In this document: piece by piece, positions 1 through 64,000 of the stretch
Position numbering within the stretch: position 1 is the first letter of the stretch
How the letters are laid out: the number at the start of each line of letters is the position of its first letter
DNA from: a virus
Taxonomy: Duplodnaviria; Caudoviricetes
Virus record (IMG/VR): IMGVR_UViG_3300009155_000035
Length of the DNA stretch: 64,000 nt
Direction: 5' to 3' (one strand)
Translations under genes and position numbers: made by a program
The notes under the pieces: generated by a model
What the model was told of the DNA's origin: nothing
What the model saw: the letters and a program-made list of their open reading frames with translations, nothing else
Databases searched by the model: none

Positions 1-2
1 AA

Positions 3-581
3 TTGATCAACGACGTAAATGAATACACCTTACCACAGGAAGTTACACAAGTTAGACAAATCTTTCGTAGAACAATTGGGTTAGGCACTGGCACCGGCGG
101 CTATAGTTTTGATCCGTTTGGAGCCGCTACCTTGAATGTGTACTTGCTTAACTTTAACCAAGCAAGCGGTGGTATGGCCACATACGACTTTTATCAACAA
201 TATGTTGAACTCGCGGCACGTATGTTTGGCGGCTACATCAACTACACATTCAATCCTGTTACCAAAAAACTACAACTCATTAGAGACCCAAGAGGAACAG
301 GTGAAGTTGTGTTGTTATGGACATACAACCTGCGCCCAGAAATTGTGCTACTGAGTGATTTTCAAATCAGTCAATGGATCCGTGATTACATGGTGGCCGC
401 TTGTAAGATGATTATTGGTGAAGCACGTGAAAAGTTTGGAACCATTGCTGGCCCGCAAGGTGGCGGCACTTTAAACGGAGCACAAATGAAGCAAGAAGCA
501 CAAGCGGCCATGGACAAGTGTATTGAGGATCTTAAATTATATGTTGACGGAAGCCAGCCACTCACGCTGGTGATTGGGTAA
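3..581 (+). CDS. Neck/head-completion protein, T4 gp13-like (5' truncated by window edge)
   Basis: Open from window start; motifs WIRDY..A..K..IG..R.KF and GG.TLNG resemble T4-like neck proteins; lies upstream of sheath and tube genes. Confidence 0.7.
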   Translation: MINDVNEYTLPQEVTQVRQIFRRTIGLGTGTGGYSFDPFGAATLNVYLLNFNQASGGMATYDFYQQYVELAARMFGGYINYTFNPVTKKLQLIRDPRGTGEVVLLWTYNLRPEIVLLSDFQISQWIRDYMVAACKMIIGEAREKFGTIAGPQGGGTLNGAQMKQEAQAAMDKCIEDLKLYVDGSQPLTLVIG

Positions 582-1288
582 TGAGTAAAACTTTAATTGT
601 TGGGTGCAGTTATATTGAAAACTTGGACATCGAACAAGTAAGTTCTCGATTTGTACTTTGTGGATCAAGCGGTGCGGGTAATCAAAGCATTGCAGCCAGG
701 GTGGCATATGAATGCAGTTGTAACAATTACGACCGTGTGATTGTGTTATGGAGCGGCATCTTTAGATTAGATTTTCCAGTTAGTCTTGCATTACATAAAA
801 CTACCCCTGTAAGTTTGGATGGAAAGCGCAAGTACGAGTATTTTACAGAAATAGGGTCCGCAGTATGGTATCACAGTGGCGGATGGGGACTTAGCGGATC
901 CAGCAAAGATAGCCCATGGTTTTTTAGAAATTTTTGTCAGGCCCAATATCAGGGCGCCACTCCGAGATATCTAAGCGAATTAAGTTTGCTAGGTATATTG
1001 CAAACTCAATGCTTTTTGAATCAACAAAACATTCCATATGACATGAGTTTTATATACGATGTCAATCAAAATTATACGGACCCAAATGTTGAACCAGGAT
1101 GCGGCAAACTTGCTCGAGAATCAGCGTACATTAACTTAATAGACTGGACAAAATTTACTCCTACAATTGCGCCATATGAATTTGCCAAAACAATAGATAA
1201 CGGATTTGAGCAAGATGGGTTTCACCCAAATTTTGATACCATGAACGCATGGTTCAAAAAATATCTAAACGAAGATTTAACTAGTTGA
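581..1288 (+). CDS. SGNH/GDSL hydrolase-like hypothetical protein
   Basis: N-terminal IVGCSY (block I), GAGN (block II), C-terminal DGFHP (block V); ATG overlaps upstream TAA. Confidence 0.55.
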   Translation: MSKTLIVGCSYIENLDIEQVSSRFVLCGSSGAGNQSIAARVAYECSCNNYDRVIVLWSGIFRLDFPVSLALHKTTPVSLDGKRKYEYFTEIGSAVWYHSGGWGLSGSSKDSPWFFRNFCQAQYQGATPRYLSELSLLGILQTQCFLNQQNIPYDMSFIYDVNQNYTDPNVEPGCGKLARESAYINLIDWTKFTPTIAPYEFAKTIDNGFEQDGFHPNFDTMNAWFKKYLNEDLTS

Positions 1289-1313
1289 TTTTTTATTGTA
1301 AGTGTGTTATAAT
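1285..1313 (+). promoter_or_regulatory. Sigma70-like (early/middle) promoter
   Basis: TTGATT (1285-1290), 17 bp, TATAAT (1308-1313) with TG extended -10, just upstream of ATG 1320. Confidence 0.6.
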
Positions 1314-1319
1314 CAACAC

Positions 1320-1841
1320 ATGGACTTAATGATTGACATGGAAGGCCTAGCTACTGGCCCAGAAACTTGCATTCTGACAATTGCCGCGCAAGGGTTTGAC
1401 CCGTTTGGCAATGGGTACTATCCTGATCGATGCTACTATGCCCGGGTTGATTTAGAAAGTCAGCCCAATCGTAAAATTGAGCAAGGTACTATTGAGTGGT
1501 GGGCCACTCAAAAAGAAGCTCAAGCAGAAGCCTTTGCTGAGGATAATCGTATTCCTCTTGATCAAGCACTAGATGAACTTGGCAAACTTATTTGGCATTC
1601 CAAACGTATCTGGGCGCAAGGCCCCACGTATGACATGACTATTTTAGAGCATGCATATAAAAGCTACAACAAATTAATACCATGGCAATACTATGCTGTG
1701 CGCGATAGTCGCACAGTGTTTTCGTTGTGGCCGGGACTAGAAAAACCACCCACAAGCCATCATGCGCTAGAAGATTGTCGCAGACAAATTGAACTGTTAC
1801 AGGACACACTCAAATATCTTAATGTAAAGGAATTAGCATGA
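1320..1841 (+). CDS. DEDD-family 3'-5' exonuclease (Rv2179c-like exoribonuclease)
   Basis: LMIDMEGL (ExoI DxE), WAQGPTYD (ExoII), HHALEDC (ExoIII); start moved to ATG 1320. Confidence 0.8.
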   Translation: MDLMIDMEGLATGPETCILTIAAQGFDPFGNGYYPDRCYYARVDLESQPNRKIEQGTIEWWATQKEAQAEAFAEDNRIPLDQALDELGKLIWHSKRIWAQGPTYDMTILEHAYKSYNKLIPWQYYAVRDSRTVFSLWPGLEKPPTSHHALEDCRRQIELLQDTLKYLNVKELA

Positions 1842-2500
1842 TTATTGGCATTTGCGGACTTATTGGTGCTGGCAAAGATACCATTGCAGATTATCTAGTA
1901 AACATACATCAATATCGCAGGGAAAGCTTTGCTAATAGTTTGAAAGATGCTGTAGCTCAGATATTTGGCTGGGATAGAACCATGCTAGAGGGGCGCACAA
2001 AGCACTCAAGGGAGTGGCGTGAACAAGTGGATACCTGGTGGGCAAATCGATTGAATATACCCGAACTTACTCCACGGTGGGTGCTACAACACCTGGGCAC
2101 AGACGTATTGCGTACAAGATTTCACGATGATATTTGGATTGCCAGCTTGGAAAATAAACTACGTAATATCACAGACGATGTTGTTATAACTGATTGCAGA
2201 TTCCCAAACGAAATCAACGCTATCAGGGCTTCGGGCGGAAAAGTAATTCGTGTTATCCGTGGTGTAGAACCAGACTGGATGCCATATGCAATCAATTACA
2301 TGAGTGGCCCTCAAACAATTGGGTGGGCGATTGGGAAAGACATGCTAACAAAATTTAATGTGCATGCCAGCGAGTACAGCTGGGCTGACACTAAATTTGA
2401 TCAAGTAATTGACAATAACAGTACCATGGATCACTTGTACAAGCAGATCAATGATCTGGTTCAAGATCTCCAGGCTTCCAAGGAAGGTCAGCTCGGGTGA
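1838..2500 (+). CDS. Deoxynucleoside monophosphate kinase (T4 gp1-like)
   Basis: IIGICGLIGAGKDT P-loop, FANSLKD, R.VLQHLGTD, ITDCRFPNE, HASE motifs. Confidence 0.9.
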   Translation: MIIGICGLIGAGKDTIADYLVNIHQYRRESFANSLKDAVAQIFGWDRTMLEGRTKHSREWREQVDTWWANRLNIPELTPRWVLQHLGTDVLRTRFHDDIWIASLENKLRNITDDVVITDCRFPNEINAIRASGGKVIRVIRGVEPDWMPYAINYMSGPQTIGWAIGKDMLTKFNVHASEYSWADTKFDQVIDNNSTMDHLYKQINDLVQDLQASKEGQLG

Positions 2501-2792
2501 CCTCAGCGGCACAATTGAGACAGATAGTTTTTAAGTTTCTTAATTCACTGTTGTTTAAATCACCATCAACATGATATACCAGTAACTGACTTGAATGTCT
2601 TGCCTTGAACCCGCATCGATCACATGCGGTTTTCTTTTTGTAGCCACTGGTTTGCCACCGTGGTTTTTGTGGTTTGAGCTTCTTGCCTTTGCGTATACAA
2701 GCATTGCATTTAGACCGATAATACAGTTTGTTGTTGTGCCAGCCGTTAACAGCGGCTAGGTTCTTGTTGCATACTTTACACAGTGGTCTCAT
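2448..2792 (-). CDS. Small Zn-binding HNH-like protein
   Basis: CxxC pairs (CKVC, CNAC, CDRC, CLNC) and YHVDGDLNNSELRN HNH-like core; start at ATG 2792 preceded by minus-strand TAAATA (2798-2803). Confidence 0.7.
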   Translation of the reverse strand: MRPLCKVCNKNLAAVNGWHNNKLYYRSKCNACIRKGKKLKPQKPRWQTSGYKKKTACDRCGFKARHSSQLLVYHVDGDLNNSELRNLKTICLNCAAEVTRADLPWKPGDLEPDH

Positions 2793-2857
2793 ACCATTAT
2801 TTATGTTGCGAACCTTAATTAAGGCACCGCAACCATGCCCGTTTTTACGTTCTTCAA

Positions 2858-2863
2858 TAAATA
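2858..2863 (+). promoter_or_regulatory. Late promoter (TAAATA) for tail sheath
   Basis: TAAATA shortly upstream of sheath ATG 2891; the motif recurs before many structural genes and resembles the T4 late promoter TATAAATA. Confidence 0.65.
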
Positions 2864-2890
2864 TTACTAACATTTTTGAAGGATGCGATT

Positions 2891-5800
2891 ATGGCACTAG
2901 TATCTCCCGGCGTAGAAGTTACAGTTGTTGATGAGTCAAATTATATACCAGCGGCAACTAACTCTGTTCCATATGTTTTGATTGCGACAGCACAAAACAA
3001 AATCTCTGGCACTGGAACTGGCGTAGCAGCCGGTACTTTGGCAGTCAACGCAGGCAAGGTTTATTTAGTAACCAGCCAGCGTGATTTGGCAGCAACATTT
3101 GGTAACCCGTTCTTTTACAAGACATCGGCTGGTACACCAATTAACGGTTATGAGCTTAACGAATATGGCTTGTTGGCTGCGTTCTCTGTTTTAGGTATTA
3201 GTAATCGCGCTTATATCCAACGTGCAGATATTGACTTATCAGAGTTAACAGCAAGTTTAGTTCGCCCAACAGGCGCACCAACTGATGGTACTTACTGGTT
3301 AGATACATCATCAACATCATGGGGCGTGTTCCAGTGGAATCAAACAACTGGTGCATTCACTAGCAAAACTCCCACAGTTATTACTAGCACAACACAGTTA
3401 ACCGGTGGCGTGCCAAGTGCAAACATTGGTAGTATTGGTGACTATGCAGTTGTTGCAACAAATGCAAACAATCCTGTATACTACAAAAACTCAGAAAACA
3501 TGTGGGTACTTGTTGGTAGCGACGCTTGGAAAATGAGCTGGCCTACAATACAGGCATCAAATTCTCTTGACGGGGTGAGCCTAACAGCAGGTAACACAAT
3601 TGTTATTAACGGAACAACGGTTACAGTGCCAGTAGCACCAAACAACAACCTTAATGGTTTGGTAACTGCAATTAACAATGCAAGTATTGCTGGTGTGACT
3701 GCCGAAGCTGACTCAAGTAGCCGTTTGGTAATTTATGCAGACAGTGACGCAGAAAGTGACGGCTCATCTGCTAATGGTGGCATTGTACACATTGATGTAT
3801 TGAGTACTGCTGGACTATTAACAGCATTGGGTGTTAGTGTAGGAAATTACTATGCACCAACATTGCAACAAAGTCCAAACTACACAGTTCCGCGTTGGAG
3901 AACCAGTGACGTTGAACCTCGCCCAACTGGTTCTGTTTGGAACATGTTGACAGCAGTTAACCAAGGCGCAAGCATTATTATCAAGCGTTATGATTCAGTG
4001 CTTGGAGCATTCGTTACACAAAGCGCACCAATTTATGCAAATGGTTGGAGTGCCGACAAAGGACTAGACCCTGCAGGTGGTGGTAAGAATATTCCAGCTG
4101 ACACATTATATGTTCAGTACAATACTGATCCAGAATTGTCTGGTACTGGATTGTACAACAACACACTGACTCTCAAGGCATATACTCGCCTTGCAGCCGG
4201 TGCAACGGTCATCACCGGCGATGACACTGCTCCAACATTTACCGCATCAAATACATTTACAATTCAGGCCAGCACAGCAAATAGCACAAGTTTAACATCT
4301 CCAGTAACTGCCACTGTTAATGGTGTTACTCCAGCTGACTTTGTAACAGCAGTTAGTGCAGCCGGCGTACCAAATGTTTCCGCCAGCGTTACTAGCGATG
4401 GCTCAATTGCATTTACACATGCTCTTGGTGGCGACATTGTTTTGATTGATTTAACCGGAAATCCAGTAGCAGACGCAGGTTTTAATACTACAGTTACCGG
4501 TGTGTCTGATGCAACAGGCGAATTAACTGGTGGGTTAATTTTATCTAACTGGATCCCATTAACTTACATTGCATCCGCAAGTGCTCCAAGCCTTGATCCT
4601 GCTGATGGACGCCTATGGTACTACAGTGCAACTAATCAAGTCGATATCATGATTCAAAGTGGTACAGAATGGCAAGGTTATCGCAATGTTAGCTTGGACG
4701 TTCGTGGATATAATTTAACACAAACAGATCCAAACGGACCTATTGTTTCTGCATCTGAACCCCTATTGCAAAGCGATGGCACAGATTTGGTTTATGGTGA
4801 TTTGTGGATCGACACCAGCAACTTAGAGTTGTATCCAGTGGTTAAGCGTTGGGAACTGGTCAATGACGTTGCAACCTGGGTGTCTATTGACAATACCGAT
4901 CAAACAACAAGCAATGGTATCTTGTTTGCTGACGCACGTTGGGCAACAAACGGCACAACTGATCCAATTACTGATAACTTCCCAACAATCAAGAGTTTGT
5001 TAACTAGTGATTATTTAGACTTGGATGCACCAGATCCAACACTGTATCCAGCTGGGACATTGTTGTGGAACACACGCCGAAGTGGTTTTAACGTAAAATC
5101 ATTCCAGGTTGATTATTTTAACCCAACAACATTCAGTGTTGACAGCTACAGCGCCGCAACAAGTTATGCAGTTAATGATTTGGTATTGTATGAAGGTATC
5201 ATTTATATTGCTACTGCCCCTGGCAATGGTAACGTACCAACCGACACCAACTTCTGGAGCCCACTGGAAACCAATGCTTGGGTAACTGCTACTGGAAACA
5301 AAGCAGATGGCAGTCCATACATGGGTCGTTTGGCACAGCGTCAATTGGTAGTGGCTGCAATGAAGAGTGTAATTGACACACAAGACACTTTGCGTGAAGA
5401 ACAAAATGTGTTCAACTTGATTGCCTGCCCAAATTATCCAGAGCTGATTCCTAACATGGTTGCATTGAACAACGAACGTAGTAACACAGCGTTCGTTGTT
5501 GGTGATACACCATTGCGCTTACCACCAAATGGGGCAGACATCGTGGCCTGGGCAACCAACAACACTGGCACTGGATATGTCACTGGCGATGGATTAACAA
5601 TTGGTGATCCTTATGTTGGCGTGTTCTACCCAAGTTGCCGTACAACAGATCTAGGCGGAAGCCAAGTTGTACAACCACCAAGTCACATGATGTTGCGTAC
5701 TATTGTACGCAGTGACGAAGTTGCTTATCCATGGTTGGCACCAGCTGGTGTACGTCGTGGTGTAATTGACAATGCTGAACAAATTGGTTATGTTAATGCG

Positions 5801-6289
5801 GCAACAGGTGAGTTTGTGACAATTGCCACAGGCCAAGGTCTACGTGACGTATTGTATGTTAACAAGATTAACCCAATTACGTTCATTCCTGGTGTTGGTA
5901 TTACTAACTATGGTAACAAGACTGAAAGTCCAATTACAAGTGCTATGGATCGTATCAACGTTGCACGTTTGGTTGCATACATACGTGGACGCCTGAATGA
6001 AATTGGTAAACAGTTTGTATTTGAACCTAACGATCAAATCACTCGTAATGAAATCACAAATGCTATCGACGGTCTCATGGTAGATCTAGTGGCAAAACGT
6101 GGTATCTATGACTACTTGATTGTGTGTGATTTGAGTAACAACACACCAGCACGTATTGATCGTAACGAACTATATGTTGATATTGCTATCGAGCCTGTTA
6201 AGGCAGTTGAATTTATCTACATTCCAGTACGTATTAAGAATACTGGCGAATTGGCTGCAGGCCAAACAGCTAGCTCTGCTACGGTTTAA
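2891..6289 (+). CDS. Contractile tail sheath protein (T4 gp18-like) with large inserted domains
   Basis: MALVSPGV N-terminus; C-terminal PWLAPAG..RG, INPIT, RINVARL, FEPND, NELYVDIAIEPVKAVEFIYI; about 1132 aa. Confidence 0.95.
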   Translation: MALVSPGVEVTVVDESNYIPAATNSVPYVLIATAQNKISGTGTGVAAGTLAVNAGKVYLVTSQRDLAATFGNPFFYKTSAGTPINGYELNEYGLLAAFSVLGISNRAYIQRADIDLSELTASLVRPTGAPTDGTYWLDTSSTSWGVFQWNQTTGAFTSKTPTVITSTTQLTGGVPSANIGSIGDYAVVATNANNPVYYKNSENMWVLVGSDAWKMSWPTIQASNSLDGVSLTAGNTIVINGTTVTVPVAPNNNLNGLVTAINNASIAGVTAEADSSSRLVIYADSDAESDGSSANGGIVHIDVLSTAGLLTALGVSVGNYYAPTLQQSPNYTVPRWRTSDVEPRPTGSVWNMLTAVNQGASIIIKRYDSVLGAFVTQSAPIYANGWSADKGLDPAGGGKNIPADTLYVQYNTDPELSGTGLYNNTLTLKAYTRLAAGATVITGDDTAPTFTASNTFTIQASTANSTSLTSPVTATVNGVTPADFVTAVSAAGVPNVSASVTSDGSIAFTHALGGDIVLIDLTGNPVADAGFNTTVTGVSDATGELTGGLILSNWIPLTYIASASAPSLDPADGRLWYYSATNQVDIMIQSGTEWQGYRNVSLDVRGYNLTQTDPNGPIVSASEPLLQSDGTDLVYGDLWIDTSNLELYPVVKRWELVNDVATWVSIDNTDQTTSNGILFADARWATNGTTDPITDNFPTIKSLLTSDYLDLDAPDPTLYPAGTLLWNTRRSGFNVKSFQVDYFNPTTFSVDSYSAATSYAVNDLVLYEGIIYIATAPGNGNVPTDTNFWSPLETNAWVTATGNKADGSPYMGRLAQRQLVVAAMKSVIDTQDTLREEQNVFNLIACPNYPELIPNMVALNNERSNTAFVVGDTPLRLPPNGADIVAWATNNTGTGYVTGDGLTIGDPYVGVFYPSCRTTDLGGSQVVQPPSHMMLRTIVRSDEVAYPWLAPAGVRRGVIDNAEQIGYVNAATGEFVTIATGQGLRDVLYVNKINPITFIPGVGITNYGNKTESPITSAMDRINVARLVAYIRGRLNEIGKQFVFEPNDQITRNEITNAIDGLMVDLVAKRGIYDYLIVCDLSNNTPARIDRNELYVDIAIEPVKAVEFIYIPVRIKNTGELAAGQTASSATV

Positions 6290-6296
6290 TAGCAGG

Positions 6297-6302
6297 TAAA
6301 TA
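6297..6302 (+). promoter_or_regulatory. Late promoter (TAAATA) for tail tube
   Basis: TAAATA followed by AGGAG RBS and ATG 6326. Confidence 0.65.
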
Positions 6303-6325
6303 AACATATACAGGAGATAAAACAT

Positions 6326-6958
6326 ATGGCCGTTGCATCACTAACTAGAATGACAGTGCCTCTGTCTAGCGATCAAAGTAATCCTAATCAGGGCTTGTTG
6401 ATGCCAAAACTCAAATATCGCTTTCGAGTGATATTTGAAAACTTTGGAGTCTCTACTCCAAGAACAGAACTTACAAAACAAGTGATGGACTTTACTCGTC
6501 CATCAGTTACATTTGACGAAATTCCTATTGAAATTTACAACAGTCGTATGTACCTTGCTGGTAAGCATACTTGGGATATGTTAACTGTTACCTTGCGTGA
6601 TGATGCTTCTGGCGAAGTAGCACGCCTGGTTGGTGAACAATTACAAAAGCAGTTGGACTTTAATGAGATGGCATCTGCGGCAGCTGGTATTGACTACAAG
6701 TTCCTAACACGTTGCGAAATTCTTGACGGTGGTAATGGAGCCGCTCAACCAGTTGTGTTGGAAAACTGGGAAATTTATGGTTGCTACTTGAACCAAGTTA
6801 ACTATCAAGATCTTAACTATGGCGAAAGTGCTCCAGTAACAATTCAAATGCAAATTCGTTTCGATAATGCTGTTCAGACACCTAACGGTACTGGCCTTGG
6901 CACTAGCGTTGCACGTTTGGCAGGTAGTGTTGTAACTGGTGTAGGCACAGCTGGCTAA
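6326..6958 (+). CDS. Tail tube protein (T4 gp19-like)
   Basis: Follows sheath; PKLKYRFRV, Y.AGKHTW..LTVTLRD, W..YGCY, tube-fold pattern; strong RBS. Confidence 0.9.
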   Translation: MAVASLTRMTVPLSSDQSNPNQGLLMPKLKYRFRVIFENFGVSTPRTELTKQVMDFTRPSVTFDEIPIEIYNSRMYLAGKHTWDMLTVTLRDDASGEVARLVGEQLQKQLDFNEMASAAAGIDYKFLTRCEILDGGNGAAQPVVLENWEIYGCYLNQVNYQDLNYGESAPVTIQMQIRFDNAVQTPNGTGLGTSVARLAGSVVTGVGTAG

Positions 6959-6967
6959 TTAAATTAG

Positions 6968-8128
6968 ATGGCATTCGGGCAGGATTTTCTAAAGGCATTC
7001 TTCGGGAATGACTATGTCAAGGACTACACACATGCAAGCAAGGTGTTTAGATCCAATGGCTACGAAAATTCTCCCCGATTAAAGTTTTTATTTCACGTTT
7101 ATTTTAATCTTAATACAACTGCAATTCCCCCGTTGAGAAACATTTTCTCAACGCCCGACACATCAACAATTGGCTTACTAGTTAAAAACATTGAACTACC
7201 TAAGTTCAAGATGGACACTGAAGTATTAAATCAATACAATCGCAAACGTGTAGTACAAAAAAGAATCGACTACGATCCAATCAACATCAAGTTCCATGAT
7301 GATTCTGGCGATTTAATTCGTACAATGTGGTACAATTACTATTCGTACTACTATAAAGATCCCACACAACCATATCGTGGACAAAAAAACACAAATGGCA
7401 GTATTGGCCAAAGTGCAACATTGCCTAACGGTTTTGACTACAATAATCGAGACATTTATTCTAACGATCGTTTTGTTAATGATTGGGGTTATGTAGGCGA
7501 AAGTTATTTTGATGGCACAAACAGCACAAGTGGAAAGCCACCGTTCTTCAAAGACATCAGCATCTATGGCATGAATCAACACAAGTTTGTTGAATATGTA
7601 TTAGTGAATCCAATGATTAGCCAATGGAATCATGACTCATATGACTACAGCCAAGACAATGGTGTAATGGAAAACAACGTAACAATAACTTACGAAACAG
7701 TAAAATATTACAGTGGTGCAATTGGCGGCGTTAGACCAGATACAAACATTCAAGGTTTTGCAAGTCCAACCTATTATGATCAACAACAAAGTCCATTAAC
7801 ACGCCCGGGTGGTACTAGAAGTATTATTGGCCAAGGCGGGTTGCTTGATGCTGGCCTTGGCATATATTCTGACTTACAATCTGGCAGCGTGGCAGGTGTT
7901 ATTGGTGCTGTGCAAAAAGCCGGCACAGCTTACAACACATTCAAAGGTGTAAATTTAAAGTCTGTAGCAAAAGAAGAAGCAGTAGGAGCAGTCCAAGGTG
8001 TGTTAAGAGGTACAAGCCAAGGAAATCCATCTAGCACAGCATTGCAATCAATCATTCCTCCAAGCTTTGCACAAAACGTAGCAACAACATTACAAAAACC
8101 AATTTTTCCGACACCACCTAAGAGGTAA
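6968..8128 (+). CDS. Tail tube initiator/baseplate protein (gp54/gp48-like, tube fold)
   Basis: LVKNIELPKF, NQYNRKR, YDPINIKFHDD, ITYE tube-like motifs; directly after the tube gene. Confidence 0.65.
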   Translation: MAFGQDFLKAFFGNDYVKDYTHASKVFRSNGYENSPRLKFLFHVYFNLNTTAIPPLRNIFSTPDTSTIGLLVKNIELPKFKMDTEVLNQYNRKRVVQKRIDYDPINIKFHDDSGDLIRTMWYNYYSYYYKDPTQPYRGQKNTNGSIGQSATLPNGFDYNNRDIYSNDRFVNDWGYVGESYFDGTNSTSGKPPFFKDISIYGMNQHKFVEYVLVNPMISQWNHDSYDYSQDNGVMENNVTITYETVKYYSGAIGGVRPDTNIQGFASPTYYDQQQSPLTRPGGTRSIIGQGGLLDAGLGIYSDLQSGSVAGVIGAVQKAGTAYNTFKGVNLKSVAKEEAVGAVQGVLRGTSQGNPSSTALQSIIPPSFAQNVATTLQKPIFPTPPKR

Positions 8129-8131
8129 TCA

Positions 8132-8497
8132 ATGGCAACAGTAAACGAACCAAATCCTAAATTAGGTAGCACAGTTAGGCTTTTTGATCAATTCTATGCA
8201 TACGAAGTAGATGTGCCAGTTAACGAGTACGATGCAGTTAACAGTTACTTTTTAAGTGTTTTTAAAACTAGAGAAGCCGCACAGAATTTTACAGTTACTT
8301 TATTTAGAGTTTCGCAACAAACAAATGTGCCAGCACTGACTTTGTTGGGACAACTACAAGACGTTGGCACAGACCAAATAAAACTCACAGCCATTTTGAG
8401 TTATTTCTTAAATGGTTTGAGAAGCCCAAGTACTTTACTAGGTGTTAACTCCACGCTAACTCCAAATTTTTTTACTGCACGTAACGTTTTACCATGA
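8132..8497 (+). CDS. Hypothetical virion-module protein
   Basis: 121-aa ORF tightly packed between structural genes. Confidence 0.5.
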   Translation: MATVNEPNPKLGSTVRLFDQFYAYEVDVPVNEYDAVNSYFLSVFKTREAAQNFTVTLFRVSQQTNVPALTLLGQLQDVGTDQIKLTAILSYFLNGLRSPSTLLGVNSTLTPNFFTARNVLP

Positions 8498-8931
8498 CAA
8501 ATTTTGCACAAGGTGCCTACGTGCCTAAACACCCAAAAAAGTATGTAGGCAAGGGTACTCCTCGTTATCGTAGCGGATGGGAGTGGGCTTTCTTTCAATT
8601 TTGCGACAACAACGATGCAGTGCTTGAGTGGGCGAGTGAAGCAATTGCAATCAAGTACATCAACCCTCTAACTGGCAAGATGACAAATTACATACCAGAT
8701 GTGTTTATTCGTTATCGCACACGCAACAACAAAGTCTGCACGGAATTAATTGAAATTAAACCCAAAAAGCAAAGTGCTATCACAGAAGGCATGAAAGATC
8801 GAGATCGTGCTATCGTAGCAGTAAATCATGCAAAATGGGCGGCAGCACAGGCCTGGTGCAAACGTGCAAATATTGTGTTTCGAGTTATAACCGAAGATCA
8901 AATGTTCCATCGAGGTGGAAAAAAGCGGTAA
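8494..8931 (+). CDS. Head completion nuclease (T4 gp4/TnsA-like)
   Basis: PKHPKKYVG, YRSGWE, WASE, YIPD, IEIKP, N.AKW.AA..WC motifs typical of gp4. Confidence 0.9.
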   Translation: MTNFAQGAYVPKHPKKYVGKGTPRYRSGWEWAFFQFCDNNDAVLEWASEAIAIKYINPLTGKMTNYIPDVFIRYRTRNNKVCTELIEIKPKKQSAITEGMKDRDRAIVAVNHAKWAAAQAWCKRANIVFRVITEDQMFHRGGKKR

Positions 8932-8938
8932 ATACCGC

Positions 8939-9442
8939 ATGACAAGAAAACTCGAAGAACTTTTCAACATCGAATCTCCCAGTCCCGATGGCATACTTGA
9001 TAGCCCAGACAGCGAACCTGGAAATGATATCGAGAAGAATTTGCCAGTACTCCCGGAAACTTTGGTGGCCCTTGACAAGATAGAGTCAGCATTGCCTGCG
9101 GTCCGGGGTCTTGAAGCCAGTGACGCTGAAATGGATGATTTGGCAACCAAGGCAACTGAAAGCTTTGACAATCTCATGGACCTTGGCATGCAAGTTGACA
9201 GTAGATATGCCAGTGAAATTTTTGCTGTGGCCGGCGCTATGCTAGGACATGCTATCACTGCCAAGACAGCCAAGATGAATAAGAAACTCAAAATGATTCA
9301 GTTGCAATTACAAAAAGCAAAACTGGATCAAACCAATGAAACAGATCCTACTCCAACTGCTCAAGGTCGTGTATTAGATCGTAATGAATTACTAAAGCAC
9401 TTGGTACAGCGGAGTACTGAAAACCCCAACAGCGGTAAATAA
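8939..9442 (+). CDS. Probable terminase small subunit (gp16-like)
   Basis: Helical core DSRYASEIFAVAGAMLGH resembles T4 gp16; TAAATA at 8929-8934; start moved to ATG 8939. Confidence 0.5.
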   Translation: MTRKLEELFNIESPSPDGILDSPDSEPGNDIEKNLPVLPETLVALDKIESALPAVRGLEASDAEMDDLATKATESFDNLMDLGMQVDSRYASEIFAVAGAMLGHAITAKTAKMNKKLKMIQLQLQKAKLDQTNETDPTPTAQGRVLDRNELLKHLVQRSTENPNSGK

Positions 9443-9459
9443 CATATAGGATTAGTCAC

Positions 9460-10059
9460 ATGAAAACATTTGCACAATATCTCACAGAAAGTGAAAAAAC
9501 CTTTGATTATCGCATTAAAATATGCGGTGATGTGCCCTCAGACTTTGTTAACTCTCTGAAAGAAAAACTTAAAAAGTTTGATCCAGTAAAGATCTCTGAA
9601 CCAAAGAAAACTCCAATTCAGTCTAAGCCAATTGACTTTCCGTCTTTCACAAACGAACCTGTAACTATCATCGATGGCACATTTCGTTATCCAGCCACTC
9701 CTCCACAAATTCAACAAATGGTTCGTTTGTTAGGTATGGATGAGAATCGTGTGTGCATTAACGAGTTGCAGTGGAGTGAAGGCATGGACAAAGAGTTGTT
9801 GGGTATTGCCGACCAAAAGGATTTGTTAGTTAGTGACTATCCAGCTGACAATGCTGAACAGAAAGCACTCTCAAAAGATTATGCCGCTCCTGCCGCTGAC
9901 AAAGAAGTAGTTAAAAACTCGGCTGCCGATGCCAAGTTCACTATTGCTGGTGGCAAGACACCCCCAGCAGAAACCACAAACAATTTACCGCAGGGCGTTA
10001 AGAGTCCAATGACAACGGTCAAACGTCCGCCTAAGCCAGCAACCGGCCTCCAGAAATAA
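9460..10059 (+). CDS. Putative internal head protein with capsid-targeting-like N-terminus
   Basis: Starts MKTFAQYLTE|S, similar to the T4 IP capsid targeting sequence MKTYQEFIAE; TAAATA at 9436-9441. Confidence 0.5.
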   Translation: MKTFAQYLTESEKTFDYRIKICGDVPSDFVNSLKEKLKKFDPVKISEPKKTPIQSKPIDFPSFTNEPVTIIDGTFRYPATPPQIQQMVRLLGMDENRVCINELQWSEGMDKELLGIADQKDLLVSDYPADNAEQKALSKDYAAPAADKEVVKNSAADAKFTIAGGKTPPAETTNNLPQGVKSPMTTVKRPPKPATGLQK

Positions 10060-10069
10060 GGAAACAACA

Positions 10070-12268
10070 ATGACATTTTTTTACGACTTAAACAAAAAGC
10101 TTAGTGATTTGGCCGCTAAACAAACACTCACCGAAGCCGCTAGCCATCAAGCTAAAACTACAATGAAGCATGTTAATGCTAGTGATGCTTCTCCTAAAGT
10201 AAAAGCCGCAATTGGCAAGGCAGCCAAAGACATCAAGCCAGGCATCCAAGGTTACAGAGACAGAGCGGCTGCATTGACTGCTGCCGGAGTCAAAGAAGAT
10301 GACATGGGCGAAGGCAATGAATTTTCAGGTCAACTAGCCCGGGCCAAAGCTTCTGGTGCTAAATCATTTAATGTTGATGGCAAAGAGTATCCAGTCAAAG
10401 AAGGCTCCACTGGTGATTACTCGGCCAAAAAAGCCCGGGCTGGTAAAGACATTGGAAAGCCCGGCAAAGCATTTGCTAAGATTGCTAAATCAGCAGGCGA
10501 AAAATATGGTAGCAAAGCACGTGGTGAAAAAGTTGCCGGCGCTGTGTTGGCAAAGTTACGTGCCAAAGAAAGCATTGAAGAAACACAAAACCCCAATGTT
10601 GGTCAGGTGTTAAAAAACTTTTCGCGTGATGTTAAAGACTTTCAATCCAGTGGCGAGTTGAGTGATAACTTGTACAGTGCATTGTTTGACGTGTGGTCAT
10701 CTGAAATGCCATATGGTACTGCAAAAGCACGCACTGGTGATCCATATCAGTGGATCTCTCAGAAACTGAATCAAGAATTAGGCATGAGTGAAGGTGTTGA
10801 CAAACAAGCATTTGCCGCGCTGGCACCTCCGCGAGACAAGATTACATTTGCTGACAAAATTGCTGGGGCCAAAAAAGAAGTTGACGAAATGCTTGGAGAT
10901 GTTGCTGCCGAAGCAATGAAGGCAGCATTAGGCAAAGGTAAAAAGATTGTTGCTGACGAAAGCAGAGATGATGACGATGACGTCTATACCTATCAAGATC
11001 CTGCAAAGAAGAAAACATATAAAACTGCATCCGGTGGTACAGTAACACACCATGGCAATGTTACACGCCATCAAGCGGCGCCCGGGCGTTACGGTGGCTA
11101 TGATCCAGAATCTCATCCAGACAAGGATGACGATAAGCCCGGAACACCTGACGGTGAAAAGCGTGGCAAAGGGCGTCCAAAAGGAACAGGTAAGAGTCTT
11201 GGCGCCAAAGGGCCAAGCGGTAAGTCTAAATTAATGACTCGAGAAGGCGAAGTAAGTACAGGTAATTTGCAAAAAATGCATCAGTTAGTTACTGGCTTAA
11301 AATTGTATATTCAAGACGAAGACGGCAAGGCAGCTCTTAAAGAGCTAACTGCGTTAATCAAGCATTATGTGAACCAAGGTGGCGAACAAGAACTAGACGA
11401 AGAGCAACTTGATGAGCTATCAAAGGATACATTAAAGAGTTATATTGATAAAGCTGCTACTCGTTTAGTTAGCGGCGACAAGTATAAGGGCATGGATAGA
11501 TATAATAGAGTTGATGGTATTAAAAAAGCAACTTCTAAGCTTGTTAAACAAGAAGAAACAGAACAAACTGATGAAGTCATGTCAAGAAAACAAAAAGATG
11601 CCGCAGTTCGTAATTTTATGTCGCATGATCCAGAAGCTGGTGAAAAAATTCTTGCTATGGGCAAGAAAGATGCAGAAGACTTTGCATCAACCAAGCACAA
11701 AGGCCTACCAGAAAAGAAAGCCAAGAAAAAAGAAGATGTAGAAGAAACTACAACTTCGGGCAGTGTAGCTGTTGCACCTGCTGGCGGCAAAACAAAAGCA
11801 AATGGCATTTTTGGTAAGAGTGTTTATGAAAATAAATTAGCCGAAAGCTTCAACAACAAGTTAAACGCTGTGCTGTCTGAAGGCATGAGTATTAACATGA
11901 GCGTTGGTGAAGATGGAACCAAATCCTTGACAGTCAACGCCACAAACGAAGATGCTGAACAACTAGCACAATTGCTTAAAATGGCCGGACTAGGTGGTGA
12001 AGGTGGTGCACAAGCTTGCTCTACATGCGGTGAATCTGCATGTGGTTGCGAACAAATGTCCGAAGGTGAATTAGCCAACAGCCCTGAGCCAGGATACAGT
12101 GATACTGACACCATGGTCAACACATTAAGCGGCGGATTAAATGGTCGTAAAGATACTGGACAAACAGTAGGAGCTCCGTTTAACCGTCAGTCTGCTCGCC
12201 AAGGCCCAGGCATTGCCGAAAACAAAGAAGCAGAACTTTGGAAAATTTACTCACGATATTCAAAATGA
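10070..12268 (+). CDS. Large Lys/Glu-rich putative internal-head polyprotein
   Basis: 732 aa, low complexity, many (hydrophobic)-X-E motifs separating short modules. Confidence 0.5.
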   Translation: MTFFYDLNKKLSDLAAKQTLTEAASHQAKTTMKHVNASDASPKVKAAIGKAAKDIKPGIQGYRDRAAALTAAGVKEDDMGEGNEFSGQLARAKASGAKSFNVDGKEYPVKEGSTGDYSAKKARAGKDIGKPGKAFAKIAKSAGEKYGSKARGEKVAGAVLAKLRAKESIEETQNPNVGQVLKNFSRDVKDFQSSGELSDNLYSALFDVWSSEMPYGTAKARTGDPYQWISQKLNQELGMSEGVDKQAFAALAPPRDKITFADKIAGAKKEVDEMLGDVAAEAMKAALGKGKKIVADESRDDDDDVYTYQDPAKKKTYKTASGGTVTHHGNVTRHQAAPGRYGGYDPESHPDKDDDKPGTPDGEKRGKGRPKGTGKSLGAKGPSGKSKLMTREGEVSTGNLQKMHQLVTGLKLYIQDEDGKAALKELTALIKHYVNQGGEQELDEEQLDELSKDTLKSYIDKAATRLVSGDKYKGMDRYNRVDGIKKATSKLVKQEETEQTDEVMSRKQKDAAVRNFMSHDPEAGEKILAMGKKDAEDFASTKHKGLPEKKAKKKEDVEETTTSGSVAVAPAGGKTKANGIFGKSVYENKLAESFNNKLNAVLSEGMSINMSVGEDGTKSLTVNATNEDAEQLAQLLKMAGLGGEGGAQACSTCGESACGCEQMSEGELANSPEPGYSDTDTMVNTLSGGLNGRKDTGQTVGAPFNRQSARQGPGIAENKEAELWKIYSRYSK

Positions 12269-13083
12269 GAACATTTAAAGACTACTTGACAGACGCTGAA
12301 CAGCAGAATCCCTGTGTAGGTGATTCTGTTGGCATTGAAATAGGGTTTGAGGACATTATCGAAACTTACGTAGTTGATGTGTTTGAAGATGCTGTGGTAA
12401 TTGAAAGCGACAGCACAACTTTACAACTACTTGAGAGTGCAGGATGTAAATTTGAAACAATAAGACGCTACGGTCCTGCAGGCAACAACAATGCCATGGG
12501 CTGGAGTGTAGCCGAAGATCAAGATGCGACTGTGCTAGCCCAAAAAGAAATAGCAACAGACATCACAAATCCTATGCCCGGGGTACATGAATCAGAGCAC
12601 GAATCTGGCGAGTACGACTACGAAGGCGACATGGCCAAGGATGACTTGCATACTATAATCCGTGCCGCACGAAAACTAACTGGCATGTTGGATGACAATG
12701 AAAACATGCCAGAGTGGGTACAGTCAAAAATCAACAAGGCAGCTGACTATGTTGACACTGCGGCTGACTACATAGAGTCAAACAAAGAACAAGACGAAAT
12801 TGACTTAGACGAAGCTGAATATCAAGGTCGTAAAGTTCCTTTAGGCAAGCCAATGCGTGGTGATGTAAAGAAATTCAAAGTTTATGTCAAAGATCCCAGT
12901 ACTGGTAATATTAAAAAAGTAAGCTTTGGTCATGGTGGTTCCAGTGCAAAACGTGCTGGCCAAAAAACTATGAAAATTAAAAAGTCAGATCCGGCACGTC
13001 GACGTAGTTTTAGAGCTCGGCACAATTGCGATAACCCAGGACCAAGAACAAAAGCACGATACTGGTCATGCCGTGCCTGGTAA
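12265..13083 (+). CDS. Putative internal head protein with basic C-terminal module
   Basis: Starts MRTFKDYLTD (ATGA overlap); C-terminal EAEYQGRKV...KFKVYVKDP...RRSFRARHNC...ARYWSCRAW module of a type I recall from T4-like phages. Confidence 0.6.
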   Translation: MRTFKDYLTDAEQQNPCVGDSVGIEIGFEDIIETYVVDVFEDAVVIESDSTTLQLLESAGCKFETIRRYGPAGNNNAMGWSVAEDQDATVLAQKEIATDITNPMPGVHESEHESGEYDYEGDMAKDDLHTIIRAARKLTGMLDDNENMPEWVQSKINKAADYVDTAADYIESNKEQDEIDLDEAEYQGRKVPLGKPMRGDVKKFKVYVKDPSTGNIKKVSFGHGGSSAKRAGQKTMKIKKSDPARRRSFRARHNCDNPGPRTKARYWSCRAW

Positions 13084-13098
13084 AAGGAAAACAACAAC

Positions 13099-13380
13099 AT
13101 GAGTCAAGCAAACGTTTATACATCGGCTAGTAGCCAAGCCTGGTACACTGACAAGGCAAGAATATCCACAGGCACAAACACTGTAACTTACAATGTAAAT
13201 TTGTTGTACGGGCCTGCAACAGGAAATTTGTATTCAAATCCAATACAAATTCCAGCAAACAATCGCGTCACAGTATGGGTAGGAGTTGGCAACCAACTAA
13301 CAGTCACAGGTGGAAATGTTACTATACAAGAAGTAGGAACAGCAAGTTCGGGACAAGTTGGCGTTTGGCAGCCGGAGTAA
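13099..13380 (+). CDS. Small beta-rich hypothetical virion protein
   Basis: 93 aa, T/V/G/N rich, preceded by AAAGGA RBS. Confidence 0.5.
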   Translation: MSQANVYTSASSQAWYTDKARISTGTNTVTYNVNLLYGPATGNLYSNPIQIPANNRVTVWVGVGNQLTVTGGNVTIQEVGTASSGQVGVWQPE

Positions 13381-13383
13381 TTG

Positions 13384-13755
13384 ATGCGAGCTAATGAGTT
13401 TGTAACCGAGGACAAAGTTGGCAAGATTGGCAAGCGTCGACAGGTGGCCACACGTGGATTAAACAAATTCCGTGATAACCAATTTGCTGACAGGGTGTAT
13501 GAACTCAATCGTATCATGATGGCAGTAGCTTCTACTGACGGTACTACTGTGCCTGATATGGACAGTGAGTCATGGAGTGGGCGCAACAACGTGGCTGCTC
13601 CTTATACTGAAGTTGAGCAACGCATGCTTGAAAAAGCTTTCAAGGCCATAGGGTCAAAACATTGGGATCTAAATCACGGTGACATGGACAGTGAAGAAGT
13701 TAATTCAACTAATAAACAAAGTCCCGTGATGAGTTTCAAAGGCTATCCCCGATGA
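13384..13755 (+). CDS. Hypothetical protein, paralog A (MRANEFVTE...FKGYPR)
   Basis: Shares both termini with the next ORF. Confidence 0.55.
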   Translation: MRANEFVTEDKVGKIGKRRQVATRGLNKFRDNQFADRVYELNRIMMAVASTDGTTVPDMDSESWSGRNNVAAPYTEVEQRMLEKAFKAIGSKHWDLNHGDMDSEEVNSTNKQSPVMSFKGYPR

Positions 13756-14141
13756 GAGCACGTGAATTCGTCACAGAACAAGCCGCCCAATTGCCGGCCG
13801 AGCAAGCCGATCCCATGCGTTACACTTACGTAGTTCCTGGTCTCAGTGCCGCTGACCCATACCGCAATTATAGATTTGGTGTTGCTCTAGCTCGAGCAAG
13901 AAGCGAAGCTGTAAAAGATGATGTAAACCCCGACATTCCTGCATGGCATGATGAAACTGCGTTTGGCGAGCATGGCATTGTTGCTGGCATGACGCCAGGT
14001 ATTGATAAACTTATTGATGCCGCATTGACAATGACAAAAACACCAGGTGGTAAAAAAATGGTGTCAAGTGGCCCCAGTGAAGAACCCAAATCAGTAGATA
14101 CAAAAAGTCCTGTAAAGGCATTCAAAGGATACCCAAGGTAA
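13752..14141 (+). CDS. Hypothetical protein, paralog B (MRAREFVTE...FKGYPR)
   Basis: ATGA overlap; shares both termini with the previous ORF. Confidence 0.55.
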   Translation: MRAREFVTEQAAQLPAEQADPMRYTYVVPGLSAADPYRNYRFGVALARARSEAVKDDVNPDIPAWHDETAFGEHGIVAGMTPGIDKLIDAALTMTKTPGGKKMVSSGPSEEPKSVDTKSPVKAFKGYPR

Positions 14142-14147
14142 AATATT

Positions 14148-15146
14148 ATGGCAAACACACCACCACCATATGAAAACATCACCGGCATAAGCCGTACAGT
14201 GATGAAAGACAATGCTCAAGAGACTTTGGCAAATTATGATGGCAATGCTAGACCAGGCGAACTTGTAGTAAATCTTGAAACAGATCCGCCGTTGTTATAT
14301 GTAGGTAACAACGTTGGTCAATTGACCCTGGTGGCATCAGCTGTTGCAACAACCTGGGCTACATTGGGCGATAAAAACAATGCCAGTGGTCCTAGTAAGA
14401 TAGCCCTGGGAACCAATGCTGGCATTGTTCAAGGTAACTTCTCAGTGGCCATTGGCTACGCGGCCGGCAACGCACAAGGCATAGATACAGTGGCCATTGG
14501 TACGCAGGCTGGAGCCGCGTCACAAGGCAATAATGCAGTGGCTGTTGGTGTGCGTTCTGCTGTAACCTCACAAGGTGTTGGCGCGGTAGCAGTTGGAAAT
14601 AATGCCGGATATAGCACCCAAGGTATAAATTCAGTAGCCGTTGGCAGTCGGGCTGGTGAAACCCTTCAGGGTGAAAATGCAGTGGCTATTGGTGCAATTG
14701 CTGGATTAACCAATCAAGGTATCAATGCAGTGGCCGTAGGCTATGGTGCCGGGGGACAAGGAAACAACACAATAGCCATTGGTACGCAGGCCGGATCCTC
14801 GTCACAAGGTACTCAATCAGTGGCTATTGGTCAAAATGCCGGCTTAACTTCACAAGGTACTCAAGCAGTGGCCATTGGAACAGGTGCAGCCGAAACAGGA
14901 CAAGGTAACTATTCAGTAGCTGTTGGCTACCTTGCTGGTCGCACCTCACAAGCCAACAATTCAATCATTATAAACGCTACAAACGCCAACTTGAATCAAA
15001 CCACTGCCAACACATTCACAGTGAAACCTGTGCGAGCAGTGACCAGTGTGACTTTTGCCGCACCCACTGCAGGCTCAATACCTGCAGGTTTTTCACCAGT
15101 ATACTACAATCCCACTACTGGTGAACTCATTGTGATCACACCTTAG
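14148..15146 (+). CDS. Fibre/adhesin-like protein with YadA-head-like 14-aa repeats
   Basis: About 13 repeats of (Q)G.(N/Q)(A/S)VA(I/V)G..AG; N-terminal GELVVN...LYVG motif seen in phage fibre anchors. Confidence 0.7.
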   Translation: MANTPPPYENITGISRTVMKDNAQETLANYDGNARPGELVVNLETDPPLLYVGNNVGQLTLVASAVATTWATLGDKNNASGPSKIALGTNAGIVQGNFSVAIGYAAGNAQGIDTVAIGTQAGAASQGNNAVAVGVRSAVTSQGVGAVAVGNNAGYSTQGINSVAVGSRAGETLQGENAVAIGAIAGLTNQGINAVAVGYGAGGQGNNTIAIGTQAGSSSQGTQSVAIGQNAGLTSQGTQAVAIGTGAAETGQGNYSVAVGYLAGRTSQANNSIIINATNANLNQTTANTFTVKPVRAVTSVTFAAPTAGSIPAGFSPVYYNPTTGELIVITP

Positions 15147-15156
15147 AAATACCCAT

Positions 15157-15594
15157 ATGAAAAAAATACTCTTACTCTTACTCATTGTACCATGCCTAGT
15201 TATGGCACAACCCAAACAAAAACCTGGTGTGACATATGATGCTGTGATTACCCGTGTAATTGACGGAGACACAGTGGGAATTCAAGCAACTTGGTTACCC
15301 GCACCACTCAAACCTGAACTCAGCATTAGAGTTTTTGGTGTCGATACTCCTGAAAAAGGATTCCGCGCTCAGTGCCCCAGTGAAGCTCAACGTGGGGAAG
15401 CAGCCACAGCATTTACCAAACAAGCAATTGCCAATGCACAACAGCGACAAATTGTGCTCATGGACTGGGACAAGTATGGCGGCCGTGTGTTAGGCGATGT
15501 GTTACTGAACGGCCAGAGCCTACGTGGCATGCTGATTGCCAACGGTTTTGCCCGTGAATACTACGGCGAAGCCAAAACTAGTTGGTGTAATTGA
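15157..15594 (+). CDS. Thermonuclease (SNase-like) with N-terminal signal peptide
   Basis: MKKILLLLLIVPCLVMA signal; VIDGDT, RVFGVDTPE, DKYGGR catalytic motifs. Confidence 0.9.
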   Translation: MKKILLLLLIVPCLVMAQPKQKPGVTYDAVITRVIDGDTVGIQATWLPAPLKPELSIRVFGVDTPEKGFRAQCPSEAQRGEAATAFTKQAIANAQQRQIVLMDWDKYGGRVLGDVLLNGQSLRGMLIANGFAREYYGEAKTSWCN

Positions 15595-15627
15595 TAGACC
15601 CTGCCTGCGGGCACGAGTAAATATGGC

Positions 15628-17193
15628 ATGCCCGCAGTTACCGAAACAGCTTTAATTAAAAGTCCATACTCTTCAACAGTTTACACTTATGAACAAATTG
15701 AAGAGTTTGCCAAGTGCGCTGACCCCCTTGCTGGTCCAGAGTACTTCATGGACAACTTCTTCTATATTCAACACCCCACACGTGGTAGAATGTTATACCA
15801 CCCATTTGAATACCAAAAACGGCTGATATATACCTATCACAACTATCGTTTCAGCATCTCAATGATGCCTCGACAAACAGGTAAGTCAACATCGGCAGCC
15901 GGTTACTTACTATGGTACGCAATGTTTGTTCCAGACTCAACAATTTTAGTTGCCGCACACAAGTACACTGGATCCCAGGAAATTATGCAACGTATTCGGT
16001 ATGCCTACGAAAGCGTTCCAGATCACATCAGAGCTGGTGTAACCAGTTACAACAAAGGTAACTTGGACTTTGATAATGGCAGTCGTATTGTATCGGCCAC
16101 AACAACAGAAAATACCGGTCGTGGTATGTCTATCTCACTGTTATACGCTGACGAATTTGCGTTTGTGCGACCTACAATTGCATCCGAATTTTGGACTTCT
16201 ATTAGTCCTACTCTGGCAACTGGTGGTAAAGCTATTATTACATCAACTCCTAACAGTGACGAAGATCAATTTGCGCTGTTATGGAAAGGCGCTAACCGCT
16301 GTGAAGATGAATTTGGTAATCCCACCCAAGTTGGAGTAAACGGATTTAAAGCGTATAGAAGTTACTGGAACGAACATCCTGATCGTGATGACACCTGGGC
16401 CGCACAGCAAAGAGCCGCACTTGGTGTAGATCGATTCCGTCGAGAAATGGACTGTGAGTTCATTATTGCTGACGAAACACTTATTGCTCCAGCCAAGTTA
16501 TTTGACCTGCAAGGACAAGATCCTTTGTACAAAACTGGTGAAGTTCGTTGGTACAAGAAGCCCCAGCGAGATAGAATCTATGTTGTTGCATTGGATCCCA
16601 GTTTAGGTACTGGCGGTGATCCAGCAGCCATACAGGTATTTGAAGCAGATTCAACTGAACAAGTTGCCGAGTGGAGACACAACCGCAGTGACATCCCCAC
16701 ACAAGTTAGAACCCTGGCAGACATTGTTCGACACATCAACGACATAGTAAAAGACCCCAAAAGCATTTATTACAGTGTGGAAAACAACACCATTGGCGAA
16801 GCAGCCTTGATATCCATTGCTGAGTACGGGGAAAAGAACATACAGGGTTACTTTTTAAGCGAGCCAGGCAACAACGGCGGTCGTAGATACCGCAAAGGAT
16901 TTAATACAACAAACAAGCCCAAGCTAGCAGCCTGTGCAAAAATCAAGCATTTGATAGAATCTAACAAGATGAAAATCAACAGTGCTCCGCTGGTTGGTGA
17001 ATTAAAAAATTTTGTGGCAACTGGTGCAGGTTATGCCGCAAAACCAGGGGAAACAGACGACTTGGTGATGTCAACATTACTAATTGTGCGTATGATGCAA
17101 TTATTGCAAAGTTATCACCCAGATCTTGATGAACACATGCGTGATCACCAGGATAGTTTGATTGAACCTTTGCCATTTGTTATGACCATGTAA
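15628..17193 (+). CDS. Terminase large subunit (T4 gp17-like)
   Basis: PRQTGKST Walker A, LYADEFAF Walker B, ITSTP, ALDPS nuclease Asp, ENN, DDLVM; TAAATA at 15618-15623. Confidence 0.95.
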   Translation: MPAVTETALIKSPYSSTVYTYEQIEEFAKCADPLAGPEYFMDNFFYIQHPTRGRMLYHPFEYQKRLIYTYHNYRFSISMMPRQTGKSTSAAGYLLWYAMFVPDSTILVAAHKYTGSQEIMQRIRYAYESVPDHIRAGVTSYNKGNLDFDNGSRIVSATTTENTGRGMSISLLYADEFAFVRPTIASEFWTSISPTLATGGKAIITSTPNSDEDQFALLWKGANRCEDEFGNPTQVGVNGFKAYRSYWNEHPDRDDTWAAQQRAALGVDRFRREMDCEFIIADETLIAPAKLFDLQGQDPLYKTGEVRWYKKPQRDRIYVVALDPSLGTGGDPAAIQVFEADSTEQVAEWRHNRSDIPTQVRTLADIVRHINDIVKDPKSIYYSVENNTIGEAALISIAEYGEKNIQGYFLSEPGNNGGRRYRKGFNTTNKPKLAACAKIKHLIESNKMKINSAPLVGELKNFVATGAGYAAKPGETDDLVMSTLLIVRMMQLLQSYHPDLDEHMRDHQDSLIEPLPFVMTM

Positions 17194-17205
17194 TAAATAA
17201 GATAT

Positions 17206-18891
17206 ATGGAAAATAATCAATCACAAGCATTGTACGAGTTGTTGGTAACAAAGGATCTTGAGCCACAGCTACTTGACAAGTTCGGGAAGTCTGTAACTGA
17301 TCCCACTCAAGCTGAAATGTTTAGCTTTGACTGGAAAACTGAAAATAAAAACTATGGCACTGTCGTAATCCTAATTGGTGTTGACAACGACATACAAGTG
17401 TTCTATGGAGACAATGTGGGTCGAGCCATGGAAGGCGATGACAAACAAGATTGGTACAGTTTTTTACAACAACTAAAAAGCTTTGCAACACGCAACTTGT
17501 TGGGATTTGAACTAAACAACATCAGCAGACTCAAGTACACCATGCAAGGCATGGCAGCAATCAAAGAAGGTTTGTTTGAAGGCTACTATGGTAAAAAACG
17601 TACAAGCTACAGCACTGGCCCAAAAAATGCTAGATTAATGATCAAGCACAATCGTGATCTTGGCGAAGGCGAAGCTCGATTTAGAGCAGTTGAAAGCCTG
17701 TTTGTTGAAACTGAAGACGGCGAAAGATTCAAATTACCTTTTAAAAACTTAGTTGGTGGCCATGCCATGGTACGACATGTTTGCGAAGGTGGAACACCAT
17801 ATGATGCATTTGGACAACACATTTGTGAAATTATCAGTGAGATGAATACCTTGGCACGTTTTATACGTGCATCCAAAGGCAAAGAGTTTGTTGGTGAAAC
17901 ATCAAGTTTAGTTACAAACGCAGTTAGACATTATCACGATCTAAAAGCCAAGGCCAAACGAATGATCAGTCACCGAGGGTACCATGCCGAACTTGAAAGT
18001 TGGGACCCGGCTGCATTCAGCGACAGCGAATTTACCACAGAAGAAGTTCGAGACTTATTCATTGAGCGAAGCATTGATCATAGAATTGAAGAAGCTTTGC
18101 CAATTTTGGCCCGCTTGGCCGCAGACTACAAGGAAGAAAAAATGAAAGAAGCAAATGAATTTGAATCCTGGGCTAATCAGGTCATGGAAGGCACATGGGC
18201 ACTGCCAGACACCCCCGAAGCCGATGCCAAACTCAAAGAATTAATGAGCAAACCACTGATAGTAGGTGCTGATGCAACCAACGCCACAGAACAACTGTAC
18301 GACTTGGTTGGTGATGATGTATTGTTTGATCGACTAAACGATTTGGCAGATCAAGATCCTAATGCCAACTGCTGGGACGACCCAGCAGTTGTTGATCGAC
18401 TAGGCGAGCTTGGTGTTGACATTACCTCCATGACAGGTGCAGAATCAGACGATGAAGAAAATATTGACATTGATATAAACAAACATGGCATTGATCCCGA
18501 AGGCGACTACGGACAAGATGACGAAGAAGTTGATGAAAGCGCATTACAAGCATATTTGGGCAATAAGAAGTACGGTAAAGAAGGTATGGATGCACTACGC
18601 AAAGCAGGTCGTGAACACGTTGGCAAAGAGAAAATGGCACAACTGCGTGACAAATATGACAAGTCAGATGAAGTTGATGAAGGCATTTTGGATACTGCCA
18701 AGAAAGTTGGCAGCCGAGTATTTGACAAGCTAGGTGGCGGCAGTGACCAAAAACTGCTAGACAAACTACGCAAGGATGCAGGTCTACCACCAAGAATGGC
18801 TATACCAAACAAAAAGGACGCCAAAGATGTTGAGGAAGACCTTGATACCGATGGTGTTATGATGACTAAAGCTTCAAATATGAGCAGTTGA
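17206..18891 (+). CDS. Conserved-looking hypothetical protein with acidic, multi-site C-terminal tail
   Basis: 561 aa, TAAATA at 17194-17199; C-terminal modules separated by VDE/VEE motifs. Confidence 0.5.
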   Translation: MENNQSQALYELLVTKDLEPQLLDKFGKSVTDPTQAEMFSFDWKTENKNYGTVVILIGVDNDIQVFYGDNVGRAMEGDDKQDWYSFLQQLKSFATRNLLGFELNNISRLKYTMQGMAAIKEGLFEGYYGKKRTSYSTGPKNARLMIKHNRDLGEGEARFRAVESLFVETEDGERFKLPFKNLVGGHAMVRHVCEGGTPYDAFGQHICEIISEMNTLARFIRASKGKEFVGETSSLVTNAVRHYHDLKAKAKRMISHRGYHAELESWDPAAFSDSEFTTEEVRDLFIERSIDHRIEEALPILARLAADYKEEKMKEANEFESWANQVMEGTWALPDTPEADAKLKELMSKPLIVGADATNATEQLYDLVGDDVLFDRLNDLADQDPNANCWDDPAVVDRLGELGVDITSMTGAESDDEENIDIDINKHGIDPEGDYGQDDEEVDESALQAYLGNKKYGKEGMDALRKAGREHVGKEKMAQLRDKYDKSDEVDEGILDTAKKVGSRVFDKLGGGSDQKLLDKLRKDAGLPPRMAIPNKKDAKDVEEDLDTDGVMMTKASNMSS

Positions 18892-18917
18892 CCATACCAA
18901 CAACTTCTGATAAAACC

Positions 18918-18940
18918 AGGCAGATTTGTTCTGCCTTTTT
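18918..18940 (+). terminator. Rho-independent terminator
   Basis: AGGCAGA-tttgt-TCTGCCT followed by T tract. Confidence 0.65.
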
Positions 18941-18942
18941 CT

Positions 18943-18971
18943 TTGACATACTAAATAAAAGCACGTATACT
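18943..18971 (+). promoter_or_regulatory. Composite promoter for SSB: sigma70 promoter with embedded late TAAATA
   Basis: TTGACA (18943-48), 17 bp, TATACT (18966-71); TAAATA at 18952-57 within the spacer. Confidence 0.75.
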
Positions 18972-19041
18972 CAGTAGTGTGTACGTTAGTAAATTACACA
19001 TAGGCTTACATAGGCATTTAATTCTGAAAGGTAAAAACACT

Positions 19042-20046
19042 ATGGCATCATTAGCAGAAATCCGCGCAAGACTCGCAGCCGCAGAGTCAAACAAAGGCGG
19101 TCAGACAACAGGCGGCGACAACGCAATTTACCCCCACTGGAACATTGAAGAAGGCGCAAGCGCCACAGTACGCTTCTTACCGGATGGTAACAGCAAAAAC
19201 ACTTTTTTCTGGGTTGAACGAGCAATGATCAAGTTGCCGTTTGCTGGAATCAAAGGTGAAATGGAAAGTAAACAAGTACAAGTACAAGTTCCTTGTGTTG
19301 AGATGTGGGGCGAAGCTTGTCCAATTCTTGCAGAAGTGCGTACATGGTTCAAAGATAAGTCTTTGGAAGACATGGGCCGTAAGTACTGGAAGAAACGCAG
19401 TTACGTATTCCAGGGTTTTGTTCGAGAGAACCCACTTGGCGACGACAAAACACCAGAAAATCCAATTCGTCGATTCATTATCGGCCCACAAATTTTCCAA
19501 ACTATCAAGGGTGCTTTGATGGATCCTGAGTTGGAAGAATTGCCAACAGATTTGTTGCGTGGTTTGGACTTCCGCATCACTAAAACCAGCAAAGGTGGTT
19601 ATGCTGATTACAGTACCTCTAAATGGGCTCGTAAAGAGTCAGCACTAACACAAGAAGAACAAGCCGCAATTGAAAAGCATGGTTTGTTTAACTTGGCTGA
19701 ATTCTTGCCCAAGAAGCCAACTGACGTCGAGCTTCGAGTCATCAAAGAGATGTTTGAAGCAAGTGTAGACGGACAGCCATATGACACTGAACGTTGGGGA
19801 CAGTACTATCGTCCAGCAGGCGTACAGGCCCCAGGCGGCAGCAAGGCATCTGCAGATGAATCTGCATCTGCACCAAAAGCTACTCCAGTTGCCGCCAAGG
19901 CGGCAGAAGTTGACGACGAACCCCCTTTTGATGTAGACGAAGCTACTCCTACTCAACCAGTGCAGGTGCCCAAGACAACGTCTGCTTCAAGCGACAAGGC
20001 GCAAGATATCTTGGCAATGATTCGTTCTCGTCAGAACAAGTCGTGA
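19042..20046 (+). CDS. Single-stranded DNA-binding protein (T4 gp32-like)
   Basis: MASLAEIRARL, VRFLPD, CPIL, YWKKRSY, G.DF.I.KT.KGGYADYSTS, acidic/flexible C-terminus; start moved to 19042. Confidence 0.9.
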   Translation: MASLAEIRARLAAAESNKGGQTTGGDNAIYPHWNIEEGASATVRFLPDGNSKNTFFWVERAMIKLPFAGIKGEMESKQVQVQVPCVEMWGEACPILAEVRTWFKDKSLEDMGRKYWKKRSYVFQGFVRENPLGDDKTPENPIRRFIIGPQIFQTIKGALMDPELEELPTDLLRGLDFRITKTSKGGYADYSTSKWARKESALTQEEQAAIEKHGLFNLAEFLPKKPTDVELRVIKEMFEASVDGQPYDTERWGQYYRPAGVQAPGGSKASADESASAPKATPVAAKAAEVDDEPPFDVDEATPTQPVQVPKTTSASSDKAQDILAMIRSRQNKS

Positions 20047-20079
20047 CATTATTCCCCTCAAGGGAATAGCTCTGTAGTT

Positions 20080-20110
20080 GGGCCGGCTAGAATATGGTCG
20101 GCCCTTTTTT
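20080..20110 (+). terminator. Rho-independent terminator after SSB
   Basis: GGGCCGGCT-agaatat-GGTCGGCCC then TTTTTT; a second hairpin TATTCCC/GGGAATA at about 20050-20068. Confidence 0.7.
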
Positions 20111-20127
20111 ATGATTTAAATACACAC

Positions 20128-20940
20128 ATGAGAACGATCATCATATCTGGATCAAGTATAACCGAGGATAGTCCTTGGCCAACTTGGGCCACCTGGTCTA
20201 CTAAAATTTTTGATTGGCGCGATGTCGTCAATGTAAGTGTGCGTGGACTAGGAAACGAGGTAATAATATTGAAAGCATTACAGGCCGCCGAACAATCTCC
20301 AGGTAAAAAGTTTATTGTTGTACAACTCACATCGGTGGATAAGTGGGATTGGTATGTACAAAATTCTGATCGTGTGGCAGAGTTAGACAAAGAAAAACAT
20401 CCAATTGTTAGATTGAATTCTGGCGATGCGGCTGGATACTGGTCAACAGGGTCACACTTTCCAAAGTGGAAAGAGCATTACCGCAGCGAATATTTGAGCA
20501 TTGACCACCAATGTTTCCATACCCTACAGTTGATTAGTTGGTTCCAGTTAGTGTGTAAACAACGTGGATGGGATTACCATATTTTGTTTGACAGCCCAAT
20601 ATTTGCAGTCACTGAATCACAGTTAAACACTGGCATGCTTGATAAAAGCCAATGCGAGAGCTTGGCCTTGCTTGATAGTTCATTGAGTAAGCTTGCTCAA
20701 AGCACTGTTGATACTACAGATATGTACTTGCCCGGGCTTATTGGCTACTGCTGTTTGAATAACTTGCCTTGGTTCCACACCAAATACAAAGGACATCCGG
20801 GTAGTCTAGCACATTTAGAATTTACAATTAATCAAGTAGTACCAGTGATAGAAAAATACTTCAAAGTAATAGTGCCACCGGAACAGTTACGTACCGAAGC
20901 TGTCAAAATGCAATTGTTAGTCAATGAGCTACCTTACTAA
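20128..20940 (+). CDS. SGNH hydrolase-like hypothetical protein
   Basis: ISGSSITE, NVSVRGLGN, VVQLT..D, C-terminal KGHP. Confidence 0.55.
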   Translation: MRTIIISGSSITEDSPWPTWATWSTKIFDWRDVVNVSVRGLGNEVIILKALQAAEQSPGKKFIVVQLTSVDKWDWYVQNSDRVAELDKEKHPIVRLNSGDAAGYWSTGSHFPKWKEHYRSEYLSIDHQCFHTLQLISWFQLVCKQRGWDYHILFDSPIFAVTESQLNTGMLDKSQCESLALLDSSLSKLAQSTVDTTDMYLPGLIGYCCLNNLPWFHTKYKGHPGSLAHLEFTINQVVPVIEKYFKVIVPPEQLRTEAVKMQLLVNELPY

Positions 20941-21823
20941 AATCAACGACACACAGTACTGCCTATCAGATCATGCAGATGGATTTGATTCAAGCCTACG
21001 AAACGTATATCTGGATTCAATTACAGCACCGGCAACTGTTCAGACAGAATATATTCTAGATCAACGTGTCAAGGACAACTATCCTCATTTGACTTTTTCA
21101 ATCGACTACAAGATGAAAAAACAAATACTTGGAACACTCGGTGATTACAACATTCATCCAGATCTAGCATTTACTAATTTTTTGTGTAGCTTTAACAACA
21201 GCTATCATGTCAGCAGAGCACTATTAACAGGATTACTAAATTGTTACGGATGGTACAAGACAGATTATGTTAGTAAAAATTTTACAACCAGTGCCGCTAG
21301 TATAGATGGGCATGTGGCTGACTATGTTGGCAACAAATCAGGCTTTTACTGTAAGTTTTTTACAACTAGCGAGGAATTTCATAATACAACAAATCAGTTT
21401 GGTGAAGTTATTAAGTTTGCGCATGGAAAAAATATTCACAACATAGAACACAAATTAACCAACAGCTTTGTTCATCTAGTTAGTGAAACAAATAGCACAA
21501 GTTACTATCCTTTTGTGACTGAAAAATTTTTGTACAGTGTGGTGACCCGAGGATTGTTTGTGGCATACGCACAACCAAATTGGCATAAACATATTGAACA
21601 ATACTTTGGATTTAAACTTTACACAAAATTGTTTGATTACCAATTTGACAGTGTTACAAATCCAATAGATAGACTGTTGGAACTAGTTGCAATGTTATCA
21701 AAATTCAGTCACTTGTCTACTAGTGATTGGCATGACCTATACCAACTTGAATCTAATACCATAGAGTACAACATAGATAACTATCGCAGTAGAAGATATT
21801 TCAAAGGATTAGAAAATGTATAA
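20924..21823 (+). CDS. GT-B-like protein (resembles GT10 fucosyltransferase motif)
   Basis: HLVSET...PFVTEKF..V...LFVAY, FDY.FD pattern resembles the FENS..Y(I/V)TEK motif. Confidence 0.45.
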   Translation: MSYLTKINDTQYCLSDHADGFDSSLRNVYLDSITAPATVQTEYILDQRVKDNYPHLTFSIDYKMKKQILGTLGDYNIHPDLAFTNFLCSFNNSYHVSRALLTGLLNCYGWYKTDYVSKNFTTSAASIDGHVADYVGNKSGFYCKFFTTSEEFHNTTNQFGEVIKFAHGKNIHNIEHKLTNSFVHLVSETNSTSYYPFVTEKFLYSVVTRGLFVAYAQPNWHKHIEQYFGFKLYTKLFDYQFDSVTNPIDRLLELVAMLSKFSHLSTSDWHDLYQLESNTIEYNIDNYRSRRYFKGLENV

Positions 21824-22940
21824 CGTATATCAGCACTGGGATCCACTCAAAGTTTGTGCAGTTGGTCGTAGCTACCCACCAGAATTTTATTCTTGGATCA
21901 CAGTACCCCATGTGCGAGAATTGTTTGAACGTATTGCAACTGAAACTGAAGAAGATTATCAAGCAATTATTAACAAGCTACAAGAATTTGGAGTTGAGAT
22001 TGTTAGACCCAATCTACCTAAAAATACTATCATAGACGGCAAACATGTTGTACCACCCATGTGCCCGCGTGATTTTATGATTATGATTGATAATCAATTT
22101 TGCTCCACTGTTCTGACTTGGGATGACTTTTATCAACAGGTAAGAGACCCAAGTTGGCCAGAACACGTGAACGATATAAGTGAATTGGAGATCTGGCAGC
22201 AACAAGAATGTAACAATCTACATAATTGGCAAAATGTCTATGATTCATGGATATATACCTGGAAACCAATAGTTGACAAAGTGCAGAGTCAAGGTAACGC
22301 TATTAAACATTTGTCAAAGTACAAGCACGTAAATGGTGCATGTGTAAGTCGTATAGGTCGAGACTTATACTTTGGTACTGAAAATTACAGTGACGACCCT
22401 AGTTATTATCAAAACATTGCTGACCAGGAATTCCCACATAAGCGAAACCACATTGTGAACACAGGTGGGCATTCTGATGGTACTTACTGTCCAGTCTGTC
22501 CAGGACTAATTATAAGTTTAGAAGATGTTCCTACTTATGCAAAAACATTCCCAGGATGGGAAGTGGTGTACTTGCCAGGGCAGAGTTGGGACAAAGTTCA
22601 ATCATTTTTAGCATTGAAATATAAAAATCGAGGCAAGTGGTGGATTCCTGGGTTTGAGACTGATCAATCAGTAATTGATGTTGTTGAAAATTGGCTGGGT
22701 CATTGGACTGGGTATGTTGAAGAAACAGTGTTTGATGTAAACATGTTAATCATAGACCCCAAAAATGTCATGGTATTTAACTACAACGAACAAGTGTTTA
22801 CAGCACTGGAACGATATGGAATCACTCCGCATATTGTACCTTTTAGGCACAGATATTTTTGGGATGGTGGTATTCACTGTGTTACCCTTGACCTGCATCG
22901 AGAAGGTGTTGAAAACAATTATTTTCCAGAACGTAAATGA
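21816..22940 (+). CDS. Amidinotransferase (glycine/inosamine-phosphate amidinotransferase family) with inserted module
   Basis: WDPLKVCAVG, PRD, GGHSDG, FDVN, HRYFWDGGIHCVT (catalytic Cys). Confidence 0.85.
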   Translation: MYNVYQHWDPLKVCAVGRSYPPEFYSWITVPHVRELFERIATETEEDYQAIINKLQEFGVEIVRPNLPKNTIIDGKHVVPPMCPRDFMIMIDNQFCSTVLTWDDFYQQVRDPSWPEHVNDISELEIWQQQECNNLHNWQNVYDSWIYTWKPIVDKVQSQGNAIKHLSKYKHVNGACVSRIGRDLYFGTENYSDDPSYYQNIADQEFPHKRNHIVNTGGHSDGTYCPVCPGLIISLEDVPTYAKTFPGWEVVYLPGQSWDKVQSFLALKYKNRGKWWIPGFETDQSVIDVVENWLGHWTGYVEETVFDVNMLIIDPKNVMVFNYNEQVFTALERYGITPHIVPFRHRYFWDGGIHCVTLDLHREGVENNYFPERK

Positions 22941-23728
22941 TTGACTTTAGTTCTACTAATCCAGTAGTAGTTTCTTACCCTGCATTTTCGGGCGGCAAAT
23001 TTATAGTAAATTGTTTGTCCTTGAGTCGACATTCTTGCCTTATGGATAATCGATCTGCTGTGCATGTGTTGAAAAATCCCGGTGATTATGAATTTAGACT
23101 ACAACAAGTGATGGCTACTTTACCTCTAAAAGAGGATTTACTAAACTGGCAACGATATGAGTTTGATGAAGTAAAGTTATACGGGAAACATTTTGAAACA
23201 CTACCAGTTCCAGAACAGCTAGCACCAATTGTAGAACAACTAAGCAAATCAAATCTAAAGTTTTATACAATTGATCATAACGGTCCTCCAAACATCAATA
23301 ATACTCTATCAATTTGGCCTAATGCCACAGTAGTTCGGCTCATAAATTGTAGACATTTTCAAAATATTTCTATACAATTAAAGTCAACCCGACACGATGC
23401 AACACAACTTTGTGGTAACTATTGTGAGGAAAAATATAATCAATTGTGCGGACCGAGTTGGCCTAGTTGGGAAGAGTTTGACCAAGTGGGACACGATGTT
23501 CGAAGAATACCTAATGTTGATGATACTGTGATAAGTGAGATAAATCAATACTATCCCTGGAACACAGTTTCAAACAACGTTGTACAATTTGATATGGACG
23601 CTTGTATTTTTGATGAAACAAAATTTCTTGAATCAATGCAACAACTGTATCAAACACTGGGACTCGATGACTTCAATCGAGAACTAGTTTTAAAATTTTA
23701 TCAGGCATACATAAACCTACATTATTAA
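22937..23728 (+). CDS. Sulfotransferase-fold-like hypothetical protein with GPSWP module
   Basis: YPAFSGGKF N-terminal loop; C-terminal F.....FD...F...M..LY..LGL resembles the sulfotransferase tail. Confidence 0.4.
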   Translation: MIDFSSTNPVVVSYPAFSGGKFIVNCLSLSRHSCLMDNRSAVHVLKNPGDYEFRLQQVMATLPLKEDLLNWQRYEFDEVKLYGKHFETLPVPEQLAPIVEQLSKSNLKFYTIDHNGPPNINNTLSIWPNATVVRLINCRHFQNISIQLKSTRHDATQLCGNYCEEKYNQLCGPSWPSWEEFDQVGHDVRRIPNVDDTVISEINQYYPWNTVSNNVVQFDMDACIFDETKFLESMQQLYQTLGLDDFNRELVLKFYQAYINLHY

Positions 23729-23737
23729 GGACCTAAC

Positions 23738-24793
23738 ATGGCAAAACCATTTGACATTAGCAAATTTCGCAAGGAAATTACCAAGAGCATTGACGGGCTC
23801 AGTATTGGTTTTAACGATCCCACAGACTGGATCTCAACAGGCAACTATGCCTTGAATTATTTGATCTCGGGCGATTTTAACAAGGGCATCCCTTTAGGTA
23901 AAGTCACTGTGTTTGCTGGCGACTCTGGCGCAGGCAAGTCGTACATCTGCTCAGGTAACATTGTCAAACACGCACAAGAGCAAGGCATCTTTGTGGTGTT
24001 GATCGACAGTGAAAACGCACTTGACGAAGACTGGCTCAAAGCACTTGGCGTTGACACAGGCCCGGACAAACTACTTAAATTGAGCATGGCCATGATTGAT
24101 GATGTAGCTAAAACTATTTCAACATTCATGAGTGACTACAAATCTTTGCCCGACGGAGAACGCCCCAAAGTTCTTTTTGTTATTGACTCACTCGGCATGC
24201 TGTTGACACCTACTGATATAAACCAGTTTGACAGCGGTGATCTAAAAGGCGACTTGGGTCGCAAGCCCAAAGCTCTAACTGCCTTGGTTCGTAATTGCGT
24301 CAACATGTTTGGCAGCTACAACGTTGGTCTGGTGTGTACCAATCACACCTACGCAAGCCAAGACATGTTTGACCCAGACGACAAGATCTCGGGCGGCCAA
24401 GGTTTTATCTATGCCAGCAGTATTGTGGTTGCTATGAAGAAGATGAAGCTCAAAGAGGACGAAGATGGCAACAAGGTATCTGAAGTAAATGGTATTCGTG
24501 CAGGCTGTAAAGTTATGAAAACACGATATGCCAAGCCGTTTGAAGGCGTTCAAGTCAAGATTCCTTACACAACAGGTATGAGTCCTTATTCGGGTCTTGT
24601 GGACTTGATTGAAAAGAAAAACTTGCTCAAGCGTGAAGGTAACAGTTTGGTGTTTACCACAAGCGATGGCGAAGTCATCAAGAAGTTCCGCAAAGCGTGG
24701 GAAAAAAATGATGAAGGTTGTCTTGACAAGGTCATGATAGACTTTAAAAATCAAAAGGAAGAGGTAAGTATCTCTGAGGAGGATGCTGAATAA
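23738..24793 (+). CDS. uvsX: RecA-like recombinase UvsX
   Basis: STGNYALNY, AGDSGAGKS Walker A, DSENALD, VIDSLG, NHTY, SGG.GF.YASS. Confidence 0.95.
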   Translation: MAKPFDISKFRKEITKSIDGLSIGFNDPTDWISTGNYALNYLISGDFNKGIPLGKVTVFAGDSGAGKSYICSGNIVKHAQEQGIFVVLIDSENALDEDWLKALGVDTGPDKLLKLSMAMIDDVAKTISTFMSDYKSLPDGERPKVLFVIDSLGMLLTPTDINQFDSGDLKGDLGRKPKALTALVRNCVNMFGSYNVGLVCTNHTYASQDMFDPDDKISGGQGFIYASSIVVAMKKMKLKEDEDGNKVSEVNGIRAGCKVMKTRYAKPFEGVQVKIPYTTGMSPYSGLVDLIEKKNLLKREGNSLVFTTSDGEVIKKFRKAWEKNDEGCLDKVMIDFKNQKEEVSISEEDAE

Positions 24794-25059
24794 TGAGTGA
24801 AGAATTAGCAAGTGTAATTTGGAGCGAACTTAAACGCTACATCAACACAGTCGATCGTGTAGAAGCCGCCGAAAATTTAATTAGTATATTGATTGACAAT
24901 GACTGCAACCCTGACGACATCAAGGATGCCTTCAAGGGAGATGCCGAGTTTAAACGTGCCATGGCAAGTTACCTTGACACTGGCCAGGATGGGCAGGAAG
25001 AGGAAGAAGAGGAAGAAGAGGACTTTACTGACTTTGAAACCGATGATTGGGAAGAGTAA
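24793..25059 (+). CDS. Small acidic hypothetical protein
   Basis: 88 aa with poly-Glu tail, between uvsX and uvsY with overlapping junctions. Confidence 0.6.
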   Translation: MSEELASVIWSELKRYINTVDRVEAAENLISILIDNDCNPDDIKDAFKGDAEFKRAMASYLDTGQDGQEEEEEEEEDFTDFETDDWEE

Positions 25060-25511
25060 TGTGGTATAGTCGTGTAGTTGCTGACCTTGGGGCTATCCCA
25101 GACTTTATCGCATACTACGAAAAAGAACTTGACGAAGCCAAAAAAGAATGTCGCATTGGTGGCTTAGTTGAGCGTAACATCAAAGACCTTCCGGGTATAA
25201 CCGAGCATCGTTTCAATCAACTGCAAGAGATTGAAGCAGTTCTTAATTTTCTTAATATCCAGTTACGCAAAATCCGCAAACGCCATTTCCAAAAATATCT
25301 TGAAGCGTATGCACGAGCCTTGACAAGTCGTGACGCTGAAAAGTACGTTGATGGTGAGGATGAGGTTATCGATTTTGAAACTATTATCAATGAAGTGGCT
25401 CTATTGCGTAACAAATGGCTAGGCATCATGAAAGGTCTTGACACTAAGCAATGGCAAATGGGACACATTGTTAGACTGCGCACAGCAGGCATGGAAGATA
25501 TCACTGTATGA
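25059..25511 (+). CDS. uvsY: Recombination mediator UvsY-like
   Basis: HFQKYLE.Y.RAL.SRDAEKYVDGEDEV, K.LD.KQWQMGHIVRLR.AGMED; downstream of uvsX. Confidence 0.75.
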   Translation: MWYSRVVADLGAIPDFIAYYEKELDEAKKECRIGGLVERNIKDLPGITEHRFNQLQEIEAVLNFLNIQLRKIRKRHFQKYLEAYARALTSRDAEKYVDGEDEVIDFETIINEVALLRNKWLGIMKGLDTKQWQMGHIVRLRTAGMEDITV

Positions 25512-26266
25512 TGCCAAGATTTTTAACTCCTGCTGATAGTCACAAGCACAGTTTAGAAACATTAAATCAATTGCTTGAGTACGATGATTTTATGTTGACT
25601 ATTGAAAGCATGCTTGATTTGGGATGCGGCCCCGGCCTTGACTTAGAATGGTGGGCGAATCTCACCACTAGAGACGAAGTTCCGCAACCGTTGAATATTA
25701 AATGCCTGGGTGTGGACATGCGCCCAGCATTGAGTCTTGCGCAAAAATATCGAAATGTGCAATACATGGTACAAGATTTTGAAGATGAACTCAAAGTTAA
25801 CCAGCAATACGATTTAATTTGGTGCCACGATGCATTCCAATACTCGATTAATCCATTAAAAACATTAAGCAATTGGAACAAAGTGCTAACCAATGACGGA
25901 ATGTTGATGCTGGTGCTACCACAAACAACCAACATAGAGTACAACAAGTTAGCATACGATCAAGCTGACGGATGTTATTTCAACTGGACCTTGGTTAGTT
26001 TAATACATGCATTGGCGGTAAATGGATTTGATTGTCGTGGCGGATACTTTCATAAAGATGCAACAGATCCCTGGATCAAAGCAATTGTGTATAAAAGTGA
26101 GCATGGCCCTATGGATCCTAAAACCACACGCTGGTATGATTTAGTTGATAAAAATTTATTGCCAGAATCAGCTGTGGACAGCGTCAACAAATACGGCTAC
26201 CTGCGCCAACAAGACTTGGTTCTACGTTGGATAGACAAATCCATACACACCTACGCTAATCATTAA
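25508..26266 (+). CDS. Class I SAM-dependent methyltransferase
   Basis: MLDLGCGPG motif I, GVD, YDLIWCHDAFQY, VLTNDGML. Confidence 0.85.
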   Translation: MMPRFLTPADSHKHSLETLNQLLEYDDFMLTIESMLDLGCGPGLDLEWWANLTTRDEVPQPLNIKCLGVDMRPALSLAQKYRNVQYMVQDFEDELKVNQQYDLIWCHDAFQYSINPLKTLSNWNKVLTNDGMLMLVLPQTTNIEYNKLAYDQADGCYFNWTLVSLIHALAVNGFDCRGGYFHKDATDPWIKAIVYKSEHGPMDPKTTRWYDLVDKNLLPESAVDSVNKYGYLRQQDLVLRWIDKSIHTYANH

Positions 26267-27083
26267 GCAGTCTCTTTAGTGGATATCCACTAGCAATTTC
26301 ATCAACGGTCCACTCGGTGTGTGCAATTTGATTTAACCAGGATTCTCGATCAGGACGCAACGGAGATTCAATTTGACTGAAATCTAAATTTGCAACAGGT
26401 GCCGCAAGGCTTGACGCCCCAACAAACGCTGGCACGCCATTAATAATTGCTTGCACACCCGGACCACTATTCCAATTAACAACGGCCCAAGTTGATTTAA
26501 GACTTTGCGCAAAGTCAAACTGATCATAAGTGTTGGGGACCTTGATTGGGATTTCAATGTCTGCTGGCACCTTGATTTTGTATCTGGGATGTAGACGAAC
26601 CACAATAGGACGTTGACTATGTTGTCTTATAGTGTGCATAGTAGTTGATATCCACTGCTCAAGTTCTGGCTGCCCGGCCCACTGCCCACTGTCAGCTCGT
26701 TGTGTAGCAATCACAATCTTATCTCCGGTGTGCTGCCAAGGCTGAAGATTTAATCCAAGCGTTTTTGCTCGATCAGGTATATCATACTTGCCATAATAAG
26801 CATTTGATCCTGTTCCATTAACGCCAAGTTTCCAGGTGCGACCGCGATCAAACAAACCAACTTCGACAACAACAACAGGTCTTCCTGTGGATCTAAATTT
26901 TTGCCAAACAATTTGGTTTGATGACATTCTTCCAGCCCATACCATACTCCATACTACTGCAACATCTGCATCCATGTCATGGCTGTTGAATTTTACACCA
27001 ATGGCATCTAGTCCAGATCGTATGGCCGCAAATACAGGTTGACTATTAAGAGCTCCATAGTGATCAAAAAGAGTTACTAGCAT
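26256..27083 (-). CDS. KpsS/KpsC-like (capsule biosynthesis-type GT-B) protein, paralog 1
   Basis: IVVRLHP, AVVNWNSGPGVQAIINGVPAF, WL..IA..EW motifs. Confidence 0.55.
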   Translation of the reverse strand: MLVTLFDHYGALNSQPVFAAIRSGLDAIGVKFNSHDMDADVAVVWSMVWAGRMSSNQIVWQKFRSTGRPVVVVEVGLFDRGRTWKLGVNGTGSNAYYGKYDIPDRAKTLGLNLQPWQHTGDKIVIATQRADSGQWAGQPELEQWISTTMHTIRQHSQRPIVVRLHPRYKIKVPADIEIPIKVPNTYDQFDFAQSLKSTWAVVNWNSGPGVQAIINGVPAFVGASSLAAPVANLDFSQIESPLRPDRESWLNQIAHTEWTVDEIASGYPLKRLLND

Positions 27084-27104
27084 AGTGTTATGTTTAAATA
27101 TGTG

Positions 27105-27911
27105 ATGAGCAGAAAATTTTCAGTAGTTACCACTTTCAATCAAGATGGGTATTTAAAGTACGGTAGTCGAATGATTGACACATTTTTAACAAATTGGCCA
27201 TCAGATGTCGTACTGTATGTATACGCAGAGGATTGCGTAATAACACAAACAGCCCCAAATCTAATTGTCATGGCAATGCCACAAGAGTTAGTGCAATTTA
27301 AACAACAATGGGCCGGTGTTCCAAAAGCCAATGGGGATGTTTCATTGGATCCTATTAGGTCAACACGCCGAGACGCTGGCAAGGGATTTAAATGGGATGC
27401 TGTTCGTTTTGCTCACAAAGTCTACGTTATTTTTGATTGTGCTCGCAACTGTGATGCAGATGTATTGCTTTGGATGGATGGTGACATGGTGTGTCACAGC
27501 CCTATCTCTATTGCGGAAATATCAATACTGTGCCCAGAAACAAAAGATCTTTGCTTTCTCGGACGAAAAAACAAATATACTGAGTGCGGACTGTATGCAA
27601 TGAATCTACACAGTGAATCTCTTAAACAGTTTTTGCAAGAGTTTCAACGCTGTTATGACCAAGCAGAGCAAGGCATCTTTCAACTTGACGAGTGGCATGA
27701 CAGTTATGTATTTGATGCTGTGCGAAAACGTTTTCGACTTGTTGAATTAGATTGGTCCAGTCATTTGATTACCGGGGAAGGGCATCCTCTAATCAATAGC
27801 ACTTGGGGTAGATATCTTGATCATCTTAAAGGTGACCGAAAATCTCTAGGACGTAGCAAACAGAAAGATTTAAAGACGCCTAGGATTGAGGAGTATTGGC
27901 AGACTTTTTAG
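27105..27911 (+). CDS. GT-A fold glycosyltransferase-like protein
   Basis: VVTTF, WDAVRFAHKV, LLWMDGD (DxD), EWHDSYVFD, HLKG; TAAATA at 27095-27100. Confidence 0.7.
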   Translation: MSRKFSVVTTFNQDGYLKYGSRMIDTFLTNWPSDVVLYVYAEDCVITQTAPNLIVMAMPQELVQFKQQWAGVPKANGDVSLDPIRSTRRDAGKGFKWDAVRFAHKVYVIFDCARNCDADVLLWMDGDMVCHSPISIAEISILCPETKDLCFLGRKNKYTECGLYAMNLHSESLKQFLQEFQRCYDQAEQGIFQLDEWHDSYVFDAVRKRFRLVELDWSSHLITGEGHPLINSTWGRYLDHLKGDRKSLGRSKQKDLKTPRIEEYWQTF

Positions 27912-28578
27912 GCATCTTGGCCCACATGCCAGTTTTTGTTAAGCTCTTTTTACCATCAGTATCTACAGCGGCCCTCCCCATCAAGTGTGAATGACATTGT
28001 AAGTTTACCACACTCATGTTAAGTGCATTGTCGGCTGGCAAGTAATAGTGCTGGTAATGTTTGCACAGTTTAGATGCTGCCTTGGGAGTAATTGCGTATC
28101 CCACTGCTCCGGGCATTACTTTCCCTTTGAATTTACAAGCCATGGGCTCGCCTTGGGGAGAGTAAAGTTTCTCTTTATAAAAATCGTTTTCGTACGCTGC
28201 TTTTCCAGTAGCAAGCAATAGGATATCATCCCACTCAATGGGCACAAACCCCCGCTCAAAGATTACGTCATCTTCAAAAATCATAATTGATTCATTGAGT
28301 TCAGCGCACAGTTGCCACAGTCGGTAGTGGCTGTGAAAACATCCCATTACTCCCGGTCTCTCACACGAACGCCTATAATTGTCGTCGATAGCATTGCCCT
28401 TGAAGCTGATTGGTTGTAGTTCTCGACCTTCTTTTTTAAAAATATCCACGGCATCATTGCCATATGTACCTTCAAATAGACTGGCATTAATCCCAAACTT
28501 AATAAGATCATTGACAACTTTTTTCCCGCTGTTTGCGGAACTGTAAATTTTGCTTAGACTGATTACAAAGGCTCTCAT
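27880..28578 (-). CDS. Glycosyltransferase family 25
   Basis: FVISL, GCFHSHY.LW, IFEDD, GAVGYAITP.AA.KL, PAD; minus-strand TAAATA at 28584-28589. Confidence 0.85.
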   Translation of the reverse strand: MRAFVISLSKIYSSANSGKKVVNDLIKFGINASLFEGTYGNDAVDIFKKEGRELQPISFKGNAIDDNYRRSCERPGVMGCFHSHYRLWQLCAELNESIMIFEDDVIFERGFVPIEWDDILLLATGKAAYENDFYKEKLYSPQGEPMACKFKGKVMPGAVGYAITPKAASKLCKHYQHYYLPADNALNMSVVNLQCHSHLMGRAAVDTDGKKSLTKTGMWAKMPKKSANTPQS

Positions 28579-28601
28579 GTTAATATTTACTAAGTATTGC
28601 T

Positions 28602-29285
28602 ATGAGCAATATATTAGTTTCGATAATTTTACCAACTCGTAAACGTAGCAAACTTGTTGAGAGAAGTGTGCGTAGTTTGTTAGAGACTGCTGATCGCCCA
28701 GATCAAGTTGAAATTTTAATTGCGTATGACAATGATGACCAAGAAAGCAAACAGTACTTTAATTCTCAGGATTGGAAAGATTTAATCAGCAAATTCAATG
28801 CCAAAACACAAGTAATTGAATCTCACCCTTGGGGTTATTCTGAGCTACACCAGTATTGTAATGCACTGACCAAATTATCAACCGGACAGTGGCTAATGCT
28901 ATGGAACGACGATGCTGTGATGCGTACCCAAGCCTGGGACAAACACATTGCAGAAAATCAAGGATACCTCGGAATGCTACACATGTCCACAGAGAATTTT
29001 AGAGAAGCATTGACATTGTTTCCGGTTGTCCCGCGACAATGGATTGATATTTTTGGAACATACAGCCAAACAAATTTATGCGATTCTTGGATACAAGATG
29101 TGTGTGAGCAGGCCGACGCTGTGCGAGCAATACCTGTTAGAGTTTTTCATGACAGATTTGACGCCACTGGAAACAACGGAGACGAAACCTATCAAAATAG
29201 GTATTACAGAAAGAAGAGACATAACTCGGAAGAAATGAAACAAACAAGAACTGCTTGGGCACACAAGTTAATGCAGTTTAAATAA
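28602..29285 (+). CDS. Glycosyltransferase family 2-like
   Basis: VSIILPTR, EILIAYDNDD, G.WLMLWNDD, FP.V, CDSW. Confidence 0.8.
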   Translation: MSNILVSIILPTRKRSKLVERSVRSLLETADRPDQVEILIAYDNDDQESKQYFNSQDWKDLISKFNAKTQVIESHPWGYSELHQYCNALTKLSTGQWLMLWNDDAVMRTQAWDKHIAENQGYLGMLHMSTENFREALTLFPVVPRQWIDIFGTYSQTNLCDSWIQDVCEQADAVRAIPVRVFHDRFDATGNNGDETYQNRYYRKKRHNSEEMKQTRTAWAHKLMQFK

Positions 29286-30222
29286 ACTTGCGCATGTGCG
29301 ACCAGCACTGACCGCTTTCTAATTCGTCAAAGTTCCAATGACTCATGGCCAACCGATTGATCCAGGCTTGCCGATCGGGCATGTTGGGATTTTCAATAGT
29401 TGCCAGATCTGTGTTGGCAATGTCCCGACACTGACTGTTATCGGGGTCAGTGACAAAAATAGGATATCCTTCAATGGCAGCGCCCACCGTGGGACTAGAG
29501 TTATGATTCACCACAGCCCAGCAATTTTGTAAGTCATCCATCAATGTGGATTTGGCAACAGAAATAAAAACATCTTTTAACGTTATATTTGATCTTATTT
29601 GTTCAATATACTTTGCTGATTCTCGATCTCCGGGATGTGGGCGCACCATAATGGGTCTTGAAGAATATTTGCGTATAGTAGCAATAGTATTGGTAGCCCA
29701 CTCAATGACATCGGTTCCTTGCATGCTCCATCCACCATTGCGTTGTAAACACAGCAAGATATGATTGCCGTTTTCCCTATATGGTTTTAATTCTAAGCCA
29801 AGGTCAGTGGATATTTTGATCCATCTAGATGGGTCCACAACAGTGTCACAATAGTTTCCACTAGTGGGGAACACACCATCAAAACTGTAACGCAGGTAGT
29901 GCATGGGATTGTCTGTGTTTTTATACAGGAACAAACTACTGTCAATTACCACAACATGTTTGCCCTTGGCAAGTTGTCTAGCAATTATGTTTTTTCTGTT
30001 TTGCAAATGTGGAGAGCTTTTAGACTCTTGATGCACCCAACCCAGTATAACTGCCACATCACAATCAACATCTGCTCCTGGACCATCATACACAACAGAC
30101 CTGTCAATTTTGTTATGTACTACACCACGGTGGAATTTTTCTAATGCATCAGTTTTTTCTTTCTTTTTGTTTTTCTTGGGCAAACAATTTTTAAACGATA
30201 TAACAATGTATTGATTAGCCAT
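29278..30222 (-). CDS. KpsS/KpsC-like protein, paralog 2
   Basis: IMVRPHP, AVVNHNSSPTVGAAIEGYPIF, WINRLAMSHW. Confidence 0.55.
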   Translation of the reverse strand: MANQYIVISFKNCLPKKNKKKEKTDALEKFHRGVVHNKIDRSVVYDGPGADVDCDVAVILGWVHQESKSSPHLQNRKNIIARQLAKGKHVVVIDSSLFLYKNTDNPMHYLRYSFDGVFPTSGNYCDTVVDPSRWIKISTDLGLELKPYRENGNHILLCLQRNGGWSMQGTDVIEWATNTIATIRKYSSRPIMVRPHPGDRESAKYIEQIRSNITLKDVFISVAKSTLMDDLQNCWAVVNHNSSPTVGAAIEGYPIFVTDPDNSQCRDIANTDLATIENPNMPDRQAWINRLAMSHWNFDELESGQCWSHMRKFI

Positions 30223-31021
30223 TTATAATACTCCAAACCGAACCACGTGCTAGCTCTCTAACATGGAACTGACAGTATGCCAAGTGACACATCCAACTAT
30301 ATACCAAGTCAGAATCGGGCCAAAAAGGATTTTCAACAAGACTTAGATCTTTTGATGTTACTGAGTCGGCGGCATGAGTCGGCGACAGCGCAAATGCTGG
30401 AACCCCACTTAGCACTGCTTCAGTTGCTGAATTACTATTATAAGTTACCAAGGCATGAGCATCTTGTAATGCATGCGCTAAACTGTCTTGTATCATGCGC
30501 TGATTTTTATTTTTCACTCTACGACGAACAACAATTTCTCGATCAGTGTGCTGTTTTAATTCAGCAACAGTGCTATCAATCCAATCTTCAAGGTCAATTC
30601 CGTAATACTTGCATGGCTTCCCATCGGGCGCTGCCACAATTATTTTACTGCCATGATTTCTAGATGCAGGCTTATATCCCGGCAGCAACTGATTTAATCT
30701 ATCAGCTGGCCTTGTGCGCATTTCTGTGTGTTGCAAGCCATTTTTAACCACACGGTGCCAAAATTTGCGACCAAGTTGATTTTTTGGAGAAACAGTATTG
30801 CCTAGGTAACCAGAATCAACATAGTAAAAATCTCTACCAGCTGCTTGGCATTGATTCATTATTTTATATTTAAGGATACTGCGTAATACCACAGGATTGT
30901 TGTTGGCATCAAAATTAAATGTATTGGTGTTGGTTACAACACCACCAGCGGCAACGGCCAACATATTAATGTACTCATCCTCGCCATGGTCGCTTAGGTA
31001 CACAAAATTTTTTGGATCCAT
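30215..31021 (-). CDS. KpsS/KpsC-like protein, paralog 3
   Basis: IVVRRR, ALVTYNSNSATEAVLSGVPAF, WMCHLAYCQF; start moved to ATG 31021 (TAATG overlap). Confidence 0.55.
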   Translation of the reverse strand: MDPKNFVYLSDHGEDEYINMLAVAAGGVVTNTNTFNFDANNNPVVLRSILKYKIMNQCQAAGRDFYYVDSGYLGNTVSPKNQLGRKFWHRVVKNGLQHTEMRTRPADRLNQLLPGYKPASRNHGSKIIVAAPDGKPCKYYGIDLEDWIDSTVAELKQHTDREIVVRRRVKNKNQRMIQDSLAHALQDAHALVTYNSNSATEAVLSGVPAFALSPTHAADSVTSKDLSLVENPFWPDSDLVYSWMCHLAYCQFHVRELARGSVWSIING

Positions 31022-31701
31022 TATTTGTGTTGCAAACAGTAGTCTGCCAGCATGTGTTCGCGGTGCCACTCATCGCTTTGTGGTGTAGTAGCAAACTCAT
31101 GAAAGCATGGAGTGCCCAAGGTATAATGCAAGAGCTTGGCCGAGGGGTTTGGCCCGTATTCATCGGGCAACCAATTCCATTCTCGAGGCAGTTCACCAAT
31201 ACGCTCGTCATCTATCCACGAGAAGCGGTGGAGCTCACTGCCTGTGGATTTTTGGATGAACTCAGGAGTAAGTCGTCTGTTAGGCAAGCTATCACAATTC
31301 CACAGAATAACACTACTCCAATTTTTTCGAGGATAGTCTTCATTTTTTGCTCCAAGGTATTTTACAGGCATCTTTGTTTTGTAGTCATGTTTGACTACCA
31401 TGACATCCATGTAGGTATTTTGCAATCCCCACAGTTTACCAATGTCATCACGCACAATCATGTCACCGTCAATGAATATAGCCCAGCCGGTGTAGTCCAT
31501 CAGATGGGGCACTAAAAATCGACTGTAGATAAACTGATTGCTACCATCAGTGTGCGTTTCTGTGTAATCTTCAAATAAATTTAATGCTAAAGGAATTATA
31601 GCAACTGGCCTACTTGCATGACGAATGATACTGTTTGCACAGGTATGATATGCCACCGCTTCCCTGGGATCATAACCGATAAAGACTGGAATTGGTTTCA
31701 T
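31021..31701 (-). CDS. GT-A (GT8-like) glycosyltransferase
   Basis: VFIGYDPRE, STxF-like FIYSRFLVP, AIFIDGD, RKNWSS, LPREWN, LLHYTLGTP. Confidence 0.8.
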   Translation of the reverse strand: MKPIPVFIGYDPREAVAYHTCANSIIRHASRPVAIIPLALNLFEDYTETHTDGSNQFIYSRFLVPHLMDYTGWAIFIDGDMIVRDDIGKLWGLQNTYMDVMVVKHDYKTKMPVKYLGAKNEDYPRKNWSSVILWNCDSLPNRRLTPEFIQKSTGSELHRFSWIDDERIGELPREWNWLPDEYGPNPSAKLLHYTLGTPCFHEFATTPQSDEWHREHMLADYCLQHK

Positions 31702-32459
31702 TTTCTTTCAATATCTTCTTCAACACAGTTCTCGCCATATTGTATTTCAATTAGTCGAAGTGGCTGATCAGTTTCATTGCACAACATATGCCATTGGCCT
31801 TGCTTGATCCAAATATATTCATGCACTTTAAAATGTCCAATTAAGTCATGATCACTGGAATTGTTTAGAGTGTAAACGGCAGCTTCGCCTTCGGCAACAA
31901 ACCAAAACTCAGCACGTTGTTCATGACGTTGCATACTTAAACACGTCTTTGGCGCCACAGTTAGTTCTTTGAGCTTGGTGTTGGCCCCCACTTCATGTAA
32001 CACACGATAGTATCCCCAGGCACGAGTTGTACGGGGCTTCTTCCAATCTTCTAGTATCCAGCTGGAACTGTTCTTTTTGTCTTCACCACCAACACCAAAC
32101 ACAAACTCAATGTTAGAATCCTCTACGTCCATTTCTGGAATATTTTTTGCAGTGCGATCGCCACCGTTGGCAAACACCAGTTCAGCATCGGGATAGTGTG
32201 CGCGAACTTGATGTATAAAGGCCTTGGCTGAACCGTCACTGTCATCAAAAGTATAGACTTCGTCTACCATGGAAAGATTGTTTATCACACACAAACGCTC
32301 ATTCCATGGCATGAATGGCCGACCTTTTTTACGAGTCAGCCACTCATCGCTGTTGAGCCCTACAATTAACATGTCACCCAGAGTACGGGCAGTTTTGAAG
32401 TAGGCAATATGCCCAGAATGTACGGGATCAAACCCGCCGGTTACAAGTACGATTTTCAT
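31698..32459 (-). CDS. Cytidylyltransferase (HxGH) fused to cupin/MPI-type-2-like domain
   Basis: TGGFDPVHSGHI, GLNSD.WL.RKKG, FANGGDR, KKNSSS; C-terminal RAWG.Y..L, SMQRH..RAEFW, H.L.N, IEIQYG, EEDIER. Confidence 0.85.
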   Translation of the reverse strand: MKIVLVTGGFDPVHSGHIAYFKTARTLGDMLIVGLNSDEWLTRKKGRPFMPWNERLCVINNLSMVDEVYTFDDSDGSAKAFIHQVRAHYPDAELVFANGGDRTAKNIPEMDVEDSNIEFVFGVGGEDKKNSSSWILEDWKKPRTTRAWGYYRVLHEVGANTKLKELTVAPKTCLSMQRHEQRAEFWFVAEGEAAVYTLNNSSDHDLIGHFKVHEYIWIKQGQWHMLCNETDQPLRLIEIQYGENCVEEDIERK

Positions 32460-32500
32460 AATGATATTTATATGCTAATTTAACGGTAAATATCAAAGTC

Positions 32501-33226
32501 ATGTCTACTACCCCTATGTCAATTGATTGTGCTTGTCTCATACACGGCGATGTTTATGACTGGAGCTATGTTGAAAAGTTGTATTCAATGTTGCAACGAA
32601 ATTTTTCAGTGCCAGTTAACTTACATGTTTTTACCGAGGAGTCAAGATCAGTTCCGCCTCACATGATCAAACATGTATTGAAAGAATGGTCAGGCGTGGC
32701 TGGACCAAAAAAGGCCTGGTGGTACAAAATGCAGATGTTTGATAGAAACAACTTTGCCGGGCAATTATTGTATTTTGATCTGGATGTTGTTATAGTCAAT
32801 AGCCTAGATTGGATACTGCACCTGTCTCGCGATTATTTCTGGACCATACGCGATTTTCGATATTTGTGGAGACCAAATTGGGCTGGTATTAATTCCAGCG
32901 CAATGTACTGGGACACCAACAAGTTTCATCACATATGGAGAAGTTTTTGCAAGCAAGATCTTGCTGAAATAATGCGCACACATCCGGGAGATCAGGATTT
33001 TTTAAGTAATACCATTGGGGGAGATCAGCGTAGATTCTTCAAGGAAAAAACAGTATCTAGCTGGCGCTGGCAAATATTTGATGGGGGAATGGATATGCAG
33101 TCTAGATCTTATCGTAAACCTGGAGCAGGAGCTATCGTACCTCCCGAAACAAGTATCATAGTATTTCACGGAAGACCCAAACCGCTGGATATTAAAGATC
33201 AGTACATAATTAACAATTGGGCATAG
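32501..33226 (+). CDS. GT-A (GT8-like) glycosyltransferase
   Basis: Y...YVEKLYSML.RN, WWYKMQMF, LLYFDLDVVI, INSS, GDQDF, VFHGRPKP; TAAATA at 32487-32492. Confidence 0.8.
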   Translation: MSTTPMSIDCACLIHGDVYDWSYVEKLYSMLQRNFSVPVNLHVFTEESRSVPPHMIKHVLKEWSGVAGPKKAWWYKMQMFDRNNFAGQLLYFDLDVVIVNSLDWILHLSRDYFWTIRDFRYLWRPNWAGINSSAMYWDTNKFHHIWRSFCKQDLAEIMRTHPGDQDFLSNTIGGDQRRFFKEKTVSSWRWQIFDGGMDMQSRSYRKPGAGAIVPPETSIIVFHGRPKPLDIKDQYIINNWA

Positions 33227-33271
33227 ATAATTGTTCTGTTGGATAAATAACAATATGAAAAGGACCCAATC

Positions 33272-33934
33272 ATGGCCACACGTACATATCAATTAAATTG
33301 TAAAATTTGGGGAAATTCCAGCAACCCCGCCACCGTCACAGTTAACTACAATGGAAATCAAGTGTTTTCAAACACAGTTAGTACCATAGATGGCCCGTTG
33401 AACCCAGAAACACCCGAGGGTTTAAGTCCGTTGATTTACTGGACCACAGATACTGCAACTGACGTCGGCGGAGTGTTCCCAGTCAGCGTTACTATCCAAA
33501 ACGGCAACATGCTATTGCGTGACATCGTAGTTAATCAAATGTGGGCTGTTGACATATTTGATTTAGTTGCTGGTACATTGTGGCCAGCGCATGTACCTCA
33601 GACAGCAATGGAAGTTATTTCCGATTGGATCCAACTAACAGACGCAGATTTTGAAACCAAATATGGATTAACTAAAGCTGTGGCATACTCAGTGCAACGT
33701 CCGGAAGATCCGCCAGATCCAACCAAGCGTCTGAGATATGTTACAACCCAAAAATCAATTGAAGACAACTACCAGGTGCCTATGTTAGGCGATCATCTTG
33801 GCCAGGATCCAAGAAGCAACATTGAAATTGACGGAGTTCCGCAAGTTGTTGCCGCGCCGGGCGGGTATATCGTTTTACAAAACGGCGATACAGTGACCAT
33901 GACTTACACGGTTGATCTTCCACCTAATAGATAA
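33272..33934 (+). CDS. Hypothetical beta-rich, late-expressed protein
   Basis: 220 aa; TAAATA at 33244-33249 and AAGGA RBS. Confidence 0.5.
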   Translation: MATRTYQLNCKIWGNSSNPATVTVNYNGNQVFSNTVSTIDGPLNPETPEGLSPLIYWTTDTATDVGGVFPVSVTIQNGNMLLRDIVVNQMWAVDIFDLVAGTLWPAHVPQTAMEVISDWIQLTDADFETKYGLTKAVAYSVQRPEDPPDPTKRLRYVTTQKSIEDNYQVPMLGDHLGQDPRSNIEIDGVPQVVAAPGGYIVLQNGDTVTMTYTVDLPPNR

Positions 33935-33947
33935 TACCGAAATCTTC

Positions 33948-33977
33948 AAAAAACCCTACAAATCGTAGGGTTTTTTT
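33948..33977. terminator. Bidirectional rho-independent terminator
   Basis: AAAAAACCCTAC-aaatc-GTAGGGTTTTTTT. Confidence 0.8.
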
Positions 33978-34003
33978 GTGGCAAAAAAGCCACATTTTTA
34001 TGG

Positions 34004-34032
34004 TTGACCAGAAAATCCCAATTTGCTAAAAT
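34004..34032 (+). promoter_or_regulatory. Sigma70 early promoter P1
   Basis: TTGACC (34004-09), 17 bp, TAAAAT (34027-32) with TG extension. Confidence 0.75.
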
Positions 34033-34053
34033 TACAACATATTAGGAGTTAGC

Positions 34054-34188
34054 ATGTACAGATTAGATAATTCGTTGCTTTTTCGCAACATCCAAGCACT
34101 TGACAAATACCTGCAACAAAACCCTGGTAAAACTTTTGTAGTAGAGTACGTCACCAGTTACACACTAGGCGACCCCATGGAACAATAA
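34054..34188 (+). CDS. Small early protein, 44 aa (not in ORF track)
   Basis: MYRLDNSLLFRNIQALDKYLQQNPGKTFVVEYVTSYTLGDPMEQ; TAGGAG RBS; fills the space between two promoters. Confidence 0.65.
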   Translation: MYRLDNSLLFRNIQALDKYLQQNPGKTFVVEYVTSYTLGDPMEQ

Positions 34189-34190
34189 GG

Positions 34191-34219
34191 TTGACCAATA
34201 ATTCAACCCCTGCTATAAT
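34191..34219 (+). promoter_or_regulatory. Sigma70 early promoter P2
   Basis: TTGACC (34191-96), 17 bp, TATAAT (34214-19) with TG extension. Confidence 0.85.
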
Positions 34220-34248
34220 ACTTGTATAAACTAAAAAAGGAGCTAGCA

Positions 34249-35277
34249 ATGACTCAAGTTGTAATTCACAAAGGCACTTATCGCAATCAAAACGTGCGTG
34301 GTGTTGCATTTACTCTTGTTAAAGACTTTACAAAAGGCGCCCGTGGCGGCTTTGTAACTGTTAAAAGCGAGGGACATTTTGGTCCCGAATTTGACGTGGT
34401 GCGTGTCCGTGTTGACAGCATCGAGGATATTGAAATTGTTGGAGGAAACACTGTGACAGCCCAGACCAAGACTGTAGAGTTCAAGCACCCAGTACACATA
34501 GAGACTGAAGAAGAAGCCATGGATCGTATCCGTACTCGATTTGAAATACTAACAGAGATGACCAAGGCATGTACTGCCGGTGACATCCGTGCTATGATTG
34601 TGAGTGGCCCCCCTGGTGTGGGCAAGAGCTTTGGTGTAGAACAAGAAGTTGACAAGGCTTGCATGTTTGACAAAATTTCTGGCAAGCGTCTCCGCGCCGA
34701 AGTTGTTAAAGGTAGTGCCACCCCAATTGGCCTGTATCAAACTCTGTACAAGTATTCGGACCCTAACTGTGTCGTGGTATTTGACGACTGTGACAGCATC
34801 TTGCTGGATGACGTTGCACTAAACCTGCTCAAGGGTGCCTTGGATTCCGGCAAGAAGCGCAAGATTTCCTGGTTATCAGAGTCTAGTACTCTGCGCCGTG
34901 AAGGCATCCCGGATCAATTTGAGTTTAAAGGCAGTGTTATCTTTATTACAAACTTGAAGTTTGACACAATGAAGTCACAAAAATTGCGTGACCATTTGGA
35001 CGCTTTGCAAAGTCGTTGTCACTATCTGGATCTCACACTGGACACCATGCGTGACAAACTGTTGCGCATCAAACAAATTGCCCGGGATGGTGTGTTGTTC
35101 CAGGATTACGATTTTGAGCAGTATCAGCAAGATGCCATCTTGGAGTTTATGAACACCAACCAAGCTCGCTTGCGTGAGATGAGCCTGCGTATGGCTCTCA
35201 AGATTGCAGACCTAGTCAAGAGCTTCCCTGCAAAGTGGAGATTGATGGCTGAGACAACTTGCATGAAGAGTGCCTAA
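34249..35277 (+). CDS. AAA+/P-loop ATPase with N-terminal extension
   Basis: SGPPGVGKS Walker A, VVVFDDCD Walker B, FITN sensor, ALQSR arginine finger; RBS AAGGAG; start moved to 34249. Confidence 0.8.
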   Translation: MTQVVIHKGTYRNQNVRGVAFTLVKDFTKGARGGFVTVKSEGHFGPEFDVVRVRVDSIEDIEIVGGNTVTAQTKTVEFKHPVHIETEEEAMDRIRTRFEILTEMTKACTAGDIRAMIVSGPPGVGKSFGVEQEVDKACMFDKISGKRLRAEVVKGSATPIGLYQTLYKYSDPNCVVVFDDCDSILLDDVALNLLKGALDSGKKRKISWLSESSTLRREGIPDQFEFKGSVIFITNLKFDTMKSQKLRDHLDALQSRCHYLDLTLDTMRDKLLRIKQIARDGVLFQDYDFEQYQQDAILEFMNTNQARLREMSLRMALKIADLVKSFPAKWRLMAETTCMKSA

Positions 35278-35280
35278 TCT

Positions 35281-35478
35281 ATGCTAAAAGATAGACGAGT
35301 GCTCTTAGAGCAAGAACTTACACAGGCCCACGCAGAGGCCGCCATGTTGTACCTGGACATTGTCACACACGATGGTGACGTGGCCGATGTCAAATATCAG
35401 GCTCTTAAAGAAAAGATTTTGAATTTGCAGTTTGATCTCAATGTAGTAAATCAATTAATACACAAAGGACACAAATGA
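35281..35478 (+). CDS. Small hypothetical protein
   Basis: 65 aa, coiled-coil-like, operonic with the ATPase. Confidence 0.55.
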   Translation: MLKDRRVLLEQELTQAHAEAAMLYLDIVTHDGDVADVKYQALKEKILNLQFDLNVVNQLIHKGHK

Positions 35479-35600
35479 TAAAATATATTGCAAATAGAGA
35501 TAACACAATTCTTTATCCATGGGAGCCGGGTCTTCTAGAATGGTTGCAGGAGAATTATCCTTATTCTGGGTACTGTATCCGGGAGTTGGAACATGTTTGA
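35475..35600 (+). CDS. Small hypothetical protein, 41 aa (not in ORF track)
   Basis: MIKYIANRDNTILYPWEPGLLEWLQENYPYSGYCIRELEHV; ATGA overlap with the upstream ORF. Confidence 0.55.
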   Translation: MIKYIANRDNTILYPWEPGLLEWLQENYPYSGYCIRELEHV

Positions 35601-35700
35601 AATTTGGGATGGTCATGTTTATTTGTTTACAGTGACTACACAACATGAAGCTGACGAACAGGCAGCGGCAGGGTTTTTGGTCAAGCAAGTTGACATCTAG
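35593..35700 (+). CDS. Small hypothetical protein, 35 aa (not in ORF track)
   Basis: MFEIWDGHVYLFTVTTQHEADEQAAAGFLVKQVDI; 8-bp overlap with the upstream ORF, GGAG upstream. Confidence 0.5.
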   Translation: MFEIWDGHVYLFTVTTQHEADEQAAAGFLVKQVDI

Positions 35701-35719
35701 TAAGTAGTGTTATAGTTTC

Positions 35720-35791
35720 CGGATCATCGTTCTAAGTCTAGCTCCTAGATGATCCGTTTTAGAGGTACCTTTAAAAGGTACCTCTTTTTTT
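35720..35791 (+). ncRNA. Candidate small RNA with anti-SD seed
   Basis: Upstream TTGACA (35690-95) and TG-n-TATAGT (35711-16); stem CGGATCATC/GATGATCCG enclosing CTAGCTCCTA; then terminator; no + strand ORF. Confidence 0.55.
35761..35791 (+). terminator. Rho-independent terminator
   Basis: AGAGGTACCTT-taa-AAGGTACCTCT followed by T tract. Confidence 0.85.
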
Positions 35792-35810
35792 CTTGATTAA
35801 ATACAACATC

Positions 35811-36611
35811 ATGCACATCGTTTTTGCTGACGGCACTGACGTTGAAATTCATTTAACGTCCTCGCCAATACAGGTACCCATACAACGGATCTACAAGCAT
35901 CTACAGCACGTATCGTTGCCGTTTAGAGCTTGGGACGACCCTGCGTACCCGCACTCAATGCAGTACTCAGAATTAGTTGATTGCCTGTGCATCTATGCCA
36001 GCAAGGTTGGAATTCACGTTGACCGCCAACGTTGTTTGAAAAATGAGCAAGCGTATTTTAACCAACTACACCGGCTATATGAAATTGGTTATAATGGCAA
36101 CTCGGACTGGCTGGATTTTCATGAACACATACACATGTGTGAGCAGTACACGAAGGACAAAAAGCCCATGATGAGTTTGGACTACAGAGAAAAGTCTGGA
36201 CCATTAGAGCAAAAGTTCAAGTCAGACTGGACAGAGTTCATGGTCAATGTACTGCATCCTGGGGATGTATATGTGCCCTGGGCCGAGCTTGGCAAGAGCC
36301 CATATGACTACTGGGCTGATGGTGAACCCAACAACCTGTCTAGACTATGCGAGTTGGCCAAGCCTTGGCTTAAATTAAAACCCAAAATATGTGTTGCATT
36401 TGAACACATAGACAAAATGGAAAACGTTCGTGCAAATGAATTTGATTCATGGTGGAGTCATTATGAAAAACTCTGGTGCCAGCACTGGAATATCTCTGCC
36501 TGGACGGTGCAAAACATGCATGCATCAACCTTGATTGGGCGTACCGATCATGTAGCAATAAAGAACAAACTTTCACAAAAAATCTATCCAGTCAAAGTTG
36601 TACTAAAATGA
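35811..36611 (+). CDS. Hypothetical protein (accessory)
   Basis: About 266 aa from ATG 35811; TAAATA at 35798-35803. Confidence 0.5.
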   Translation: MHIVFADGTDVEIHLTSSPIQVPIQRIYKHLQHVSLPFRAWDDPAYPHSMQYSELVDCLCIYASKVGIHVDRQRCLKNEQAYFNQLHRLYEIGYNGNSDWLDFHEHIHMCEQYTKDKKPMMSLDYREKSGPLEQKFKSDWTEFMVNVLHPGDVYVPWAELGKSPYDYWADGEPNNLSRLCELAKPWLKLKPKICVAFEHIDKMENVRANEFDSWWSHYEKLWCQHWNISAWTVQNMHASTLIGRTDHVAIKNKLSQKIYPVKVVLK

Positions 36612-37744
36612 AATGGACTGTGATTATCAAAAATGGTCAGCAGGTAAATCTAACATTGGCCACCGTACTTTACGATAAATTTGGCACTCTTACAAAACAA
36701 TCTTACGTTGTATGTGATACCTGGGCTGATGGATTCACACAGGCTCAACAACAAGGATATGAATATGCATTGTTTGTTGACAGCGGTACTACCTTTAGAG
36801 ATTGGACTGAATGGTGTGCGTTAATTGATCATTATCCACAGCAAGGCCTTGTTGCGCACATAATTTGGCACCCCAATGGCGAACCGTATTTGCATGACCA
36901 ATGTTGGTTTATGTGCTTACAGGACTTTGCGTTAGATGACCTTGACAACAGCATAGTTGAATATGTACAGCCAGTTAGAAGTAGCACAAACATACATGAT
37001 GATTATACGCCCACTTGGATCAAACCCGGTGTTGGCACAACAGCGACTACTGGATTATTTGGACAGCGTATGATAGCAAAACAAATCAACAGAGGTTGTG
37101 CTGTGGTAAACTGGAACAATCATGCTAGAGACCTAAAGAAGTTTACGTATTCCAAGTCGCCGGATCTAACACAGTTTGCAGACTACATTGCCTTGGCTGA
37201 AAATCAGTTATGGATATTAAACAATGAGCCAGTACAATCTGCTAGCGTAGCCAATTTGGTAACACCGGGTTCAGGAATGTTTTGGGTGCTTAATGCCATT
37301 GATCCAACAACTGTCACAATACAAATTGTGGACATTAGCAAGGTGCAAGTGGAGTTTTGCCGGGCTCTTTGGCACTCCTGGACCGGTGAAGATTATGGCA
37401 GTTTTGCATGGCAATATATCAAACAAAACAATCTAGCGCATTACGAGCTTGATATTGCAAACATGTCTGACATTGAACGTTTAAAACTACGCAGTCCTGC
37501 AAGATTTGTTGAGTATGTAAATACACGGTTTTATTCTGCTGTGCCGGCCAACTTTGTAGAGCTTTGGCAAGCAGCCAAACAACAAGTGCATGTTGAGTTT
37601 AAGTGTGGCAACCTGGTTGAGTGGATCTTGGCCGGAAACAAATACGACAATGTTTGGTCATCGAACATATTAAATTACAAGTGGACCATGTTACATTGTT
37701 CTCAAGAACAAACCAACAGATACAAGGAACTAGTCAAATGTTAA
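36608..37744 (+). CDS. Hypothetical protein, possible GT-A-like N-terminus
   Basis: ATGA overlap; YEYALFVDSG DxD-like motif; start moved to 36608. Confidence 0.4.
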   Translation: MKWTVIIKNGQQVNLTLATVLYDKFGTLTKQSYVVCDTWADGFTQAQQQGYEYALFVDSGTTFRDWTEWCALIDHYPQQGLVAHIIWHPNGEPYLHDQCWFMCLQDFALDDLDNSIVEYVQPVRSSTNIHDDYTPTWIKPGVGTTATTGLFGQRMIAKQINRGCAVVNWNNHARDLKKFTYSKSPDLTQFADYIALAENQLWILNNEPVQSASVANLVTPGSGMFWVLNAIDPTTVTIQIVDISKVQVEFCRALWHSWTGEDYGSFAWQYIKQNNLAHYELDIANMSDIERLKLRSPARFVEYVNTRFYSAVPANFVELWQAAKQQVHVEFKCGNLVEWILAGNKYDNVWSSNILNYKWTMLHCSQEQTNRYKELVKC

Positions 37745-38445
37745 AGCAAGCCATAAGCGAAGTGATGATCAAACGCAATCGTGATTTGAAATTTCAACCC
37801 CCACCTTATAACAAAAATGCCTCATTTGATTGGATACAATGGCATTCAGGTTTGCCTTGGCTCAGGCTTGATATCCCAGTTCCCGCAGACACAATCTTAA
37901 AAGAAATTGCCAAAATTGAACCGTACTTGACAGTGCACCGTGAAGAGTATTCAGAACACGCAGGCTGGAAAAGCTTTTGTATTCATGGCAAAGCTTATGA
38001 TGCCACTCGCGAAGATACGCATTATAACGATCAACGGCCTTATACTTGGACCACAGAAGCATTGCAACACATGCCAGAAACAGTTGAGTACTTTAAAAAT
38101 CATTGGCCAGGATCTGGATACAGGCGTATTCGAGTTATGTTGCTGGAGCCTGGCGGGTACATTACCATACATGCAGACGCTACTTCACCGGGCATGCGAG
38201 CAGTCAACATATCAATTACTCAACCAGAACAATGCGACTTTATCATGTCTGGGCATGGCACTGTGCCATATCAGACAGGGTCTGCCATGTGGTTAGATAC
38301 ATCTAATTTGCACGTGGTGTATAATCACAGTACCAAACCCAGATGGCATATCATAGTACATCAACAGTTTGACAACATCAAGTTCCAAGACTTGGTTGTA
38401 AACAGTTACAAAATGTTGTATAATAACATTGATGCGCCCAGATAA
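37738..38445 (+). CDS. Asp/Asn beta-hydroxylase-like 2OG-Fe(II) oxygenase
   Basis: RIRVMLLEPGGYITIHAD (HxD), LDTSNLHVVYN.S..PRWHIIV; start moved to 37738. Confidence 0.8.
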   Translation: MLKQAISEVMIKRNRDLKFQPPPYNKNASFDWIQWHSGLPWLRLDIPVPADTILKEIAKIEPYLTVHREEYSEHAGWKSFCIHGKAYDATREDTHYNDQRPYTWTTEALQHMPETVEYFKNHWPGSGYRRIRVMLLEPGGYITIHADATSPGMRAVNISITQPEQCDFIMSGHGTVPYQTGSAMWLDTSNLHVVYNHSTKPRWHIIVHQQFDNIKFQDLVVNSYKMLYNNIDAPR

Positions 38446-39559
38446 TTTTTGTTATGCACCCTGGTCCGGACTTGAGATCATGCAAAGTGGTAAGATATTG
38501 CCATGTTGTAAGTTCATGGACGAATACTATGACCGACGATACAACATAACACAAGACACAGTGGATGATTATCGTAACAGCAAGTACCTGGCCGAGATCA
38601 AACAAGAATTTTTAAATGGGCAATGGCCACGTGGTTGTGAACGTTGCAAGCTTGAAGAAGAATCACATATAAAAAGCAAACGTCAACTTGACTATGATCG
38701 TTGGCAAGACAAGTATGCAACCTATGACATCAACAGCAACGAATGTTTGTCACTGGGTATTGCATTTGGTAACACTTGCAATTTAAAATGCATCATCTGT
38801 CATCCATCTGCATCCAGCAAGTGGCAGAAAGAATATAGTGATTTATATGGTGTGACTTTTCCCATAATAGAAAGTTTCCGTAAGCCTGTTATTAATTCAA
38901 TTACAAGCCTAGCCCCCAATCTCATGCACATAGATATCTATGGTGGAGAACCATTTTTGTCCGGCATTGCAGAACATGAACAACTGCTTGACTACTACAT
39001 TGCATCAGGTCAAGCAAAAGAAATCACAATCCATTATACCACAAACGGCACACTATGGCCTGGCGAATCTTGGTTCAGTCGCTGGCAGCATTTCAAAGAG
39101 ATTGATTTGCAAATAAGCATAGATGGCATTGAAGAACGATTTGGCTATCTAAGATTCCCGGCCAAATGGAGCGACCTAGAACACAATGTACAACAATACA
39201 TAAGTCGCCAAAGTAGCAATTTTAGGCTAAGTGTGGCTCACACCGTGAGTGCATTTAATGTATACTACTTGGACGAATTTATTTCTTGGTGCCATGCCGT
39301 GGGCTTGCCAAAGCCCTGGTTAAGTCGATTACACAAACCCGAAGCCATGCGGGCCAACGTTTGGCCACGTGAAGTACGTGAAGTAATATCTCAGCACCTG
39401 CGCAAAAGCCGTTGGCCCGAAGTAAAGAACTGGGCTAGACTAATATTAGAAGATGGTCCTGACAGATTTGAGGAGTTTTGTGACCTTGTCAGCAAACATG
39501 ATCGGTATAGAAAGTTAGATTACAGGATAATTTTTCCCGAGATGGCACAGTACATATGA
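38432..39559 (+). CDS. Radical SAM protein with N-terminal SPASM/twitch-like Cys cluster
   Basis: CYAPW, PCC, CERC; NTCNLKCIIC (CxxxCxxC), GGEP, TTNG, SIDG, YLRFP..W. Confidence 0.85.
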   Translation: MRPDNFCYAPWSGLEIMQSGKILPCCKFMDEYYDRRYNITQDTVDDYRNSKYLAEIKQEFLNGQWPRGCERCKLEEESHIKSKRQLDYDRWQDKYATYDINSNECLSLGIAFGNTCNLKCIICHPSASSKWQKEYSDLYGVTFPIIESFRKPVINSITSLAPNLMHIDIYGGEPFLSGIAEHEQLLDYYIASGQAKEITIHYTTNGTLWPGESWFSRWQHFKEIDLQISIDGIEERFGYLRFPAKWSDLEHNVQQYISRQSSNFRLSVAHTVSAFNVYYLDEFISWCHAVGLPKPWLSRLHKPEAMRANVWPREVREVISQHLRKSRWPEVKNWARLILEDGPDRFEEFCDLVSKHDRYRKLDYRIIFPEMAQYI

Positions 39560-41025
39560 AGCGAGCAACATTAATTATACGTGACGAAGTCAACTTGAAG
39601 ATTGAAGGACTGGATCTTGACGCTCGCCGCACACTGGTCAATAAGTTCAAGTACGATGTTCCTTATGCACGTTATCTACCGGCAGTGAGATTGGGCAGAT
39701 GGGACGGCAAGGTCAGTTACTTCCAACTTGGCGGCAGTACCTACGTTAATTTGTTGCCAGAAATAATTCCTTTGCTTGAACAAATGAATTATGACATAGA
39801 GCTAGAGGACCAGCGAGAGTATTCAGTTACATTTGATTTCAAAGAAGTTGAAGAAAATTCTTGGTCACATAAAGTTTGGCCAAAAGGACATCCTGCAGAA
39901 GGTGCTCCTGTAATGTTACGTGATTACCAAGTATCAATTGTCAATAACTTTTTGCAAAATCCGCAATGCATCCAAGAAGTTGCCACCGGCGCCGGTAAAA
40001 CCATTATGACAGCCACGTTGAGTTCACGCATAGAACCTTACGGACGAAGCATTGTTATTGTACCCAACAAAAGCCTTGTTACACAAACAGAAAAAGATTA
40101 TGTGAATCTAGGTCTAGATGTTGGCGTGTACTATGGCGAGAGAAAAGAACACGGGCATCAGCACACTATTTGCACCTGGCAGAGTTTAAATGTATTGCTT
40201 AAAAATACCAAGTCAGGTGTGGGCAATGTTACTATACAAGACTTTATCGAAGGTGTGGTATGTATAATTGTTGACGAAGTACACATGGCCAAAGCTGATG
40301 CGCTCAAAACTTTGTTGACAGGTGTAATGAGTACCATACCTATTCGTTGGGGACTCACTGGAACAATCCCAAAAGAAAAATTTGAAAGCCAAGCACTAAT
40401 GGTAAGTCTTGGTCCAGTAATTGACCGCTTGACTGCCAACGAACTACAACAACAGGGCGTGTTGGCCAATTGCCATGTGAACATTGTTCAACTGGTTGAT
40501 CATGTAGAGTACAAAGACTATCAAAGCGAACTAAAGTATTTGTTAGAAGAGTCTGGTAGGTTGGACACAATCTCCAAGCTTGTACAGCAAGTTAATGAAA
40601 CCGGCAACACATTAGTGCTGGTAGATCGAGTAGCAGCCGGGCATGAGTTAGTTAGCCGTTTAGGTGATCGTGCAGTGTTTGTATCGGGTGCAACCAAAGC
40701 AAAGGCAAGACAAGATGAATATGATGAAGTGGCCGAGAGTACTGGAAAGATTATTGTGGCGACTTACGGTGTGGCCGCTGTGGGTATTAATATTCCAAGG
40801 ATTTTTAATCTGGTTCTTCTTGAACCCGGAAAGAGCTTTGTCCGCGTTATACAATCAATTGGACGCGGCATTAGAAAAGCAGAAGATAAAAACTTCGTAC
40901 AAATCTGGGACGTCACGTCAACGTGCAAATTCGCTAAACGTCACCTTACAAAACGCAAGCAGTTCTACAAAGAAGCCAACTATCCCTTTACGCAGGAACA
41001 GCTAGAATGGATGACACATGGGTAA
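39556..41025 (+). CDS. uvsW: SF2 DNA helicase (UvsW-like)
   Basis: LRDYQ, ATGAGKT, IVDEVH, WGLTGT, ATYGVAAVGINIP, QSIGRGIR. Confidence 0.9.
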   Translation: MKRATLIIRDEVNLKIEGLDLDARRTLVNKFKYDVPYARYLPAVRLGRWDGKVSYFQLGGSTYVNLLPEIIPLLEQMNYDIELEDQREYSVTFDFKEVEENSWSHKVWPKGHPAEGAPVMLRDYQVSIVNNFLQNPQCIQEVATGAGKTIMTATLSSRIEPYGRSIVIVPNKSLVTQTEKDYVNLGLDVGVYYGERKEHGHQHTICTWQSLNVLLKNTKSGVGNVTIQDFIEGVVCIIVDEVHMAKADALKTLLTGVMSTIPIRWGLTGTIPKEKFESQALMVSLGPVIDRLTANELQQQGVLANCHVNIVQLVDHVEYKDYQSELKYLLEESGRLDTISKLVQQVNETGNTLVLVDRVAAGHELVSRLGDRAVFVSGATKAKARQDEYDEVAESTGKIIVATYGVAAVGINIPRIFNLVLLEPGKSFVRVIQSIGRGIRKAEDKNFVQIWDVTSTCKFAKRHLTKRKQFYKEANYPFTQEQLEWMTHG

Positions 41026-41605
41026 AATTTTTCAACAAGTAAAAGAGTTCTTGCCGCCAGTTAGTGGCGATGAAGTATTTGTCGAGATCGGCAGTGATCG
41101 CTACGAAGGATCAACTGCTTACTTTGCAGAACTTGCCTTGGAACGAGGCACAGTATTACACACAGTTGACGTTATTAACGATGCTCAACAGCGACTACGT
41201 AAACTAGATGGGGTCGAGTGGCACCTTGGCACTGGCAGCGAATGGGCCAAGACAATGTATCCAACAATTAACCGACCAATCACTTGCTTGTATCTTGACA
41301 ACTTTGACTACATTTGGGAAGCATCGCCAAATCGTAAACTACGATACATCGAAGAACAAATCAAATTTTACAAAGACACATTCAATGTTGACATGAACAA
41401 TCAAAATTGTCAAATTGAACACTTCAAACAAATACAAGCATTGTATCCTTACCTAGCTGACCATTGTGTTGTGGTATGTGACGATACATACCCTGTTAAT
41501 GATTGTTGGATTGGCAAATGCGGTGCAGTGGTTATATTTTTGTTGGCCAATAGATTTTCCATTGTCAGTAGAACCGATGATTGCGGCATAATTTTAGTTA
41601 GATAA
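41018..41605 (+). CDS. Class I SAM-dependent methyltransferase-like protein
   Basis: FVEIGS motif I, TVD, CLYLD, VVVCDDT, GK. Confidence 0.65.
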   Translation: MGKIFQQVKEFLPPVSGDEVFVEIGSDRYEGSTAYFAELALERGTVLHTVDVINDAQQRLRKLDGVEWHLGTGSEWAKTMYPTINRPITCLYLDNFDYIWEASPNRKLRYIEEQIKFYKDTFNVDMNNQNCQIEHFKQIQALYPYLADHCVVVCDDTYPVNDCWIGKCGAVVIFLLANRFSIVSRTDDCGIILVR

Positions 41606-41614
41606 ACAAATAGG

Positions 41615-41643
41615 TTGACTACACTTGCACAACCATTTATAAT
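41615..41643 (+). promoter_or_regulatory. Sigma70-like promoter
   Basis: TTGACT (41615-20), 17 bp, TATAAT (41638-43), ATG at 41651. Confidence 0.7.
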
Positions 41644-41650
41644 GTAATAT

Positions 41651-42151
41651 ATGAGAATACTAACACTTGACGATACGGCATATGATTTAAACACGTTGCC
41701 AGAAGAAGTAGATGACATGCGTTTTGCTATTTTAGATAATAGCGATCCCAACGCACCAGATTACTTTTACATACCTTTGATTTTTCTTGAAAGCTTTAAT
41801 AGCCCAGCTTTGGTATTGAAAATTGGAGAGCATACAATTCGAATGCCCATGGACTGGCAAGTACTAATTGGGGAACCAGACATAGGTGACTTAGAAGTAC
41901 TGCCACTCACAGCTATCAACGATCGTGGCTTCAGAGTATTTCAGTTCAATCCGCTAAGTAGTTTTAGGCCCAGCTTTCCAGACATTGAAATCGTGGATGT
42001 GTATCACGAAGTAACATGGTATGCCCCAAAGTTAAAAAATGGACAAATGCTAGCTGTGCCACTCACTGATGGGGACACCCCAGAATGTGTCTACTTTGTC
42101 AAAGATGTAAGCCGTAATTGCGAAGTAGTCAATTATAATTTGGCCTGGTAA
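41651..42151 (+). CDS. Hypothetical protein, possible degenerate Hint-like beta fold
   Basis: 166 aa, beta-strand pattern; see finding. Confidence 0.45.
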   Translation: MRILTLDDTAYDLNTLPEEVDDMRFAILDNSDPNAPDYFYIPLIFLESFNSPALVLKIGEHTIRMPMDWQVLIGEPDIGDLEVLPLTAINDRGFRVFQFNPLSSFRPSFPDIEIVDVYHEVTWYAPKLKNGQMLAVPLTDGDTPECVYFVKDVSRNCEVVNYNLAW

Positions 42152-42153
42152 TT

Positions 42154-42363
42154 ATGGATCAATACAAAGACGACGGAACTGACCGCAAGGTAGTTGCACT
42201 TCATAAAGATAAAACAGAACAAGAATTGCATACCAAGATTAGCGAACTAGCTCGCAAAGTTGAAGAACAAGATGCTAAAATACAGCGCATGCATCGCGAC
42301 ATTGTGCGTTTGCGAGAAGCCATTAACCAAGTAGCAATTAGATCAAACCCAAATGCTCGATAA
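42154..42363 (+). CDS. Small coiled-coil hypothetical protein
   Basis: 69 aa heptad pattern; operonic. Confidence 0.5.
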   Translation: MDQYKDDGTDRKVVALHKDKTEQELHTKISELARKVEEQDAKIQRMHRDIVRLREAINQVAIRSNPNAR

Positions 42364-42793
42364 ACTACACATTCGAAATGAGATGGCAAATCTTGATCGA
42401 AAGAATCGCGAGTTCTACGACAGCTTGACTGATGAGGAACGCAAGAAGTTCAGTCCTTATCTCATGATTCGCTGGAGCAGTGCAATTGATGGAGACAGAG
42501 AACTTCAAGAGTATTATGTAAGAAGTTGCAATCACTATCTTAATCGAGACTTCTTTGCAGTCAATCGTCATCCCAAACTGCAATGGCTCATGGCAACCGC
42601 AGTAAGCCCGGATCTGGGTACGCCTTCGCACTCTTGGATAAAGCCCAAACCAAAAGAAAAAGGTGACAATGAAGTTAAGAAAAAGTTGATGTCGTTATAC
42701 CCAAACATGAAGATGGACGAGATCGAATTGCTCAGTAAGCTAGTATCTAAAAAAGATATAGCTGCCTATATGCGTGAGATGGGTGATGATTGA
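42353..42793 (+). CDS. Possible clamp-loader small subunit (gp62-like)
   Basis: FSPYLMIRW and W(I)KPK resemble the phage clamp-loader A subunit; replication context. Confidence 0.4.
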   Translation: MLDKLHIRNEMANLDRKNREFYDSLTDEERKKFSPYLMIRWSSAIDGDRELQEYYVRSCNHYLNRDFFAVNRHPKLQWLMATAVSPDLGTPSHSWIKPKPKEKGDNEVKKKLMSLYPNMKMDEIELLSKLVSKKDIAAYMREMGDD

Positions 42794-42795
42794 AC

Positions 42796-43470
42796 ATGTC
42801 TTATATTTGCCGATATTGTGACCGAGAGTTTGTTAAAGAAACCAGTTTACAAGTACATGTTTGCGAACACAAGAAGAGATATCTTGAACGTGAAGAAACA
42901 GGTGTACAAATTGGATTGCAAGCATACTTGACTTTCTATGAGATTACTCAAGGATCAGCTAAACTAAAATCCTGGGACGACTTTGTCAAGAGTCCGTACT
43001 ACAGGGCATTTGTTAAATTTGGTAGATACTGTCAAAGTATTCGCGCAATCAACATTTCACGTTTTATCGATTGGCTGCTCAAGAACAACAAAAAAATTGA
43101 CTACTGGTGTCGCGATACTGTGTATACAGAATATTTGGAAAGTTATCTCAAAGTAGAAGCAGTTACCGACGCACTGGCTAGAGCAATAGAATACAGCATT
43201 GCTTGGGCTGAGATCACAGACAGTCCGTCGCATGATTGTTTGAGATTTGGCAACGACAATGTTATTTGCCACAACATCATATCAGGTCGTATAAGCCCCT
43301 GGGTGGTGTACAATTGTGACTCGGGCATTGAGTTTTTGGGTCGTATCAATCAAGAACAACTTGCTATGATTTGGAACTTGGTAGACACAGATTTTTGGAG
43401 TAAAAAATTCCAGGATTATGTGGCCGATCAAGAATATGTCAAAGATATCTTAAAACAAGCAGGATGGTAA
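42796..43470 (+). CDS. Hypothetical protein with N-terminal C2HC/C2H2 Zn finger
   Basis: YICRYCDREFVKETSLQVHVC. Confidence 0.55.
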   Translation: MSYICRYCDREFVKETSLQVHVCEHKKRYLEREETGVQIGLQAYLTFYEITQGSAKLKSWDDFVKSPYYRAFVKFGRYCQSIRAINISRFIDWLLKNNKKIDYWCRDTVYTEYLESYLKVEAVTDALARAIEYSIAWAEITDSPSHDCLRFGNDNVICHNIISGRISPWVVYNCDSGIEFLGRINQEQLAMIWNLVDTDFWSKKFQDYVADQEYVKDILKQAGW

Positions 43471-43737
43471 ATGCCAGCTGGTGTAATAGTGTTGAGCAAA
43501 GACACCTGGGAAGACTTGGAAGATCGCCTGCGAGATGAATATGCACATACACCAAGTGTGATGCTTATTAGAAGCCGCATGAGAGAAGTACTGGGATTTA
43601 CTCCGCGGGTTCACAGTCAATGGATTGAATTCACACCAGCCAACAGCACTGTTCCTAGAATCCGTCTGATTGAAGAAGTGCATTTAGATTTTTTCAATCC
43701 AGCACAAGAAACATTTTTTAGACTAAAATATCTATGA
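43471..43737 (+). CDS. Small hypothetical protein
   Basis: 88 aa ending F.LKYL, abuts neighbours. Confidence 0.5.
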   Translation: MPAGVIVLSKDTWEDLEDRLRDEYAHTPSVMLIRSRMREVLGFTPRVHSQWIEFTPANSTVPRIRLIEEVHLDFFNPAQETFFRLKYL

Positions 43738-44723
43738 CACCAATTGATTTCATGGGCGGGTCTCATGGAAACTTCCTTGAATTTGTTTGCAACAAGTTTC
43801 TTGCCAAGGTACCTGTTGCCGCTGATATTCCGTTTAACTTATACGGCGCCAGTCATGGCAAACAATACTTGGGCAAGAAAGAATTTGTATGCGCTCACTA
43901 CTCGGTGTTTGGCGAACCAGTTCCAGCAGGCAAAGTGATATCAATACAAATTACGCAGGATGATTTACTTGCGTTACAATGTATCAGTCTACTTCGAGCC
44001 GGGGACTACGATATTAATCCAAATCAACTTGAAGTCAACACTTACAACAAGTTAAACAATCGAGACTATCGTTGGGTACTTGATAATTTGTGCAACAAAT
44101 ATTTTGATAACCAAGTAGCAGAAAGTTACCAAGCAATCGCCGACCCAAATTGGCCATGTGTTACCAGTGTTGATGAATACAATCAACTACCAGAACCAAT
44201 ACGTGTTGAATGTGAGCAGGTACACAGCCTACAATTATATCAGTTTAATTCTGAACATCCAGATTGTCCTAGATATATTTTACGAGAGTTTTTTAAATTT
44301 GGATTTGCTAATCCAGACAAGCATGGATTCATTGCTCATCAACAGTTAATGCAGTATACTAGTGAACATAGTGTTTACATATTTCCCTATTCAAGTTTTT
44401 ATGACACTGATGTTTTTGTAACCGAGGTAGTCAAGTTGTCAAACTGGATGGGATTGTCGTTTACGCCTGATGAGGAATTTGTAACTTTGCACCAAGAATT
44501 TTTAAAACGGCAAGTGTATAAAAATGTCAAACAGGATTGTGAGTCAATTGTTGAAAAAATCATGCTTGGTGAACAGTTTAGATTGCCAAGCTTGGATGTT
44601 ATTCAAGAAGCATATATTGAAGCCAGGATTGAACAGTTGACAGGAATACAGATGCCACTGAATCAACACAAGTGGTTTTTTAATTCAATAGAAATACAAA
44701 ATTTATATGAGCGCCGACGTTGA
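43734..44723 (+). CDS. Sulfotransferase-fold-like hypothetical protein with DPNWP module
   Basis: DFMGGSHGNFL N-terminal loop; FPYSSFYDTD.F...V..L...MGL tail; internal YQAIADPNWPC module. Confidence 0.4.
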   Translation: MTPIDFMGGSHGNFLEFVCNKFLAKVPVAADIPFNLYGASHGKQYLGKKEFVCAHYSVFGEPVPAGKVISIQITQDDLLALQCISLLRAGDYDINPNQLEVNTYNKLNNRDYRWVLDNLCNKYFDNQVAESYQAIADPNWPCVTSVDEYNQLPEPIRVECEQVHSLQLYQFNSEHPDCPRYILREFFKFGFANPDKHGFIAHQQLMQYTSEHSVYIFPYSSFYDTDVFVTEVVKLSNWMGLSFTPDEEFVTLHQEFLKRQVYKNVKQDCESIVEKIMLGEQFRLPSLDVIQEAYIEARIEQLTGIQMPLNQHKWFFNSIEIQNLYERRR

Positions 44724-45285
44724 CATTGATTTGCCTGACAGGGATGTTTTATTACGTTTAATAAAGCATATACCAGCAAGGTTGGAACTTGGAACATCAG
44801 TACGCAAGCATAACTCGGGTGTGTACATCACTGATATCCCACAAGACCCAGTCAATGGGTGTGCGGCATTGGATTATGAATCTGCCGAACAACGTGGTTA
44901 TTTTAAAATTGACTTGCTGAACATGAGTGTGTACAGCTTGGTCAAAGATCCAGAACACTACAGGACAATGCTTGATGCAGAGCCACCTTGGTCTCGATCA
45001 TGGACTGATAAGGCCTGGGCTTCTCAACTGGTACATGTGGGCAATTATACTGACTTGTTAGCAGAAATGAAACCTGATTCTATACCACGCATGGCAGCTT
45101 TTATTTCTATAATTAGACCAGGCAAGGCCCACTTACAGCATAAGTCTTGGCAAGAAGTTTTTGCTACAGTATGGGATGGTGACAGCAGTAAGGGTTTTAC
45201 ATTTAAAAAATCACATGCTTTGAGTTATGCTCACTTGGTTGCATTGCACATGAATTTAATCAACTCTACGGACCAAAGTAATTGA
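44707..45285 (+). CDS. Minimal DnaE (Pol III alpha, family C) catalytic fragment
   Basis: ADVDID (two catalytic Asp), KHNSGVY, GYFKIDLL (third Asp), IIRPG, FKKSHALSYA; only 192 aa. Confidence 0.8.
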   Translation: MSADVDIDLPDRDVLLRLIKHIPARLELGTSVRKHNSGVYITDIPQDPVNGCAALDYESAEQRGYFKIDLLNMSVYSLVKDPEHYRTMLDAEPPWSRSWTDKAWASQLVHVGNYTDLLAEMKPDSIPRMAAFISIIRPGKAHLQHKSWQEVFATVWDGDSSKGFTFKKSHALSYAHLVALHMNLINSTDQSN

Positions 45286-45633
45286 TCTTCTCTTGCTTTT
45301 GCGTTTGGTGATATCATTTAAGCTACAAACAGGACCATGAATAATTTCCAAGTCCTTGTTGCTAAATGTACGTAGATAAACCTTGAAATCGTCCCACTCG
45401 CCTTTAAGGAAGATGTTGATTGGGATACTACGGTTGCTCTCCCACCACCAAACATTTGCAAGTTCTAAGAACTTTTGCTTGTGTTCATTGTTTGCTATAC
45501 TACCAAAATCGTAGATAGTTGTGACTGTATTGTCTTGATTTTGTATAATACCAACGTACTCTATCCCTGCATACACGCACAGCGTTATGAACGGATAGTG
45601 TTCGCTAAGAGTACTAAACATATTTTTACCCAT
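45256..45633 (-). CDS. Hypothetical protein
   Basis: 125 aa with WWWESNRSIPINIFL; convergent overlap with the DnaE fragment. Confidence 0.6.
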   Translation of the reverse strand: MGKNMFSTLSEHYPFITLCVYAGIEYVGIIQNQDNTVTTIYDFGSIANNEHKQKFLELANVWWWESNRSIPINIFLKGEWDDFKVYLRTFSNKDLEIIHGPVCSLNDITKRKSKRRSITLVRRVD

Positions 45634-45653
45634 AAATACTCCAGAGATTCCCT

Positions 45654-46439
45654 ATGTATTCGACCACAGCCTATTTATATCAGCAAATCCAACCGGTGAT
45701 TTTGGTAGACATCACGGGAGCCTATTTTGATCGGAGATGGCAACCAGTGTACGCAAAAAACTTAACACTTAATCTGGGTGTAGACAATGTAATATTGTTC
45801 CAGTTTCAGAATCAGGATCAGAAACCTGTAAATATTACAGGTGCAACCTTCACGTTTCGCATTATCAGCCAAAATGGTCAAGACCTGCTATTCTCCAAGG
45901 AACTAGTAAGTTTAAGCAATCAACTGGGTCGAGCCAAGGTAACTATCACTGCCGAAGAATCAATGCATTTCCAGGAGCAGCCAGCAAACTGGAGTATTGA
46001 AATAAGCTCGGGTGTACTGAACCAAGCAGTATACACTGATGATAAATGCAGTGCTCGCGGCGTAATTGACATTGTCAACTCGGTGTTCCCGGCGTTTGTT
46101 GCAAGCCGGATTTTGACGATTCCAAGTCAAGCACCTGACAGTTCAATTTACTATTCCAGCACAGTGACCACTGACGGGTCTCCTTTGACAACCTTCCAGT
46201 TAGATACTGCTAACTACACAGGTACTATTGCAGTACAAGGCGCAACTGATGCAACAGCAAATACCGTCGAGTGGTACAACATTGATTTTCAGGATCTAGC
46301 AACTGGTAACACAGTTAGTGAGTTAACAGTCACTAGTTCAACCTCAAGACGTGGTATTAATGTTCAAGGATATCATCCTTATCTAAGATTAGAATTTGGC
46401 ATCAGTAATGGAAATGTAGATCTAATTAGTTACAGATGA
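45654..46439 (+). CDS. Late structural protein, BppU-N-like Ig domain
   Basis: GVDN.ILFQF.NQDQKPVNITG.TFTFRI...G.A.VTI; TAAATA at 45633-45638. Confidence 0.5.
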   Translation: MYSTTAYLYQQIQPVILVDITGAYFDRRWQPVYAKNLTLNLGVDNVILFQFQNQDQKPVNITGATFTFRIISQNGQDLLFSKELVSLSNQLGRAKVTITAEESMHFQEQPANWSIEISSGVLNQAVYTDDKCSARGVIDIVNSVFPAFVASRILTIPSQAPDSSIYYSSTVTTDGSPLTTFQLDTANYTGTIAVQGATDATANTVEWYNIDFQDLATGNTVSELTVTSSTSRRGINVQGYHPYLRLEFGISNGNVDLISYR

Positions 46440-47173
46440 AGTTTAAAAAAATTGTAGGTTTTGGGGATAGCTGGGTTTGGGGCGACGAGTTACTGGACCC
46501 AGTTTTGCTTTCTAAAGACAAAAATGCACATCCAAGTTGGATGCAAAATACTCCTTACAGAGAAAGCAATTGCTTTTTGGGATTGCTAGGCAAACATTAC
46601 AACGTCCCAGCTGAAAACTTTGGAATCCCCGGTGGAAGTTTACAAAGTACCATTTGGACTTTTCTTTGGTGGCTGCATCACGAACCCAATCCATCAGAGT
46701 GCCTGGTACTAACCGGCTTAACTGAAGGTAGTAGAATGAGTTTTTTCAATCCCAACCATCAACGCATGAACAACGACCCACCGTGGAACAAATTTGTACA
46801 CAGTGCCTGGGTACATGCCGGGGTTGAAGACGGGCCTGTTACTCGAGACTGGTCCGATATGATCAAACGTTACATGGTATTAAGTGAAAGCGATCCACTG
46901 AGCTTGTTAAATTACCAACAAGCATTGTATACATTTGATGGCATTGCTGCCAGACGAAATATACCCATGCTAATTTGGGATATAAGTCCCCCACAAGAAG
47001 AATTATCAGTACCAACAAAAATTTGGACAGGCTTTAACTTTGTACATTGGCTAAGACGCCATCCAAATGAACTAGAGTTAACATTTCCGGGCGGCCACCC
47101 GAATGAAAAAGGGCACTTAATACTCCGAGATATGTTGCAAGATGAGATTGATCGTGTTATACTATCACAGTGA
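46436..47173 (+). CDS. SGNH hydrolase-like protein
   Basis: VGFGDSWVWG, NFGIPGGS, C-terminal GGHPNEKGH. Confidence 0.7.
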   Translation: MKFKKIVGFGDSWVWGDELLDPVLLSKDKNAHPSWMQNTPYRESNCFLGLLGKHYNVPAENFGIPGGSLQSTIWTFLWWLHHEPNPSECLVLTGLTEGSRMSFFNPNHQRMNNDPPWNKFVHSAWVHAGVEDGPVTRDWSDMIKRYMVLSESDPLSLLNYQQALYTFDGIAARRNIPMLIWDISPPQEELSVPTKIWTGFNFVHWLRRHPNELELTFPGGHPNEKGHLILRDMLQDEIDRVILSQ

Positions 47174-48150
47174 TCAACGTATTCGATTATCTGCCAGGCA
47201 AACGCAAACAAACACCATCAGGATGGGTCAGCTTCAATGCGGTTTGTTGCACTCATAATGGCAACAGCTTAGACCGACGCCAGCGAGGTGGATTCAAAGC
47301 AACCGAACAAGGCTGGAGCTACCACTGCTTTAATTGTGGGTATACTGCTAGTTTTATTCTTGGAAGGCAGCTAACATTCAAAGCCCGTAAGCTATTGACC
47401 TGGCTAAACGTGCCAGATGCAGAGATTGAACATGTTAACTTAGAAAGTCTAAAGCATCGCAACATACACGGCATCATAGACGACAGGCAACAAATGTTTA
47501 ATACTCTTCAAGCCATTGAGTTTGAAGAACGAGATCTACCGCCCTTTGCAGAGTTGTTGACCGATGAAAATGCGGGGTACACAGAATATGTGAGATCCAG
47601 GTGCGTGCCAGAAGACTTTCCTGTGATGATACAAGAGCGCAACGACGGTGTTCATTGGGTGCGTCCGCACGTGGTAATTCCGTTTACACACAATGACAAA
47701 ATTGTGGGATGGACTTGTAGATTTTTAGACAACAAGCAACCCAAGTTTATCAGTGACAGCCAGCCAGGTTATGTATTTGGCACAGACTTGCAACACAGCG
47801 ATTGGCAGTATGTGATTGTTACTGAAGGAATTTTTGATGCACTCTCTATAGGCGGTCTAGCGTTAATGCACAATACTATAAGCGATGCTCAGGCAAGATT
47901 AATACGCAGTCTAGGAAAAGAAATTGTTGTAGTACCAGATCAAGACAAACCGGGTATGAAGTTGGTTGACCGCGCAGTAGAGCTTAACTGGGCAGTGAGT
48001 ATACCCAATTGGCCCGAGGACGTCAAAGATGTCAACGATGCAGTGATTAGATATGGCAAGTTGGCCACTTTGATGATGATTATGCAGGCAAAAGAAACAT
48101 CCAAGATCAAAATAGAGATGCAAAAGAAAAAGGTACTAAAGCGTGTCTAA
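47170..48150 (+). CDS. DNA primase (gp61/DnaG-like)
   Basis: Zn finger CC..HCFNC; TOPRIM VTEGIFDA, VVPDQD, KDVND. Confidence 0.9.
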   Translation: MINVFDYLPGKRKQTPSGWVSFNAVCCTHNGNSLDRRQRGGFKATEQGWSYHCFNCGYTASFILGRQLTFKARKLLTWLNVPDAEIEHVNLESLKHRNIHGIIDDRQQMFNTLQAIEFEERDLPPFAELLTDENAGYTEYVRSRCVPEDFPVMIQERNDGVHWVRPHVVIPFTHNDKIVGWTCRFLDNKQPKFISDSQPGYVFGTDLQHSDWQYVIVTEGIFDALSIGGLALMHNTISDAQARLIRSLGKEIVVVPDQDKPGMKLVDRAVELNWAVSIPNWPEDVKDVNDAVIRYGKLATLMMIMQAKETSKIKIEMQKKKVLKRV

Positions 48151-49243
48151 TTCATGGTGCCCAGAAATATTTCGCAGTATCTATGTTGATAGATTTAATG
48201 ATGATCAAATACGATTTGCACCCTGCTGTCAAGCACTGCCAACAATAGAACCTTTGTCTACATTTGATTTTGCCACCAATCAATATCTAACTGGTCTAAG
48301 AGAACAAATAGCACAAGGCAAAAAACCCACTGAGTGTGATTCATGTTGGAAAGTAGAACGTGTAGGGCAAAAAAGTCGTAGACAAAGTGCTATTGAATTC
48401 TTTTCAATTGAGCCTAATATAGACGTGGTGTTAGAAAGTATTGATCACAGCGCCACATGGGCTTGCAATTCTGCTTGTGTAATGTGCAAACCACAGCATA
48501 GCAGTATGTGGGCCAGTGAGTTAAACTACAGTGCAGACGAATTGTACAAAGCTGGACGACGTTTTCAAAAAGCCAATAATTTTTTAGAGTACCTTGATAT
48601 TACAAACATTAAGAAAATACATTTCAATGGCGGAGAGCCGTTGTTAAACAACGATCAAGTTGAGTTGTTGGAAAAACTAAAGACCAACAACAAGTTGTCA
48701 TCTACATTTGTGAGCTATAATACAAACGGCACAGTTTATCCCTCACAAAAGATTTTGAATTTATGGGCAGAGACTCGTTTGGTAAAGTTGTTTTTTAGTT
48801 TAGATGCAATTGGCCCTGCATTTAACTACATACGTTGGCCAGGAGATTGGAACCAAGTGCGTGACAATATTTTGAGACTGCGTGATACTGCACCATCAAA
48901 TGTTATGTTTGGGATCAACGCCACAGTAGGTGCTCATAATTTATTAGAGATTGGTGCAATGTATCAGTGGTTTGACGCAAATTTAAAAACCAACCGAGAA
49001 GGTGACCCATCGGATTTTTGTTGGCAATTTGCCGATAACTTTCCAGTGTCTGCGGTGCCCGAGCAAGTTAAAAATAAAGCCATCGAACAATTGTCCAATG
49101 TTGATGTATTGACTCCATTGGCAGACCATGTTAAATATAACCCACCCAGCAGTTATCCGTGGACACAAACGTTAGATACAATTGATCAACGACGCGGAAC
49201 CGACTGGCGTACTGTGTTAGAAATTGGAAAATATGACTGTTAA
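48143..49243 (+). CDS. Radical SAM protein with N-terminal SPASM/twitch-like cluster
   Basis: CPE, PCC, CDSCW; ACNSACVMC, FNGGEP, YNTNG, SLDA, YIRWP..W. Confidence 0.85.
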   Translation: MSNSWCPEIFRSIYVDRFNDDQIRFAPCCQALPTIEPLSTFDFATNQYLTGLREQIAQGKKPTECDSCWKVERVGQKSRRQSAIEFFSIEPNIDVVLESIDHSATWACNSACVMCKPQHSSMWASELNYSADELYKAGRRFQKANNFLEYLDITNIKKIHFNGGEPLLNNDQVELLEKLKTNNKLSSTFVSYNTNGTVYPSQKILNLWAETRLVKLFFSLDAIGPAFNYIRWPGDWNQVRDNILRLRDTAPSNVMFGINATVGAHNLLEIGAMYQWFDANLKTNREGDPSDFCWQFADNFPVSAVPEQVKNKAIEQLSNVDVLTPLADHVKYNPPSSYPWTQTLDTIDQRRGTDWRTVLEIGKYDC

Positions 49244-49958
49244 CTATCAATTTTACGAAACCACAACATGCAAGGCCGCCTGGGACAACTACATGGGCCT
49301 AGATACTAGTATGCGTCCATTGAATGGCTTGTGTTTGATTTACTACGTGATCAAACATTTTCAACCACAGAGCATTTTAGAAATTGGATTTAGAGAAGGC
49401 ATGACATTTGCCGCAATGCTAGAAGCATCCACGCCCGGTTGTCACTTAACTGGTATTGATATCAAACTCACAAGAGAACACTTTGACAAATACTTTAACA
49501 AGATACAACTTACACACGATAGGCGTATTGATTTGTTTGAAATACCCAGTCAAAACTTTATTCCAGATCGCAAATATGATTTTGTCAATGTTGATGGATG
49601 TCACGAGTACCCACAGGTATTGACTGACCTAGCGACAGTGAGTCGTGTTGTGGAAAACAATGCAATCATCATGCTTGATGATTATGCCACACCCGGAGTG
49701 GACCAAGCCATTGATGATTTTATGAAGCTAGACACAGGATTTGTGCCGTTTTTAAAAGATCGTCAAGCAGTGTTTTTTCATCACGAGAGTCACGATGCTT
49801 CGGAGTTTCTTGACAATGTATTAGACAAAACATTCTTTGACTTAGCATCACTTTATAATGTACAATACAAAGGACACAACACTAAAGAAGTAAACTTTTG
49901 GCCAGCCATAAAAGATAACAAAATATTTTGGCTCATGTGTAACCGACTAAAAATATAA
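49233..49958 (+). CDS. Class I SAM-dependent methyltransferase (Methyltransf_24-like)
   Basis: ILEIGF, GID, DFVNVDGCHEY, IIMLDDY; start moved to 49233. Confidence 0.8.
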   Translation: MTVNYQFYETTTCKAAWDNYMGLDTSMRPLNGLCLIYYVIKHFQPQSILEIGFREGMTFAAMLEASTPGCHLTGIDIKLTREHFDKYFNKIQLTHDRRIDLFEIPSQNFIPDRKYDFVNVDGCHEYPQVLTDLATVSRVVENNAIIMLDDYATPGVDQAIDDFMKLDTGFVPFLKDRQAVFFHHESHDASEFLDNVLDKTFFDLASLYNVQYKGHNTKEVNFWPAIKDNKIFWLMCNRLKI

Positions 49959-49959
49959 T

Positions 49960-51396
49960 ATGCTTAAAGAATACACAGTTGATATACAAAGATTGTTTTT
50001 GGAGATGATGTTAGAGGACGCACAAAGTTATGTGCGTGTACAGAACATCTACAACCCACAGAACTTTGACAGGAGTTTACGTGCTGCCGCCGAGTTTATC
50101 AAAGAGCATACTGACAAGTTCAAGACCATGCCCGAGCGTACACAGATTGCAGCCGCAACCAGTGTAAAGCTTCAGCCGGTGCCAGATCTCAACGAAGGTC
50201 ACTTTGAATGGTTTATGCAAGAGTTTGAAAGTTTTACCAAGCGCCAAGAACTTGAAAGGGCTATTCTTAAAGCGGCAGACTTGCTGGAAAAAGGTGAGTT
50301 TGACCCCGTTGAGAAACTGATCAAAGATGCTGTTCAAATATCCCTGACCAAGGACCTGGGCACAGATTTTTGGCTAGATCCGGAATCCATGTTCAGTCGA
50401 TACTTTGATGCAGGTGGACAAGTAAGCACAGGATGGCCACAGCTGGACAAGTTGCTGTATGGTGGATTCAGTCGAGGTGAACTCAACATCTTTGCAGGTG
50501 GATCGGGATCAGGCAAGTCCTTGGTCATGATGAACATTGCGTTGAATTGGGTACAACTGGGACTGCATGGTGTTTATATCACGCTTGAACTTAGTGAAGA
50601 GCTCACAGGTCTGCGCACAGCGGCCATGTTGACTAACATGAGCACCAAGGACATTCGCAAAGACAAAGAAACTGCATCGTTAAAAATCAAATTGGTTGGT
50701 AAAAAAGCAGGTAGTTATCAAGTCAAGGCATTGCCAGCACAAAGCAATATCAATGATATTCGCGCATTCTTGAAAGAGTATCAAATCAAAACAGGACGCA
50801 AAGTAGACTTCATGATGATTGACTACTTGGACTTGTTGATGCCGGTTAGTGCCAAAGTCAGTCCCAACGACTTGTTTGTTAAAGACAAGTACGTGAGTGA
50901 GGAACTGCGTAACTTGGCCAAAGAGCTGGGTATCTTGATGGTAACAGCTTCGCAGTTGAACCGAAGTGCTGTGGAAGAAATTGAATTTGATCACTCGCAC
51001 ATTTCGGGCGGTATCTCCAAGATCAACACAGCAGACAACGTGTTCGGCATCTTTACCAGTCGTGCCATGAAAGAGCGTGGCAAGTATCAGATCCAGTGTA
51101 TGAAGAGTCGTAGTTCTACAGGTGTGGGACAAAAGATTGATTTAGACTACAACATGGAAACCATGCGTATTACAGACAGTGGTGACGCAGAAGGCGAGGG
51201 TTTCAGTAAAAAGCCTTCAATGAATATCATGGAAAGTATCAAGGCAAAGGCCAGTGTTAGTGCGAGTACCAGTGAAACAAGTTCAACATCCTGGGAAAGA
51301 GCCACAGGAACGCCAGCGTGGGAACAACCTCCCAAGGTAGAAGCTGAAGTTCAAAGTGCAAAACTAAAACAGTTGCTTGGACAAATTAAAAAATAA
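49960..51396 (+). CDS. Replicative helicase (T4 gp41/DnaB-like)
   Basis: STGW..LD, GGSGSGKS, TLELSE, IDYLDL, TASQLNR, ISKINTAD, KSR. Confidence 0.95.
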   Translation: MLKEYTVDIQRLFLEMMLEDAQSYVRVQNIYNPQNFDRSLRAAAEFIKEHTDKFKTMPERTQIAAATSVKLQPVPDLNEGHFEWFMQEFESFTKRQELERAILKAADLLEKGEFDPVEKLIKDAVQISLTKDLGTDFWLDPESMFSRYFDAGGQVSTGWPQLDKLLYGGFSRGELNIFAGGSGSGKSLVMMNIALNWVQLGLHGVYITLELSEELTGLRTAAMLTNMSTKDIRKDKETASLKIKLVGKKAGSYQVKALPAQSNINDIRAFLKEYQIKTGRKVDFMMIDYLDLLMPVSAKVSPNDLFVKDKYVSEELRNLAKELGILMVTASQLNRSAVEEIEFDHSHISGGISKINTADNVFGIFTSRAMKERGKYQIQCMKSRSSTGVGQKIDLDYNMETMRITDSGDAEGEGFSKKPSMNIMESIKAKASVSASTSETSSTSWERATGTPAWEQPPKVEAEVQSAKLKQLLGQIKK

Positions 51397-52406
51397 TGTA
51401 CGCATATCAAGATATACGTCATGTGCATTTAGAAATTTCTAGTCGGTGCAATGCAGAGTGCCCGCTGTGTCCTAGAAATTTTTATGGATATCCCTACAAT
51501 GATGGGTACATTGAGCATGATATGACATTGGGTGAAGCACAACGTATATTCTCGGTTGATTTTATCAAACAGTTGGGCGCAGTACAAATCAATGGTAACT
51601 TTGGCGACATCGTCATGAATCATGATGCTATCTCCATTGTTGAATATTTGCGTAGTCATAACAATGTCATGGACATCACTGTTACCACAAACGCTGGCGC
51701 CAGAGATAAAAAATTCTGGCGAGAACTGGCAAGATTACGATGCCGTGTTATTTTTTGTATTGAGGGGTTTGAAGACACTCATCATCTCTACAGACAAAAT
51801 ACACGCTATGAAGTCGTTATAAAAAACGCCAAGACATTTATTGACGCGGGCGGTACAGCTACCTGGAAAATGATAGACTTTGCGCATAACAAGCATCAGC
51901 AAGAACCAGCTCGCCAACTATCTAAAGACATGGGGTTTAAGAACTTTCTTTTGGTAGATTACGGACGAGATACTGCCCCAGTATTTGACCACAGTGGCAA
52001 TTTAAAACACGTCATTGGCAACCCCACAGAGACAAATTTTAAAAAAATGTTTTTTACGCGAACTGTCAACAGAGTATTTCTTAAAGATATCATTGATGAT
52101 AGAACCCCTGCTCCAATCAGTTGTGCAGTCAAGGGATCAAGTTCAGTGTACGTGTCCAGTACCGGTGATGCGTACCCATGTTGTTTCTTGGGATTTAATC
52201 CCAAAACATATGGGCATGGTAATTATCATGCCGCTGCCAACAAACAAATATCTGAATTAATTTACGAAAACAATGCTATTGAACATGGGCTAGAACATGC
52301 TATTAAATGGTTTGATAATATTGTAAAGGCCTGGGAAATACCCGACTTCCTCAGTGGCCGCCCAATCATTTGTCATGACTATTGTTCCAAAAACGGTAAA
52401 TATTGA
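51396..52406 (+). CDS. Radical SAM protein with C-terminal SPASM/twitch-like Cys
   Basis: SRCNAECPLC, NGNFGD, TTN, C-terminal C...YPCC...C...C. Confidence 0.85.
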   Translation: MYAYQDIRHVHLEISSRCNAECPLCPRNFYGYPYNDGYIEHDMTLGEAQRIFSVDFIKQLGAVQINGNFGDIVMNHDAISIVEYLRSHNNVMDITVTTNAGARDKKFWRELARLRCRVIFCIEGFEDTHHLYRQNTRYEVVIKNAKTFIDAGGTATWKMIDFAHNKHQQEPARQLSKDMGFKNFLLVDYGRDTAPVFDHSGNLKHVIGNPTETNFKKMFFTRTVNRVFLKDIIDDRTPAPISCAVKGSSSVYVSSTGDAYPCCFLGFNPKTYGHGNYHAAANKQISELIYENNAIEHGLEHAIKWFDNIVKAWEIPDFLSGRPIICHDYCSKNGKY

Positions 52407-52422
52407 ACAAAGAGACGGTATC

Positions 52423-52680
52423 ATGCAAAAGAAAACTCGCAGTATTCTCGAAGAGCTAGACTCAATATATCAAGAACGTCAGCAGACCCGCGATCGACAA
52501 TACATTATTGAAAGTCGTGCTAGCAATGTCATTGCCAGTGCTATTCGTTTAATTGAACAAATTGAATCTACATTTACACCCGAGCAAGCAGATAATTTAA
52601 ATCGAAAATTGCTAAACGCAATTAGAGACCGAGATCCTGGTAAATTTATTAGAACCGTGAGACGTACCAATGCTGGCTGA
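52423..52680 (+). CDS. Small late hypothetical protein
   Basis: TAAATA at 52397-52402; start moved to 52423. Confidence 0.55.
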   Translation: MQKKTRSILEELDSIYQERQQTRDRQYIIESRASNVIASAIRLIEQIESTFTPEQADNLNRKLLNAIRDRDPGKFIRTVRRTNAG

Positions 52681-54595
52681 AGGCGGTAATGTTTTTAAAG
52701 ATCCTGCCGGTAATCCAGCAACTCAGCGTATAAATCAAGCTGATGTTCCTGCGACTATCGCATTTGTAGAAAAAGTACTGGGGATGAAATTCCCACAAGA
52801 GCGTTGGCTAGGATCAACTGGCCGTAAGCCCACATCTGGTGACCTTGACCTTGGGGTAGATACTAGCGAAGTAACCAAAGATCAAATTGCTGACAAGTTA
52901 ACACAATGGGCACAGTCACAAAAACAAGATCCACGTGAATGGGTTAAAAAAGCAGGCGAAGTACATTTTAAAACACCCATTGCTGGTGATGCTAAAAAAG
53001 GTTTTGTGCAAACAGATTTTATGTTCTTTCCCAATCTTGATTGGGGAACATTTTTTTATGGCGGCGCCGAAGGATCTAACTACAAGGGCATGAACCGCAA
53101 TGTTCTAATGAGCAGTATTGCTAAATCCCTAGGACTCAAAGTGGGCGCCAATGGTATGTTCAGTCGTACTACAAATCAACTGGTCAAGGGCGGCATGGAC
53201 CCCGACTATGTGGCTCGAGTATTGCTAGGATCAAATGCAACTAAAGAAAATCTCAAGAATGTTGAAAGCATTTATGCCGCACTAGAAAATGATCCAGAGC
53301 GTGATGCCAAGCTGAAAGATTTTAGAGAATATCTTGCACGAGAAGGACTCACTGAACCTGGTGCACCTGTGCAAGAAAATGAAGTCAGCTTTATGTCTCG
53401 CTTACGTGATAGAATTGTAAATCAAGGCTATCACATTATCATTGAATCCGAAGCTCCGGCCAAGAAGAAAGATCCAAGGATCCCACATCCTGAAGACGCT
53501 TTCTTCTTAGGTGGTAGTGCAGCCGCATCAAAAGCCATACAAGGCATGGAAAATGCTATTGCCAATGCTGGTAAAACCACTATCAAGTGGGATGGTAAAC
53601 CTGCATTGATCTGGGGCAGATTGCCCAACGGCAAACTAGCAGTCATGGACAAATATATGTTTGACGCCAAGTATCCGGCACAAAGTCCCGAAGACTGGGT
53701 CAAGTATGATCAACAAAAAAAATCTGGTAATTTAAGAAGCGACTTGTATCCCAAGCTCAAAGCCATATGGCCAGGATTAGATGCTGCCACAATAGGCCCT
53801 GGCTTTTATTGGGGTGACTTGATGTGGGCCGGAGAACTACAACCACAAGGCGGTAAGTACACATTCAAACCTAATTTTGTACAGTATTCAATCCCAACCA
53901 ATAGCGAACTAGGTCAAACTATTCCCGGCAAAACTGGTGGCATTGTTGTTCATCAGCAGTTTGCTAATTTAGGCGATCAAGTAGCCCAGCCTTGGGATGG
54001 TCAGGGCTTGCAGAATGTTCGTGGAGGGGTTGATATTATCAAGCCCAATATTGGCATTACATTTAAACTAAAGCCACCTGCAAAATTAATTGCTGCCGCA
54101 AAACAAGCGGTTGGCACATACGGCGCAGCCGTGGATCAACTGTTGAATTCTCTACCGGCTAGCACACGAGCACAAATGCAGACCTATTTCAATCAACGCA
54201 TTATTGGCGCTACAAAATTCAGTATGCCCAACTGGTTGAAAACCAAGTCTAGTGCTCGTCAGTACAGTGAACTAGTAACTGGTAATCCAGACGTCAATGG
54301 ACAATACAATGCCAAAACTGGCAATATCCCCGGCAAACTCTACACACTTGACGCCAACAACAAACCAGTGCCCAGTCCGGCTCACCTGGGACTGCTGGCA
54401 ATTTGGAACTCAATATACAATTTAAAATTAAACCTGGCACAACAGCTTGAACAACAAGTACAAGGGCTAGAGCAAAGCACTGGTGGTCAAGCCGAGGGCG
54501 AAGGATTTGTTGTTCCTACACCAACTGGGCTAGTCAAGTTGGTGAATCGTGGGGTATTTTCAGCAGGAAATGCCGCACAAAATAATCCCAAGTAA
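52670..54595 (+). CDS. Pol-beta-type nucleotidyltransferase fused to ATP-dependent ligase-like domain
   Basis: LGSTG...SGDLDL (GS..DxD) and VQTDF; C-domain KWDG (motif I), WGD (III), EGFVV (IV), LVKLV (V). Confidence 0.6.
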   Translation: MLAEGGNVFKDPAGNPATQRINQADVPATIAFVEKVLGMKFPQERWLGSTGRKPTSGDLDLGVDTSEVTKDQIADKLTQWAQSQKQDPREWVKKAGEVHFKTPIAGDAKKGFVQTDFMFFPNLDWGTFFYGGAEGSNYKGMNRNVLMSSIAKSLGLKVGANGMFSRTTNQLVKGGMDPDYVARVLLGSNATKENLKNVESIYAALENDPERDAKLKDFREYLAREGLTEPGAPVQENEVSFMSRLRDRIVNQGYHIIIESEAPAKKKDPRIPHPEDAFFLGGSAAASKAIQGMENAIANAGKTTIKWDGKPALIWGRLPNGKLAVMDKYMFDAKYPAQSPEDWVKYDQQKKSGNLRSDLYPKLKAIWPGLDAATIGPGFYWGDLMWAGELQPQGGKYTFKPNFVQYSIPTNSELGQTIPGKTGGIVVHQQFANLGDQVAQPWDGQGLQNVRGGVDIIKPNIGITFKLKPPAKLIAAAKQAVGTYGAAVDQLLNSLPASTRAQMQTYFNQRIIGATKFSMPNWLKTKSSARQYSELVTGNPDVNGQYNAKTGNIPGKLYTLDANNKPVPSPAHLGLLAIWNSIYNLKLNLAQQLEQQVQGLEQSTGGQAEGEGFVVPTPTGLVKLVNRGVFSAGNAAQNNPK

Positions 54596-54615
54596 CTGTT
54601 TTTTTAGAGATCGAC

Positions 54616-54621
54616 TAAATA
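54616..54621 (+). promoter_or_regulatory. Late promoter (TAAATA)
   Basis: TAAATA, short leader hairpin GACC/GGTC, TAAGGAG RBS, ATG 54663. Confidence 0.65.
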
Positions 54622-54662
54622 AAAGCAGACCCCAAGTGGTCATATATTAAGGAGATTTAAAA

Positions 54663-55133
54663 ATGGCATATTTTCCACCTTTCAATGGTGACGCACAACC
54701 AGTATTTGCGTTAGACGTTAACAACGGTCCTCAGACCGGTAACATTGGTTCTACTGATGCGTTAGTTCAGCCTCAAGGCCCCAAGCTAGACTTCTTCAAA
54801 GTTCTAGTTAAAAACGGTTCTGCAACAGCAATTGATCTTCGCGATCAGTTGGGTAACTACAGCGGCGGCGGTACAGTGTTTAACCCAGGTGTTGTTGTTC
54901 AGATCAACCAACGTGTTCAACAAACTGCTACCATCGCTATCTACCAAGTAGAAGGCGCAAGCACTGGCCAGATCAGCTACGCTATCTACCCACAAGATGC
55001 TTACACTGCTTCCACATTGCAGACAGCTATTCAAGCTCTTGGCAACATTCAGATCACAGCATCTGATGGTACTGTGACTGGTGTTGACGTTAGCGGCACA
55101 ATTGTTACTGAGCCTGGCTTCCAACTAGCTTAA
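54663..55133 (+). CDS. Probable abundant virion protein (monocistronic late gene)
   Basis: Own late promoter, strong RBS, terminator; G/T/V/Q-rich 156 aa. Confidence 0.5.
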   Translation: MAYFPPFNGDAQPVFALDVNNGPQTGNIGSTDALVQPQGPKLDFFKVLVKNGSATAIDLRDQLGNYSGGGTVFNPGVVVQINQRVQQTATIAIYQVEGASTGQISYAIYPQDAYTASTLQTAIQALGNIQITASDGTVTGVDVSGTIVTEPGFQLA

Positions 55134-55154
55134 TCGATTATACGTCGACCACAC

Positions 55155-55181
55155 AACCCTGGATTTATTCCAGGGTTTTTT
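55155..55181 (+). terminator. Rho-independent terminator
   Basis: AACCCTGGA-tttat-TCCAGGGTT plus T tract. Confidence 0.8.
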
Positions 55182-55202
55182 CTTGTCCGTTAAATAACAG
55201 AC

Positions 55203-55634
55203 ATGACTTATCGTATCTTTTGCAAAACTAAATTTGACATCACAGCCACTGGAGTGCGCAGTCATTATAGATCTGCACGTATGCCTTTTAAGGACGAACA
55301 GGGACGGGATATTATTGACCAATCTACATGGAATCGCTCACGGAACAAACAACGTAATTGGGAAACTGTTAATCAAGTCATAAGCCTGCGCACATTGCCA
55401 GAGAATATCAATGCACCTAAGCAGGTGATTGTGGATGATGTATCGTTTTGGGAGTTTAGTTTTGATATTGACAATATTGAAACAACCACATTAGATGACA
55501 ACCCAGTTGGTGCGCTAGTACGAGACTGTCAGGGAGTACCAATGATACTAGGGCTTGACGAAACACCTGGACTAGCACCAATGCTTGATGCAAGCATTGA
55601 TTCTAATATATGGTTCTGGACCAACTTAGAATAA
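55203..55634 (+). CDS. Late hypothetical protein
   Basis: TAAATA at 55191-96; 143 aa. Confidence 0.55.
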   Translation: MTYRIFCKTKFDITATGVRSHYRSARMPFKDEQGRDIIDQSTWNRSRNKQRNWETVNQVISLRTLPENINAPKQVIVDDVSFWEFSFDIDNIETTTLDDNPVGALVRDCQGVPMILGLDETPGLAPMLDASIDSNIWFWTNLE

Positions 55635-55642
55635 ATAATTCT

Positions 55643-55906
55643 ATGTCCGACACCACTGAAATTGAAAAAAAGAGCCTTGAAGCGCACGTTGAATTGTGTG
55701 CTGAAAGATACCGCCAATTAGAATTCACTATTTCTGATATCAAAGCAGATGTGGCCGAACTAAAAAACATACTAAATGTGGTGCGTGATAAATTGTCTGA
55801 GATGAGTGACAAGAGAAACAATCAACTTATTACCTGGGCCATTAGTATAATGAGTATTATGCTTGGTACCATTGGTTACTTGACTGTTAATTACGTTTTA
55901 AAATAA
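55643..55906 (+). CDS. Coiled-coil protein with C-terminal TM helix (XhlA/holin-like)
   Basis: EAHVELCAERY coiled coil; LITWAISIMSIMLGTIGYL hydrophobic tail; TAAATA at 55632-37. Confidence 0.5.
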   Translation: MSDTTEIEKKSLEAHVELCAERYRQLEFTISDIKADVAELKNILNVVRDKLSEMSDKRNNQLITWAISIMSIMLGTIGYLTVNYVLK

Positions 55907-55907
55907 C

Positions 55908-56438
55908 ATGAATATAACAGACAACACACTTCGACAATTAGAACAAGTGCTGTCGGCTGACTTTGAATCAGCCAAACAAAATTTAATTTTTAGTACTGAA
56001 AACGGTTATCAAGTTTTTGATCGTTATACCATATTAAAAAAACAAAATAATGTAACTGTTACAGAATACACTGGTGATCCTCTGCCTTTTACCAGCGTGA
56101 GAACAGCACTGAGCTGGTGCATAGCAGACAAATACAATCAGATTAAACTAGCCAACGAAATCAAACGATTAGATGAAAAGCGTTGGCGATTACGAAACGA
56201 CGTGAGCTTTTCTCAAAAGCTCACTAGTAGATTTAAGGACCCCGGCACTCGGGAAACCGCACTACTTAAATTAGAAACCAAACAAGCTTTGCTTAACAAT
56301 GTAGAAATTGGTTTAGAAAAATGTGCAAACTTAGCTAAATATTGGCAACTACGGGGATTCAACGATGAAATTGAACGAACTAAGCGCAGTGCGCAAAACA
56401 GAGACAATCGCTCGAGTATTCGAGTCTTACCTAGGTAA
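55908..56438 (+). CDS. Hypothetical protein
   Basis: 176 aa, operonic. Confidence 0.5.
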   Translation: MNITDNTLRQLEQVLSADFESAKQNLIFSTENGYQVFDRYTILKKQNNVTVTEYTGDPLPFTSVRTALSWCIADKYNQIKLANEIKRLDEKRWRLRNDVSFSQKLTSRFKDPGTRETALLKLETKQALLNNVEIGLEKCANLAKYWQLRGFNDEIERTKRSAQNRDNRSSIRVLPR

Positions 56439-57219
56439 GAAGGTAGACTTTCAGGCATTGTCAAACACACAGGCTCAACACATGTTACGCCGTGTTAGAT
56501 CTTTGATCAGTGAGCAGAGAAGTTCATCGGGCATTTACAAGAGCGAGAAAAATCCTGCTTACTTGAAATTAATGATGATGGAACAAGCTTTGGCCAGTCA
56601 TATCAATGAAGTTGGCACCACGCCAATGGCAATTGATGTCAACGATCCAAAGACCAAACAGATCATGCAAAAAGCCGGTAATGGTCAAACACTGAACCCT
56701 GAAGAACAAAAAACCATGAACGCTATTGCTCTCATGAAAAAAGAGGGCAAGAAAGCAGGCATGAAGCGCATGGTCAAAGAAAGCGAAATTCAACAAGCTC
56801 AAGTTGTTCTAGCAAGCCAAGACATGCTGGATCGTATTCAGAAAATGACCGAAGATATCAGCGAAATGCAATTCAAAGATCTACCAGCATTGACTGACAG
56901 TATCAAGAATGACATGGGAACCGAACAAGCCACTGCATATCAAGCACAAGCCAGTGCCGCATTGAGCACATTACTAAGTGCATTGCAACAAGGCAAAACT
57001 CAACTAGAAGCGGCTCAGGGTGCTATTACTGGCACTGGTACTGACCTTGCAGTGCCAGGCGCTGATGATGACCTGGGTGCTGATCTAGACGCTGACGTAG
57101 ATGCAGCCGCCTTGGCAGCACCAGACATGGGCGGAGATGAAGAAGATATATCAGTGGATGCTGATATTGACGCAGAAATTGAGCCAGCATCATCCCTGGG
57201 TAGAGAACGCAGAAAATGA
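56365..57219 (+). CDS. Putative prohead core/scaffold-like protein
   Basis: Helical, very acidic C-terminus ending GRERRK; MKLNEL start; internal INE and VKE sites. Confidence 0.4.
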   Translation: MKLNELSAVRKTETIARVFESYLGKKVDFQALSNTQAQHMLRRVRSLISEQRSSSGIYKSEKNPAYLKLMMMEQALASHINEVGTTPMAIDVNDPKTKQIMQKAGNGQTLNPEEQKTMNAIALMKKEGKKAGMKRMVKESEIQQAQVVLASQDMLDRIQKMTEDISEMQFKDLPALTDSIKNDMGTEQATAYQAQASAALSTLLSALQQGKTQLEAAQGAITGTGTDLAVPGADDDLGADLDADVDAAALAAPDMGGDEEDISVDADIDAEIEPASSLGRERRK

Positions 57220-57554
57220 GAATTGACGAAGTAGCTAGCCAGCCAGATACGGCCAGGCTGGCCGCTTTGGCAGAGTTCCTTCTAGGACGCAGTAATGATA
57301 CAAATGCGTCTAAAACAATTTCTACCGAAGCATTTATAAATTTAGCTGGCGACATGGGTATACCTTTGACTCATCAGCAATTGGTTAAATTTAGTCAAAT
57401 GCCTCCACTGAATGGCATCATTGCCAATGTTGAACCAAATCAGATAACTTTCAAAGGTGCCGAGCCCGATGTTGACGATTCAGACATGAGCATCGACCAA
57501 GCTCGCGCCACTGTTGATAAAATGGCCAAAAGAGCCGCCAGCAAAGGAATATAA
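57216..57554 (+). CDS. Hypothetical protein (MRIDEV start)
   Basis: ATGA overlap, 112 aa. Confidence 0.5.
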   Translation: MRIDEVASQPDTARLAALAEFLLGRSNDTNASKTISTEAFINLAGDMGIPLTHQQLVKFSQMPPLNGIIANVEPNQITFKGAEPDVDDSDMSIDQARATVDKMAKRAASKGI

Positions 57555-57555
57555 C

Positions 57556-57672
57556 ATGCTAGAAACTATTTTTTTAATAGCCATTGGTGCCTTCATTGGG
57601 TGGAATTTTCCTCAACCCGAGTTTGCTCGTAATATTCAGAAAAAAGCAGTTGACTTTTTTTCAAAAAAGTAG
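57556..57672 (+). CDS. Small membrane protein, 38 aa (not in ORF track)
   Basis: MLETIFLIAIGAFIGWNFPQPEFARNIQKKAVDFFSKK; AAAGGA RBS. Confidence 0.6.
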   Translation: MLETIFLIAIGAFIGWNFPQPEFARNIQKKAVDFFSKK

Positions 57673-57678
57673 TATACT
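57650..57678 (+). promoter_or_regulatory. Sigma70-like promoter for the secreted-protein/iscU/iscA operon
   Basis: TTGACT (57650-55), 17 bp, TATACT (57673-78). Confidence 0.7.
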
Positions 57679-57735
57679 AAACTGCTAGGCAAGGCGTTAT
57701 ATAATAGTAACACCTACCTTAAAGGAGAGAGTACT

Positions 57736-58059
57736 ATGAAAAAAATATTTGTAAGCATGTTGTTAGCTGGGGTAATGATGCCAGCATTTGCACAGCATCA
57801 CCAACACCAACATGGACATGGACATGGACATGGATACTGGCACCACCGTGGGCATGGCAGTGGATGGAATTGGGTTGTCCCAGCTGTTATTGGCGGTGCA
57901 GTGGTTTATGGTGTAACACGCCCTGATCCAGTTATTGTACAGCAACCAGTTATTGTGCAACCTCCTGTACAGGTAATACAACGACAAAATTGCAGTCCCT
58001 GGACAGAAACAGAAAATTCTGATGGTACAATTACCCGAACAAGAACATGCGCACAATAA
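57736..58059 (+). CDS. Signal-peptide-bearing His/Gly-rich small protein
   Basis: MKKIFVSMLLAGVMMPAFA signal; HHQHQHGHGHGHG tract; PVIVQQPVIVQPP; two Cys; AAGGAG RBS. Confidence 0.65.
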   Translation: MKKIFVSMLLAGVMMPAFAQHHQHQHGHGHGHGYWHHRGHGSGWNWVVPAVIGGAVVYGVTRPDPVIVQQPVIVQPPVQVIQRQNCSPWTETENSDGTITRTRTCAQ

Positions 58060-58163
58060 CATTAAACAAAATAACCATTGTACCTATCACAGTGATCTGC
58101 ACTTATCTATTGTATAAGATAGGTCTTGAGCTATGGTGTATATCCTACGGACTGTTAAATTAA
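58047..58163 (+). CDS. Small hydrophobic protein, 38 aa (not in ORF track)
   Basis: MRTITLNKITIVPITVICTYLLYKIGLELWCISYGLLN; stop abuts the iscU ATG. Confidence 0.4.
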   Translation: MRTITLNKITIVPITVICTYLLYKIGLELWCISYGLLN

Positions 58164-58556
58164 ATGGCTTACAGCGAAAAAGTTGTTGATCATTACGAAA
58201 ACCCCCGCAACGTGGGCTCCTTTGAAAAGGGCGACGAAGATGTGGGCACTGGCATGGTGGGTGCACCTGCCTGCGGCGATGTAATGAAACTACAAATAAA
58301 GGTGGATCATGATACAGGTATTATTACAGATGCAAAATTTAAAACGTATGGCTGCGGCTCAGCGATCGCGAGCTCGAGTTTGGTTACTGAATGGGTCAAA
58401 GGAAAAACTCTTGACGAAGCCGGGTCAATTAAAAACTCCGAAATCGCTCAAGAGCTAGCTCTTCCACCGGTCAAAATACATTGCAGTATCCTTGCCGAAG
58501 ATGCCATCAAGGCCGCAGTAGAGGACTACAGAAAGAAGCATGCTAACAGTCACTGA
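58164..58556 (+). CDS. iscU: Fe-S cluster scaffold IscU
   Basis: MAYSEKVVDHYENPRNVG, GAPACGDVMKLQI, KTYGCGSAIAS, LPPVKIHCS. Confidence 0.97.
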   Translation: MAYSEKVVDHYENPRNVGSFEKGDEDVGTGMVGAPACGDVMKLQIKVDHDTGIITDAKFKTYGCGSAIASSSLVTEWVKGKTLDEAGSIKNSEIAQELALPPVKIHCSILAEDAIKAAVEDYRKKHANSH

Positions 58557-58860
58557 CAGTGCGGCAAAGAAGATTCAGCAAGTAATTGCCAAACGTGGCC
58601 GGGGTCTGGGCATTCGGCTAGGTGTTAGAACCACAGGTTGCTCGGGGCTAGCTTATGTGTTAGAATATGTAGATAGTCCACAAGAAACTGATCAAACTGT
58701 CGAATGCAATGGATGCAAGATATTCATTGATCCGAAAAGCTGTCCATATTTGCAAGGTGTAACTGTTGATTATGTACGCCAAGGTCTCAATGAAGGCTTT
58801 GAATTTAAAAATCCCAATGAACGTGACCGTTGCGGTTGCGGAGAAAGCTTTAGAATTTAA
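58540..58860 (+). CDS. iscA: A-type Fe-S carrier IscA
   Basis: GIRLGVRTTGCSGLAY, GFEFKNPN, CGCGESF. Confidence 0.95.
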   Translation: MLTVTDSAAKKIQQVIAKRGRGLGIRLGVRTTGCSGLAYVLEYVDSPQETDQTVECNGCKIFIDPKSCPYLQGVTVDYVRQGLNEGFEFKNPNERDRCGCGESFRI

Positions 58861-59570
58861 TGATAACTCAACGCTACAATTATGCACCCCTTGATAGAAC
58901 AACCATTCAAGGCAAGCGACATTATTGTTTGCCCGACGGCAGTAAAGTACCTAGTGTCACTACTATCCTTGATAAAACTAAACCGGCTGAAGCTCGACAG
59001 GCATTGGCTAATTGGAAAAAGCGTGTAGGTGAAACCAAGGCACAGGAAATTACTACAGAAGCCGCAAATCGAGGCACACGCATGCATTCCTACTTGGAAC
59101 ATTATGTATTGCAGGAAGACATGAAGCCCTTGCCAAATAATCCCTTTGCACAACCATCATGGTTCATGGCCGCAGAGGTTATTCTTAAAGGTCTATGTAA
59201 TGTGGATGAATTTTGGGGAGTAGAAGTTCCTGTTTACTACAGTGGCCTTTATGCTGGCACCAGTGACTGCGTTGGCGTCTGGAAGGGCCGTCCAGCCATC
59301 ATGGACTTTAAACAAACTAACAAACCCAAAAAGCGCGAATGGATCGAAGATTATTTCTTACAACTTGCGGCCTATGCTCAAGCACATGATAACATGCATG
59401 GCACAAGTATTGATCAGGGCGTAATTTTAATGGCCGCTCAGCCCAAACTCTTGGAAGATGGCACATATACCACGCCAGAATATCAAGAGTTTGTGGTAGA
59501 AAAAGAAGAATTTGCTCACTGGAAAGATCAGTGGAATCGGCGAGTTGAGTTCTACTATTTGTCTAGCTAA
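58860..59570 (+). CDS. PD-(D/E)XK exonuclease (Cas4/MGME1-like phage exonuclease)
   Basis: PSVTTIL, RGTRMH, E..VY, YAGTSDC, IMDFKQT, YFLQLAAYA. Confidence 0.85.
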   Translation: MITQRYNYAPLDRTTIQGKRHYCLPDGSKVPSVTTILDKTKPAEARQALANWKKRVGETKAQEITTEAANRGTRMHSYLEHYVLQEDMKPLPNNPFAQPSWFMAAEVILKGLCNVDEFWGVEVPVYYSGLYAGTSDCVGVWKGRPAIMDFKQTNKPKKREWIEDYFLQLAAYAQAHDNMHGTSIDQGVILMAAQPKLLEDGTYTTPEYQEFVVEKEEFAHWKDQWNRRVEFYYLSS

Positions 59571-59594
59571 ATACTGGCAAACGAGGATTTCAAC

Positions 59595-61169
59595 GTGGCC
59601 ATAGTACAGATTTCAAGAATAACCAATCGTAAGGGTGCAACCGATAATTTGCCACAGCTGGCAGGTGCTGAGCTTGGGTGGTGTATTGACAGTCGTCGAC
59701 TGTTCATTGGCAATGGTACTTTGCAAGAAGGTGCCCCGGTTATTGGGAACACAGAAATCCTTACAGAATTTTCTGATATTACAGTTTTAAGTAACTACAC
59801 ATATCAAGATGTAGCTGTTGGATATATTGCGGAAACTGGCCCAAGCGCCAGCGACCCCACAATACGAACAGTACAAGCCAAACTTGATGATCAAGCTTGT
59901 GTGCGCGATTTTGGTGCAGTAGGTGATGGCATAACCGATGACACCGCAGCCATTAATCGAGCACTGTACCAACTGTATTGCCGAGAGTCAAATCCACAAA
60001 TTAGAAGAAGTTTGTTTTTCCCAGCTGGTGTTTACTTGGTCACAGAATCTATTGTGATCCCAACTTATGCCAAGTTGATTGGCGAAGGTGCCGATTGCAG
60101 CGTTATTCTATTGTCTACTGATGACAGCTCAATACCGGACTATGTTGCACAATATGGAGATAGTAGACTACAAACAGGCGTTAACATTGGTACCAATGGA
60201 GCCACACCACCTAGAAACATTGAAATTAGCTCAATGTCATTTCAATCAACTAATGTCACTGATATATTCTTGGTCAACTCTGCCACACAATGTTGGTTTG
60301 ACAGTGTGAATTTTATTGGCCCAGTTACACAAACTGAAATTGAAGACAACGGATCAACCCCACTACCAGAAATTACTGGTGTGTCATTTGCTAGTAACGG
60401 AAGTCTTGTAACCAACGACATTACATTTGATAAATGCGGATTTAGCAACATCACCACCGGTATTGGTACCGGCAATGTTATTCGAGCAGTCACTGTAAGC
60501 AACAGCAAATTCAATATACTGTTTCAAGGCATTGTGCTAACCAATGACGGTGACGGCGGAGCAACTGGATTTAGATCAGTGCATAACATGTTTGACAATA
60601 TCTATGCTGAAGGTATTGTATATGATGACGTTAGTTTAAATGCATCGGCATATAACGTTTTTTACAATGTTGGTAATAGTATTGGTAGTGAAACACCCAC
60701 AGGCCCTGTGATTACTTTTACAAATGACATTTGTGTATCTATCAATGACTTATTTGAACGCAGTGATGCAGATGCGTTCACCTACCCTAGAATATCTATA
60801 AGTAACACTAGTTCTTCAACTGGTGGAACTCAATTAACGTTGGGTCGTTATACTCAAGAAAATGGTAAAACGTTTACACTTCAAAATGGTGTGTCCGGAC
60901 AACCAATTTTTAATGTGAACCTAACATACACGAAAGCATTTCAAATGGAATATACAATTACTCGAGACACTGATGTTCGTCATGGTGTATTTGTAGTGGT
61001 ACCATCTACAACAGGTACAGATCCCGCATACACAGATGACTTTACAGAATTTGGTAGCGTAGGGATTGAACTCTCAGCAATACAATCCGGAACACAAGTG
61101 TCCGTTGAATATGATTCAACAGTTAGCTTGCCCGGTACCTTAACTTATACCTTATCATATTTGGCCTGA
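59595..61169 (+). CDS. Tail/baseplate protein with pectate-lyase-3-like beta-helix
   Basis: GTG start; N-terminal AELGW..D.RRLFIGNG; VRDFGAVGDGITDDTAAINRA, LFFPAGVY; TAAATA at 59568-73. Confidence 0.7.
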   Translation: MAIVQISRITNRKGATDNLPQLAGAELGWCIDSRRLFIGNGTLQEGAPVIGNTEILTEFSDITVLSNYTYQDVAVGYIAETGPSASDPTIRTVQAKLDDQACVRDFGAVGDGITDDTAAINRALYQLYCRESNPQIRRSLFFPAGVYLVTESIVIPTYAKLIGEGADCSVILLSTDDSSIPDYVAQYGDSRLQTGVNIGTNGATPPRNIEISSMSFQSTNVTDIFLVNSATQCWFDSVNFIGPVTQTEIEDNGSTPLPEITGVSFASNGSLVTNDITFDKCGFSNITTGIGTGNVIRAVTVSNSKFNILFQGIVLTNDGDGGATGFRSVHNMFDNIYAEGIVYDDVSLNASAYNVFYNVGNSIGSETPTGPVITFTNDICVSINDLFERSDADAFTYPRISISNTSSSTGGTQLTLGRYTQENGKTFTLQNGVSGQPIFNVNLTYTKAFQMEYTITRDTDVRHGVFVVVPSTTGTDPAYTDDFTEFGSVGIELSAIQSGTQVSVEYDSTVSLPGTLTYTLSYLA

Positions 61170-61594
61170 TGTGGCCCGTTACTTTCGAAGAGCGCCTGCA
61201 AGAGTGGAATGACTTACGCAAGGAGCTCGGGTCCCTTACCTTAGAACAACAATTGCCAATTGTTAACGATTGGTGGTTTCGCGCACCCATGATCAATCAA
61301 CATCTTCAATGGGATTCTCATCGCAACTGGCCTGGCCCCTGGGATCTTTTGGCCGAAGACTGCTGGTGCGATGTTGCAAGAGCACTAGGAATAGTGTATA
61401 CTATTATGATGGTTCCTGCTAACAGCAATTGCAGTATTACTATGGCCTGTTGCGATATTGGCAATTTAGTCCTTGTGGAGCAAGGAAAATATATACTGAA
61501 TTGGGCGCCACAAACGATCTTAAATATCGATTCAACAAACATTCAGATACTGCGACAAGTTGACAGCAGTGAGCTACAACGACAATTAGGTTAA
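61169..61594 (+). CDS. Hypothetical protein, possible degenerate transglutaminase-like fold
   Basis: WPGPWDLL, WCDVARALG, LVLV..GKYILN. Confidence 0.35.
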   Translation: MWPVTFEERLQEWNDLRKELGSLTLEQQLPIVNDWWFRAPMINQHLQWDSHRNWPGPWDLLAEDCWCDVARALGIVYTIMMVPANSNCSITMACCDIGNLVLVEQGKYILNWAPQTILNIDSTNIQILRQVDSSELQRQLG

Positions 61595-61597
61595 TAA

Positions 61598-63916
61598 ATG
61601 ACACAAATACAAGTACAAAAACGTGGTGGGCGTAAAGAACCACTAGACCTTGAAAAATTACATAAAGTAGTGTTTTGGGCAACACAAGGAATCACAGGAG
61701 TATCAGCAAGCGAAGTAGAAATCAAAAGTCATTTACAGTTTTACAACGGAATTCCAACAGCAAGCATTCAAGAAACATTGATCAAGTCAGCCGCTGATTT
61801 AATCAGCGAAGAAACGCCAAACTATCAGTATGTTGCCGGGCGCTTAATTTGTTACCACATTCGTAAACAAGTCTACGGTGACTTTACCCCATGCCACATT
61901 CGAGAATTAGTTAAACGTAATGTAGCCAGTGGGTTCTACGATCATGAACTGTTAACAGCATACAGCACTGACGAGTGGGACAAGATCAATGCATTTATAC
62001 GCCATGATCGAGACGAGCAGTTGACATATGCTGCCATGGAACAGTTTCGCGGCAAATACCTAGTACAAAATCGCGTAACAAAAGAAATTTTTGAAACACC
62101 ACAAGTGACCTATGCATTGATTGCTGCCACATTGTTTGTTAACTATCCATCTGAAACAAGATTGCAATGGGTCAAAGACTACTATGACGCAATTAGCACA
62201 CATCAAATCAGTCTGCCTACACCTGTAATGTCTGGTGTTCGCACACCACAACGTCAGTTCTCCAGCTGTGTTCTAATCGAGACTGACGATAGCTTAGATT
62301 CAATCAATGCAACAACGTCTAGTATTGTAAAATATGTAAGTCAAAAGGCAGGTATTGGCATCGGCGCCGGTCGCATTCGTGCTCTTGGTTCACCTATTCG
62401 CAATGGTGATGCTTATCACACTGGTGTAATTCCCTTTTATAAAATGTTCCAGGCGGCTACACGCAGTTGCAGCCAAGGTGGAGTGCGCAATGGCGCGGCT
62501 ACGTTGTATTATCCGATCTGGCATCTTGAAGTTGAGGATCTGTTGGTCCTAAAAAATAACAAAGGCACCGACGACAACCGTGTACGTCATATGGACTACG
62601 GCGTACAGTTTAACAAAGTCATGTATGAACGTTTGCTGACCAATGGAAACATATCATTGTTCTCTCCCAATGATGTTCCCGAAATGTTTGATGCATTCTA
62701 CAAAGATGTTGACCGTTTCCGTGATCTATACGAAGCGGCTGAACGCAATACAAAAATACGCAAGAAAAAGATCAAGGCAATTGATTTGTTTACAATGTTC
62801 ATGCAAGAACGTAAAGACACTGGTCGTGTGTACTTGATGAATGTAGACCACGCCAACAATCATGGCGCATTTATTCCTGAACTAGCACCGATACGTCAAA
62901 GCAATCTGTGCTGTGAAATTAATTTGCCTACAAAACCACTAAACGATATTAATGACCCCAATGGAGAAATTGCATTATGCACACTCAGCGCATTGAACTG
63001 GGGAGTGTTTAAAGAGCCGCAAGACATGGAAAGTGCTTGCACATTGGCAGTGCGTGGACTTGATGCATTGTTGACTTATCAAGACTATCCAGTTCTCGCG
63101 GCAAAAATGGCCACAGACAATCGTCGACCCTTGGGGGTTGGCATCATTAACTTGGCCTACTGGTTGGCCAAGAATGATCTAAGCTACAGCGATCCAGCCG
63201 CATTGGCCAAGGTCGACGAGTGGGCTCAACACTGGAGCTATTACTTGATCAAAGCCAGTGCTGATCTTGCCCAAGAGTTTGGAGCATGCCCCAAGAGCAA
63301 CGAAACAAAATACCATAATGGCGTTCTCCCAGTAGACACATACAAGCAAGAAGTTGATGAGCTTGTACCACACCGTGATGTAGTTGACTGGGCCGGATTA
63401 CGTGAGCAACTTAAACGTACCGGAATTCGAAACAGTACACTGATGGCGTTAATGCCAGCAGAAACAAGTGCTCAAATTAGTAATGCCACCAATGGTATTG
63501 AACCACCACGTAGCTATGTTTCGATCAAACAAAGTAAAGATGGTGTGCTAAAACAAGTGGTGCCAGAGTATCGTAGATTAAAAAACAAATATGAACTTTT
63601 ATGGGATCAAAAATCTCCTGAAGGCTATTTGAAAATTTGTGCAGTTTTGCAAAAATATATTGATCAAGGTATCAGTGTCAATACCAGCTACAATCCACAA
63701 TTTTACGATGAAGAAAAAATTACCATGAGTGACATGCTCAAGCATTTGGTAATGTTCTACAAGTACGGCGGAAAGCAACTTTACTACTTCAATACCTATG
63801 ATGGATCCGGCGAAATTGATATCGACCGACTAGCACAATCCAAATCTATCTTAATTGAAAGCGTTGACACATCGTTAATAGCAGACGATGCAGATTGCGA
63901 CAGTTGTAAAATTTAA
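61598..63916 (+). CDS. nrdA: Class Ia ribonucleotide reductase alpha subunit with ATP cone
   Basis: N-terminal VQKRGG ATP cone, PTPVM, QFSSC, SNLCCEI, CTL, MPAETS, LYY, C-terminal CDSC. Confidence 0.97.
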   Translation: MTQIQVQKRGGRKEPLDLEKLHKVVFWATQGITGVSASEVEIKSHLQFYNGIPTASIQETLIKSAADLISEETPNYQYVAGRLICYHIRKQVYGDFTPCHIRELVKRNVASGFYDHELLTAYSTDEWDKINAFIRHDRDEQLTYAAMEQFRGKYLVQNRVTKEIFETPQVTYALIAATLFVNYPSETRLQWVKDYYDAISTHQISLPTPVMSGVRTPQRQFSSCVLIETDDSLDSINATTSSIVKYVSQKAGIGIGAGRIRALGSPIRNGDAYHTGVIPFYKMFQAATRSCSQGGVRNGAATLYYPIWHLEVEDLLVLKNNKGTDDNRVRHMDYGVQFNKVMYERLLTNGNISLFSPNDVPEMFDAFYKDVDRFRDLYEAAERNTKIRKKKIKAIDLFTMFMQERKDTGRVYLMNVDHANNHGAFIPELAPIRQSNLCCEINLPTKPLNDINDPNGEIALCTLSALNWGVFKEPQDMESACTLAVRGLDALLTYQDYPVLAAKMATDNRRPLGVGIINLAYWLAKNDLSYSDPAALAKVDEWAQHWSYYLIKASADLAQEFGACPKSNETKYHNGVLPVDTYKQEVDELVPHRDVVDWAGLREQLKRTGIRNSTLMALMPAETSAQISNATNGIEPPRSYVSIKQSKDGVLKQVVPEYRRLKNKYELLWDQKSPEGYLKICAVLQKYIDQGISVNTSYNPQFYDEEKITMSDMLKHLVMFYKYGGKQLYYFNTYDGSGEIDIDRLAQSKSILIESVDTSLIADDADCDSCKI

Positions 63917-63933
63917 AAAAAAAGGATAACAAC

Positions 63934-64000
63934 ATGACAGTATTCAACCCTTCCAAAAATCGCGACCACACCACTTCCTTGGCGTTTTTAGATCCACAAG
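63934..64000 (+). CDS. nrdB: Probable ribonucleotide reductase beta subunit (3' truncated)
   Basis: AAGGA RBS, MTVFN...FLDP start directly after nrdA; only 22 codons visible. Confidence 0.6.
   Translation, partial: MTVFNPSKNRDHTTSLAFLDPQ

What the first reader, a model, noticed from the sequence alone, without database searches (positions are those of the whole stretch)
20128..52406. Dispersed modification pathway interleaved one-by-one between core replication genes
Seen: accessory enzymes sit singly or in short runs between SSB, uvsX/Y, uvsW, the DnaE fragment, primase and helicase, nearly all joined by overlapping start/stop codons. They comprise SGNH-like x3 (581, 20128, 46436), radical SAM x3 (38432, 48143, 51396), methyltransferases x3 (25508, 41018, 49233), sulfotransferase-like x2, an amidinotransferase, a 2OG-Fe hydroxylase and a GT10-like protein. 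Established: these families tailor sugars, peptides or bases by amidination, methylation, hydroxylation, acylation and radical chemistry. Inference: a phage-encoded tailoring system, probably making unusual glycans for the virion or host surface, or hypermodified DNA. Its genes insert as translationally coupled passengers in essential operons.
Basis: partly seen in the sequence, partly recalled or inferred. Interest (0 to 1): 0.75.

Follow-up and report, generated by a model that had tools for sequence, protein, structure and literature searches.

The report
Sugar-tailoring genes between phage replication genes
An uncultured freshwater giant phage keeps about 25 sugar-building and sugar-decorating enzyme genes in fixed gaps between its DNA-replication genes, and its relatives fill the same gaps differently; this is a known style of phage genome plasticity that here probably diversifies a glycan whose target is still unknown.

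Summary
The window is an uncultured freshwater jumbo phage. Its terminase-SSB-UvsX-UvsY-UvsW-primase-helicase-RNR backbone is syntenic with Pseudomonas phage PA5oct.

**Arrangement.** It is real: accessory enzyme genes fill 21.3 of 32.3 kb, in runs of 1-4 genes plus one 12-gene island. In more than 100 IMG/VR relatives the same junctions are hot (empty in some, up to 8 kb in others), while other junctions never vary.

**Family calls.**
- Confirmed: three radical SAMs (two are 'twitch-first' NF033640), two methyltransferases, a 2OG hydroxylase, an amidinotransferase C-terminus, one SGNH fold and a new GT-A glycosyltransferase.
- Weak or unconfirmed: the sulfotransferase-like, GT10-like and third methyltransferase labels.

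**New evidence.** Twitch-first radical SAM paralogues and the 43734 family sit in slot-specific lineages. Cellular homologues are fused to a methyltransferase and a WbsX glycosyltransferase, and they lie among glycosyltransferase genes.

**Reading.** This is a flexible glycan-tailoring toolkit, not one fixed pathway. The DNA-hypermodification reading finds no support. Gene overlaps are a genome-wide habit.

**Novelty.** The kind is already described in pelagimyophages and cyanomyophages. The scan had also noted it in other windows of this genome and in a marine jumbo phage.

The parts
18979..20046 (+). SSB (gp32-like), backbone gene; followed by a strong terminator at 20080-20104
   Evidence: phrog_1192 E 3e-71; terminator; 50% identical to the PA5oct homologue
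20128..20940 (+). SGNH/GDSL-fold protein (orphan viral family)
   Evidence: AF2 pLDDT 93; top PDB fold hits are all GDSL/SGNH (TesA, Axe2), E 2e-3, prob up to 1.0; invariant G8, S10, G40, G42, N43, H223, H229
20924..21823 (+). Virus-specific family of unknown function; the GT10-like label is only a lead
   Evidence: No Pfam or PHROG hit. Atlas: nearest Pfam-bearing cluster is GT10 at 0.79 (chance range); the same fold occurs fused to NDP-sugar epimerase/dehydratase and to MTase domains in other viral proteins. Cluster 15, 6 relatives, always in the SSB|UvsX slot
21816..22940 (+). Amidinotransferase-like protein (C-terminal catalytic Cys motif GGIHC)
   Evidence: PDB phmmer: HsvA 1.2e-8, SxtG 3.8e-7, AGAT 6e-7, StrB1 1.4e-6 over residues 302-370 only; motif; phrog_25854
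22937..23728 (+). Unknown (weak DUF6625 hit)
   Evidence: Pfam 17.8 bits against cut-off 27
23738..25511 (+). UvsX, an 88-aa conserved protein and UvsY (backbone)
   Evidence: RecA Pfam; phrog_231 UvsY; 82-93% identical in IMG/VR relatives
25508..26266 (+). Class I SAM methyltransferase
   Evidence: Methyltransf_31/11/12/23/25 above cut-offs
26256..33934 (.). Two-strand glycan island: three paralogous DUF6716-like putative GTs (26256-, 29278-, 30215-), GT25 (27880-), GT2 (28602+), GT8 (31021-), RfaE-II-type nucleotidyltransferase fused to a mannose-6-P-isomerase-type cupin (31698-), phage GT (32501+), and unknowns 27090+ and 33272+
   Evidence: Pfam, NCBIfam, phrog_1962, paralogy. A KpsS assignment was not confirmed
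34222..35277 (+). AAA ATPase conserved in the freshwater clade (clamp-loader-like, weak); has its own sigma70-like promoter
   Evidence: phrog_1250 E 1e-85; promoter 34191-34219
35793..36611 (+). Unknown, no relatives in 160 loci
   Evidence: No Pfam or PHROG hit
36608..37744 (+).
   Evidence: AF2 pLDDT 94.6. VIA Z 10.3 to STIV A197 and 9.8 to PBCV-1 A64R. Foldseek: LH3, ColGalT1, SpsA. AFDB 'Glycosyltransferase 2-like'. BFVD GT-A proteins
37738..38445 (+). 2OG-Fe(II) Asp/Arg-hydroxylase-family oxygenase
   Evidence: PF05118 E 1e-11, 45 bits; HxD motif
38432..39559 (+). Twitch-first radical SAM (NF033640), AAA|UvsW slot lineage
   Evidence: 303 bits against cut-off 170; invariant 4 N-terminal Cys + CxxxCxxC + GGEP; tree
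39556..41025 (+). UvsW helicase (backbone)
   Evidence: ResIII/Helicase_C; 48% identical to PA5oct
41018..41605 (+). Unknown; methyltransferase label not confirmed
   Evidence: Methyltransf_24 18.6 bits against cut-off 26.3
41651..43470 (+). Three conserved backbone genes of unknown function (41651, 42353, 42790) plus a 69-aa ORF
   Evidence: phrog_11279/11758/11058; homologues in PA5oct and Atu_ph07
43734..44723 (+). Virus-specific family (cluster 8); the sulfotransferase/DUF2972-like label is only a lead
   Evidence: Atlas; no PDB profile hit; 11 relatives in 4 slots, each slot monophyletic
44707..45285 (+). Short DnaE-like DNA polymerase piece (backbone)
   Evidence: phrog_11778 'DNA polymerase' E 5e-51
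46436..47173 (+). SGNH-motif protein (GFGDS ... GHPNExGH), inserted between 45654 and the primase
   Evidence: Motifs and invariants; no Pfam or PDB support; present in 5 of 57 relatives at this junction
47170..48150 (+). Primase (Toprim), backbone
   Evidence: Pfam; PA5oct primase homologue
48143..49243 (+). Twitch-first radical SAM (NF033640), primase|helicase slot
   Evidence: 209 bits against cut-off 170; nearest copy is L036 in the same slot (56%), nested in the helicase-flank clade
49233..49958 (+). Methyltransf_24 class I methyltransferase
   Evidence: 50.7 bits against cut-off 26.3; essentially unique to this window among 160 loci
49960..51396 (+). DnaB-like replicative helicase (backbone)
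   Evidence: DnaB_C; 46% identical to PA5oct gp260
51396..52406 (+). Radical SAM with C-terminal SPASM-like Cys cluster
   Evidence: Pfam; CxxxCxxC at 18-25 and C243/262/263/326/330; 3 relatives, same slot
52375..52680 (+). Small conserved protein that closes the helicase-side hot slot; homologue of PA5oct gp259 ('virion structural protein')
   Evidence: tblastn 41%, E 8e-13; annotation

Best explanation
The region is the replication and recombination gene string of a PA5oct-like freshwater jumbo phage. About ten fixed inter-gene junctions in it serve as long-lived slots for accessory enzymes.

The occupants that can be recognised are mostly glycan enzymes:
- glycosyltransferases
- a sugar-phosphate nucleotidyltransferase-cupin
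- SAM methyltransferases
- an SGNH acyl-esterase/transferase fold
- a 2OG hydroxylase
- an amidinotransferase
- 'twitch-first' radical SAM enzymes

Together they most likely build and decorate an unusual glycan in the cytoplasm of the infected cell. All are predicted to be soluble, and they are co-transcribed with the neighbouring replication genes.

Related phages carry different subsets and alleles in the same slots. The set therefore behaves as a combinatorial tailoring toolkit that makes the glycan differ between strains, not as one obligatory pathway.

Shown here:
- the slot architecture and its variability
- slot-specific paralogue lineages for the twitch-first rSAM and 43734 families
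- the family and fold assignments
- the fusion of the radical SAM family to MTase and GT domains in bacteria

Inferred:
- that the dispersed enzymes share one substrate class
- that radical SAM chemistry acts on sugars (oxidation, epimerisation, deoxygenation or C-methylation, by analogy with BtrN, NeoN, AprD4 and DesII)
- that the product decorates the virion rather than the host envelope
For: 1. **Backbone and insertions.** PA5oct and Atu_ph07 share the gene order. UvsY-UvsW and primase-helicase are adjacent in PA5oct.
2. **Hot and cold junctions in IMG/VR relatives.** The share of empty junctions is 32% at SSB|UvsX (n=56), 57% at 24793|UvsY (n=70), 66% at primase|helicase (n=73) and 9% at helicase|52354 (n=57). 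Terminase|17206 and four of the five junctions from 52670 to 57554 are always tight; the fifth, 54663|55203, is tight in 92% of loci.
3. **Old resident lineages.** The 90 twitch-first rSAM copies cluster by slot: 8 label changes against a minimum of 6, shuffled mean 45. Cluster 8 is perfectly slot-monophyletic. GC3 of accessory genes equals that of core genes (37.2 against 37.9%, p = 0.72).
4. **Glycan link of the rSAM family.**
 - In two Thermoanaerobaculia MAGs and one Eremiobacterota MAG the domain is fused as [twitch-rSAM]-[class I MTase]-[Glyco_tran_WbsX] in proteins of ~1200 aa.
 - A profile of the viral copies scores these fusions at 170-190 bits end to end, against 25 bits for a control rSAM.
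 - Among 125 neighbours of 17 cellular copies, GT2, GT4, GT1 and WbsX are the commonest families after further rSAMs.
5. **More glycan enzymes in the window.** 36608 has a GT-A fold, and its best matches are viral GTs, among them the PBCV-1 capsid-glycosylating A64R. The island holds GT25, GT2, GT8 and RfaE-II+cupin.
6. **Slot genes in relatives.** They include a sugar C-methyltransferase (Methyltransf_14), a formyltransferase, hexapeptide acyltransferases, FkbM, a GNAT and MetK.
7. **Soluble enzymes.** No convincing transmembrane segment was found in any accessory enzyme; the only marginal hydropathy peaks (581, 41018) are no stronger than those in UvsW and the primase. No Wzx, Wzy or ABC exporter was seen.
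8. **Operon structure.** Accessory genes lie inside the same terminator- and promoter-bounded units as UvsX/Y, UvsW, the primase and the helicase.
9. **Genes dispersed here are neighbours elsewhere.** In L078 the amidinotransferase sits directly beside a 43734-family gene.
Against: - No product, substrate or expression data exist.
- Slot contents vary independently, and the window's gene pairs are not conserved in relatives. Shared function is therefore not demonstrated.
- Most slot gene families in relatives have no recognisable domain.
- The fusion partners in bacteria show no direct sequence similarity to the window's own MTases or GTs.
- The Asp/Arg-hydroxylase family and the SPASM/twitch radical SAMs also include protein-modifying enzymes.
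- The position inside replication operons would equally suit nucleic-acid modification.
- The rest of this phage's genome could not be searched here.
Confidence: 0.55

Rival explanations
1. The slot genes are an unrelated collection of independently selected accessory genes ('morons': anti-defence, host takeover, metabolism). They merely accumulate at recombination-tolerant junctions and share no substrate or product.
For: - Slot architectures are combinatorial, and the window's pairs are not conserved.
- Homing-endonuclease (NUMOD3) genes, MetK, a fatty-acid desaturase and AMP-binding enzymes share the same slots in relatives.
- Most large slot families have no known domain.
- Tight packing is genome-wide.
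Against: - The recognisable occupants are strongly biased towards glycan and SAM-dependent tailoring enzymes.
- The rSAM family is fused to MTase+GT in bacteria.
- Genes that are dispersed here are adjacent in some relatives.
Confidence: 0.2
2. The enzymes hypermodify the phage DNA (bases decorated by glycosylation, amidination, methylation or radical chemistry). That would explain why they sit in the replication module.
For: - They are located in, and probably co-transcribed with, the replication and recombination genes.
- Known thymidine hypermodification pathways use radical SAM and other tailoring enzymes (PMC5889632).
- An amidinotransferase could act on polyamine-type appendages.
Against: - No ThyA-family pyrimidine hydroxymethylase and no TGT/DpdA was found in five relatives' contigs of 115-300 kb. 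None was seen among the window ORFs that were scanned.
- Ten or more LPS-type GT-A/GT-B glycosyltransferases plus a heptose/mannose-type nucleotidyltransferase point to an oligosaccharide.
- Cellular homologues of the rSAM sit in O-antigen-type contexts.
Confidence: 0.07
3. The radical SAM enzymes and the hydroxylase modify proteins or peptides, with RiPP-like crosslinks or hydroxylation. Possible targets are small virion proteins such as the conserved 52375 product. The glycosyltransferases may then glycosylate the hydroxylated residues, as in collagen-type Lys hydroxylation and glycosylation.
For: - After NF033640, the next-best NCBIfam hits of 38432 are peptide maturases (PapB, mycofactocin, anSME).
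- 51396 lies directly upstream of a small conserved homologue of a PA5oct virion protein.
- The GT-A protein 36608 resembles the LH3/ColGalT1 GT domains and abuts a 2OG hydroxylase.
Against: - Those similarities are generic to the radical SAM core and the GT-A fold.
- No precursor-peptide gene travels with the rSAM copies across slots.
- The fusion partners are MTase+WbsX GT, not RiPP recognition elements.
Confidence: 0.1

Closest known systems
Plastic periphery and hypervariable regions of T4-type aquatic myophages (pelagimyophages and cyanomyophages; PMC7029224, which cites Comeau et al. 2007)
   Same: Conserved replication and structural modules are separated by variable regions. [quoted passage not shown] Radical SAM gene cassettes appear as indels between close genomes, and an Asp/Asn beta-hydroxylase is present. 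A T4-like marine genome with 12 radical SAM genes has also been reported (PMC5332604).
   Different: Here the phage belongs to a PA5oct/Atu_ph07-like jumbo lineage from fresh water. The insertions are resolved to single junctions inside replication operons. The twitch-first rSAM and 43734 families form slot-specific lineages. Those papers propose host O-chain modification, and no target is settled here.
Chlorovirus PBCV-1 virus-encoded capsid glycosylation machinery (A64R and partners)
   Same: Soluble, virus-encoded GT-A glycosyltransferases together with methyltransferases would build an atypical glycan in the cytoplasm. PBCV-1 A64R is the second-best structural match of 36608 (Z 9.8).
   Different: PBCV-1 is a eukaryotic giant virus. 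No sequence-level homology was detected, and no evidence exists here that the capsid is the acceptor. Radical SAM enzymes are not part of the PBCV-1 system, as far as I know (own knowledge).
Twitch/SPASM radical SAM sugar-tailoring enzymes of aminoglycoside pathways (BtrN, NeoN, AprD4) and DesII
   Same: A radical SAM core plus an auxiliary 4-Cys cluster domain, with glycan or sugar genes in the context (established knowledge of those enzymes).
   Different: The auxiliary domain is N-terminal, not C-terminal. No solved structure matched beyond SkfB at E 0.005. The family is overwhelmingly viral. The chemistry and substrate are untested.
Phage DNA hypermodification pathways (thymidine hypermodifications, PMC5889632; 7-deazaguanines)
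   Same: Tailoring enzymes, radical SAMs among them, are encoded near replication and nucleotide-metabolism genes.
   Different: The entry enzymes (ThyA-type hydroxymethylase, DpdA/TGT) were not found in relatives or in the scanned window ORFs. The enzyme set is dominated by LPS-type glycosyltransferases.
Pseudomonas phage PA5oct (Arenbergviridae) and Agrobacterium phage Atu_ph07 replication and structural backbone
   Same: The order terminase-SSB-UvsX-UvsY-UvsW-...-DnaE piece-primase-DnaB-small virion protein-...-exonuclease-RNR is shared, at 30-65% amino-acid identity.
   Different: PA5oct has UvsY/UvsW and primase/helicase adjacent, and it has none of the window's accessory enzymes at these junctions. 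It carries a homing endonuclease and hypothetical genes instead.

Membership tests
Radical SAM superfamily, NCBIfam NF033640 'N_Twi_rSAM' (38432, 48143) | Score above the curated cut-off (170 bits) over the full model | tested here: met
   303.2 and 209.0 bits over model positions 2-397 and 1-391 of 398
Radical SAM superfamily, NCBIfam NF033640 'N_Twi_rSAM' (38432, 48143) | CxxxCxxC SAM-cluster motif and GGE SAM-binding motif | tested here: met
   C117/C121/C124 and G172-G173-E174-P175 are invariant or nearly so in 90 copies
Radical SAM superfamily, NCBIfam NF033640 'N_Twi_rSAM' (38432, 48143) | Auxiliary-cluster (twitch) domain placed N-terminal to the core, with conserved Cys ligands | tested here: met
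   Pfam SPASM match at residues 8-74; C8, C26, C70, C73 invariant. Cluster binding itself is not testable here
SGNH/GDSL hydrolase superfamily (20128) | Flavodoxin-like SGNH fold | tested here: met
   AF2 pLDDT 93; the top Foldseek PDB hits are almost all GDSL/SGNH proteins (TesA TM 0.64 by target, prob 1.0), but the best E is only 2.4e-3
SGNH/GDSL hydrolase superfamily (20128) | Catalytic blocks: Ser in block I, Gly in block II, Asn in block III, Asp-x-x-His in block V | tested here: inconclusive
   Invariant S10, G40/G42/N43, H223 and H229. No conserved Asp could be assigned, and Pfam models do not match
SGNH/GDSL hydrolase superfamily (46436, 581) | Family profile or fold match | tested here: inconclusive
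   Only motifs for 46436 (GFGDS, GHPNExGH). There is no Pfam, PDB phmmer/hmmsearch or hhalign support for it. 581 was scanned against Pfam only, with no hit. No structures were predicted
Amidinotransferase (AGAT/StrB1/HsvA, pentein fold) (21816) | C-terminal catalytic Cys segment | tested here: met
   Residues 302-370 match HsvA, SxtG, AGAT and StrB1 at E 1e-8 to 1e-6; GGIHC is present
Amidinotransferase (AGAT/StrB1/HsvA, pentein fold) (21816) | Full-length fold with the Asp/His partners of the triad | not tested
   The N-terminal 300 residues gave no PDB or Pfam match; no model was made
GT-A glycosyltransferases (36608) | GT-A Rossmann-like nucleotide-sugar-binding fold | tested here: met
   Residues 1-190: Z 10.3 (STIV A197) and 9.8 (PBCV-1 A64R), with many GT-A enzymes at Z 8-9; Foldseek prob up to 1.0
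GT-A glycosyltransferases (36608) | DxD metal- and nucleotide-binding motif | tested here: inconclusive
   D58 at the expected strand end is not conserved in 49 homologues; D65 is nearly invariant
KpsS/KpsC-type capsule Kdo transferases (26256, 29278, 30215) | Match to the Capsule_synth family or to solved KpsC/KpsS-like structures | tested here: inconclusive
   Only 30215 gave a weak DUF6716 'putative glycosyltransferase' hit (22.8 bits against cut-off 27); 26256 and 29278 gave no Pfam hit. No PDB hit by sequence or profile
Sulfotransferases (43734) | Family profile or fold match and PAPS-binding loop | tested here: inconclusive
   Atlas TM 0.39-0.42 to sulfotransferase clusters; feature score 0.93 to a cluster in which 23% of members carry Sulfotransfer_1; no Pfam or PDB profile hit
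Phage DNA hypermodification systems | An entry enzyme: a ThyA-family pyrimidine hydroxymethylase, or DpdA/TGT | tested here: inconclusive
   None in five relatives' contigs (33-81% complete), and none among the window ORFs that were scanned. The rest of this phage's own genome could not be searched
T4-type 'plastic periphery' (flexible genes between conserved core genes) | Conserved syntenic core, with presence/absence and replacement of genes at the same junctions among relatives | tested here: met
   Junction-length distributions over 7-77 loci per junction, and combinatorial slot architectures

The most novel reading that the evidence does not exclude
The 'twitch-first' radical SAM family is a glycan-editing enzyme class. 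It is catalogued as NF033640 and has about 8,700 sequence clusters at E <= 1e-30. It is almost entirely viral, reaches 8-12 copies per jumbo-phage genome, and also forms arrays in Bdellovibrio-type predators. In this reading each paralogue, anchored to its own genomic slot, installs a different radical modification (epimerisation, oxidation, deoxygenation or C-methylation) on a virion-displayed glycan. Presence/absence of slot genes would then give each phage strain its own surface-sugar 'barcode', under diversifying selection.
Probability: 0.3. Interest if true: 0.7.

Novelty: new member of a known kind. Interest (0 to 1): 0.48.

Why it matters
Large aquatic phages carry many radical SAM, methyltransferase and glycosyltransferase genes, and nobody has shown what they do.

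This locus and its more than 100 relatives show three things:
- These genes are long-term residents of defined slots inside essential operons.
- The repertoire differs between close relatives.
- The main radical SAM family is physically fused to a methyltransferase and an O-antigen-type glycosyltransferase in bacteria.

That turns a vague 'auxiliary gene' observation into a testable prediction: radical SAM chemistry on sugars, giving strain-specific phage-made glycans. It also points enzymologists to a very large uncharacterised enzyme family.

If the glycan coats the virion or remodels the host surface, it bears on host range, superinfection exclusion and phage-phage competition in lakes.

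Tried and rejected
- **Nucleotide search.** Megablast of 34 kb against 50,697 phage records found no match.
- **Whole genome.** None is held for this window.
- **T4-type late promoters.** TATAAATA occurs twice in 64 kb, so expression timing could not be inferred.
- **Expression.** No RNA holder was listed for the region or for the rSAM+MTase pair; the only full DNA holder is a freshwater metagenome that may be the source.
- **PDB by sequence or profile.** Nothing useful for 29278, 46436, 36608, the 43734 family, the 46436 family or the DUF6716-like paralogues.
- **Shared SGNH origin.** hhalign of the 20128 family against the 46436 family gave probability 0.2, so common ancestry is not shown.
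- **Pfam on slot families.** Nine of the ten largest slot families in relatives had no hit.
- **Insertion scars.** Primase/helicase junctions in empty and occupied sites show no target duplication or repeat, only a precise insertion within the overlap region.
- **Free hopping of rSAM genes between slots.** Rejected by the tree, which shows slot-specific clades. It is not excluded for the amidinotransferase, whose closest copy (66%) lies in another slot.
- **Recent horizontal acquisition.** Rejected: GC3 equals that of core genes.
- **Fusion partners.** phmmer of the bacterial fusion's MTase and GT parts against the window proteins found no similarity.
- **Genome search with a diverse alignment.** The first attempt on genome contigs failed for lack of a conserved stretch; a narrower alignment worked.
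- **Literature.** Searches for jumbo phage + radical SAM + glycosyltransferase, and for twitch + polysaccharide, found no characterisation of this family.

Full report
**What the window is.** No phage record matches at the nucleotide level. The DnaB-like helicase is 45-50% identical to those of the jumbo phages PA5oct and Atu_ph07. PHROG and Pfam scans identify tail sheath, tail tube, terminase, SSB, UvsX, UvsY, UvsW, a short DnaE-like piece, primase, helicase, a DUF6267 protein and RNR. Gene order from terminase to RNR is collinear with PA5oct. The best DNA holder is a freshwater metagenome. The phage therefore belongs to an abundant uncultured clade.

**The observation.** With ATG-corrected starts, the stretch 20128-52406 holds 25 accessory genes. 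They make up 21.3 of 32.3 kb. They lie between backbone genes in runs of 4, 12, 4, 1, 2, 1, 2 and 1; the run of 2 between 42790 and 44707 counts the small unannotated ORF 43471-43737 with 43734.

Family assignments:
- Three radical SAMs are confirmed. Two of them exceed the cut-off of NCBIfam NF033640, the 'twitch domain-containing radical SAM protein'.
- Methyltransferases 25508 and 49233 are confirmed. 41018 is not.
- The hydroxylase is a PF05118 member.
- The amidinotransferase call rests on a C-terminal match to HsvA, SxtG, AGAT and StrB1.
- 20128 has an SGNH fold. 46436 has only SGNH-like motifs.
- The sulfotransferase-like (43734) and GT10-like (20924) labels remain leads.
Its best structural matches are viral GTs (STIV A197 and PBCV-1 A64R).
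- The block 25508-33934 is a compact 12-gene, two-strand glycan island.

Overlapping junctions are common around accessory genes (18 of 26), but also elsewhere in the window (18 of 40; p = 0.08).

**Are these insertions?** Yes.
- In PA5oct, UvsY is followed directly by UvsW, and the primase by the helicase. The window has 14.0 kb and 1.8 kb there.
- I mapped all window proteins on 160 related loci and measured every backbone junction.
- Some junctions are invariably tight: terminase|17206 and four of the five junctions from 52670 to 57554. The fifth, 54663|55203, is tight in 92% of loci.
- Others range from empty to several kb. SSB|UvsX is empty in 32% of loci and reaches 7.9 kb. 24793|UvsY is empty in 57%. 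Primase|helicase is empty, with a 14-nt overlap, in 66%. Helicase|52354 is empty in 9% and reaches 4.5 kb.
- Empty and occupied primase/helicase sites show a precise insertion without repeats.

**What sits in the slots of relatives.** I clustered 574 slot ORFs.
- The twitch-first radical SAM family is by far the largest variable family, with 88 copies in seven different slots.
- The 43734 family occupies four slots and the amidinotransferase three.
- Slot architectures are combinatorial. The window's local pairs (hydroxylase+rSAM, rSAM+Methyltransf_24) are not conserved.
- Recognisable domains among 106 cluster representatives are mainly methyltransferases and radical SAMs. There are also hexapeptide acyltransferases, AMP-binding enzymes, a sugar C-methyltransferase, a formyltransferase, FkbM, a GNAT, 2OG oxygenases, MetK and NUMOD3 homing endonucleases. 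Most have no Pfam match.
- Long relatives carry 5-12 matches to NF033640 spread over the genome.

**Residents, not hoppers.**
- A tree of the 90 rSAM copies groups them by slot: 8 label changes against a minimum of 6, with a shuffled mean of 45. Exchange is seen only between the two slots that flank the helicase.
- The 43734 family is perfectly slot-monophyletic.
- The window's amidinotransferase is an exception. It is closest (66%) to a copy in another slot, where that copy sits directly beside a 43734-family gene.
- Accessory genes have a lower GC than other genes (40.7 against 43.4%) but the same GC3, so they are ameliorated residents.
- Accessory orthologues are mostly 45-56% identical where flanking core genes are 70-87% identical. 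They either evolve faster or are exchanged across more distant lineages.
- All catalytic Cys and GGE residues are invariant, so the genes are not decaying.

**What the radical SAMs are for.**
- The family is 94-100% viral in the ESM Atlas clusters. It has about 8,700 50%-identity clusters at E <= 1e-30.
- No paper in the library characterises it.
- Cellular homologues occur mainly in Bdellovibrionales/Bacteriovoracaceae, often as tandem arrays, and in Thermoanaerobaculia and Eremiobacterota.
- In three MAGs from two phyla the domain is the N-terminus of a ~1200-aa protein, followed by a class I methyltransferase and a WbsX-type glycosyltransferase.
- A profile of the viral copies matches these N-termini end to end at 170-190 bits, against 25 bits for the unrelated rSAM 51396.
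- Among 125 neighbours of 17 cellular copies, the commonest families after further rSAMs are GT2, GT4, GT1, WbsX and methyltransferases.

This Rosetta-stone and neighbourhood evidence ties the family to glycan assembly and tailoring. These are the same three enzyme classes that lie side by side or dispersed in the window.

**Target.**
- No ThyA-type hydroxymethylase or TGT/DpdA is present in five long relatives or among the scanned window ORFs.
- No accessory enzyme has a convincing transmembrane segment; the only marginal hydropathy peaks (581, 41018) are no stronger than those in UvsW and the primase. No exporter is present.
- Terminators and sigma70-like promoters place the accessory genes in the same units as the replication genes.
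- This favours a cytoplasmic glycan pathway over DNA hypermodification. It cannot decide between virion decoration and host-envelope remodelling.
- No RNA data were available.

**Comparison with what is known.**
- Pelagimyophages and cyanomyophages have conserved modules separated by hypervariable regions. [quoted passage not shown] They also have radical SAM cassettes as indels and an Asp/Asn beta-hydroxylase (PMC7029224).
- A T4-like marine genome with 12 radical SAM genes has been reported (PMC5332604).
- The present case is therefore a new member of a known kind, in a different (PA5oct-like, freshwater, jumbo) lineage.
- Earlier notes of this scan (unchecked by me) describe a 25-28-kb sugar-tailoring island with six twitch-first rSAMs next to the tail-fibre genes of this same genome. 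They also describe a similar island in a marine jumbo phage. These agree with the glycan reading, but they are not independent evidence.

**Verdict.**
Several family labels are unproven, and the overlap feature is not special.
It is a glycan-tailoring toolkit carried as long-term passengers in replication operons. It is not shown to be one pathway, and it is unlikely to modify DNA.

Noticed in passing
L200:9986-13618, L201:9986-13651, L196:10076-13561: Thermoanaerobaculia and Eremiobacterota MAGs encode ~1200-aa fusion proteins: [twitch-first radical SAM]-[class I methyltransferase]-[WbsX glycosyltransferase].
   Followed up: yes
L173:9992-12528; L167:8483-12462; L186:9902-12626: Bdellovibrionales/Bacteriovoracaceae (predatory bacteria) chromosomes carry tandem arrays of 2-3 twitch-first radical SAM paralogues. 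Many of the best-scoring metagenomic proteins (about 750-1400 aa) match the radical SAM profile twice or more.
   Followed up: partly
window 45256-45633 (- strand): The apparent 368-bp gap between the DnaE-like piece and 45654 holds a 125-aa minus-strand ORF. It is conserved in 43 related loci (cluster 2, 124-132 aa), so it is a real antisense-oriented small gene inside a plus-strand operon.
   Followed up: partly
window 52375-52680: The small protein that closes the helicase-side hot slot is homologous to PA5oct gp259, which is annotated 'virion structural protein' (41%, E 8e-13). In relatives it always follows the slot richest in radical SAM genes.
   Followed up: partly
window 36608-37744, residues 200-378: The C-terminal half of the GT-A protein is a confident alpha/beta domain with invariant PGSG and VDIS-like motifs, reminiscent of a SAM/NAD-binding site. 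Its fold was barely tested, because the GT-A domain filled the hit lists.
   Followed up: no
L105, L116, L122, L123, L142, L145, L148 (SSB|UvsX slot): Seven relatives share a conserved four-gene cassette at this junction: unknown (c13), rSAM, a short Rossmann/epimerase-like protein (c11) and a second rSAM. The window has a different four-gene set there.
   Followed up: partly
slots of relatives (alignment A1): One relative carries a complete S-adenosylmethionine synthetase (MetK) in a slot, and two carry NUMOD3 homing endonucleases. This fits heavy SAM use and shows that true mobile elements use the same junctions.
   Followed up: no
L163, L164: The two closest 'bacterial' hits (Terrimicrobiaceae and Legionellales MAG contigs; rSAM 46-51% identical) are probably phage contigs binned into MAGs.
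   Followed up: no
window 25047-25511 to 39556: UvsY and UvsW, adjacent in PA5oct, are 14.0 kb apart here. The AAA ATPase 34222 (phrog_1250) within this stretch is conserved across the freshwater clade but absent at this position in PA5oct.
   Followed up: partly
window 35761-35785 and 20080-20104: Two strong intrinsic-terminator-like hairpins (11 and 10 pairs) bound the accessory runs. The first coincides with the end of a small-RNA candidate that other readers noted.
   Followed up: no

What the first reader, a model, noticed from the sequence alone, without database searches (positions are those of the whole stretch)
22119..44225. Recurrent uncharacterised Y...(D/G)PxWP micro-domain inserted in three unrelated enzymes
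Seen: WDDFYQQVRDPSWPEHVNDISELEIWQQQEC inside the amidinotransferase (about 22119-22229); EKYNQLCGPSWPSWEEF (about 23429-23480); and ESYQAIADPNWPCVTSVDEYNQLPEPIRVEC (about 44121-44225). The pattern is Y-x3-4-(D/G)P(S/N)WP-x-(acidic, F/Y)...EC. It lies mid-domain in hosts that otherwise share no fold. Inference: a mobile 30-35 aa module acting as a shared docking or localisation tag that assembles these enzymes into a complex or targets them to one substrate or compartment. I know of no named family for it.
Basis: partly seen in the sequence, partly recalled or inferred. Interest (0 to 1): 0.75.

Follow-up and report, generated by a model that had tools for sequence, protein, structure and literature searches.

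The report
Unnamed mini-domain shuffled among phage enzymes
A small (about 40-45 residue) helical protein module that has no name in the domain databases is shared by unrelated tailoring enzymes of uncultured aquatic giant phages. It sits at different places in them, and it most likely works as a common handle for one shared partner, though that role is untested.

Summary

- **Solid copies.** The copies in the amidinotransferase-like gene (21816-22940) and in the 329-aa gene (43734-44723) are truly homologous. Family profiles align only over the module (hhalign 98%, E 1.3e-13).
- **Third copy.** The copy at 22937-23728 is a divergent relative that lacks the Cys and His (68%, E 4.6e-5).
- **Hosts.** Two of the three hosts are not unrelated: both have a sulfotransferase-like fold.
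- **Spread.** A 41-position profile finds 768 protein clusters among 1.84 billion. With the module masked, the top 150 plus viral-contig ORFs fall into 31 host groups. These include radical SAM, methyltransferases, an Asp/Asn-hydroxylase-type cupin, amidinotransferase and sulfotransferase-like proteins.
- **Mobility.** The module lies at the N-terminus, inside, at the C-terminus or in tandem, and its position differs within single host families.
- **Range.** A strict DNA pattern hit one small MAG contig in 596 Gb of prokaryote genomes, but at least 120 IMG/VR contigs. No deposited phage, Pfam family or PDB sequence matches.
- **Function.** A docking or recognition role is inferred only. A zinc site and DNA binding look unlikely.

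The parts
21816..22940 (+). Host 1: amidinotransferase-like gene (374 aa), with the catalytic-type GGIHC Cys, His and Asp positions aligned to AGAT
   Evidence: The family profile A4 hits solved amidinotransferases: AGAT at E 2.6e-11, also HsvA, SxtG and StrB1. There are 4345 metagenome homologues. The Pfam ADI match is below the cut-off.
22119..22235 (+). Module copy in host 1 (residues 102-140). It is a decayed version: a 2-residue deletion and LP changed to LE.
   Evidence: HMM built from the other family alone: E 1.1e-5. Broad module HMM: 26 bits, E 3.4e-7. This is the only confident part of the AF2 model, with pLDDT 77-88. The family consensus is shown.
22937..23728 (+). Host 2: 263-aa sulfotransferase-fold protein, always directly upstream of uvsX in relatives
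   Evidence: The Atlas structure matches Sulfotransfer_3/1 clusters at TM 0.51-0.55. The family of 10 sequences is. Synteny is shown.
23426..23560 (+). Divergent module-like segment in host 2 (residues 164-208). It keeps Y, WP, EEF and I..E but has no LP, Cys or His.
   Evidence: hhalign of the family profile against the 155-instance module profile: probability 68%, E 4.6e-5, 38 columns with a 7-residue insertion. The segment is conserved across the family.
43734..44723 (+). Host 3: 329-aa sulfotransferase-like protein, a conserved gene inside the replication module
   Evidence: AF2 pLDDT 91. VIA Z 9.0 to SULT1B1, with top hits nearly all sulfotransferases. Foldseek also finds sulfotransferases. 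At least 534 homologues. Its neighbours are a helicase, a DNA polymerase piece and a primase.
44115..44237 (+). Module copy in host 3 (residues 128-168): helix 127-135, WP loop 136-145, short helix 146-150, LP, helix 154-163
   Evidence: Family invariants are Y132, W140, P141, L152, P153, E159, C160 and H164. Module HMM: 50-62 bits. Secondary structure comes from the model.

Best explanation
Shown. The motif marks a real, self-contained domain of about 40-45 residues. Its consensus is (W-x2-F)-Y-x2-[VI]-[KR]-D-x-S-W-P-x-[CIV]-x4-[DE]-F-x2-L-P-x2-I-[QKR]-x-E-C-x3-[HF]. It is predicted to fold as helix, WP loop, short helix, helix. Domain shuffling has moved it among many unrelated enzyme families of uncultured aquatic (freshwater and marine) large myophages. 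It was not found in cellular genomes or in deposited phages.

In this window there are two clear copies and one divergent one. One clear copy is inserted at a length-variable site of an amidinotransferase-like enzyme. The other lies in the cap region of a sulfotransferase-like protein. The divergent copy is in a second, smaller sulfotransferase-fold protein.

Inferred. The host enzymes use different cofactors (SAM, radical SAM, 2-oxoglutarate/Fe, arginine, and a PAPS-like or nucleotide donor). The module keeps a nearly identical surface whatever its position. It therefore most likely binds one partner common to all these enzymes. That partner could be a shared acceptor, a carrier or a scaffold of one phage-encoded tailoring pathway, probably glycan-type. 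The module would then work the way RRE domains or dockerins give unrelated enzymes the same address. It is acidic, so the partner is more likely a protein or a cationic or sugar moiety than nucleic acid.
For: - Homology confined to the module: hhalign A4 against A2 gives 98%, E 1.3e-13 over 65 columns, and the two families align without gaps over 41 columns.
- Spread: 768 clusters at E<=1e-3 and 113 at E<=1e-10 among 1.84e9 representatives, with the module at N-terminal, internal and C-terminal places and in 2-3 stretches.
- Host diversity after masking the module: 31 BLAST clusters, 17 with more than one member.
- Pfam above or near cut-off for host representatives: Radical_SAM, SPASM, Asp_Arg_Hydrox, MTS and FkbM. 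Weak hints of class I methyltransferase, Sulfotransfer_2, GT10 and GDSL.
- Position differs within homologous hosts. Radical SAM P0264 has it at 150-190 and P0283 at 13-53. FkbM-like P0365 has it at 109-149 and P0396 at 9-49. A radical SAM/SPASM pair has it at the N-terminus in one member and the C-terminus in the other.
- Conservation over 155 instances: W12 100%, L24 99%, Y4 and P13 98%, E31 97%.
- Module identity across the two families is 42%, against 50-54% within each.
- Virus restriction: the same DNA pattern hit 1 contig in genome contigs against at least 120 in viral contigs. The profile found nothing in 400 other genomes of that MAG's phylum.
- Pathway link: the sulfotransferase-like gene lies directly upstream of the amidinotransferase-like gene, and overlaps it, in 8 loci (4 distinct module pairs). 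The order gp32, GT10-like, amidinotransferase, host 2, uvsX is conserved in relatives.
- The module is the only confidently modelled part of the amidinotransferase model, and it is confident in the 329-aa model. This fits an autonomous fold.
- Acidic: mean net charge -3.2, negative in 89% of instances.
Against: - No binding partner, substrate or complex was identified, so the function rests on analogy.
- Long phage contigs carry only 1-2 strong module genes, plus a weak third match in one. Many tailoring enzymes in this window, for example two radical SAM genes and the GT10-like gene, lack it. It is therefore not a tag for a whole pathway.
- Most of the best-conserved positions are hydrophobic and may only maintain the fold.
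- In the two mid-domain hosts the module lies near the presumed active-site entrance, which would also fit a plain lid.
- I could not inspect 3D coordinates, so surface exposure is unverified.
- The census of cellular genomes used one strict DNA pattern plus a 400-genome profile sample, not a full profile scan.
Confidence: 0.5

Rival explanations
1. It is a generic structural lid or cap. On this view it is a small, robustly folding helical unit, recruited repeatedly because it closes or stabilises active-site entrances. There is no common partner, and conservation reflects folding only.
For: In hosts 1 and 3 it sits in variable regions next to the catalytic core. In host 1 it follows the PRD strand, where AGAT has its own insertion of similar length. 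In host 3 it lies in the cap between beta3 and the following helices of the sulfotransferase-like fold. Most invariant positions are hydrophobic or aromatic.
Against: In several host clusters it is terminal (residues 6-46, or the last 40 residues) or in tandem, where it cannot be an inserted lid. Polar positions are also conserved across unrelated hosts: [KR]8 92%, D9 83%, [DE]20 90%, [QKR]29 95%, E31 97%. The restriction to one virus group is hard to explain for a generic fold element.
Confidence: 0.2
2. It is an enzyme-to-enzyme assembly element. Modules would bind each other, as homo- or hetero-oligomers, so that module-bearing enzymes form a metabolon.
For: Sulfotransferase-like and amidinotransferase-like genes that both carry it are adjacent and overlap in 8 loci. 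In the window the amidinotransferase gene overlaps the next, module-like gene. Tandem copies occur within one protein.
Against: Two of five long contigs (135-138 kb, though estimated only 35-39% complete) show a single module gene. Modules from the same genome are no more alike than modules from different genomes, 0.40 against 0.42 identity, so there is no sign of pairwise co-evolution. In the window the two clear copies are 20 kb apart.
Confidence: 0.15
3. It is a cation-binding, EF-hand or dockerin-like helix-loop-helix. D9 to [DE]20 is a 12-residue loop between two helices, with oxygen ligands at loop positions 1, 3, 9 and 12. The module would be a Ca2+- or Mg2+-dependent docking unit.
For: In the 329-aa model the entering helix ends at residue 135 and the exit helix starts at loop position 10. 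Conservation is D 83% at loop position 1, S 64% at 3, T/S/N 77% at 9 and D/E 90% at 12. The module is acidic.
Against: Trp at loop position 4 and Pro at position 5 (98-100%) replace a canonical ligand, and there is no Gly at position 6. No EF-hand or dockerin Pfam match was found at E<=10 on isolated modules. The proteins are presumably cytoplasmic, where free Ca2+ is low (general knowledge).
Confidence: 0.08
4. It is a zinc- or iron-binding micro-domain that uses Cys15, Cys32 and His36.
For: The E-C-x3-H spacing lies on one helix face, and a further Cys follows WP in 54% of instances.
Against: Between host clusters Cys15 alternates with I/V/L, His36 with Phe, and Cys32 with I/L/V. This is the pattern of buried packing residues, not of ligands. 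The divergent copy in host 2 has neither Cys nor His.
Confidence: 0.04
5. It is a chance or compositional resemblance, or a native element of one superfamily to which all hosts belong.
For: The pairwise BLASTP E-values between the window proteins alone are marginal, 0.003-0.25.
Against: Profile statistics are strong and the shuffle test gives 3 against 0.006. The hosts carry Pfam families of different folds: radical SAM, Rossmann methyltransferases, a cupin hydroxylase and the amidinotransferase pentein fold.
Confidence: 0.01

Closest known systems
RiPP recognition element (RRE, PqqD-like domain)
   Same: It is a small accessory domain fused at variable positions to unrelated tailoring enzymes (radical SAM, methyltransferases and others) of one pathway, giving them a common substrate address. 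This is the best functional analogy.
   Different: An RRE is about 90 residues and is a winged helix with a beta-sheet. It has a Pfam family and binds a leader peptide. Here the unit is about 40-45 residues and all-helical, has no Pfam hit, and no precursor peptide was identified. The resemblance is conceptual and recalled from knowledge, not tested.
Dockerin / EF-hand-type docking modules of cellulosomes
   Same: These are short modules appended to many different enzymes that dock them to a scaffold. They have a helix-loop-helix with a 12-residue acidic loop. Tandem duplication occurs.
   Different: There is no sequence match. WP occupies loop positions 4-5. The proteins are intracellular phage enzymes. 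No cohesin-like partner is known.
Carbohydrate-binding modules (CBMs) on glycan-active enzymes
   Same: They are promiscuous small modules at the N-terminus, C-terminus or internal sites of diverse enzymes acting on one polymer. Many hosts here look like glycan-tailoring enzymes.
   Different: CBMs are mostly beta-rich. This module is helical and acidic, and no sugar binding has been shown.
Variable insertion of L-arginine:glycine amidinotransferase (AGAT) and relatives
   Same: The module in host 1 occupies the same inter-strand region, after the PRD strand, where AGAT carries a long insertion of its own.
   Different: There is no sequence similarity to the AGAT insertion. The four deposited phage homologues have other insertions or none, with module HMM scores of 0.6 bits or less.

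Membership tests
Any named protein domain family (Pfam-A) for the module itself | A significant HMM match over the 40-residue segment | tested here: not met
   No Pfam hit covers the module in 3 window proteins and 30 module-bearing representatives. Six isolated segments scanned at E<=10 gave only two chance rows, at E 0.07-0.12. The PDB sequence profile search gave a best E of 0.69.
Amidinotransferase (AGAT/StrB1 type) - host 1 | Sequence homology to solved amidinotransferases | tested here: met
   Profile A4 against PDB: AGAT E 2.6e-11, HsvA 2.3e-10, SxtG 9.4e-10, StrB1 1.5e-6. The match is strongest over the C-terminal 64 residues, and weaker stretches align collinearly.
Amidinotransferase (AGAT/StrB1 type) - host 1 | Catalytic Cys in the C-terminal GG[FI]HC, plus the His and Asp of the triad | tested here: met
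   GGIHC aligns with GGFHC of AGAT. GGHSDGT aligns with the HIDAT region and GKDLYF with GRDIF. These positions are invariant in A4: C355, H219, D221 and D183. Which residues are catalytic is taken from knowledge of AGAT.
Amidinotransferase (AGAT/StrB1 type) - host 1 | Pfam or NCBIfam model above the curated cut-off | tested here: not met
   PF02274 scores 14.8 bits against a cut-off of 22.8. NCBIfam arcA scores 12.7 against 489. The protein is therefore a divergent relative, and its activity is not shown.
PAPS-dependent sulfotransferase - hosts 2 and 3 | Sulfotransferase fold | tested here: met
   Host 3 model: VIA Z 9.0 to SULT1B1 (rmsd 4.6 over 179 residues), and about 17 of the top 20 hits are sulfotransferases. 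Foldseek finds StaL at E 0.01. AFDB rows are nearly all sulfotransferase domains. Host 2: TM 0.51-0.55 to Sulfotransfer_3/1 clusters. The strength is middling.
PAPS-dependent sulfotransferase - hosts 2 and 3 | Sequence-family match and the Lys-containing 5'-phosphosulfate-binding loop | tested here: inconclusive
   There is no sulfotransferase Pfam hit at E<=0.1. The loop after strand 1 reads GG-[AS]-H-G-N in host 3 and A-G-G-K-F in host 2. Equivalence to the PKxGTTW loop was not checked in 3D. A kinase-like or other donor is not excluded, since P-loop kinases appear at Z 6-7.
EF-hand / dockerin | A 12-residue loop with ligands at positions 1, 3, 5, 7, 9 and 12, and an HMM match | tested here: not met
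   Positions 1, 3, 9 and 12 fit, but position 5 is Pro (98%) and position 4 is Trp (100%). There is no Pfam hit.
RRE (PqqD-like) | A PqqD-type winged-helix domain of about 90 residues | tested here: not met
   The unit has 41 profile positions, the models predict only helices, and no PqqD Pfam hit was found.

The most novel reading that the evidence does not exclude
The module is a phage-specific docking domain, possibly cation-dependent and dockerin-like. It would recruit chemically unrelated tailoring enzymes (radical SAM, methyl-, sulfo-, amidino- and glycosyl-transferases, hydroxylases) onto one phage-encoded scaffold or growing product. That would make an intracellular, cellulosome-like assembly line in giant aquatic phages, and would define a new family of protein-interaction domains.
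Probability: 0.12. Interest if true: 0.85.

Novelty: new variant of a known kind. Interest (0 to 1): 0.62.

Why it matters
Giant aquatic phages carry dozens of tailoring enzymes whose targets are unknown. One address-like module shared by enzymes with different chemistries gives a practical way in. Finding what the isolated 45-residue module binds would name the common target, whether a glycan, a carrier or a scaffold protein.

The module is also a clean marker for a large group of uncultured phages. It was found in at least 768 protein clusters and essentially not found in cellular genomes. It is a candidate new entry for domain databases, and its repeated repositioning within single enzyme families is a clear case of domain shuffling in viruses.

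Tried and rejected
- **Zinc-site idea.** Rejected, because Cys15, Cys32 and His36 alternate with I/V/L or F between host clusters.
- **DNA-binding idea.** Disfavoured: mean net charge is -3.2.
- **Extra copies in the window.** 48004 (primase Toprim ORF) and the N-terminus of 20128-20940 (SGNH block I) are not module matches.
- **Window radical SAM genes.** 38429-39559 and 48143-49243 are not close relatives of the module-bearing radical SAM cluster and have no module.
- **Deposited phages.** tblastn of a single module and of a tandem pair found nothing. Hosts 2 and 3 have no tblastn match there, and the DNA of 21816-23728 has no blastn match.
- **The search for related loci with the module alignment.** A hand-built degenerate DNA pattern was used instead.
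- **AF2 of host 1.** With 20 close homologues it failed outside the module (pLDDT 45), so the 3D position of the insert in the amidinotransferase fold could not be read.
- **Atlas search with the module alone.** No usable hit by features and only generic helical matches.
- **Literature.** There is no paper on the motif. The only 'DPSWP' hit is an unrelated desmocollin paper. The pelagimyophage paper PMC7029224 describes tailoring genes in variable regions but not this module.
- **Whole genome.** None is held for the window.
- **Expression.** No RNA holder is listed; only one freshwater metagenome DNA run holds the gene.
- **Concerted evolution.** Within-genome concerted evolution of the modules was not seen.


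Full report
**1. Observation.**

The three quoted peptides translate exactly at the stated coordinates. They lie in three + strand ORFs:
- host 1: 21816-22940, 374 aa;
- host 2: 22937-23728, 263 aa;
- host 3: 43734-44723, 329 aa.

In each pairwise BLASTP the best local alignment is the motif, but the E-values are only marginal (0.003-0.25). The case therefore rests on family profiles.

**2. The module is homologous between host 1 and host 3.**

Host 3 has at least 534 metagenome homologues. Host 1 has 4345. In both alignments the motif region is among the best conserved parts. The consensus of host 1's family is FY-x2-VKD-x-SWPEC-x-S-x2-EF-x2-LP-x-WIQ-x-EC-x3-H. That of host 3's family is SY-x-AVKD-x-SWP-x-I-x5-F-x2-LP-x-WI-x2-EC-x3-HNL.

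Segments from the two families align without a gap over 41 columns. Profile-profile comparison of the full-length families gives 98% probability and E 1.3e-13. The similarity is confined to 65 columns around the module. An HMM made from host 3's family alone finds host 1 at E 1.1e-5 among all 1063 six-frame ORFs of the window.

The window's own copy in host 1 is a decayed version. It has a two-residue deletion and LE in place of LP, and it scores 26 bits where typical copies score 50-75. Its closest orthologues share this state.

**3. The third copy.**

Host 2 belongs to a small family of 10 clusters. In it G-N-Y-C-x2-K-Y-x2-L-x-G-x2-WP-S-W-E-E-F is conserved. Against a module profile of 155 instances the family gives hhalign probability 68% and E 4.6e-5. 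The alignment needs a 7-residue insertion, and host 2 has no LP, Cys or His. I read it as a divergent relative, not an independent solid copy.

**4. What the hosts are.**

*Host 1* is a divergent amidinotransferase. Its family profile hits AGAT, HsvA, SxtG and StrB1 (E 2.6e-11 to 1.5e-6). The GGIHC Cys and the His and Asp positions align. The Pfam and NCBIfam models stay below their cut-offs.

*Host 3* folds confidently (pLDDT 91) and resembles sulfotransferases:
- VIA Z 9.0 to SULT1B1, with top hits nearly all sulfotransferases;
- Foldseek StaL at E 0.01;
- AFDB rows almost all sulfotransferase domains.

*Host 2's* Atlas model also matches sulfotransferase clusters (TM 0.51-0.55). hhalign links hosts 2 and 3 weakly from the module onward (E 0.002). 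Hosts 2 and 3 therefore probably share a fold and may have inherited the element vertically. 'Three unrelated enzymes' is not correct. PAPS use is not established for either.

**5. Is it an insert in the amidinotransferase?**

The module lies between the PRD strand and the GKDLYF strand. Among phage homologues this region varies greatly in length. The four homologues in deposited phage records are three paralogues of Marine virus AG-345-D19 and Synechococcus phage S-SCSM2R. They have other sequence or nothing at this site, and they score 0.6 bits or less with the module HMM. AGAT has an unrelated insertion of similar length at the same place. The module is thus a clade-specific acquisition at an insertion hot spot. 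The AF2 model of host 1 failed (pLDDT 45) except for residues 100-150, which are the module (pLDDT 77-88). That result is consistent with an autonomous fold.

**6. Wider distribution.**

A 41-position profile built from both families (A5) was run against 1.84 billion cluster representatives. It found 768 proteins at E<=1e-3 and 113 at E<=1e-10. The module lies at residues 6-46 of proteins of about 270 aa, in the middle of others, in the last 40 residues of proteins of 400-430 aa, and in two or three stretches in some.

I masked the module and clustered the top 150 hits together with 139 module ORFs from viral contigs. This gave 31 host clusters, 17 with more than one member. Pfam assigns representatives to Radical_SAM (with SPASM in one), Asp_Arg_Hydrox, MTS and FkbM methyltransferases, and a further weak methyltransferase-type match. 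Sub-threshold hints point to class I methyltransferase, Sulfotransfer_2, GT10 and GDSL/SGNH. Several clusters have no family at all.

**7. Mobility.**

Within homologous hosts the module changes place:
- Radical SAM P0264 has it between the core and the C-terminal region (150-190). P0283 has it ahead of the core (13-53).
- FkbM-like P0365 has it at 109-149. P0396 has it at 9-49.
- A radical SAM/SPASM pair has it at opposite ends.

Tandem copies occur, for example in P0253, P0254 and P0256. At the amino-acid level, modules of the two main families are 42% identical across families and 50-54% within them. Modules from the same genome are no more alike than modules from different genomes. This is old domain shuffling, not a recently mobile DNA element.

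**8. Range.**

A strict degenerate DNA pattern for the module hit one stretch in 596 Gb of prokaryote species genomes. That stretch is a 2.5-kb contig of a 'Legionella' MAG. It carries a host-1-like gene and a neighbour family seen in 15 viral loci, so it is probably binned phage DNA. The profile found nothing in 400 other genomes of that MAG's phylum.

No deposited phage record matches. Five long IMG/VR contigs (135-236 kb) carry one or two strong module genes each, plus a weak third match in one. The window's uvsX is closest, at about 65% identity, to jumbo myophages such as Phosso, Atu_ph07, GAP32, CBB and Vibrio phage 2.275.O. The only run that holds host 3's gene is a freshwater metagenome, while relatives of host 3 also come from Tara Oceans data.

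**9. Context.**

Host 3 is a syntenic gene of the replication module. Around it lie a helicase (39556-41025), a DNA polymerase piece (44707-45285), a Toprim primase (47170-48150), a DnaB-like helicase (49960-51396) and two radical SAM genes. The neighbouring gene families recur in 46-64 of the viral loci.

Hosts 1 and 2 lie between a gp32-like gene and uvsX, behind SGNH-like and GT10-like genes. Relatives keep the order gp32, GT10-like, host 1, host 2, uvsX. In 8 IMG/VR loci a host-3-like gene lies directly upstream of a host-1-like gene and overlaps it. An amidinotransferase paired with a sulfotransferase-fold partner is therefore a recurring unit.

**10. Anatomy and function.**

Over 155 instances the conserved positions are:

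| Position | Residue | Share |
|---|---|---|
| 4 | Y | 98% |
| 7 | V/I | 96% |
| 8 | K/R | 92% |
| 9 | D | 83% |
| 12 | W | 100% |
| 13 | P | 98% |
| 15 | C or I/V | 54% / 42% |
| 20 | D/E | 90% |
| 21 | F/Y/W | 97% |
| 24 | L | 99% |
| 25 | P | 96% |
| 28 | I | 94% |
| 31 | E | 97% |
| 32 | C | 93% |
| 36 | H | 80% |

Many copies add W-x2-F just upstream. The models give helix, WP loop, short helix, LP, helix.

The alternations Cys15 with I/V/L, His36 with Phe, and Cys32 with I/L/V argue for core packing, not metal ligation. The module is acidic, with mean charge -3.2, which argues against nucleic-acid binding. The stretch from D9 to [DE]20 is a 12-residue interhelical loop with oxygen-bearing residues at loop positions 1, 3, 9 and 12. 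This is EF-hand-like, but WP at positions 4-5 and the lack of any Pfam hit make that reading a minor one.

The hosts use different cofactors yet keep the same polar positions wherever the module sits. I therefore infer a partner common to all of them: a shared acceptor, a carrier or a scaffold of one tailoring pathway. That is analogous to RRE domains, dockerins or CBMs. None of this was tested. Few module genes occur per genome, so the module is not a tag for a whole pathway, and universal module-to-module assembly is unlikely.

**11. Known or new.**

No Pfam family, PDB sequence or paper covers it. PHROGs only holds host 1's family as 'unknown function'.

An earlier first-stage note of this scan (e1-5318857) described the same module in host 3 and in an SGNH-like ORF just beyond this window, on the same genome. 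I could not fetch that ORF. I did find weakly GDSL-like hosts among the metagenome hits.

**12. Verdict.**

This is a real, unnamed domain that has so far been found only in viruses and that is evolutionarily mobile. The phrase 'three unrelated hosts' is overstated, and the docking function is plausible but unproven.

Noticed in passing
window 18979-24793; L137, L138, L135: The gene order gp32-like, GT10-like, amidinotransferase-like, 263-aa sulfotransferase-fold gene, uvsX is conserved in metagenome relatives. One relative (L135) has GT10-like, the 263-aa gene and uvsX without the amidinotransferase, and carries a hexapeptide-repeat gene instead.
   Followed up: partly
L014, L017, L018, L022, L053, L065, L092, L123: In 8 IMG/VR loci (4 distinct module pairs, so some loci are near-duplicates) a host-3-like sulfotransferase-fold gene lies directly upstream of an amidinotransferase-like gene and overlaps it. 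Both carry the module. In the window these two genes are 20 kb apart.
   Followed up: partly
window 22119-22235: The window's amidinotransferase carries a decayed module: a 2-residue deletion, LP changed to LE, and 26 bits against 50-75 bits for typical copies. Its nearest orthologues in L137 and L138 share this state, so this lineage may be losing the element.
   Followed up: partly
P0010, P0015 (homologues of window 43734-44723): Some host-3-like proteins are about 550 aa. Their C-terminal extension contains a VIDVGCG-type motif typical of SAM methyltransferases, which suggests a fusion of the sulfotransferase-like protein to a methyltransferase.
   Followed up: no
window 38429-39559 and 48143-49243: Two radical SAM genes (PHROG radical SAM families, E 1e-13) sit inside the replication module, next to the helicase and primase genes. 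Neither carries the module.
   Followed up: partly
L006 (CAISKC010000217.1, 2.5 kb): The only prokaryote-genome hit is a short contig of an 'uncultured Legionella' MAG. Both of its genes belong to families seen on viral contigs, so it is probably phage DNA binned into the MAG.
   Followed up: partly
window 44707-45285: A 192-aa ORF directly after host 3 matches a PHROG 'DNA polymerase' family over its full length (E 4.6e-51). It is far shorter than a polymerase and may be a split or stand-alone piece.
   Followed up: no
window 20128-20940 and 47170-48150: Two look-alikes of the WP motif are not copies. GSSITEDSPWPTW at the N-terminus of the SGNH-like ORF is its block-I region. IPNWPEDVKDVND lies in the Toprim domain of the primase.
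   Followed up: yes

What the first reader, a model, noticed from the sequence alone, without database searches (positions are those of the whole stretch)
35690..35791. Candidate phage small RNA whose anti-SD seed matches the RBS of the two upstream early genes
Seen: a promoter-like TTGACA...TG-n-TATAGT (spacer 15 bp, or 17 bp to TAGTTT), a stem CGGATCATC (35720-28)/GATGATCCG (35748-56) enclosing CTAGCTCCTA (35738-47), and a strong + strand terminator. CUAGCUCCU is the exact 9-nt reverse complement of AGGAGCUAG, the ATPase RBS (34238-46). CUAGCUCCUA pairs over 10 nt with one G-U to UAGGAGUUAG, the RBS of the 44-aa gene (34043-52). The match extends beyond the generic SD into the gene-specific CUAG/UUAG spacer. 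Inference: a trans-acting (or 3'-UTR-derived) sRNA that shuts off translation of this early operon, and perhaps other phage or host mRNAs with AGGAG(C/U)UAG. This would be a feedback timer that I do not know to be described for T4-like phages.
Basis: partly seen in the sequence, partly recalled or inferred. Interest (0 to 1): 0.85.

Follow-up and report, generated by a model that had tools for sequence, protein, structure and literature searches.

The report
Phage operon tail masks own start
The RNA at the end of this phage's early ATPase operon carries a hairpin loop that matches the ribosome-binding site at the operon's start, and the two sites change together across about 60 related uncultured freshwater phages, so the operon probably limits its own translation.

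Summary
Observation confirmed. All described features are at the stated coordinates. These are the promoter-like site, a 9-bp stem (35720-28/35748-56), the loop CTAGCTCCTA (35738-47), a strong terminator (35761-91), and the exact complement of the ATPase RBS AGGAGCTAG (34238-46).

In one genome this match is near chance. The case rests on 80 IMG/VR relatives with 66-93% ATPase identity.
- 59 of 69 loci with a GGAG RBS carry an anti-RBS just upstream of the first real terminator after the ATPase gene. It usually lies in the loop of a 7-14 bp hairpin whose arms differ between lineages.
- The loop co-varies with that locus's own RBS beyond the SD core (CTAG/GATC, CCAAC/GTTGG, CAACA/TGTTG, TTGGC/GCCAA, CTAAC/GTTAG).
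- Own pairing averages 9.1 nt against 7.5 when shuffled (0 of 20000 shuffles reach it).

No promoter is conserved upstream of the element. The window's TTGACA-15-TGtTATAGT is lineage-specific. The element is therefore a 3'-UTR module, not a stand-alone sRNA gene.

Most likely it occludes the ATPase RBS, and that of the 44-aa gene. It could do this by fold-back within the mRNA or as a processed 3' fragment. This resembles icaR-type 3'UTR/SD pairing, which I found no report of in phages.

First-stage notes of this scan (e1-5337283, e1-5340254) saw the same thing on other DNA. No RNA evidence exists.

The parts
34004..34032 (+). Early sigma70-type promoter P1 (TTGACC-17-TAAAAT, TG-extended) of the 44-aa gene
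   Evidence: 10 of 12 matches, TG present; sequence
34043..34052 (+). RBS of the 44-aa gene, TAGGAGTTAG. Second predicted target: 10 bp with one G-U, duplex -14.4 kcal/mol
34054..34188 (+). 44-aa early ORF
   Evidence: homologue at 81% identity upstream of the ATPase in L001
34191..34219 (+). Early promoter P2 of the ATPase (TTGACC-17-TATAAT, TG-extended), conserved in nearly all relatives
   Evidence: mean score 11.7 of 13 in 33 relatives
34238..34246 (+). ATPase RBS, AGGAGCTAG. Primary target: 9 Watson-Crick pairs with the loop, duplex -16.3 kcal/mol
34249..35277 (+). AAA ATPase of unknown function (phrog_1250; NrdC.10-like of T4-type phages)
35281..35700 (+). Three small overlapping ORFs (65, 41 and 35 aa) between the ATPase and the element. 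This set varies between relatives
35690..35716 (+). Promoter-like site TTGACA-15-TGtTATAGT, partly inside the 35-aa ORF. Not conserved in relatives
35715..35719 (+). U-rich stretch (GUUUC) directly 5' of the stem. A U-run at this place recurs in most relatives and is a possible RNase E or Hfq site (inference)
35720..35756 (+). Hairpin 1: 9-bp stem (35720-28 / 35748-56) with a 19-nt loop
   Evidence: at least 15 different arm pairs in relatives keep the hairpin
35738..35747 (+). Anti-RBS seed CUAGCUCCUA in the 3' part of the loop
35757..35791 (+). UUUU spacer, then the intrinsic terminator (11-bp stem 35761-85, T run to 35791). This is the 3' end of the early operon

Best explanation
The element is the 3'-untranslated end of the early operon: two promoters, then the 44-aa gene, the AAA ATPase and three mini-ORFs. 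It is not a separate gene. Just before the operon's terminator, a hairpin presents a 9-10 nt single-stranded sequence. This sequence is complementary to the Shine-Dalgarno site and the spacer of the ATPase, and, with one G-U pair, to those of the 44-aa gene. Pairing covers the ribosome-binding site about twice as strongly as the ribosome's own 16S tail would bind it, so it should block new initiation and perhaps trigger decay.

My committed reading has two parts.
1. Once the operon RNA is completed, its 3' end folds back on the 5' RBS, so each mRNA is translated mainly while it is being made.
2. The stable two-hairpin 3' fragment left after mRNA decay can do the same in trans on newer transcripts.

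Given that the pairing is real, I put fold-back (cis) at about 55% and a processed fragment acting in trans at about 45% as the main route.

Shown: the anatomy, its position at the operon's end, the co-variation of the two sites, and the lack of a conserved promoter. Inferred: repression, timing, and cis versus trans.
For: 1. Anatomy in the window.

2. Family-wide module:
- 59 of 69 relatives with a GGAG RBS have at least 7 Watson-Crick nt complementary to their own ATPase RBS, followed by a terminator.
- In 52 loci this sits at the first terminator-like site after the ATPase.
- The distance from the ATPase stop ranges from 8 to 2658 nt because the intervening ORFs differ.

3. Co-variation beyond the SD core:
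- At the second base after GGAG there are T-A 18, C-G 11, A-T 4 and no mismatch in 33 distinct RBS/loop combinations.
- 5' extensions also co-vary: TGGAG/CTCCA, CAGGAG/CTCCTG, ACAGGAG/CTCCTGT.

4. A test that does not use the RBS to find the element, taking the nearest CTCC upstream of the first terminator that has one:
- It covers 59 loci, 55 of them at the same site as before.
- Own contiguous pairing is 9.08 against 7.48 +/- 0.24 shuffled, with 0 of 20000 shuffles reaching it.

5. On the ATPase tree, that RBS position changes 10 times and its partner 11 times.

6. Interior non-Watson-Crick pairs are G-U (4 cases) and never A-C. This fits selection on the + strand RNA.

7. Presentation of the seed:
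- It is unpaired (mean P 0.71).
- It lies inside a top-level helix in 28 of 33 types; about 21 of these are a clean 7-14 bp hairpin, with at least 15 different arm sequences.

8. No conserved promoter upstream of the element.

9. Minimum-energy folds of whole transcripts, from inferred start to terminator, contain the RBS/anti-RBS helix in 20 of 27 relatives.

10. Duplex energies: -16.3 and -14.4 kcal/mol, against -7.9 for the 16S tail.

11. None of the 7 relatives with a weak GGAA/GGAC RBS has the element.

12. Precedent:
- Distal anti-SD-like sequences pair with the RBS, block translation and promote decay in B. subtilis (PMC12697547).
- The icaR 3'UTR pairs with its own SD (PMC3868564).
Against: - No RNA evidence. 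The only RNA run holding this phage has two 151-nt contigs inside the ATPase ORF and nothing on the element.
- The window's own full-length transcript does not show the long-range helix in its minimum-energy fold. Folds of RNAs over 1 kb are unreliable either way.
- The phylogenetically strict test is underpowered. It finds 3 independent pairs on well-supported branches, with 2-3 going the same way and 0 the opposite way, p >= 0.25.
- Ten relatives with GGAG lack a clear element. Two of these are truncated and two have only a 6-nt anti-SD.
- Ribosomes loaded co-transcriptionally could keep the RBS occupied.
- The sign of the effect, repression or stabilisation, is not shown.
- Distant cultured relatives (PA5oct, Acj9, S13) show no convincing element.
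Confidence: 0.78

Rival explanations
1. Stand-alone trans-acting sRNA gene. The TTGACA-15-TGtTATAGT site starts a ~70-nt primary transcript that ends at the terminator and represses the two early genes in trans.
For: - The window's site scores 11 of 13. Only about 1% of random coding 70-mers reach this.
- It has a TG-extended -10 box.
- L018 has TGgCATAAT at a similar place.
- A hairpin-loop seed, a U-rich spacer and a terminator are a typical sRNA body.
Against: - No promoter is conserved in 31 of 33 distinct relatives that keep the element. The mean score of 6.9 equals random.
- The spacer is 15 nt.
- The expected start (35722-35724) lies inside the 5' arm of the conserved stem.
- The element is always tied to the 3' end of the ATPase operon, whatever lies in between.
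Confidence: 0.1
2. The same 5'-3' pairing serves mainly to stabilise or store the mRNA, not to shut it off. It would close the two ends and shield the short 5' leader and the GGAG from nucleases, as in the hbs 5'/3'-UTR interaction or as protection from a RegB-like SD-cutting enzyme.
For: - The inferred 5' leaders are very short, 12-28 nt, so the helix sits at the very 5' end.
- In hbs mRNA a 5'/3'-UTR interaction controls ribonuclease action (PMC5737220).
- T4 RegB cuts GGAG in early mRNAs (my knowledge).
Against: - The helix covers the SD and spacer up to the start codon, which must compete with ribosomes.
- No RegB homologue was found in the complete relative G001, though the control for that search was uninformative.
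- The element is absent where the SD is weak. This fits damping of a strong RBS better than protection.
Confidence: 0.1
3. Chance match, or a DNA-level inverted repeat such as a recombination site or the ends of a mobile ATPase cassette, with no RNA function.
For: - In a single genome the match is near chance: p about 0.07 in the window, and the null rate is similar in G001.
- The region is recombinogenic, with PeSL-like cassettes (PMC2839356).
Against: - Co-variation across at least 7 flank types, with 0 of 20000 shuffles reaching the observed pairing.
- One repeat always coincides with the SD and spacer. The other is always in an unpaired loop next to a terminator on the coding strand.
- Wobble G-U pairs are tolerated but A-C pairs are not.
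Confidence: 0.02

Closest known systems
icaR mRNA 3'-UTR / SD interaction of Staphylococcus aureus (Ruiz de los Mozos et al. 2013, PMC3868564)
   Same: A pyrimidine-rich anti-SD motif in the 3'-UTR of an mRNA pairs with the SD region of the same mRNA. In icaR this blocks initiation and creates an RNase III substrate.
   Different: - Here it is a phage early operon of several genes, and the target is the first (and second) cistron 1.1-3.8 kb upstream.
- The motif is displayed in a hairpin loop next to the terminator.
- The pairing extends into the gene-specific spacer and co-varies across about 60 genomes.
- No experiment exists for it.
3'-UTR-derived, processed sRNAs of enterobacteria (CpxQ, SroC and others; my knowledge) with an Hfq module of U-rich stretch, terminator hairpin and poly-U
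   Same: - It shares the terminator of the parent mRNA and has no promoter of its own.
- It has an accessible conserved seed.
- There is a U-run 5' of the hairpin and UUUU before the terminator.
   Different: - The predicted target is the parent operon itself rather than other mRNAs.
- Processing, Hfq binding and even the host are unknown.
Long-range RBS occlusion in RNA phage MS2 (the Min Jou interaction; my knowledge) and distal anti-SD-like sequences in B. subtilis mRNAs (Gill et al. 2025, PMC12697547)
   Same: Sequences hundreds to thousands of nt from an RBS pair with it and shut translation.
   Different: The MS2 partner lies in upstream coding sequence and is opened by translation. Here the partner is a dedicated non-coding 3' module downstream of all the genes.
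PeSL cassettes of T4-type phages (Arbiol et al. 2010, PMC2839356)
   Same: The context is the same. Early sigma70 promoters with a short leader and SD, and terminator stem-loops, flank shuffled small ORFs. In most relatives the terminator's T-run runs straight into the next TTGAC box.
   Different: PeSLs are described as promoter plus terminator cassettes that drive recombination. No loop complementary to an RBS is described for them. In the window no early promoter follows the terminator.
P1/P7 c4 and P22 sar antisense RNAs (my knowledge)
   Same: These are phage RNAs that pair with the RBS region of a phage gene. c4 is co-transcribed with its target.
   Different: c4 lies upstream of its target and controls immunity (ant). 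sar is a true cis-antisense transcript. There is no sequence or structural relation, and Rfam gives no hit on the element.

Membership tests
icaR-type 3'-UTR / 5'-UTR (SD) pairing within one mRNA | The anti-SD motif lies in the 3'-UTR of the same transcript as the target SD | tested here: met
   The element lies between the last ORF's stop (35700) and the operon terminator. No terminator lies between the RBS and the element in the window. No conserved promoter lies upstream of the element in relatives. This is sequence-level evidence only; transcripts have not been mapped.
icaR-type 3'-UTR / 5'-UTR (SD) pairing within one mRNA | Base complementarity to the mRNA's own SD region, supported by compensatory change | tested here: met
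   9-12 contiguous pairs; co-variation; the helix is present in minimum-energy folds of 20 of 27 full transcripts.
icaR-type 3'-UTR / 5'-UTR (SD) pairing within one mRNA | Pairing inhibits the initiation complex and gives an RNase III substrate | not testable with these tools
   This needs toeprinting, reporter assays and RNase III assays.
3'-UTR-derived processed sRNA (type II) | Shares the parent mRNA's terminator and has no promoter of its own | tested here: met
3'-UTR-derived processed sRNA (type II) | A discrete small RNA with a processed (monophosphate) 5' end accumulates | not testable with these tools
   The only RNA run has no contig on the element. A U-run 5' of the stem is compatible with RNase E cleavage but proves nothing.
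3'-UTR-derived processed sRNA (type II) | An accessible conserved seed and an Hfq-type 3' module (U-rich stretch, terminator, poly-U) | tested here: met
   Mean P(unpaired) of the seed is 0.71. The UUUU spacer and a 6-8 T tail appear. Hfq binding itself was not tested.
Independent sRNA gene with its own promoter | A promoter conserved upstream of the RNA in relatives | tested here: not met
   The mean best sigma70 score is 6.9, against 6.8 for random coding sequence and 11.7 for the ATPase promoter. Only the window (11) and L018 (9) stand out.
PeSL cassette (promoter-early stem-loop) | A terminator stem-loop joined to a strong early sigma70 promoter and an SD between small ORFs | tested here: inconclusive
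   In most relatives the T-run is followed at once by a TTGAC box. In the window no early promoter follows, only a TAAATA box at 35798-35803. The PeSL definition does not include an anti-RBS loop.
Any Rfam family | A covariance-model match | tested here: not met
   No match on 35690-35791 even at E up to 10.

The most novel reading that the evidence does not exclude
A self-closing early mRNA serves as a molecular timer in a large lineage of uncultured freshwater jumbo phages. Each ATPase-operon transcript would be translatable only until its own 3' end is made, and the surviving 3' fragments would then silence later transcripts in trans. This would be an RNA-only route to early-gene shut-off, doing for one operon what the RegB nuclease does for T4 early mRNAs. 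Unchecked first-stage notes (e1-5337001, e1-5341437) describe hairpins after an ATPase gene with GCCCUC loops facing GAGGGC ribosome sites in other phages. If those are the same principle, it would be a general and evolvable design in these phages.
Probability: 0.3. Interest if true: 0.85.

Novelty: new variant of a known kind. Interest (0 to 1): 0.72.

Why it matters
Regulation of bacterial mRNAs by their own 3'-UTRs rests on very few examples, with icaR and hbs the main ones. For phages I found no description in five full-text searches.

This case has natural comparative support that the known cases lack. About 60 genomes show repeated compensatory changes linking a ribosome-binding site to a loop 1-4 kb downstream.

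It offers a compact, portable part: a strong promoter and RBS plus a matching 3' module. The signals look E. coli-like, so it can be tested directly in a laboratory strain. It gives a concrete model for how a virulent phage limits an early protein without a protein repressor.

It also shows that a single-genome 'seed matches RBS' observation is near chance. Such observations must be judged by co-variation.

Tried and rejected
- DNA search of the region against 50,697 phage records found no match. Named relatives were reached only through the ATPase protein, best PA5oct at 43%.
- Rfam at E up to 10 gave nothing on the element.
- PA5oct, Acj9 and S13 loci were checked for a 3' anti-RBS. PA5oct has an 8-nt match to its RBS spacer in a hairpin after the ATPase stop, but this is at chance level. 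I did not count it.
- Public runs: one lake metatranscriptome holds two read-length contigs inside the ATPase ORF only, so it says nothing about a small RNA.
- Seed scan of the window with G-U allowed gave many meaningless hits. Only the RBSs of the 44-aa gene, the ATPase and (weakly, three G-U pairs) the 35-aa ORF lie at start codons.
- Partition-function folding of all full transcripts timed out. I replaced it with minimum-energy folds.
- The independent-pairs test on the ATPase tree was too weak: 3 pairs on supported branches.
- RNAalifold on MAFFT alignments recovered only the terminator, because hairpin 1 is misaligned. Hairpin 1 was therefore judged from per-sequence folds, and no covariance model was built.
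- A genome-wide scan of the complete relative G001 for other operons with terminator-proximal anti-RBS found no enrichment over the null. The feature is specific to the ATPase operon there.
- RegB (PF10715) was not found in G001, but the control genomes gave no hit either, so this is not proof of absence.

Full report
**1. The observation**

- TTGACA lies at 35690-95. The last four of these bases, together with the stop at 35698-35700, belong to a 35-aa ORF.
- TG-t-TATAGT lies at 35708-16, after a 15-nt spacer.
- A 9-bp stem, 35720-28 / 35748-56, encloses a 19-nt loop whose 3' part is CTAGCTCCTA (35738-47).
- UUUU follows, then an 11-bp terminator stem (35761-85) and a T-run to 35791.

The RNA folds into exactly these two hairpins: -29.5 kcal/mol, z = -6.8. 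The seed is mostly unpaired, P 0.73, so the alternative TCTAG/CTAGA hairpin does not sequester it.

AGGAGCTAG (34238) and AGGAGTTAG (34044) each occur once in the window. Both lie at the RBSs of two adjacent early genes, each with its own strong sigma70-type promoter. The complement occurs once, in the loop.

**2. Is it more than chance?**

Within one genome, barely. AGGAG and CTCCT are about 2-3 times under-represented, so an exact 9-mer match has p of roughly 0.07 in the window. In a complete 352,754-bp relative (G001), terminator-proximal matches of this length to upstream RBSs occur at about the null rate. The case therefore has to rest on relatives.

**3. Relatives**

The region has no DNA match among 50,697 phage records. 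The ATPase belongs to phrog_1250, is NrdC.10-like, and its best named relative is PA5oct at 43%.

IMG/VR holds 80 loci with the ATPase at 66-93% identity. The DNA occurs in freshwater metagenomes, and related contigs reach 350 kb.

In all of them the ATPase keeps a near-consensus promoter and a strong SD, but the bases flanking GGAG differ between lineages. The ORFs downstream of the ATPase are shuffled.

**4. The key result**

In 59 of 69 loci with a GGAG RBS, a stretch of at least 7 Watson-Crick nt complementary to that locus's own ATPase RBS lies downstream, followed by a terminator.
- In 52 loci it sits at the first terminator-like site after the ATPase.
- It lies 8 to 2658 nt from the stop, depending on how many small ORFs intervene.

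The complementary stretch changes with the RBS:

| RBS | Complementary stretch |
|---|---|
| AGGAGCTAG | CTAGCTCCT |
| GGAGCCAAC(C) | (G)GTTGGCTCC |
| TGGAGCAACA | TGTTGCTCCA |
| GGAGTTGGC | GCCAACTCC |
| CAGGAGCTAAC | GTTAGCTCCTG |
| ACAGGAGCTAA | TTAGCTCCTGT |
| ACACGGA | TCCGTGT |

In 33 distinct RBS/loop combinations, the second base after GGAG pairs as T-A 18, C-G 11 and A-T 4, with no mismatch. Interior non-canonical pairs are G-U (4) and never A-C.

The first search used the RBS to find the element, so I repeated it without the RBS, taking the nearest CTCC upstream of the first terminator that has one.
- It covers 59 loci, 55 at the same site, and 36 combinations.
- Own contiguous pairing is 9.08 nt against 7.48 +/- 0.24 when loops are shuffled among loci. 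None of 20000 shuffles reaches the observed value.

On an ATPase tree, that RBS position changes 10 times and its partner 11 times. The strict independent-pairs test has only 3 pairs on well-supported branches. All informative ones go the same way, but it cannot reach significance, and I report it as underpowered.

**5. Architecture**

In 28 of 33 distinct types the anti-RBS lies inside a top-level helix. In about 21 of these it is the loop of a clean 7-14 bp hairpin, next to the 3' arm.
- The arms differ between lineages: at least 15 arm pairs, including CGGAUCAUC/GAUGAUCCG, CAAAUCGCC/GGCGAUUUG, CCUGGGC/GCCCAGG and CUGUGAUUC/GAAUCACAG.
- Close relatives show single compensatory swaps, for example CCCGGGG/CCCCGGG against CCCGGAG/CUCCGGG.
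- A U-run precedes the stem, and UUU(U)A separates it from the terminator.

Two minority layouts keep the anti-RBS single-stranded just 5' of a small hairpin plus terminator, or directly after the ATPase stop. The constants are therefore the anti-RBS, its accessibility and its place at the operon's end. The exact fold is not constant.

**6. Own promoter?**

No. The best sigma70 score in the 70 nt upstream of the element averages 6.9 in relatives. Random coding 70-mers average 6.8, and the ATPase promoter averages 11.7. Only the window (11, 15-nt spacer) and L018 (9) stand out.

A start from the window's -10 box would fall inside the conserved 5' arm.

**7. How it most likely works**

Duplexes of the loop are -16.3 kcal/mol with the ATPase RBS and -14.4 with the 44-aa gene's RBS. 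The same RBS with a canonical 16S tail gives -7.9. The helix runs from the SD to within 0-5 nt of the start codon.

Minimum-energy folds of whole transcripts (inferred start to terminator, 1.1-2.2 kb) contain the long-range helix in 20 of 27 relatives, and the SD core pairs with the last 110 nt in 23 of 27. The window's own transcript is one of the exceptions.

None of the 7 relatives with a weak GGAA/GGAC SD has the element. This fits a device that damps a strong RBS.

Precedent comes from two systems. In B. subtilis, anti-SD-like octamers hundreds of nt from an RBS pair with it, block initiation and speed decay, and such sequences are depleted from genes (PMC12697547). In S. aureus, the icaR 3'-UTR pairs with its own SD (PMC3868564).

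I therefore commit to RBS occlusion by the operon's own 3' end. Fold-back in cis and action of the stable 3' fragment in trans are both possible and not exclusive. Nothing here separates them.

Small genes just upstream of the ATPase often carry near-copies of the same RBS, about 200-280 nt upstream in the window and in L006, L011, L012, L029, L060, L067 and L078. They would be co-regulated.

The extended RBS motif is otherwise unique in the window and in complete G001. G001 shows no such arrangement at other operons above the null. This is operon-specific control, not a global shut-off.

**8. What is missing**

There is no RNA evidence. The one metatranscriptome holding this phage has two read-length contigs within the ATPase ORF and none on the element. 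The direction of the effect, the timing, any processing, Hfq or RNase involvement, and the host are all inferred or unknown.

**9. Comparison and novelty**

The closest known mechanism is the icaR 3'-UTR/SD interaction. Next come processed 3'-UTR sRNAs and the long-range RBS occlusion of MS2.

The genomic context is that of PeSL cassettes (PMC2839356). Their description contains no RBS-complementary loop. Rfam has no family for the element. Five full-text searches found no phage case.

I class it as a new variant of a known kind. First-stage notes of this scan on other genomes (e1-5337283, e1-5340254) describe the same fold-back idea with GGUUGGCUCC loops. These correspond to the CCAAC lineage that I tested in the IMG/VR loci.

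Noticed in passing
window 35798-35803: A TAAATA box lies 8 nt upstream of the ATG (35811) of the next gene, a 266-aa protein with no Pfam or PHROG hit. No sigma70 promoter follows the terminator. This gene cluster may therefore be driven by a T4-type late promoter, which would make the element an early/late boundary.
   Followed up: no
window, whole: AGGAG (20 on +, 19 on -) and CTCCT are 2-3 times rarer than base composition predicts. Strong SDs are few and seem reserved for early cassette genes. The depletion of anti-SD-like words matches the report of Gill et al. 2025 (PMC12697547).
   Followed up: partly
window 33940-33995: A two-hairpin, bidirectional terminator sits directly upstream of early promoter P1. 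It is a PeSL-like junction of terminator and early promoter.
   Followed up: no
window 35581-35590: The RBS of the 35-aa ORF (GGGAGTTGGA) can also pair with the loop over 10 nt, but with three G-U pairs (-15.0 kcal/mol). It is a possible third, weaker target inside the same operon.
   Followed up: partly
L081 (PA5oct) 4150-4175: Directly after the PA5oct ATPase stop, a hairpin AGTAGCA/TGCTACT has a 3' arm complementary to 8 nt of that gene's RBS spacer (GGAGTAGCAT). The match is chance-level in length, but it lies at the homologous place.
   Followed up: partly
G001 (complete 352,754-bp relative), minus strand, terminator near 115092 and starts at 115655/115658: A 10-nt complement (one G-U) links GGGAGCGGTG at an RBS to the region just upstream of a terminator 566 nt downstream. 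It is the only other candidate of this kind in that genome and is not distinguishable from the null.
   Followed up: no
L064 about 2330-2360; L043, L044, L047 just after the ATPase stop: In these lineages the 3' complement has moved to the bases 5' of the SD (AATCCACA/TGTGGATT, ACACGGA/TCCGTGT). The paired register shifts while the principle is kept.
   Followed up: partly
window 35760 onward, DNA run X4: A 5-kb contig of a relative joins here with the preceding letters CTCCTGGGCAATCCGTTTTA. This is another variant of the anti-RBS plus 3' arm in front of the same terminator.
   Followed up: no
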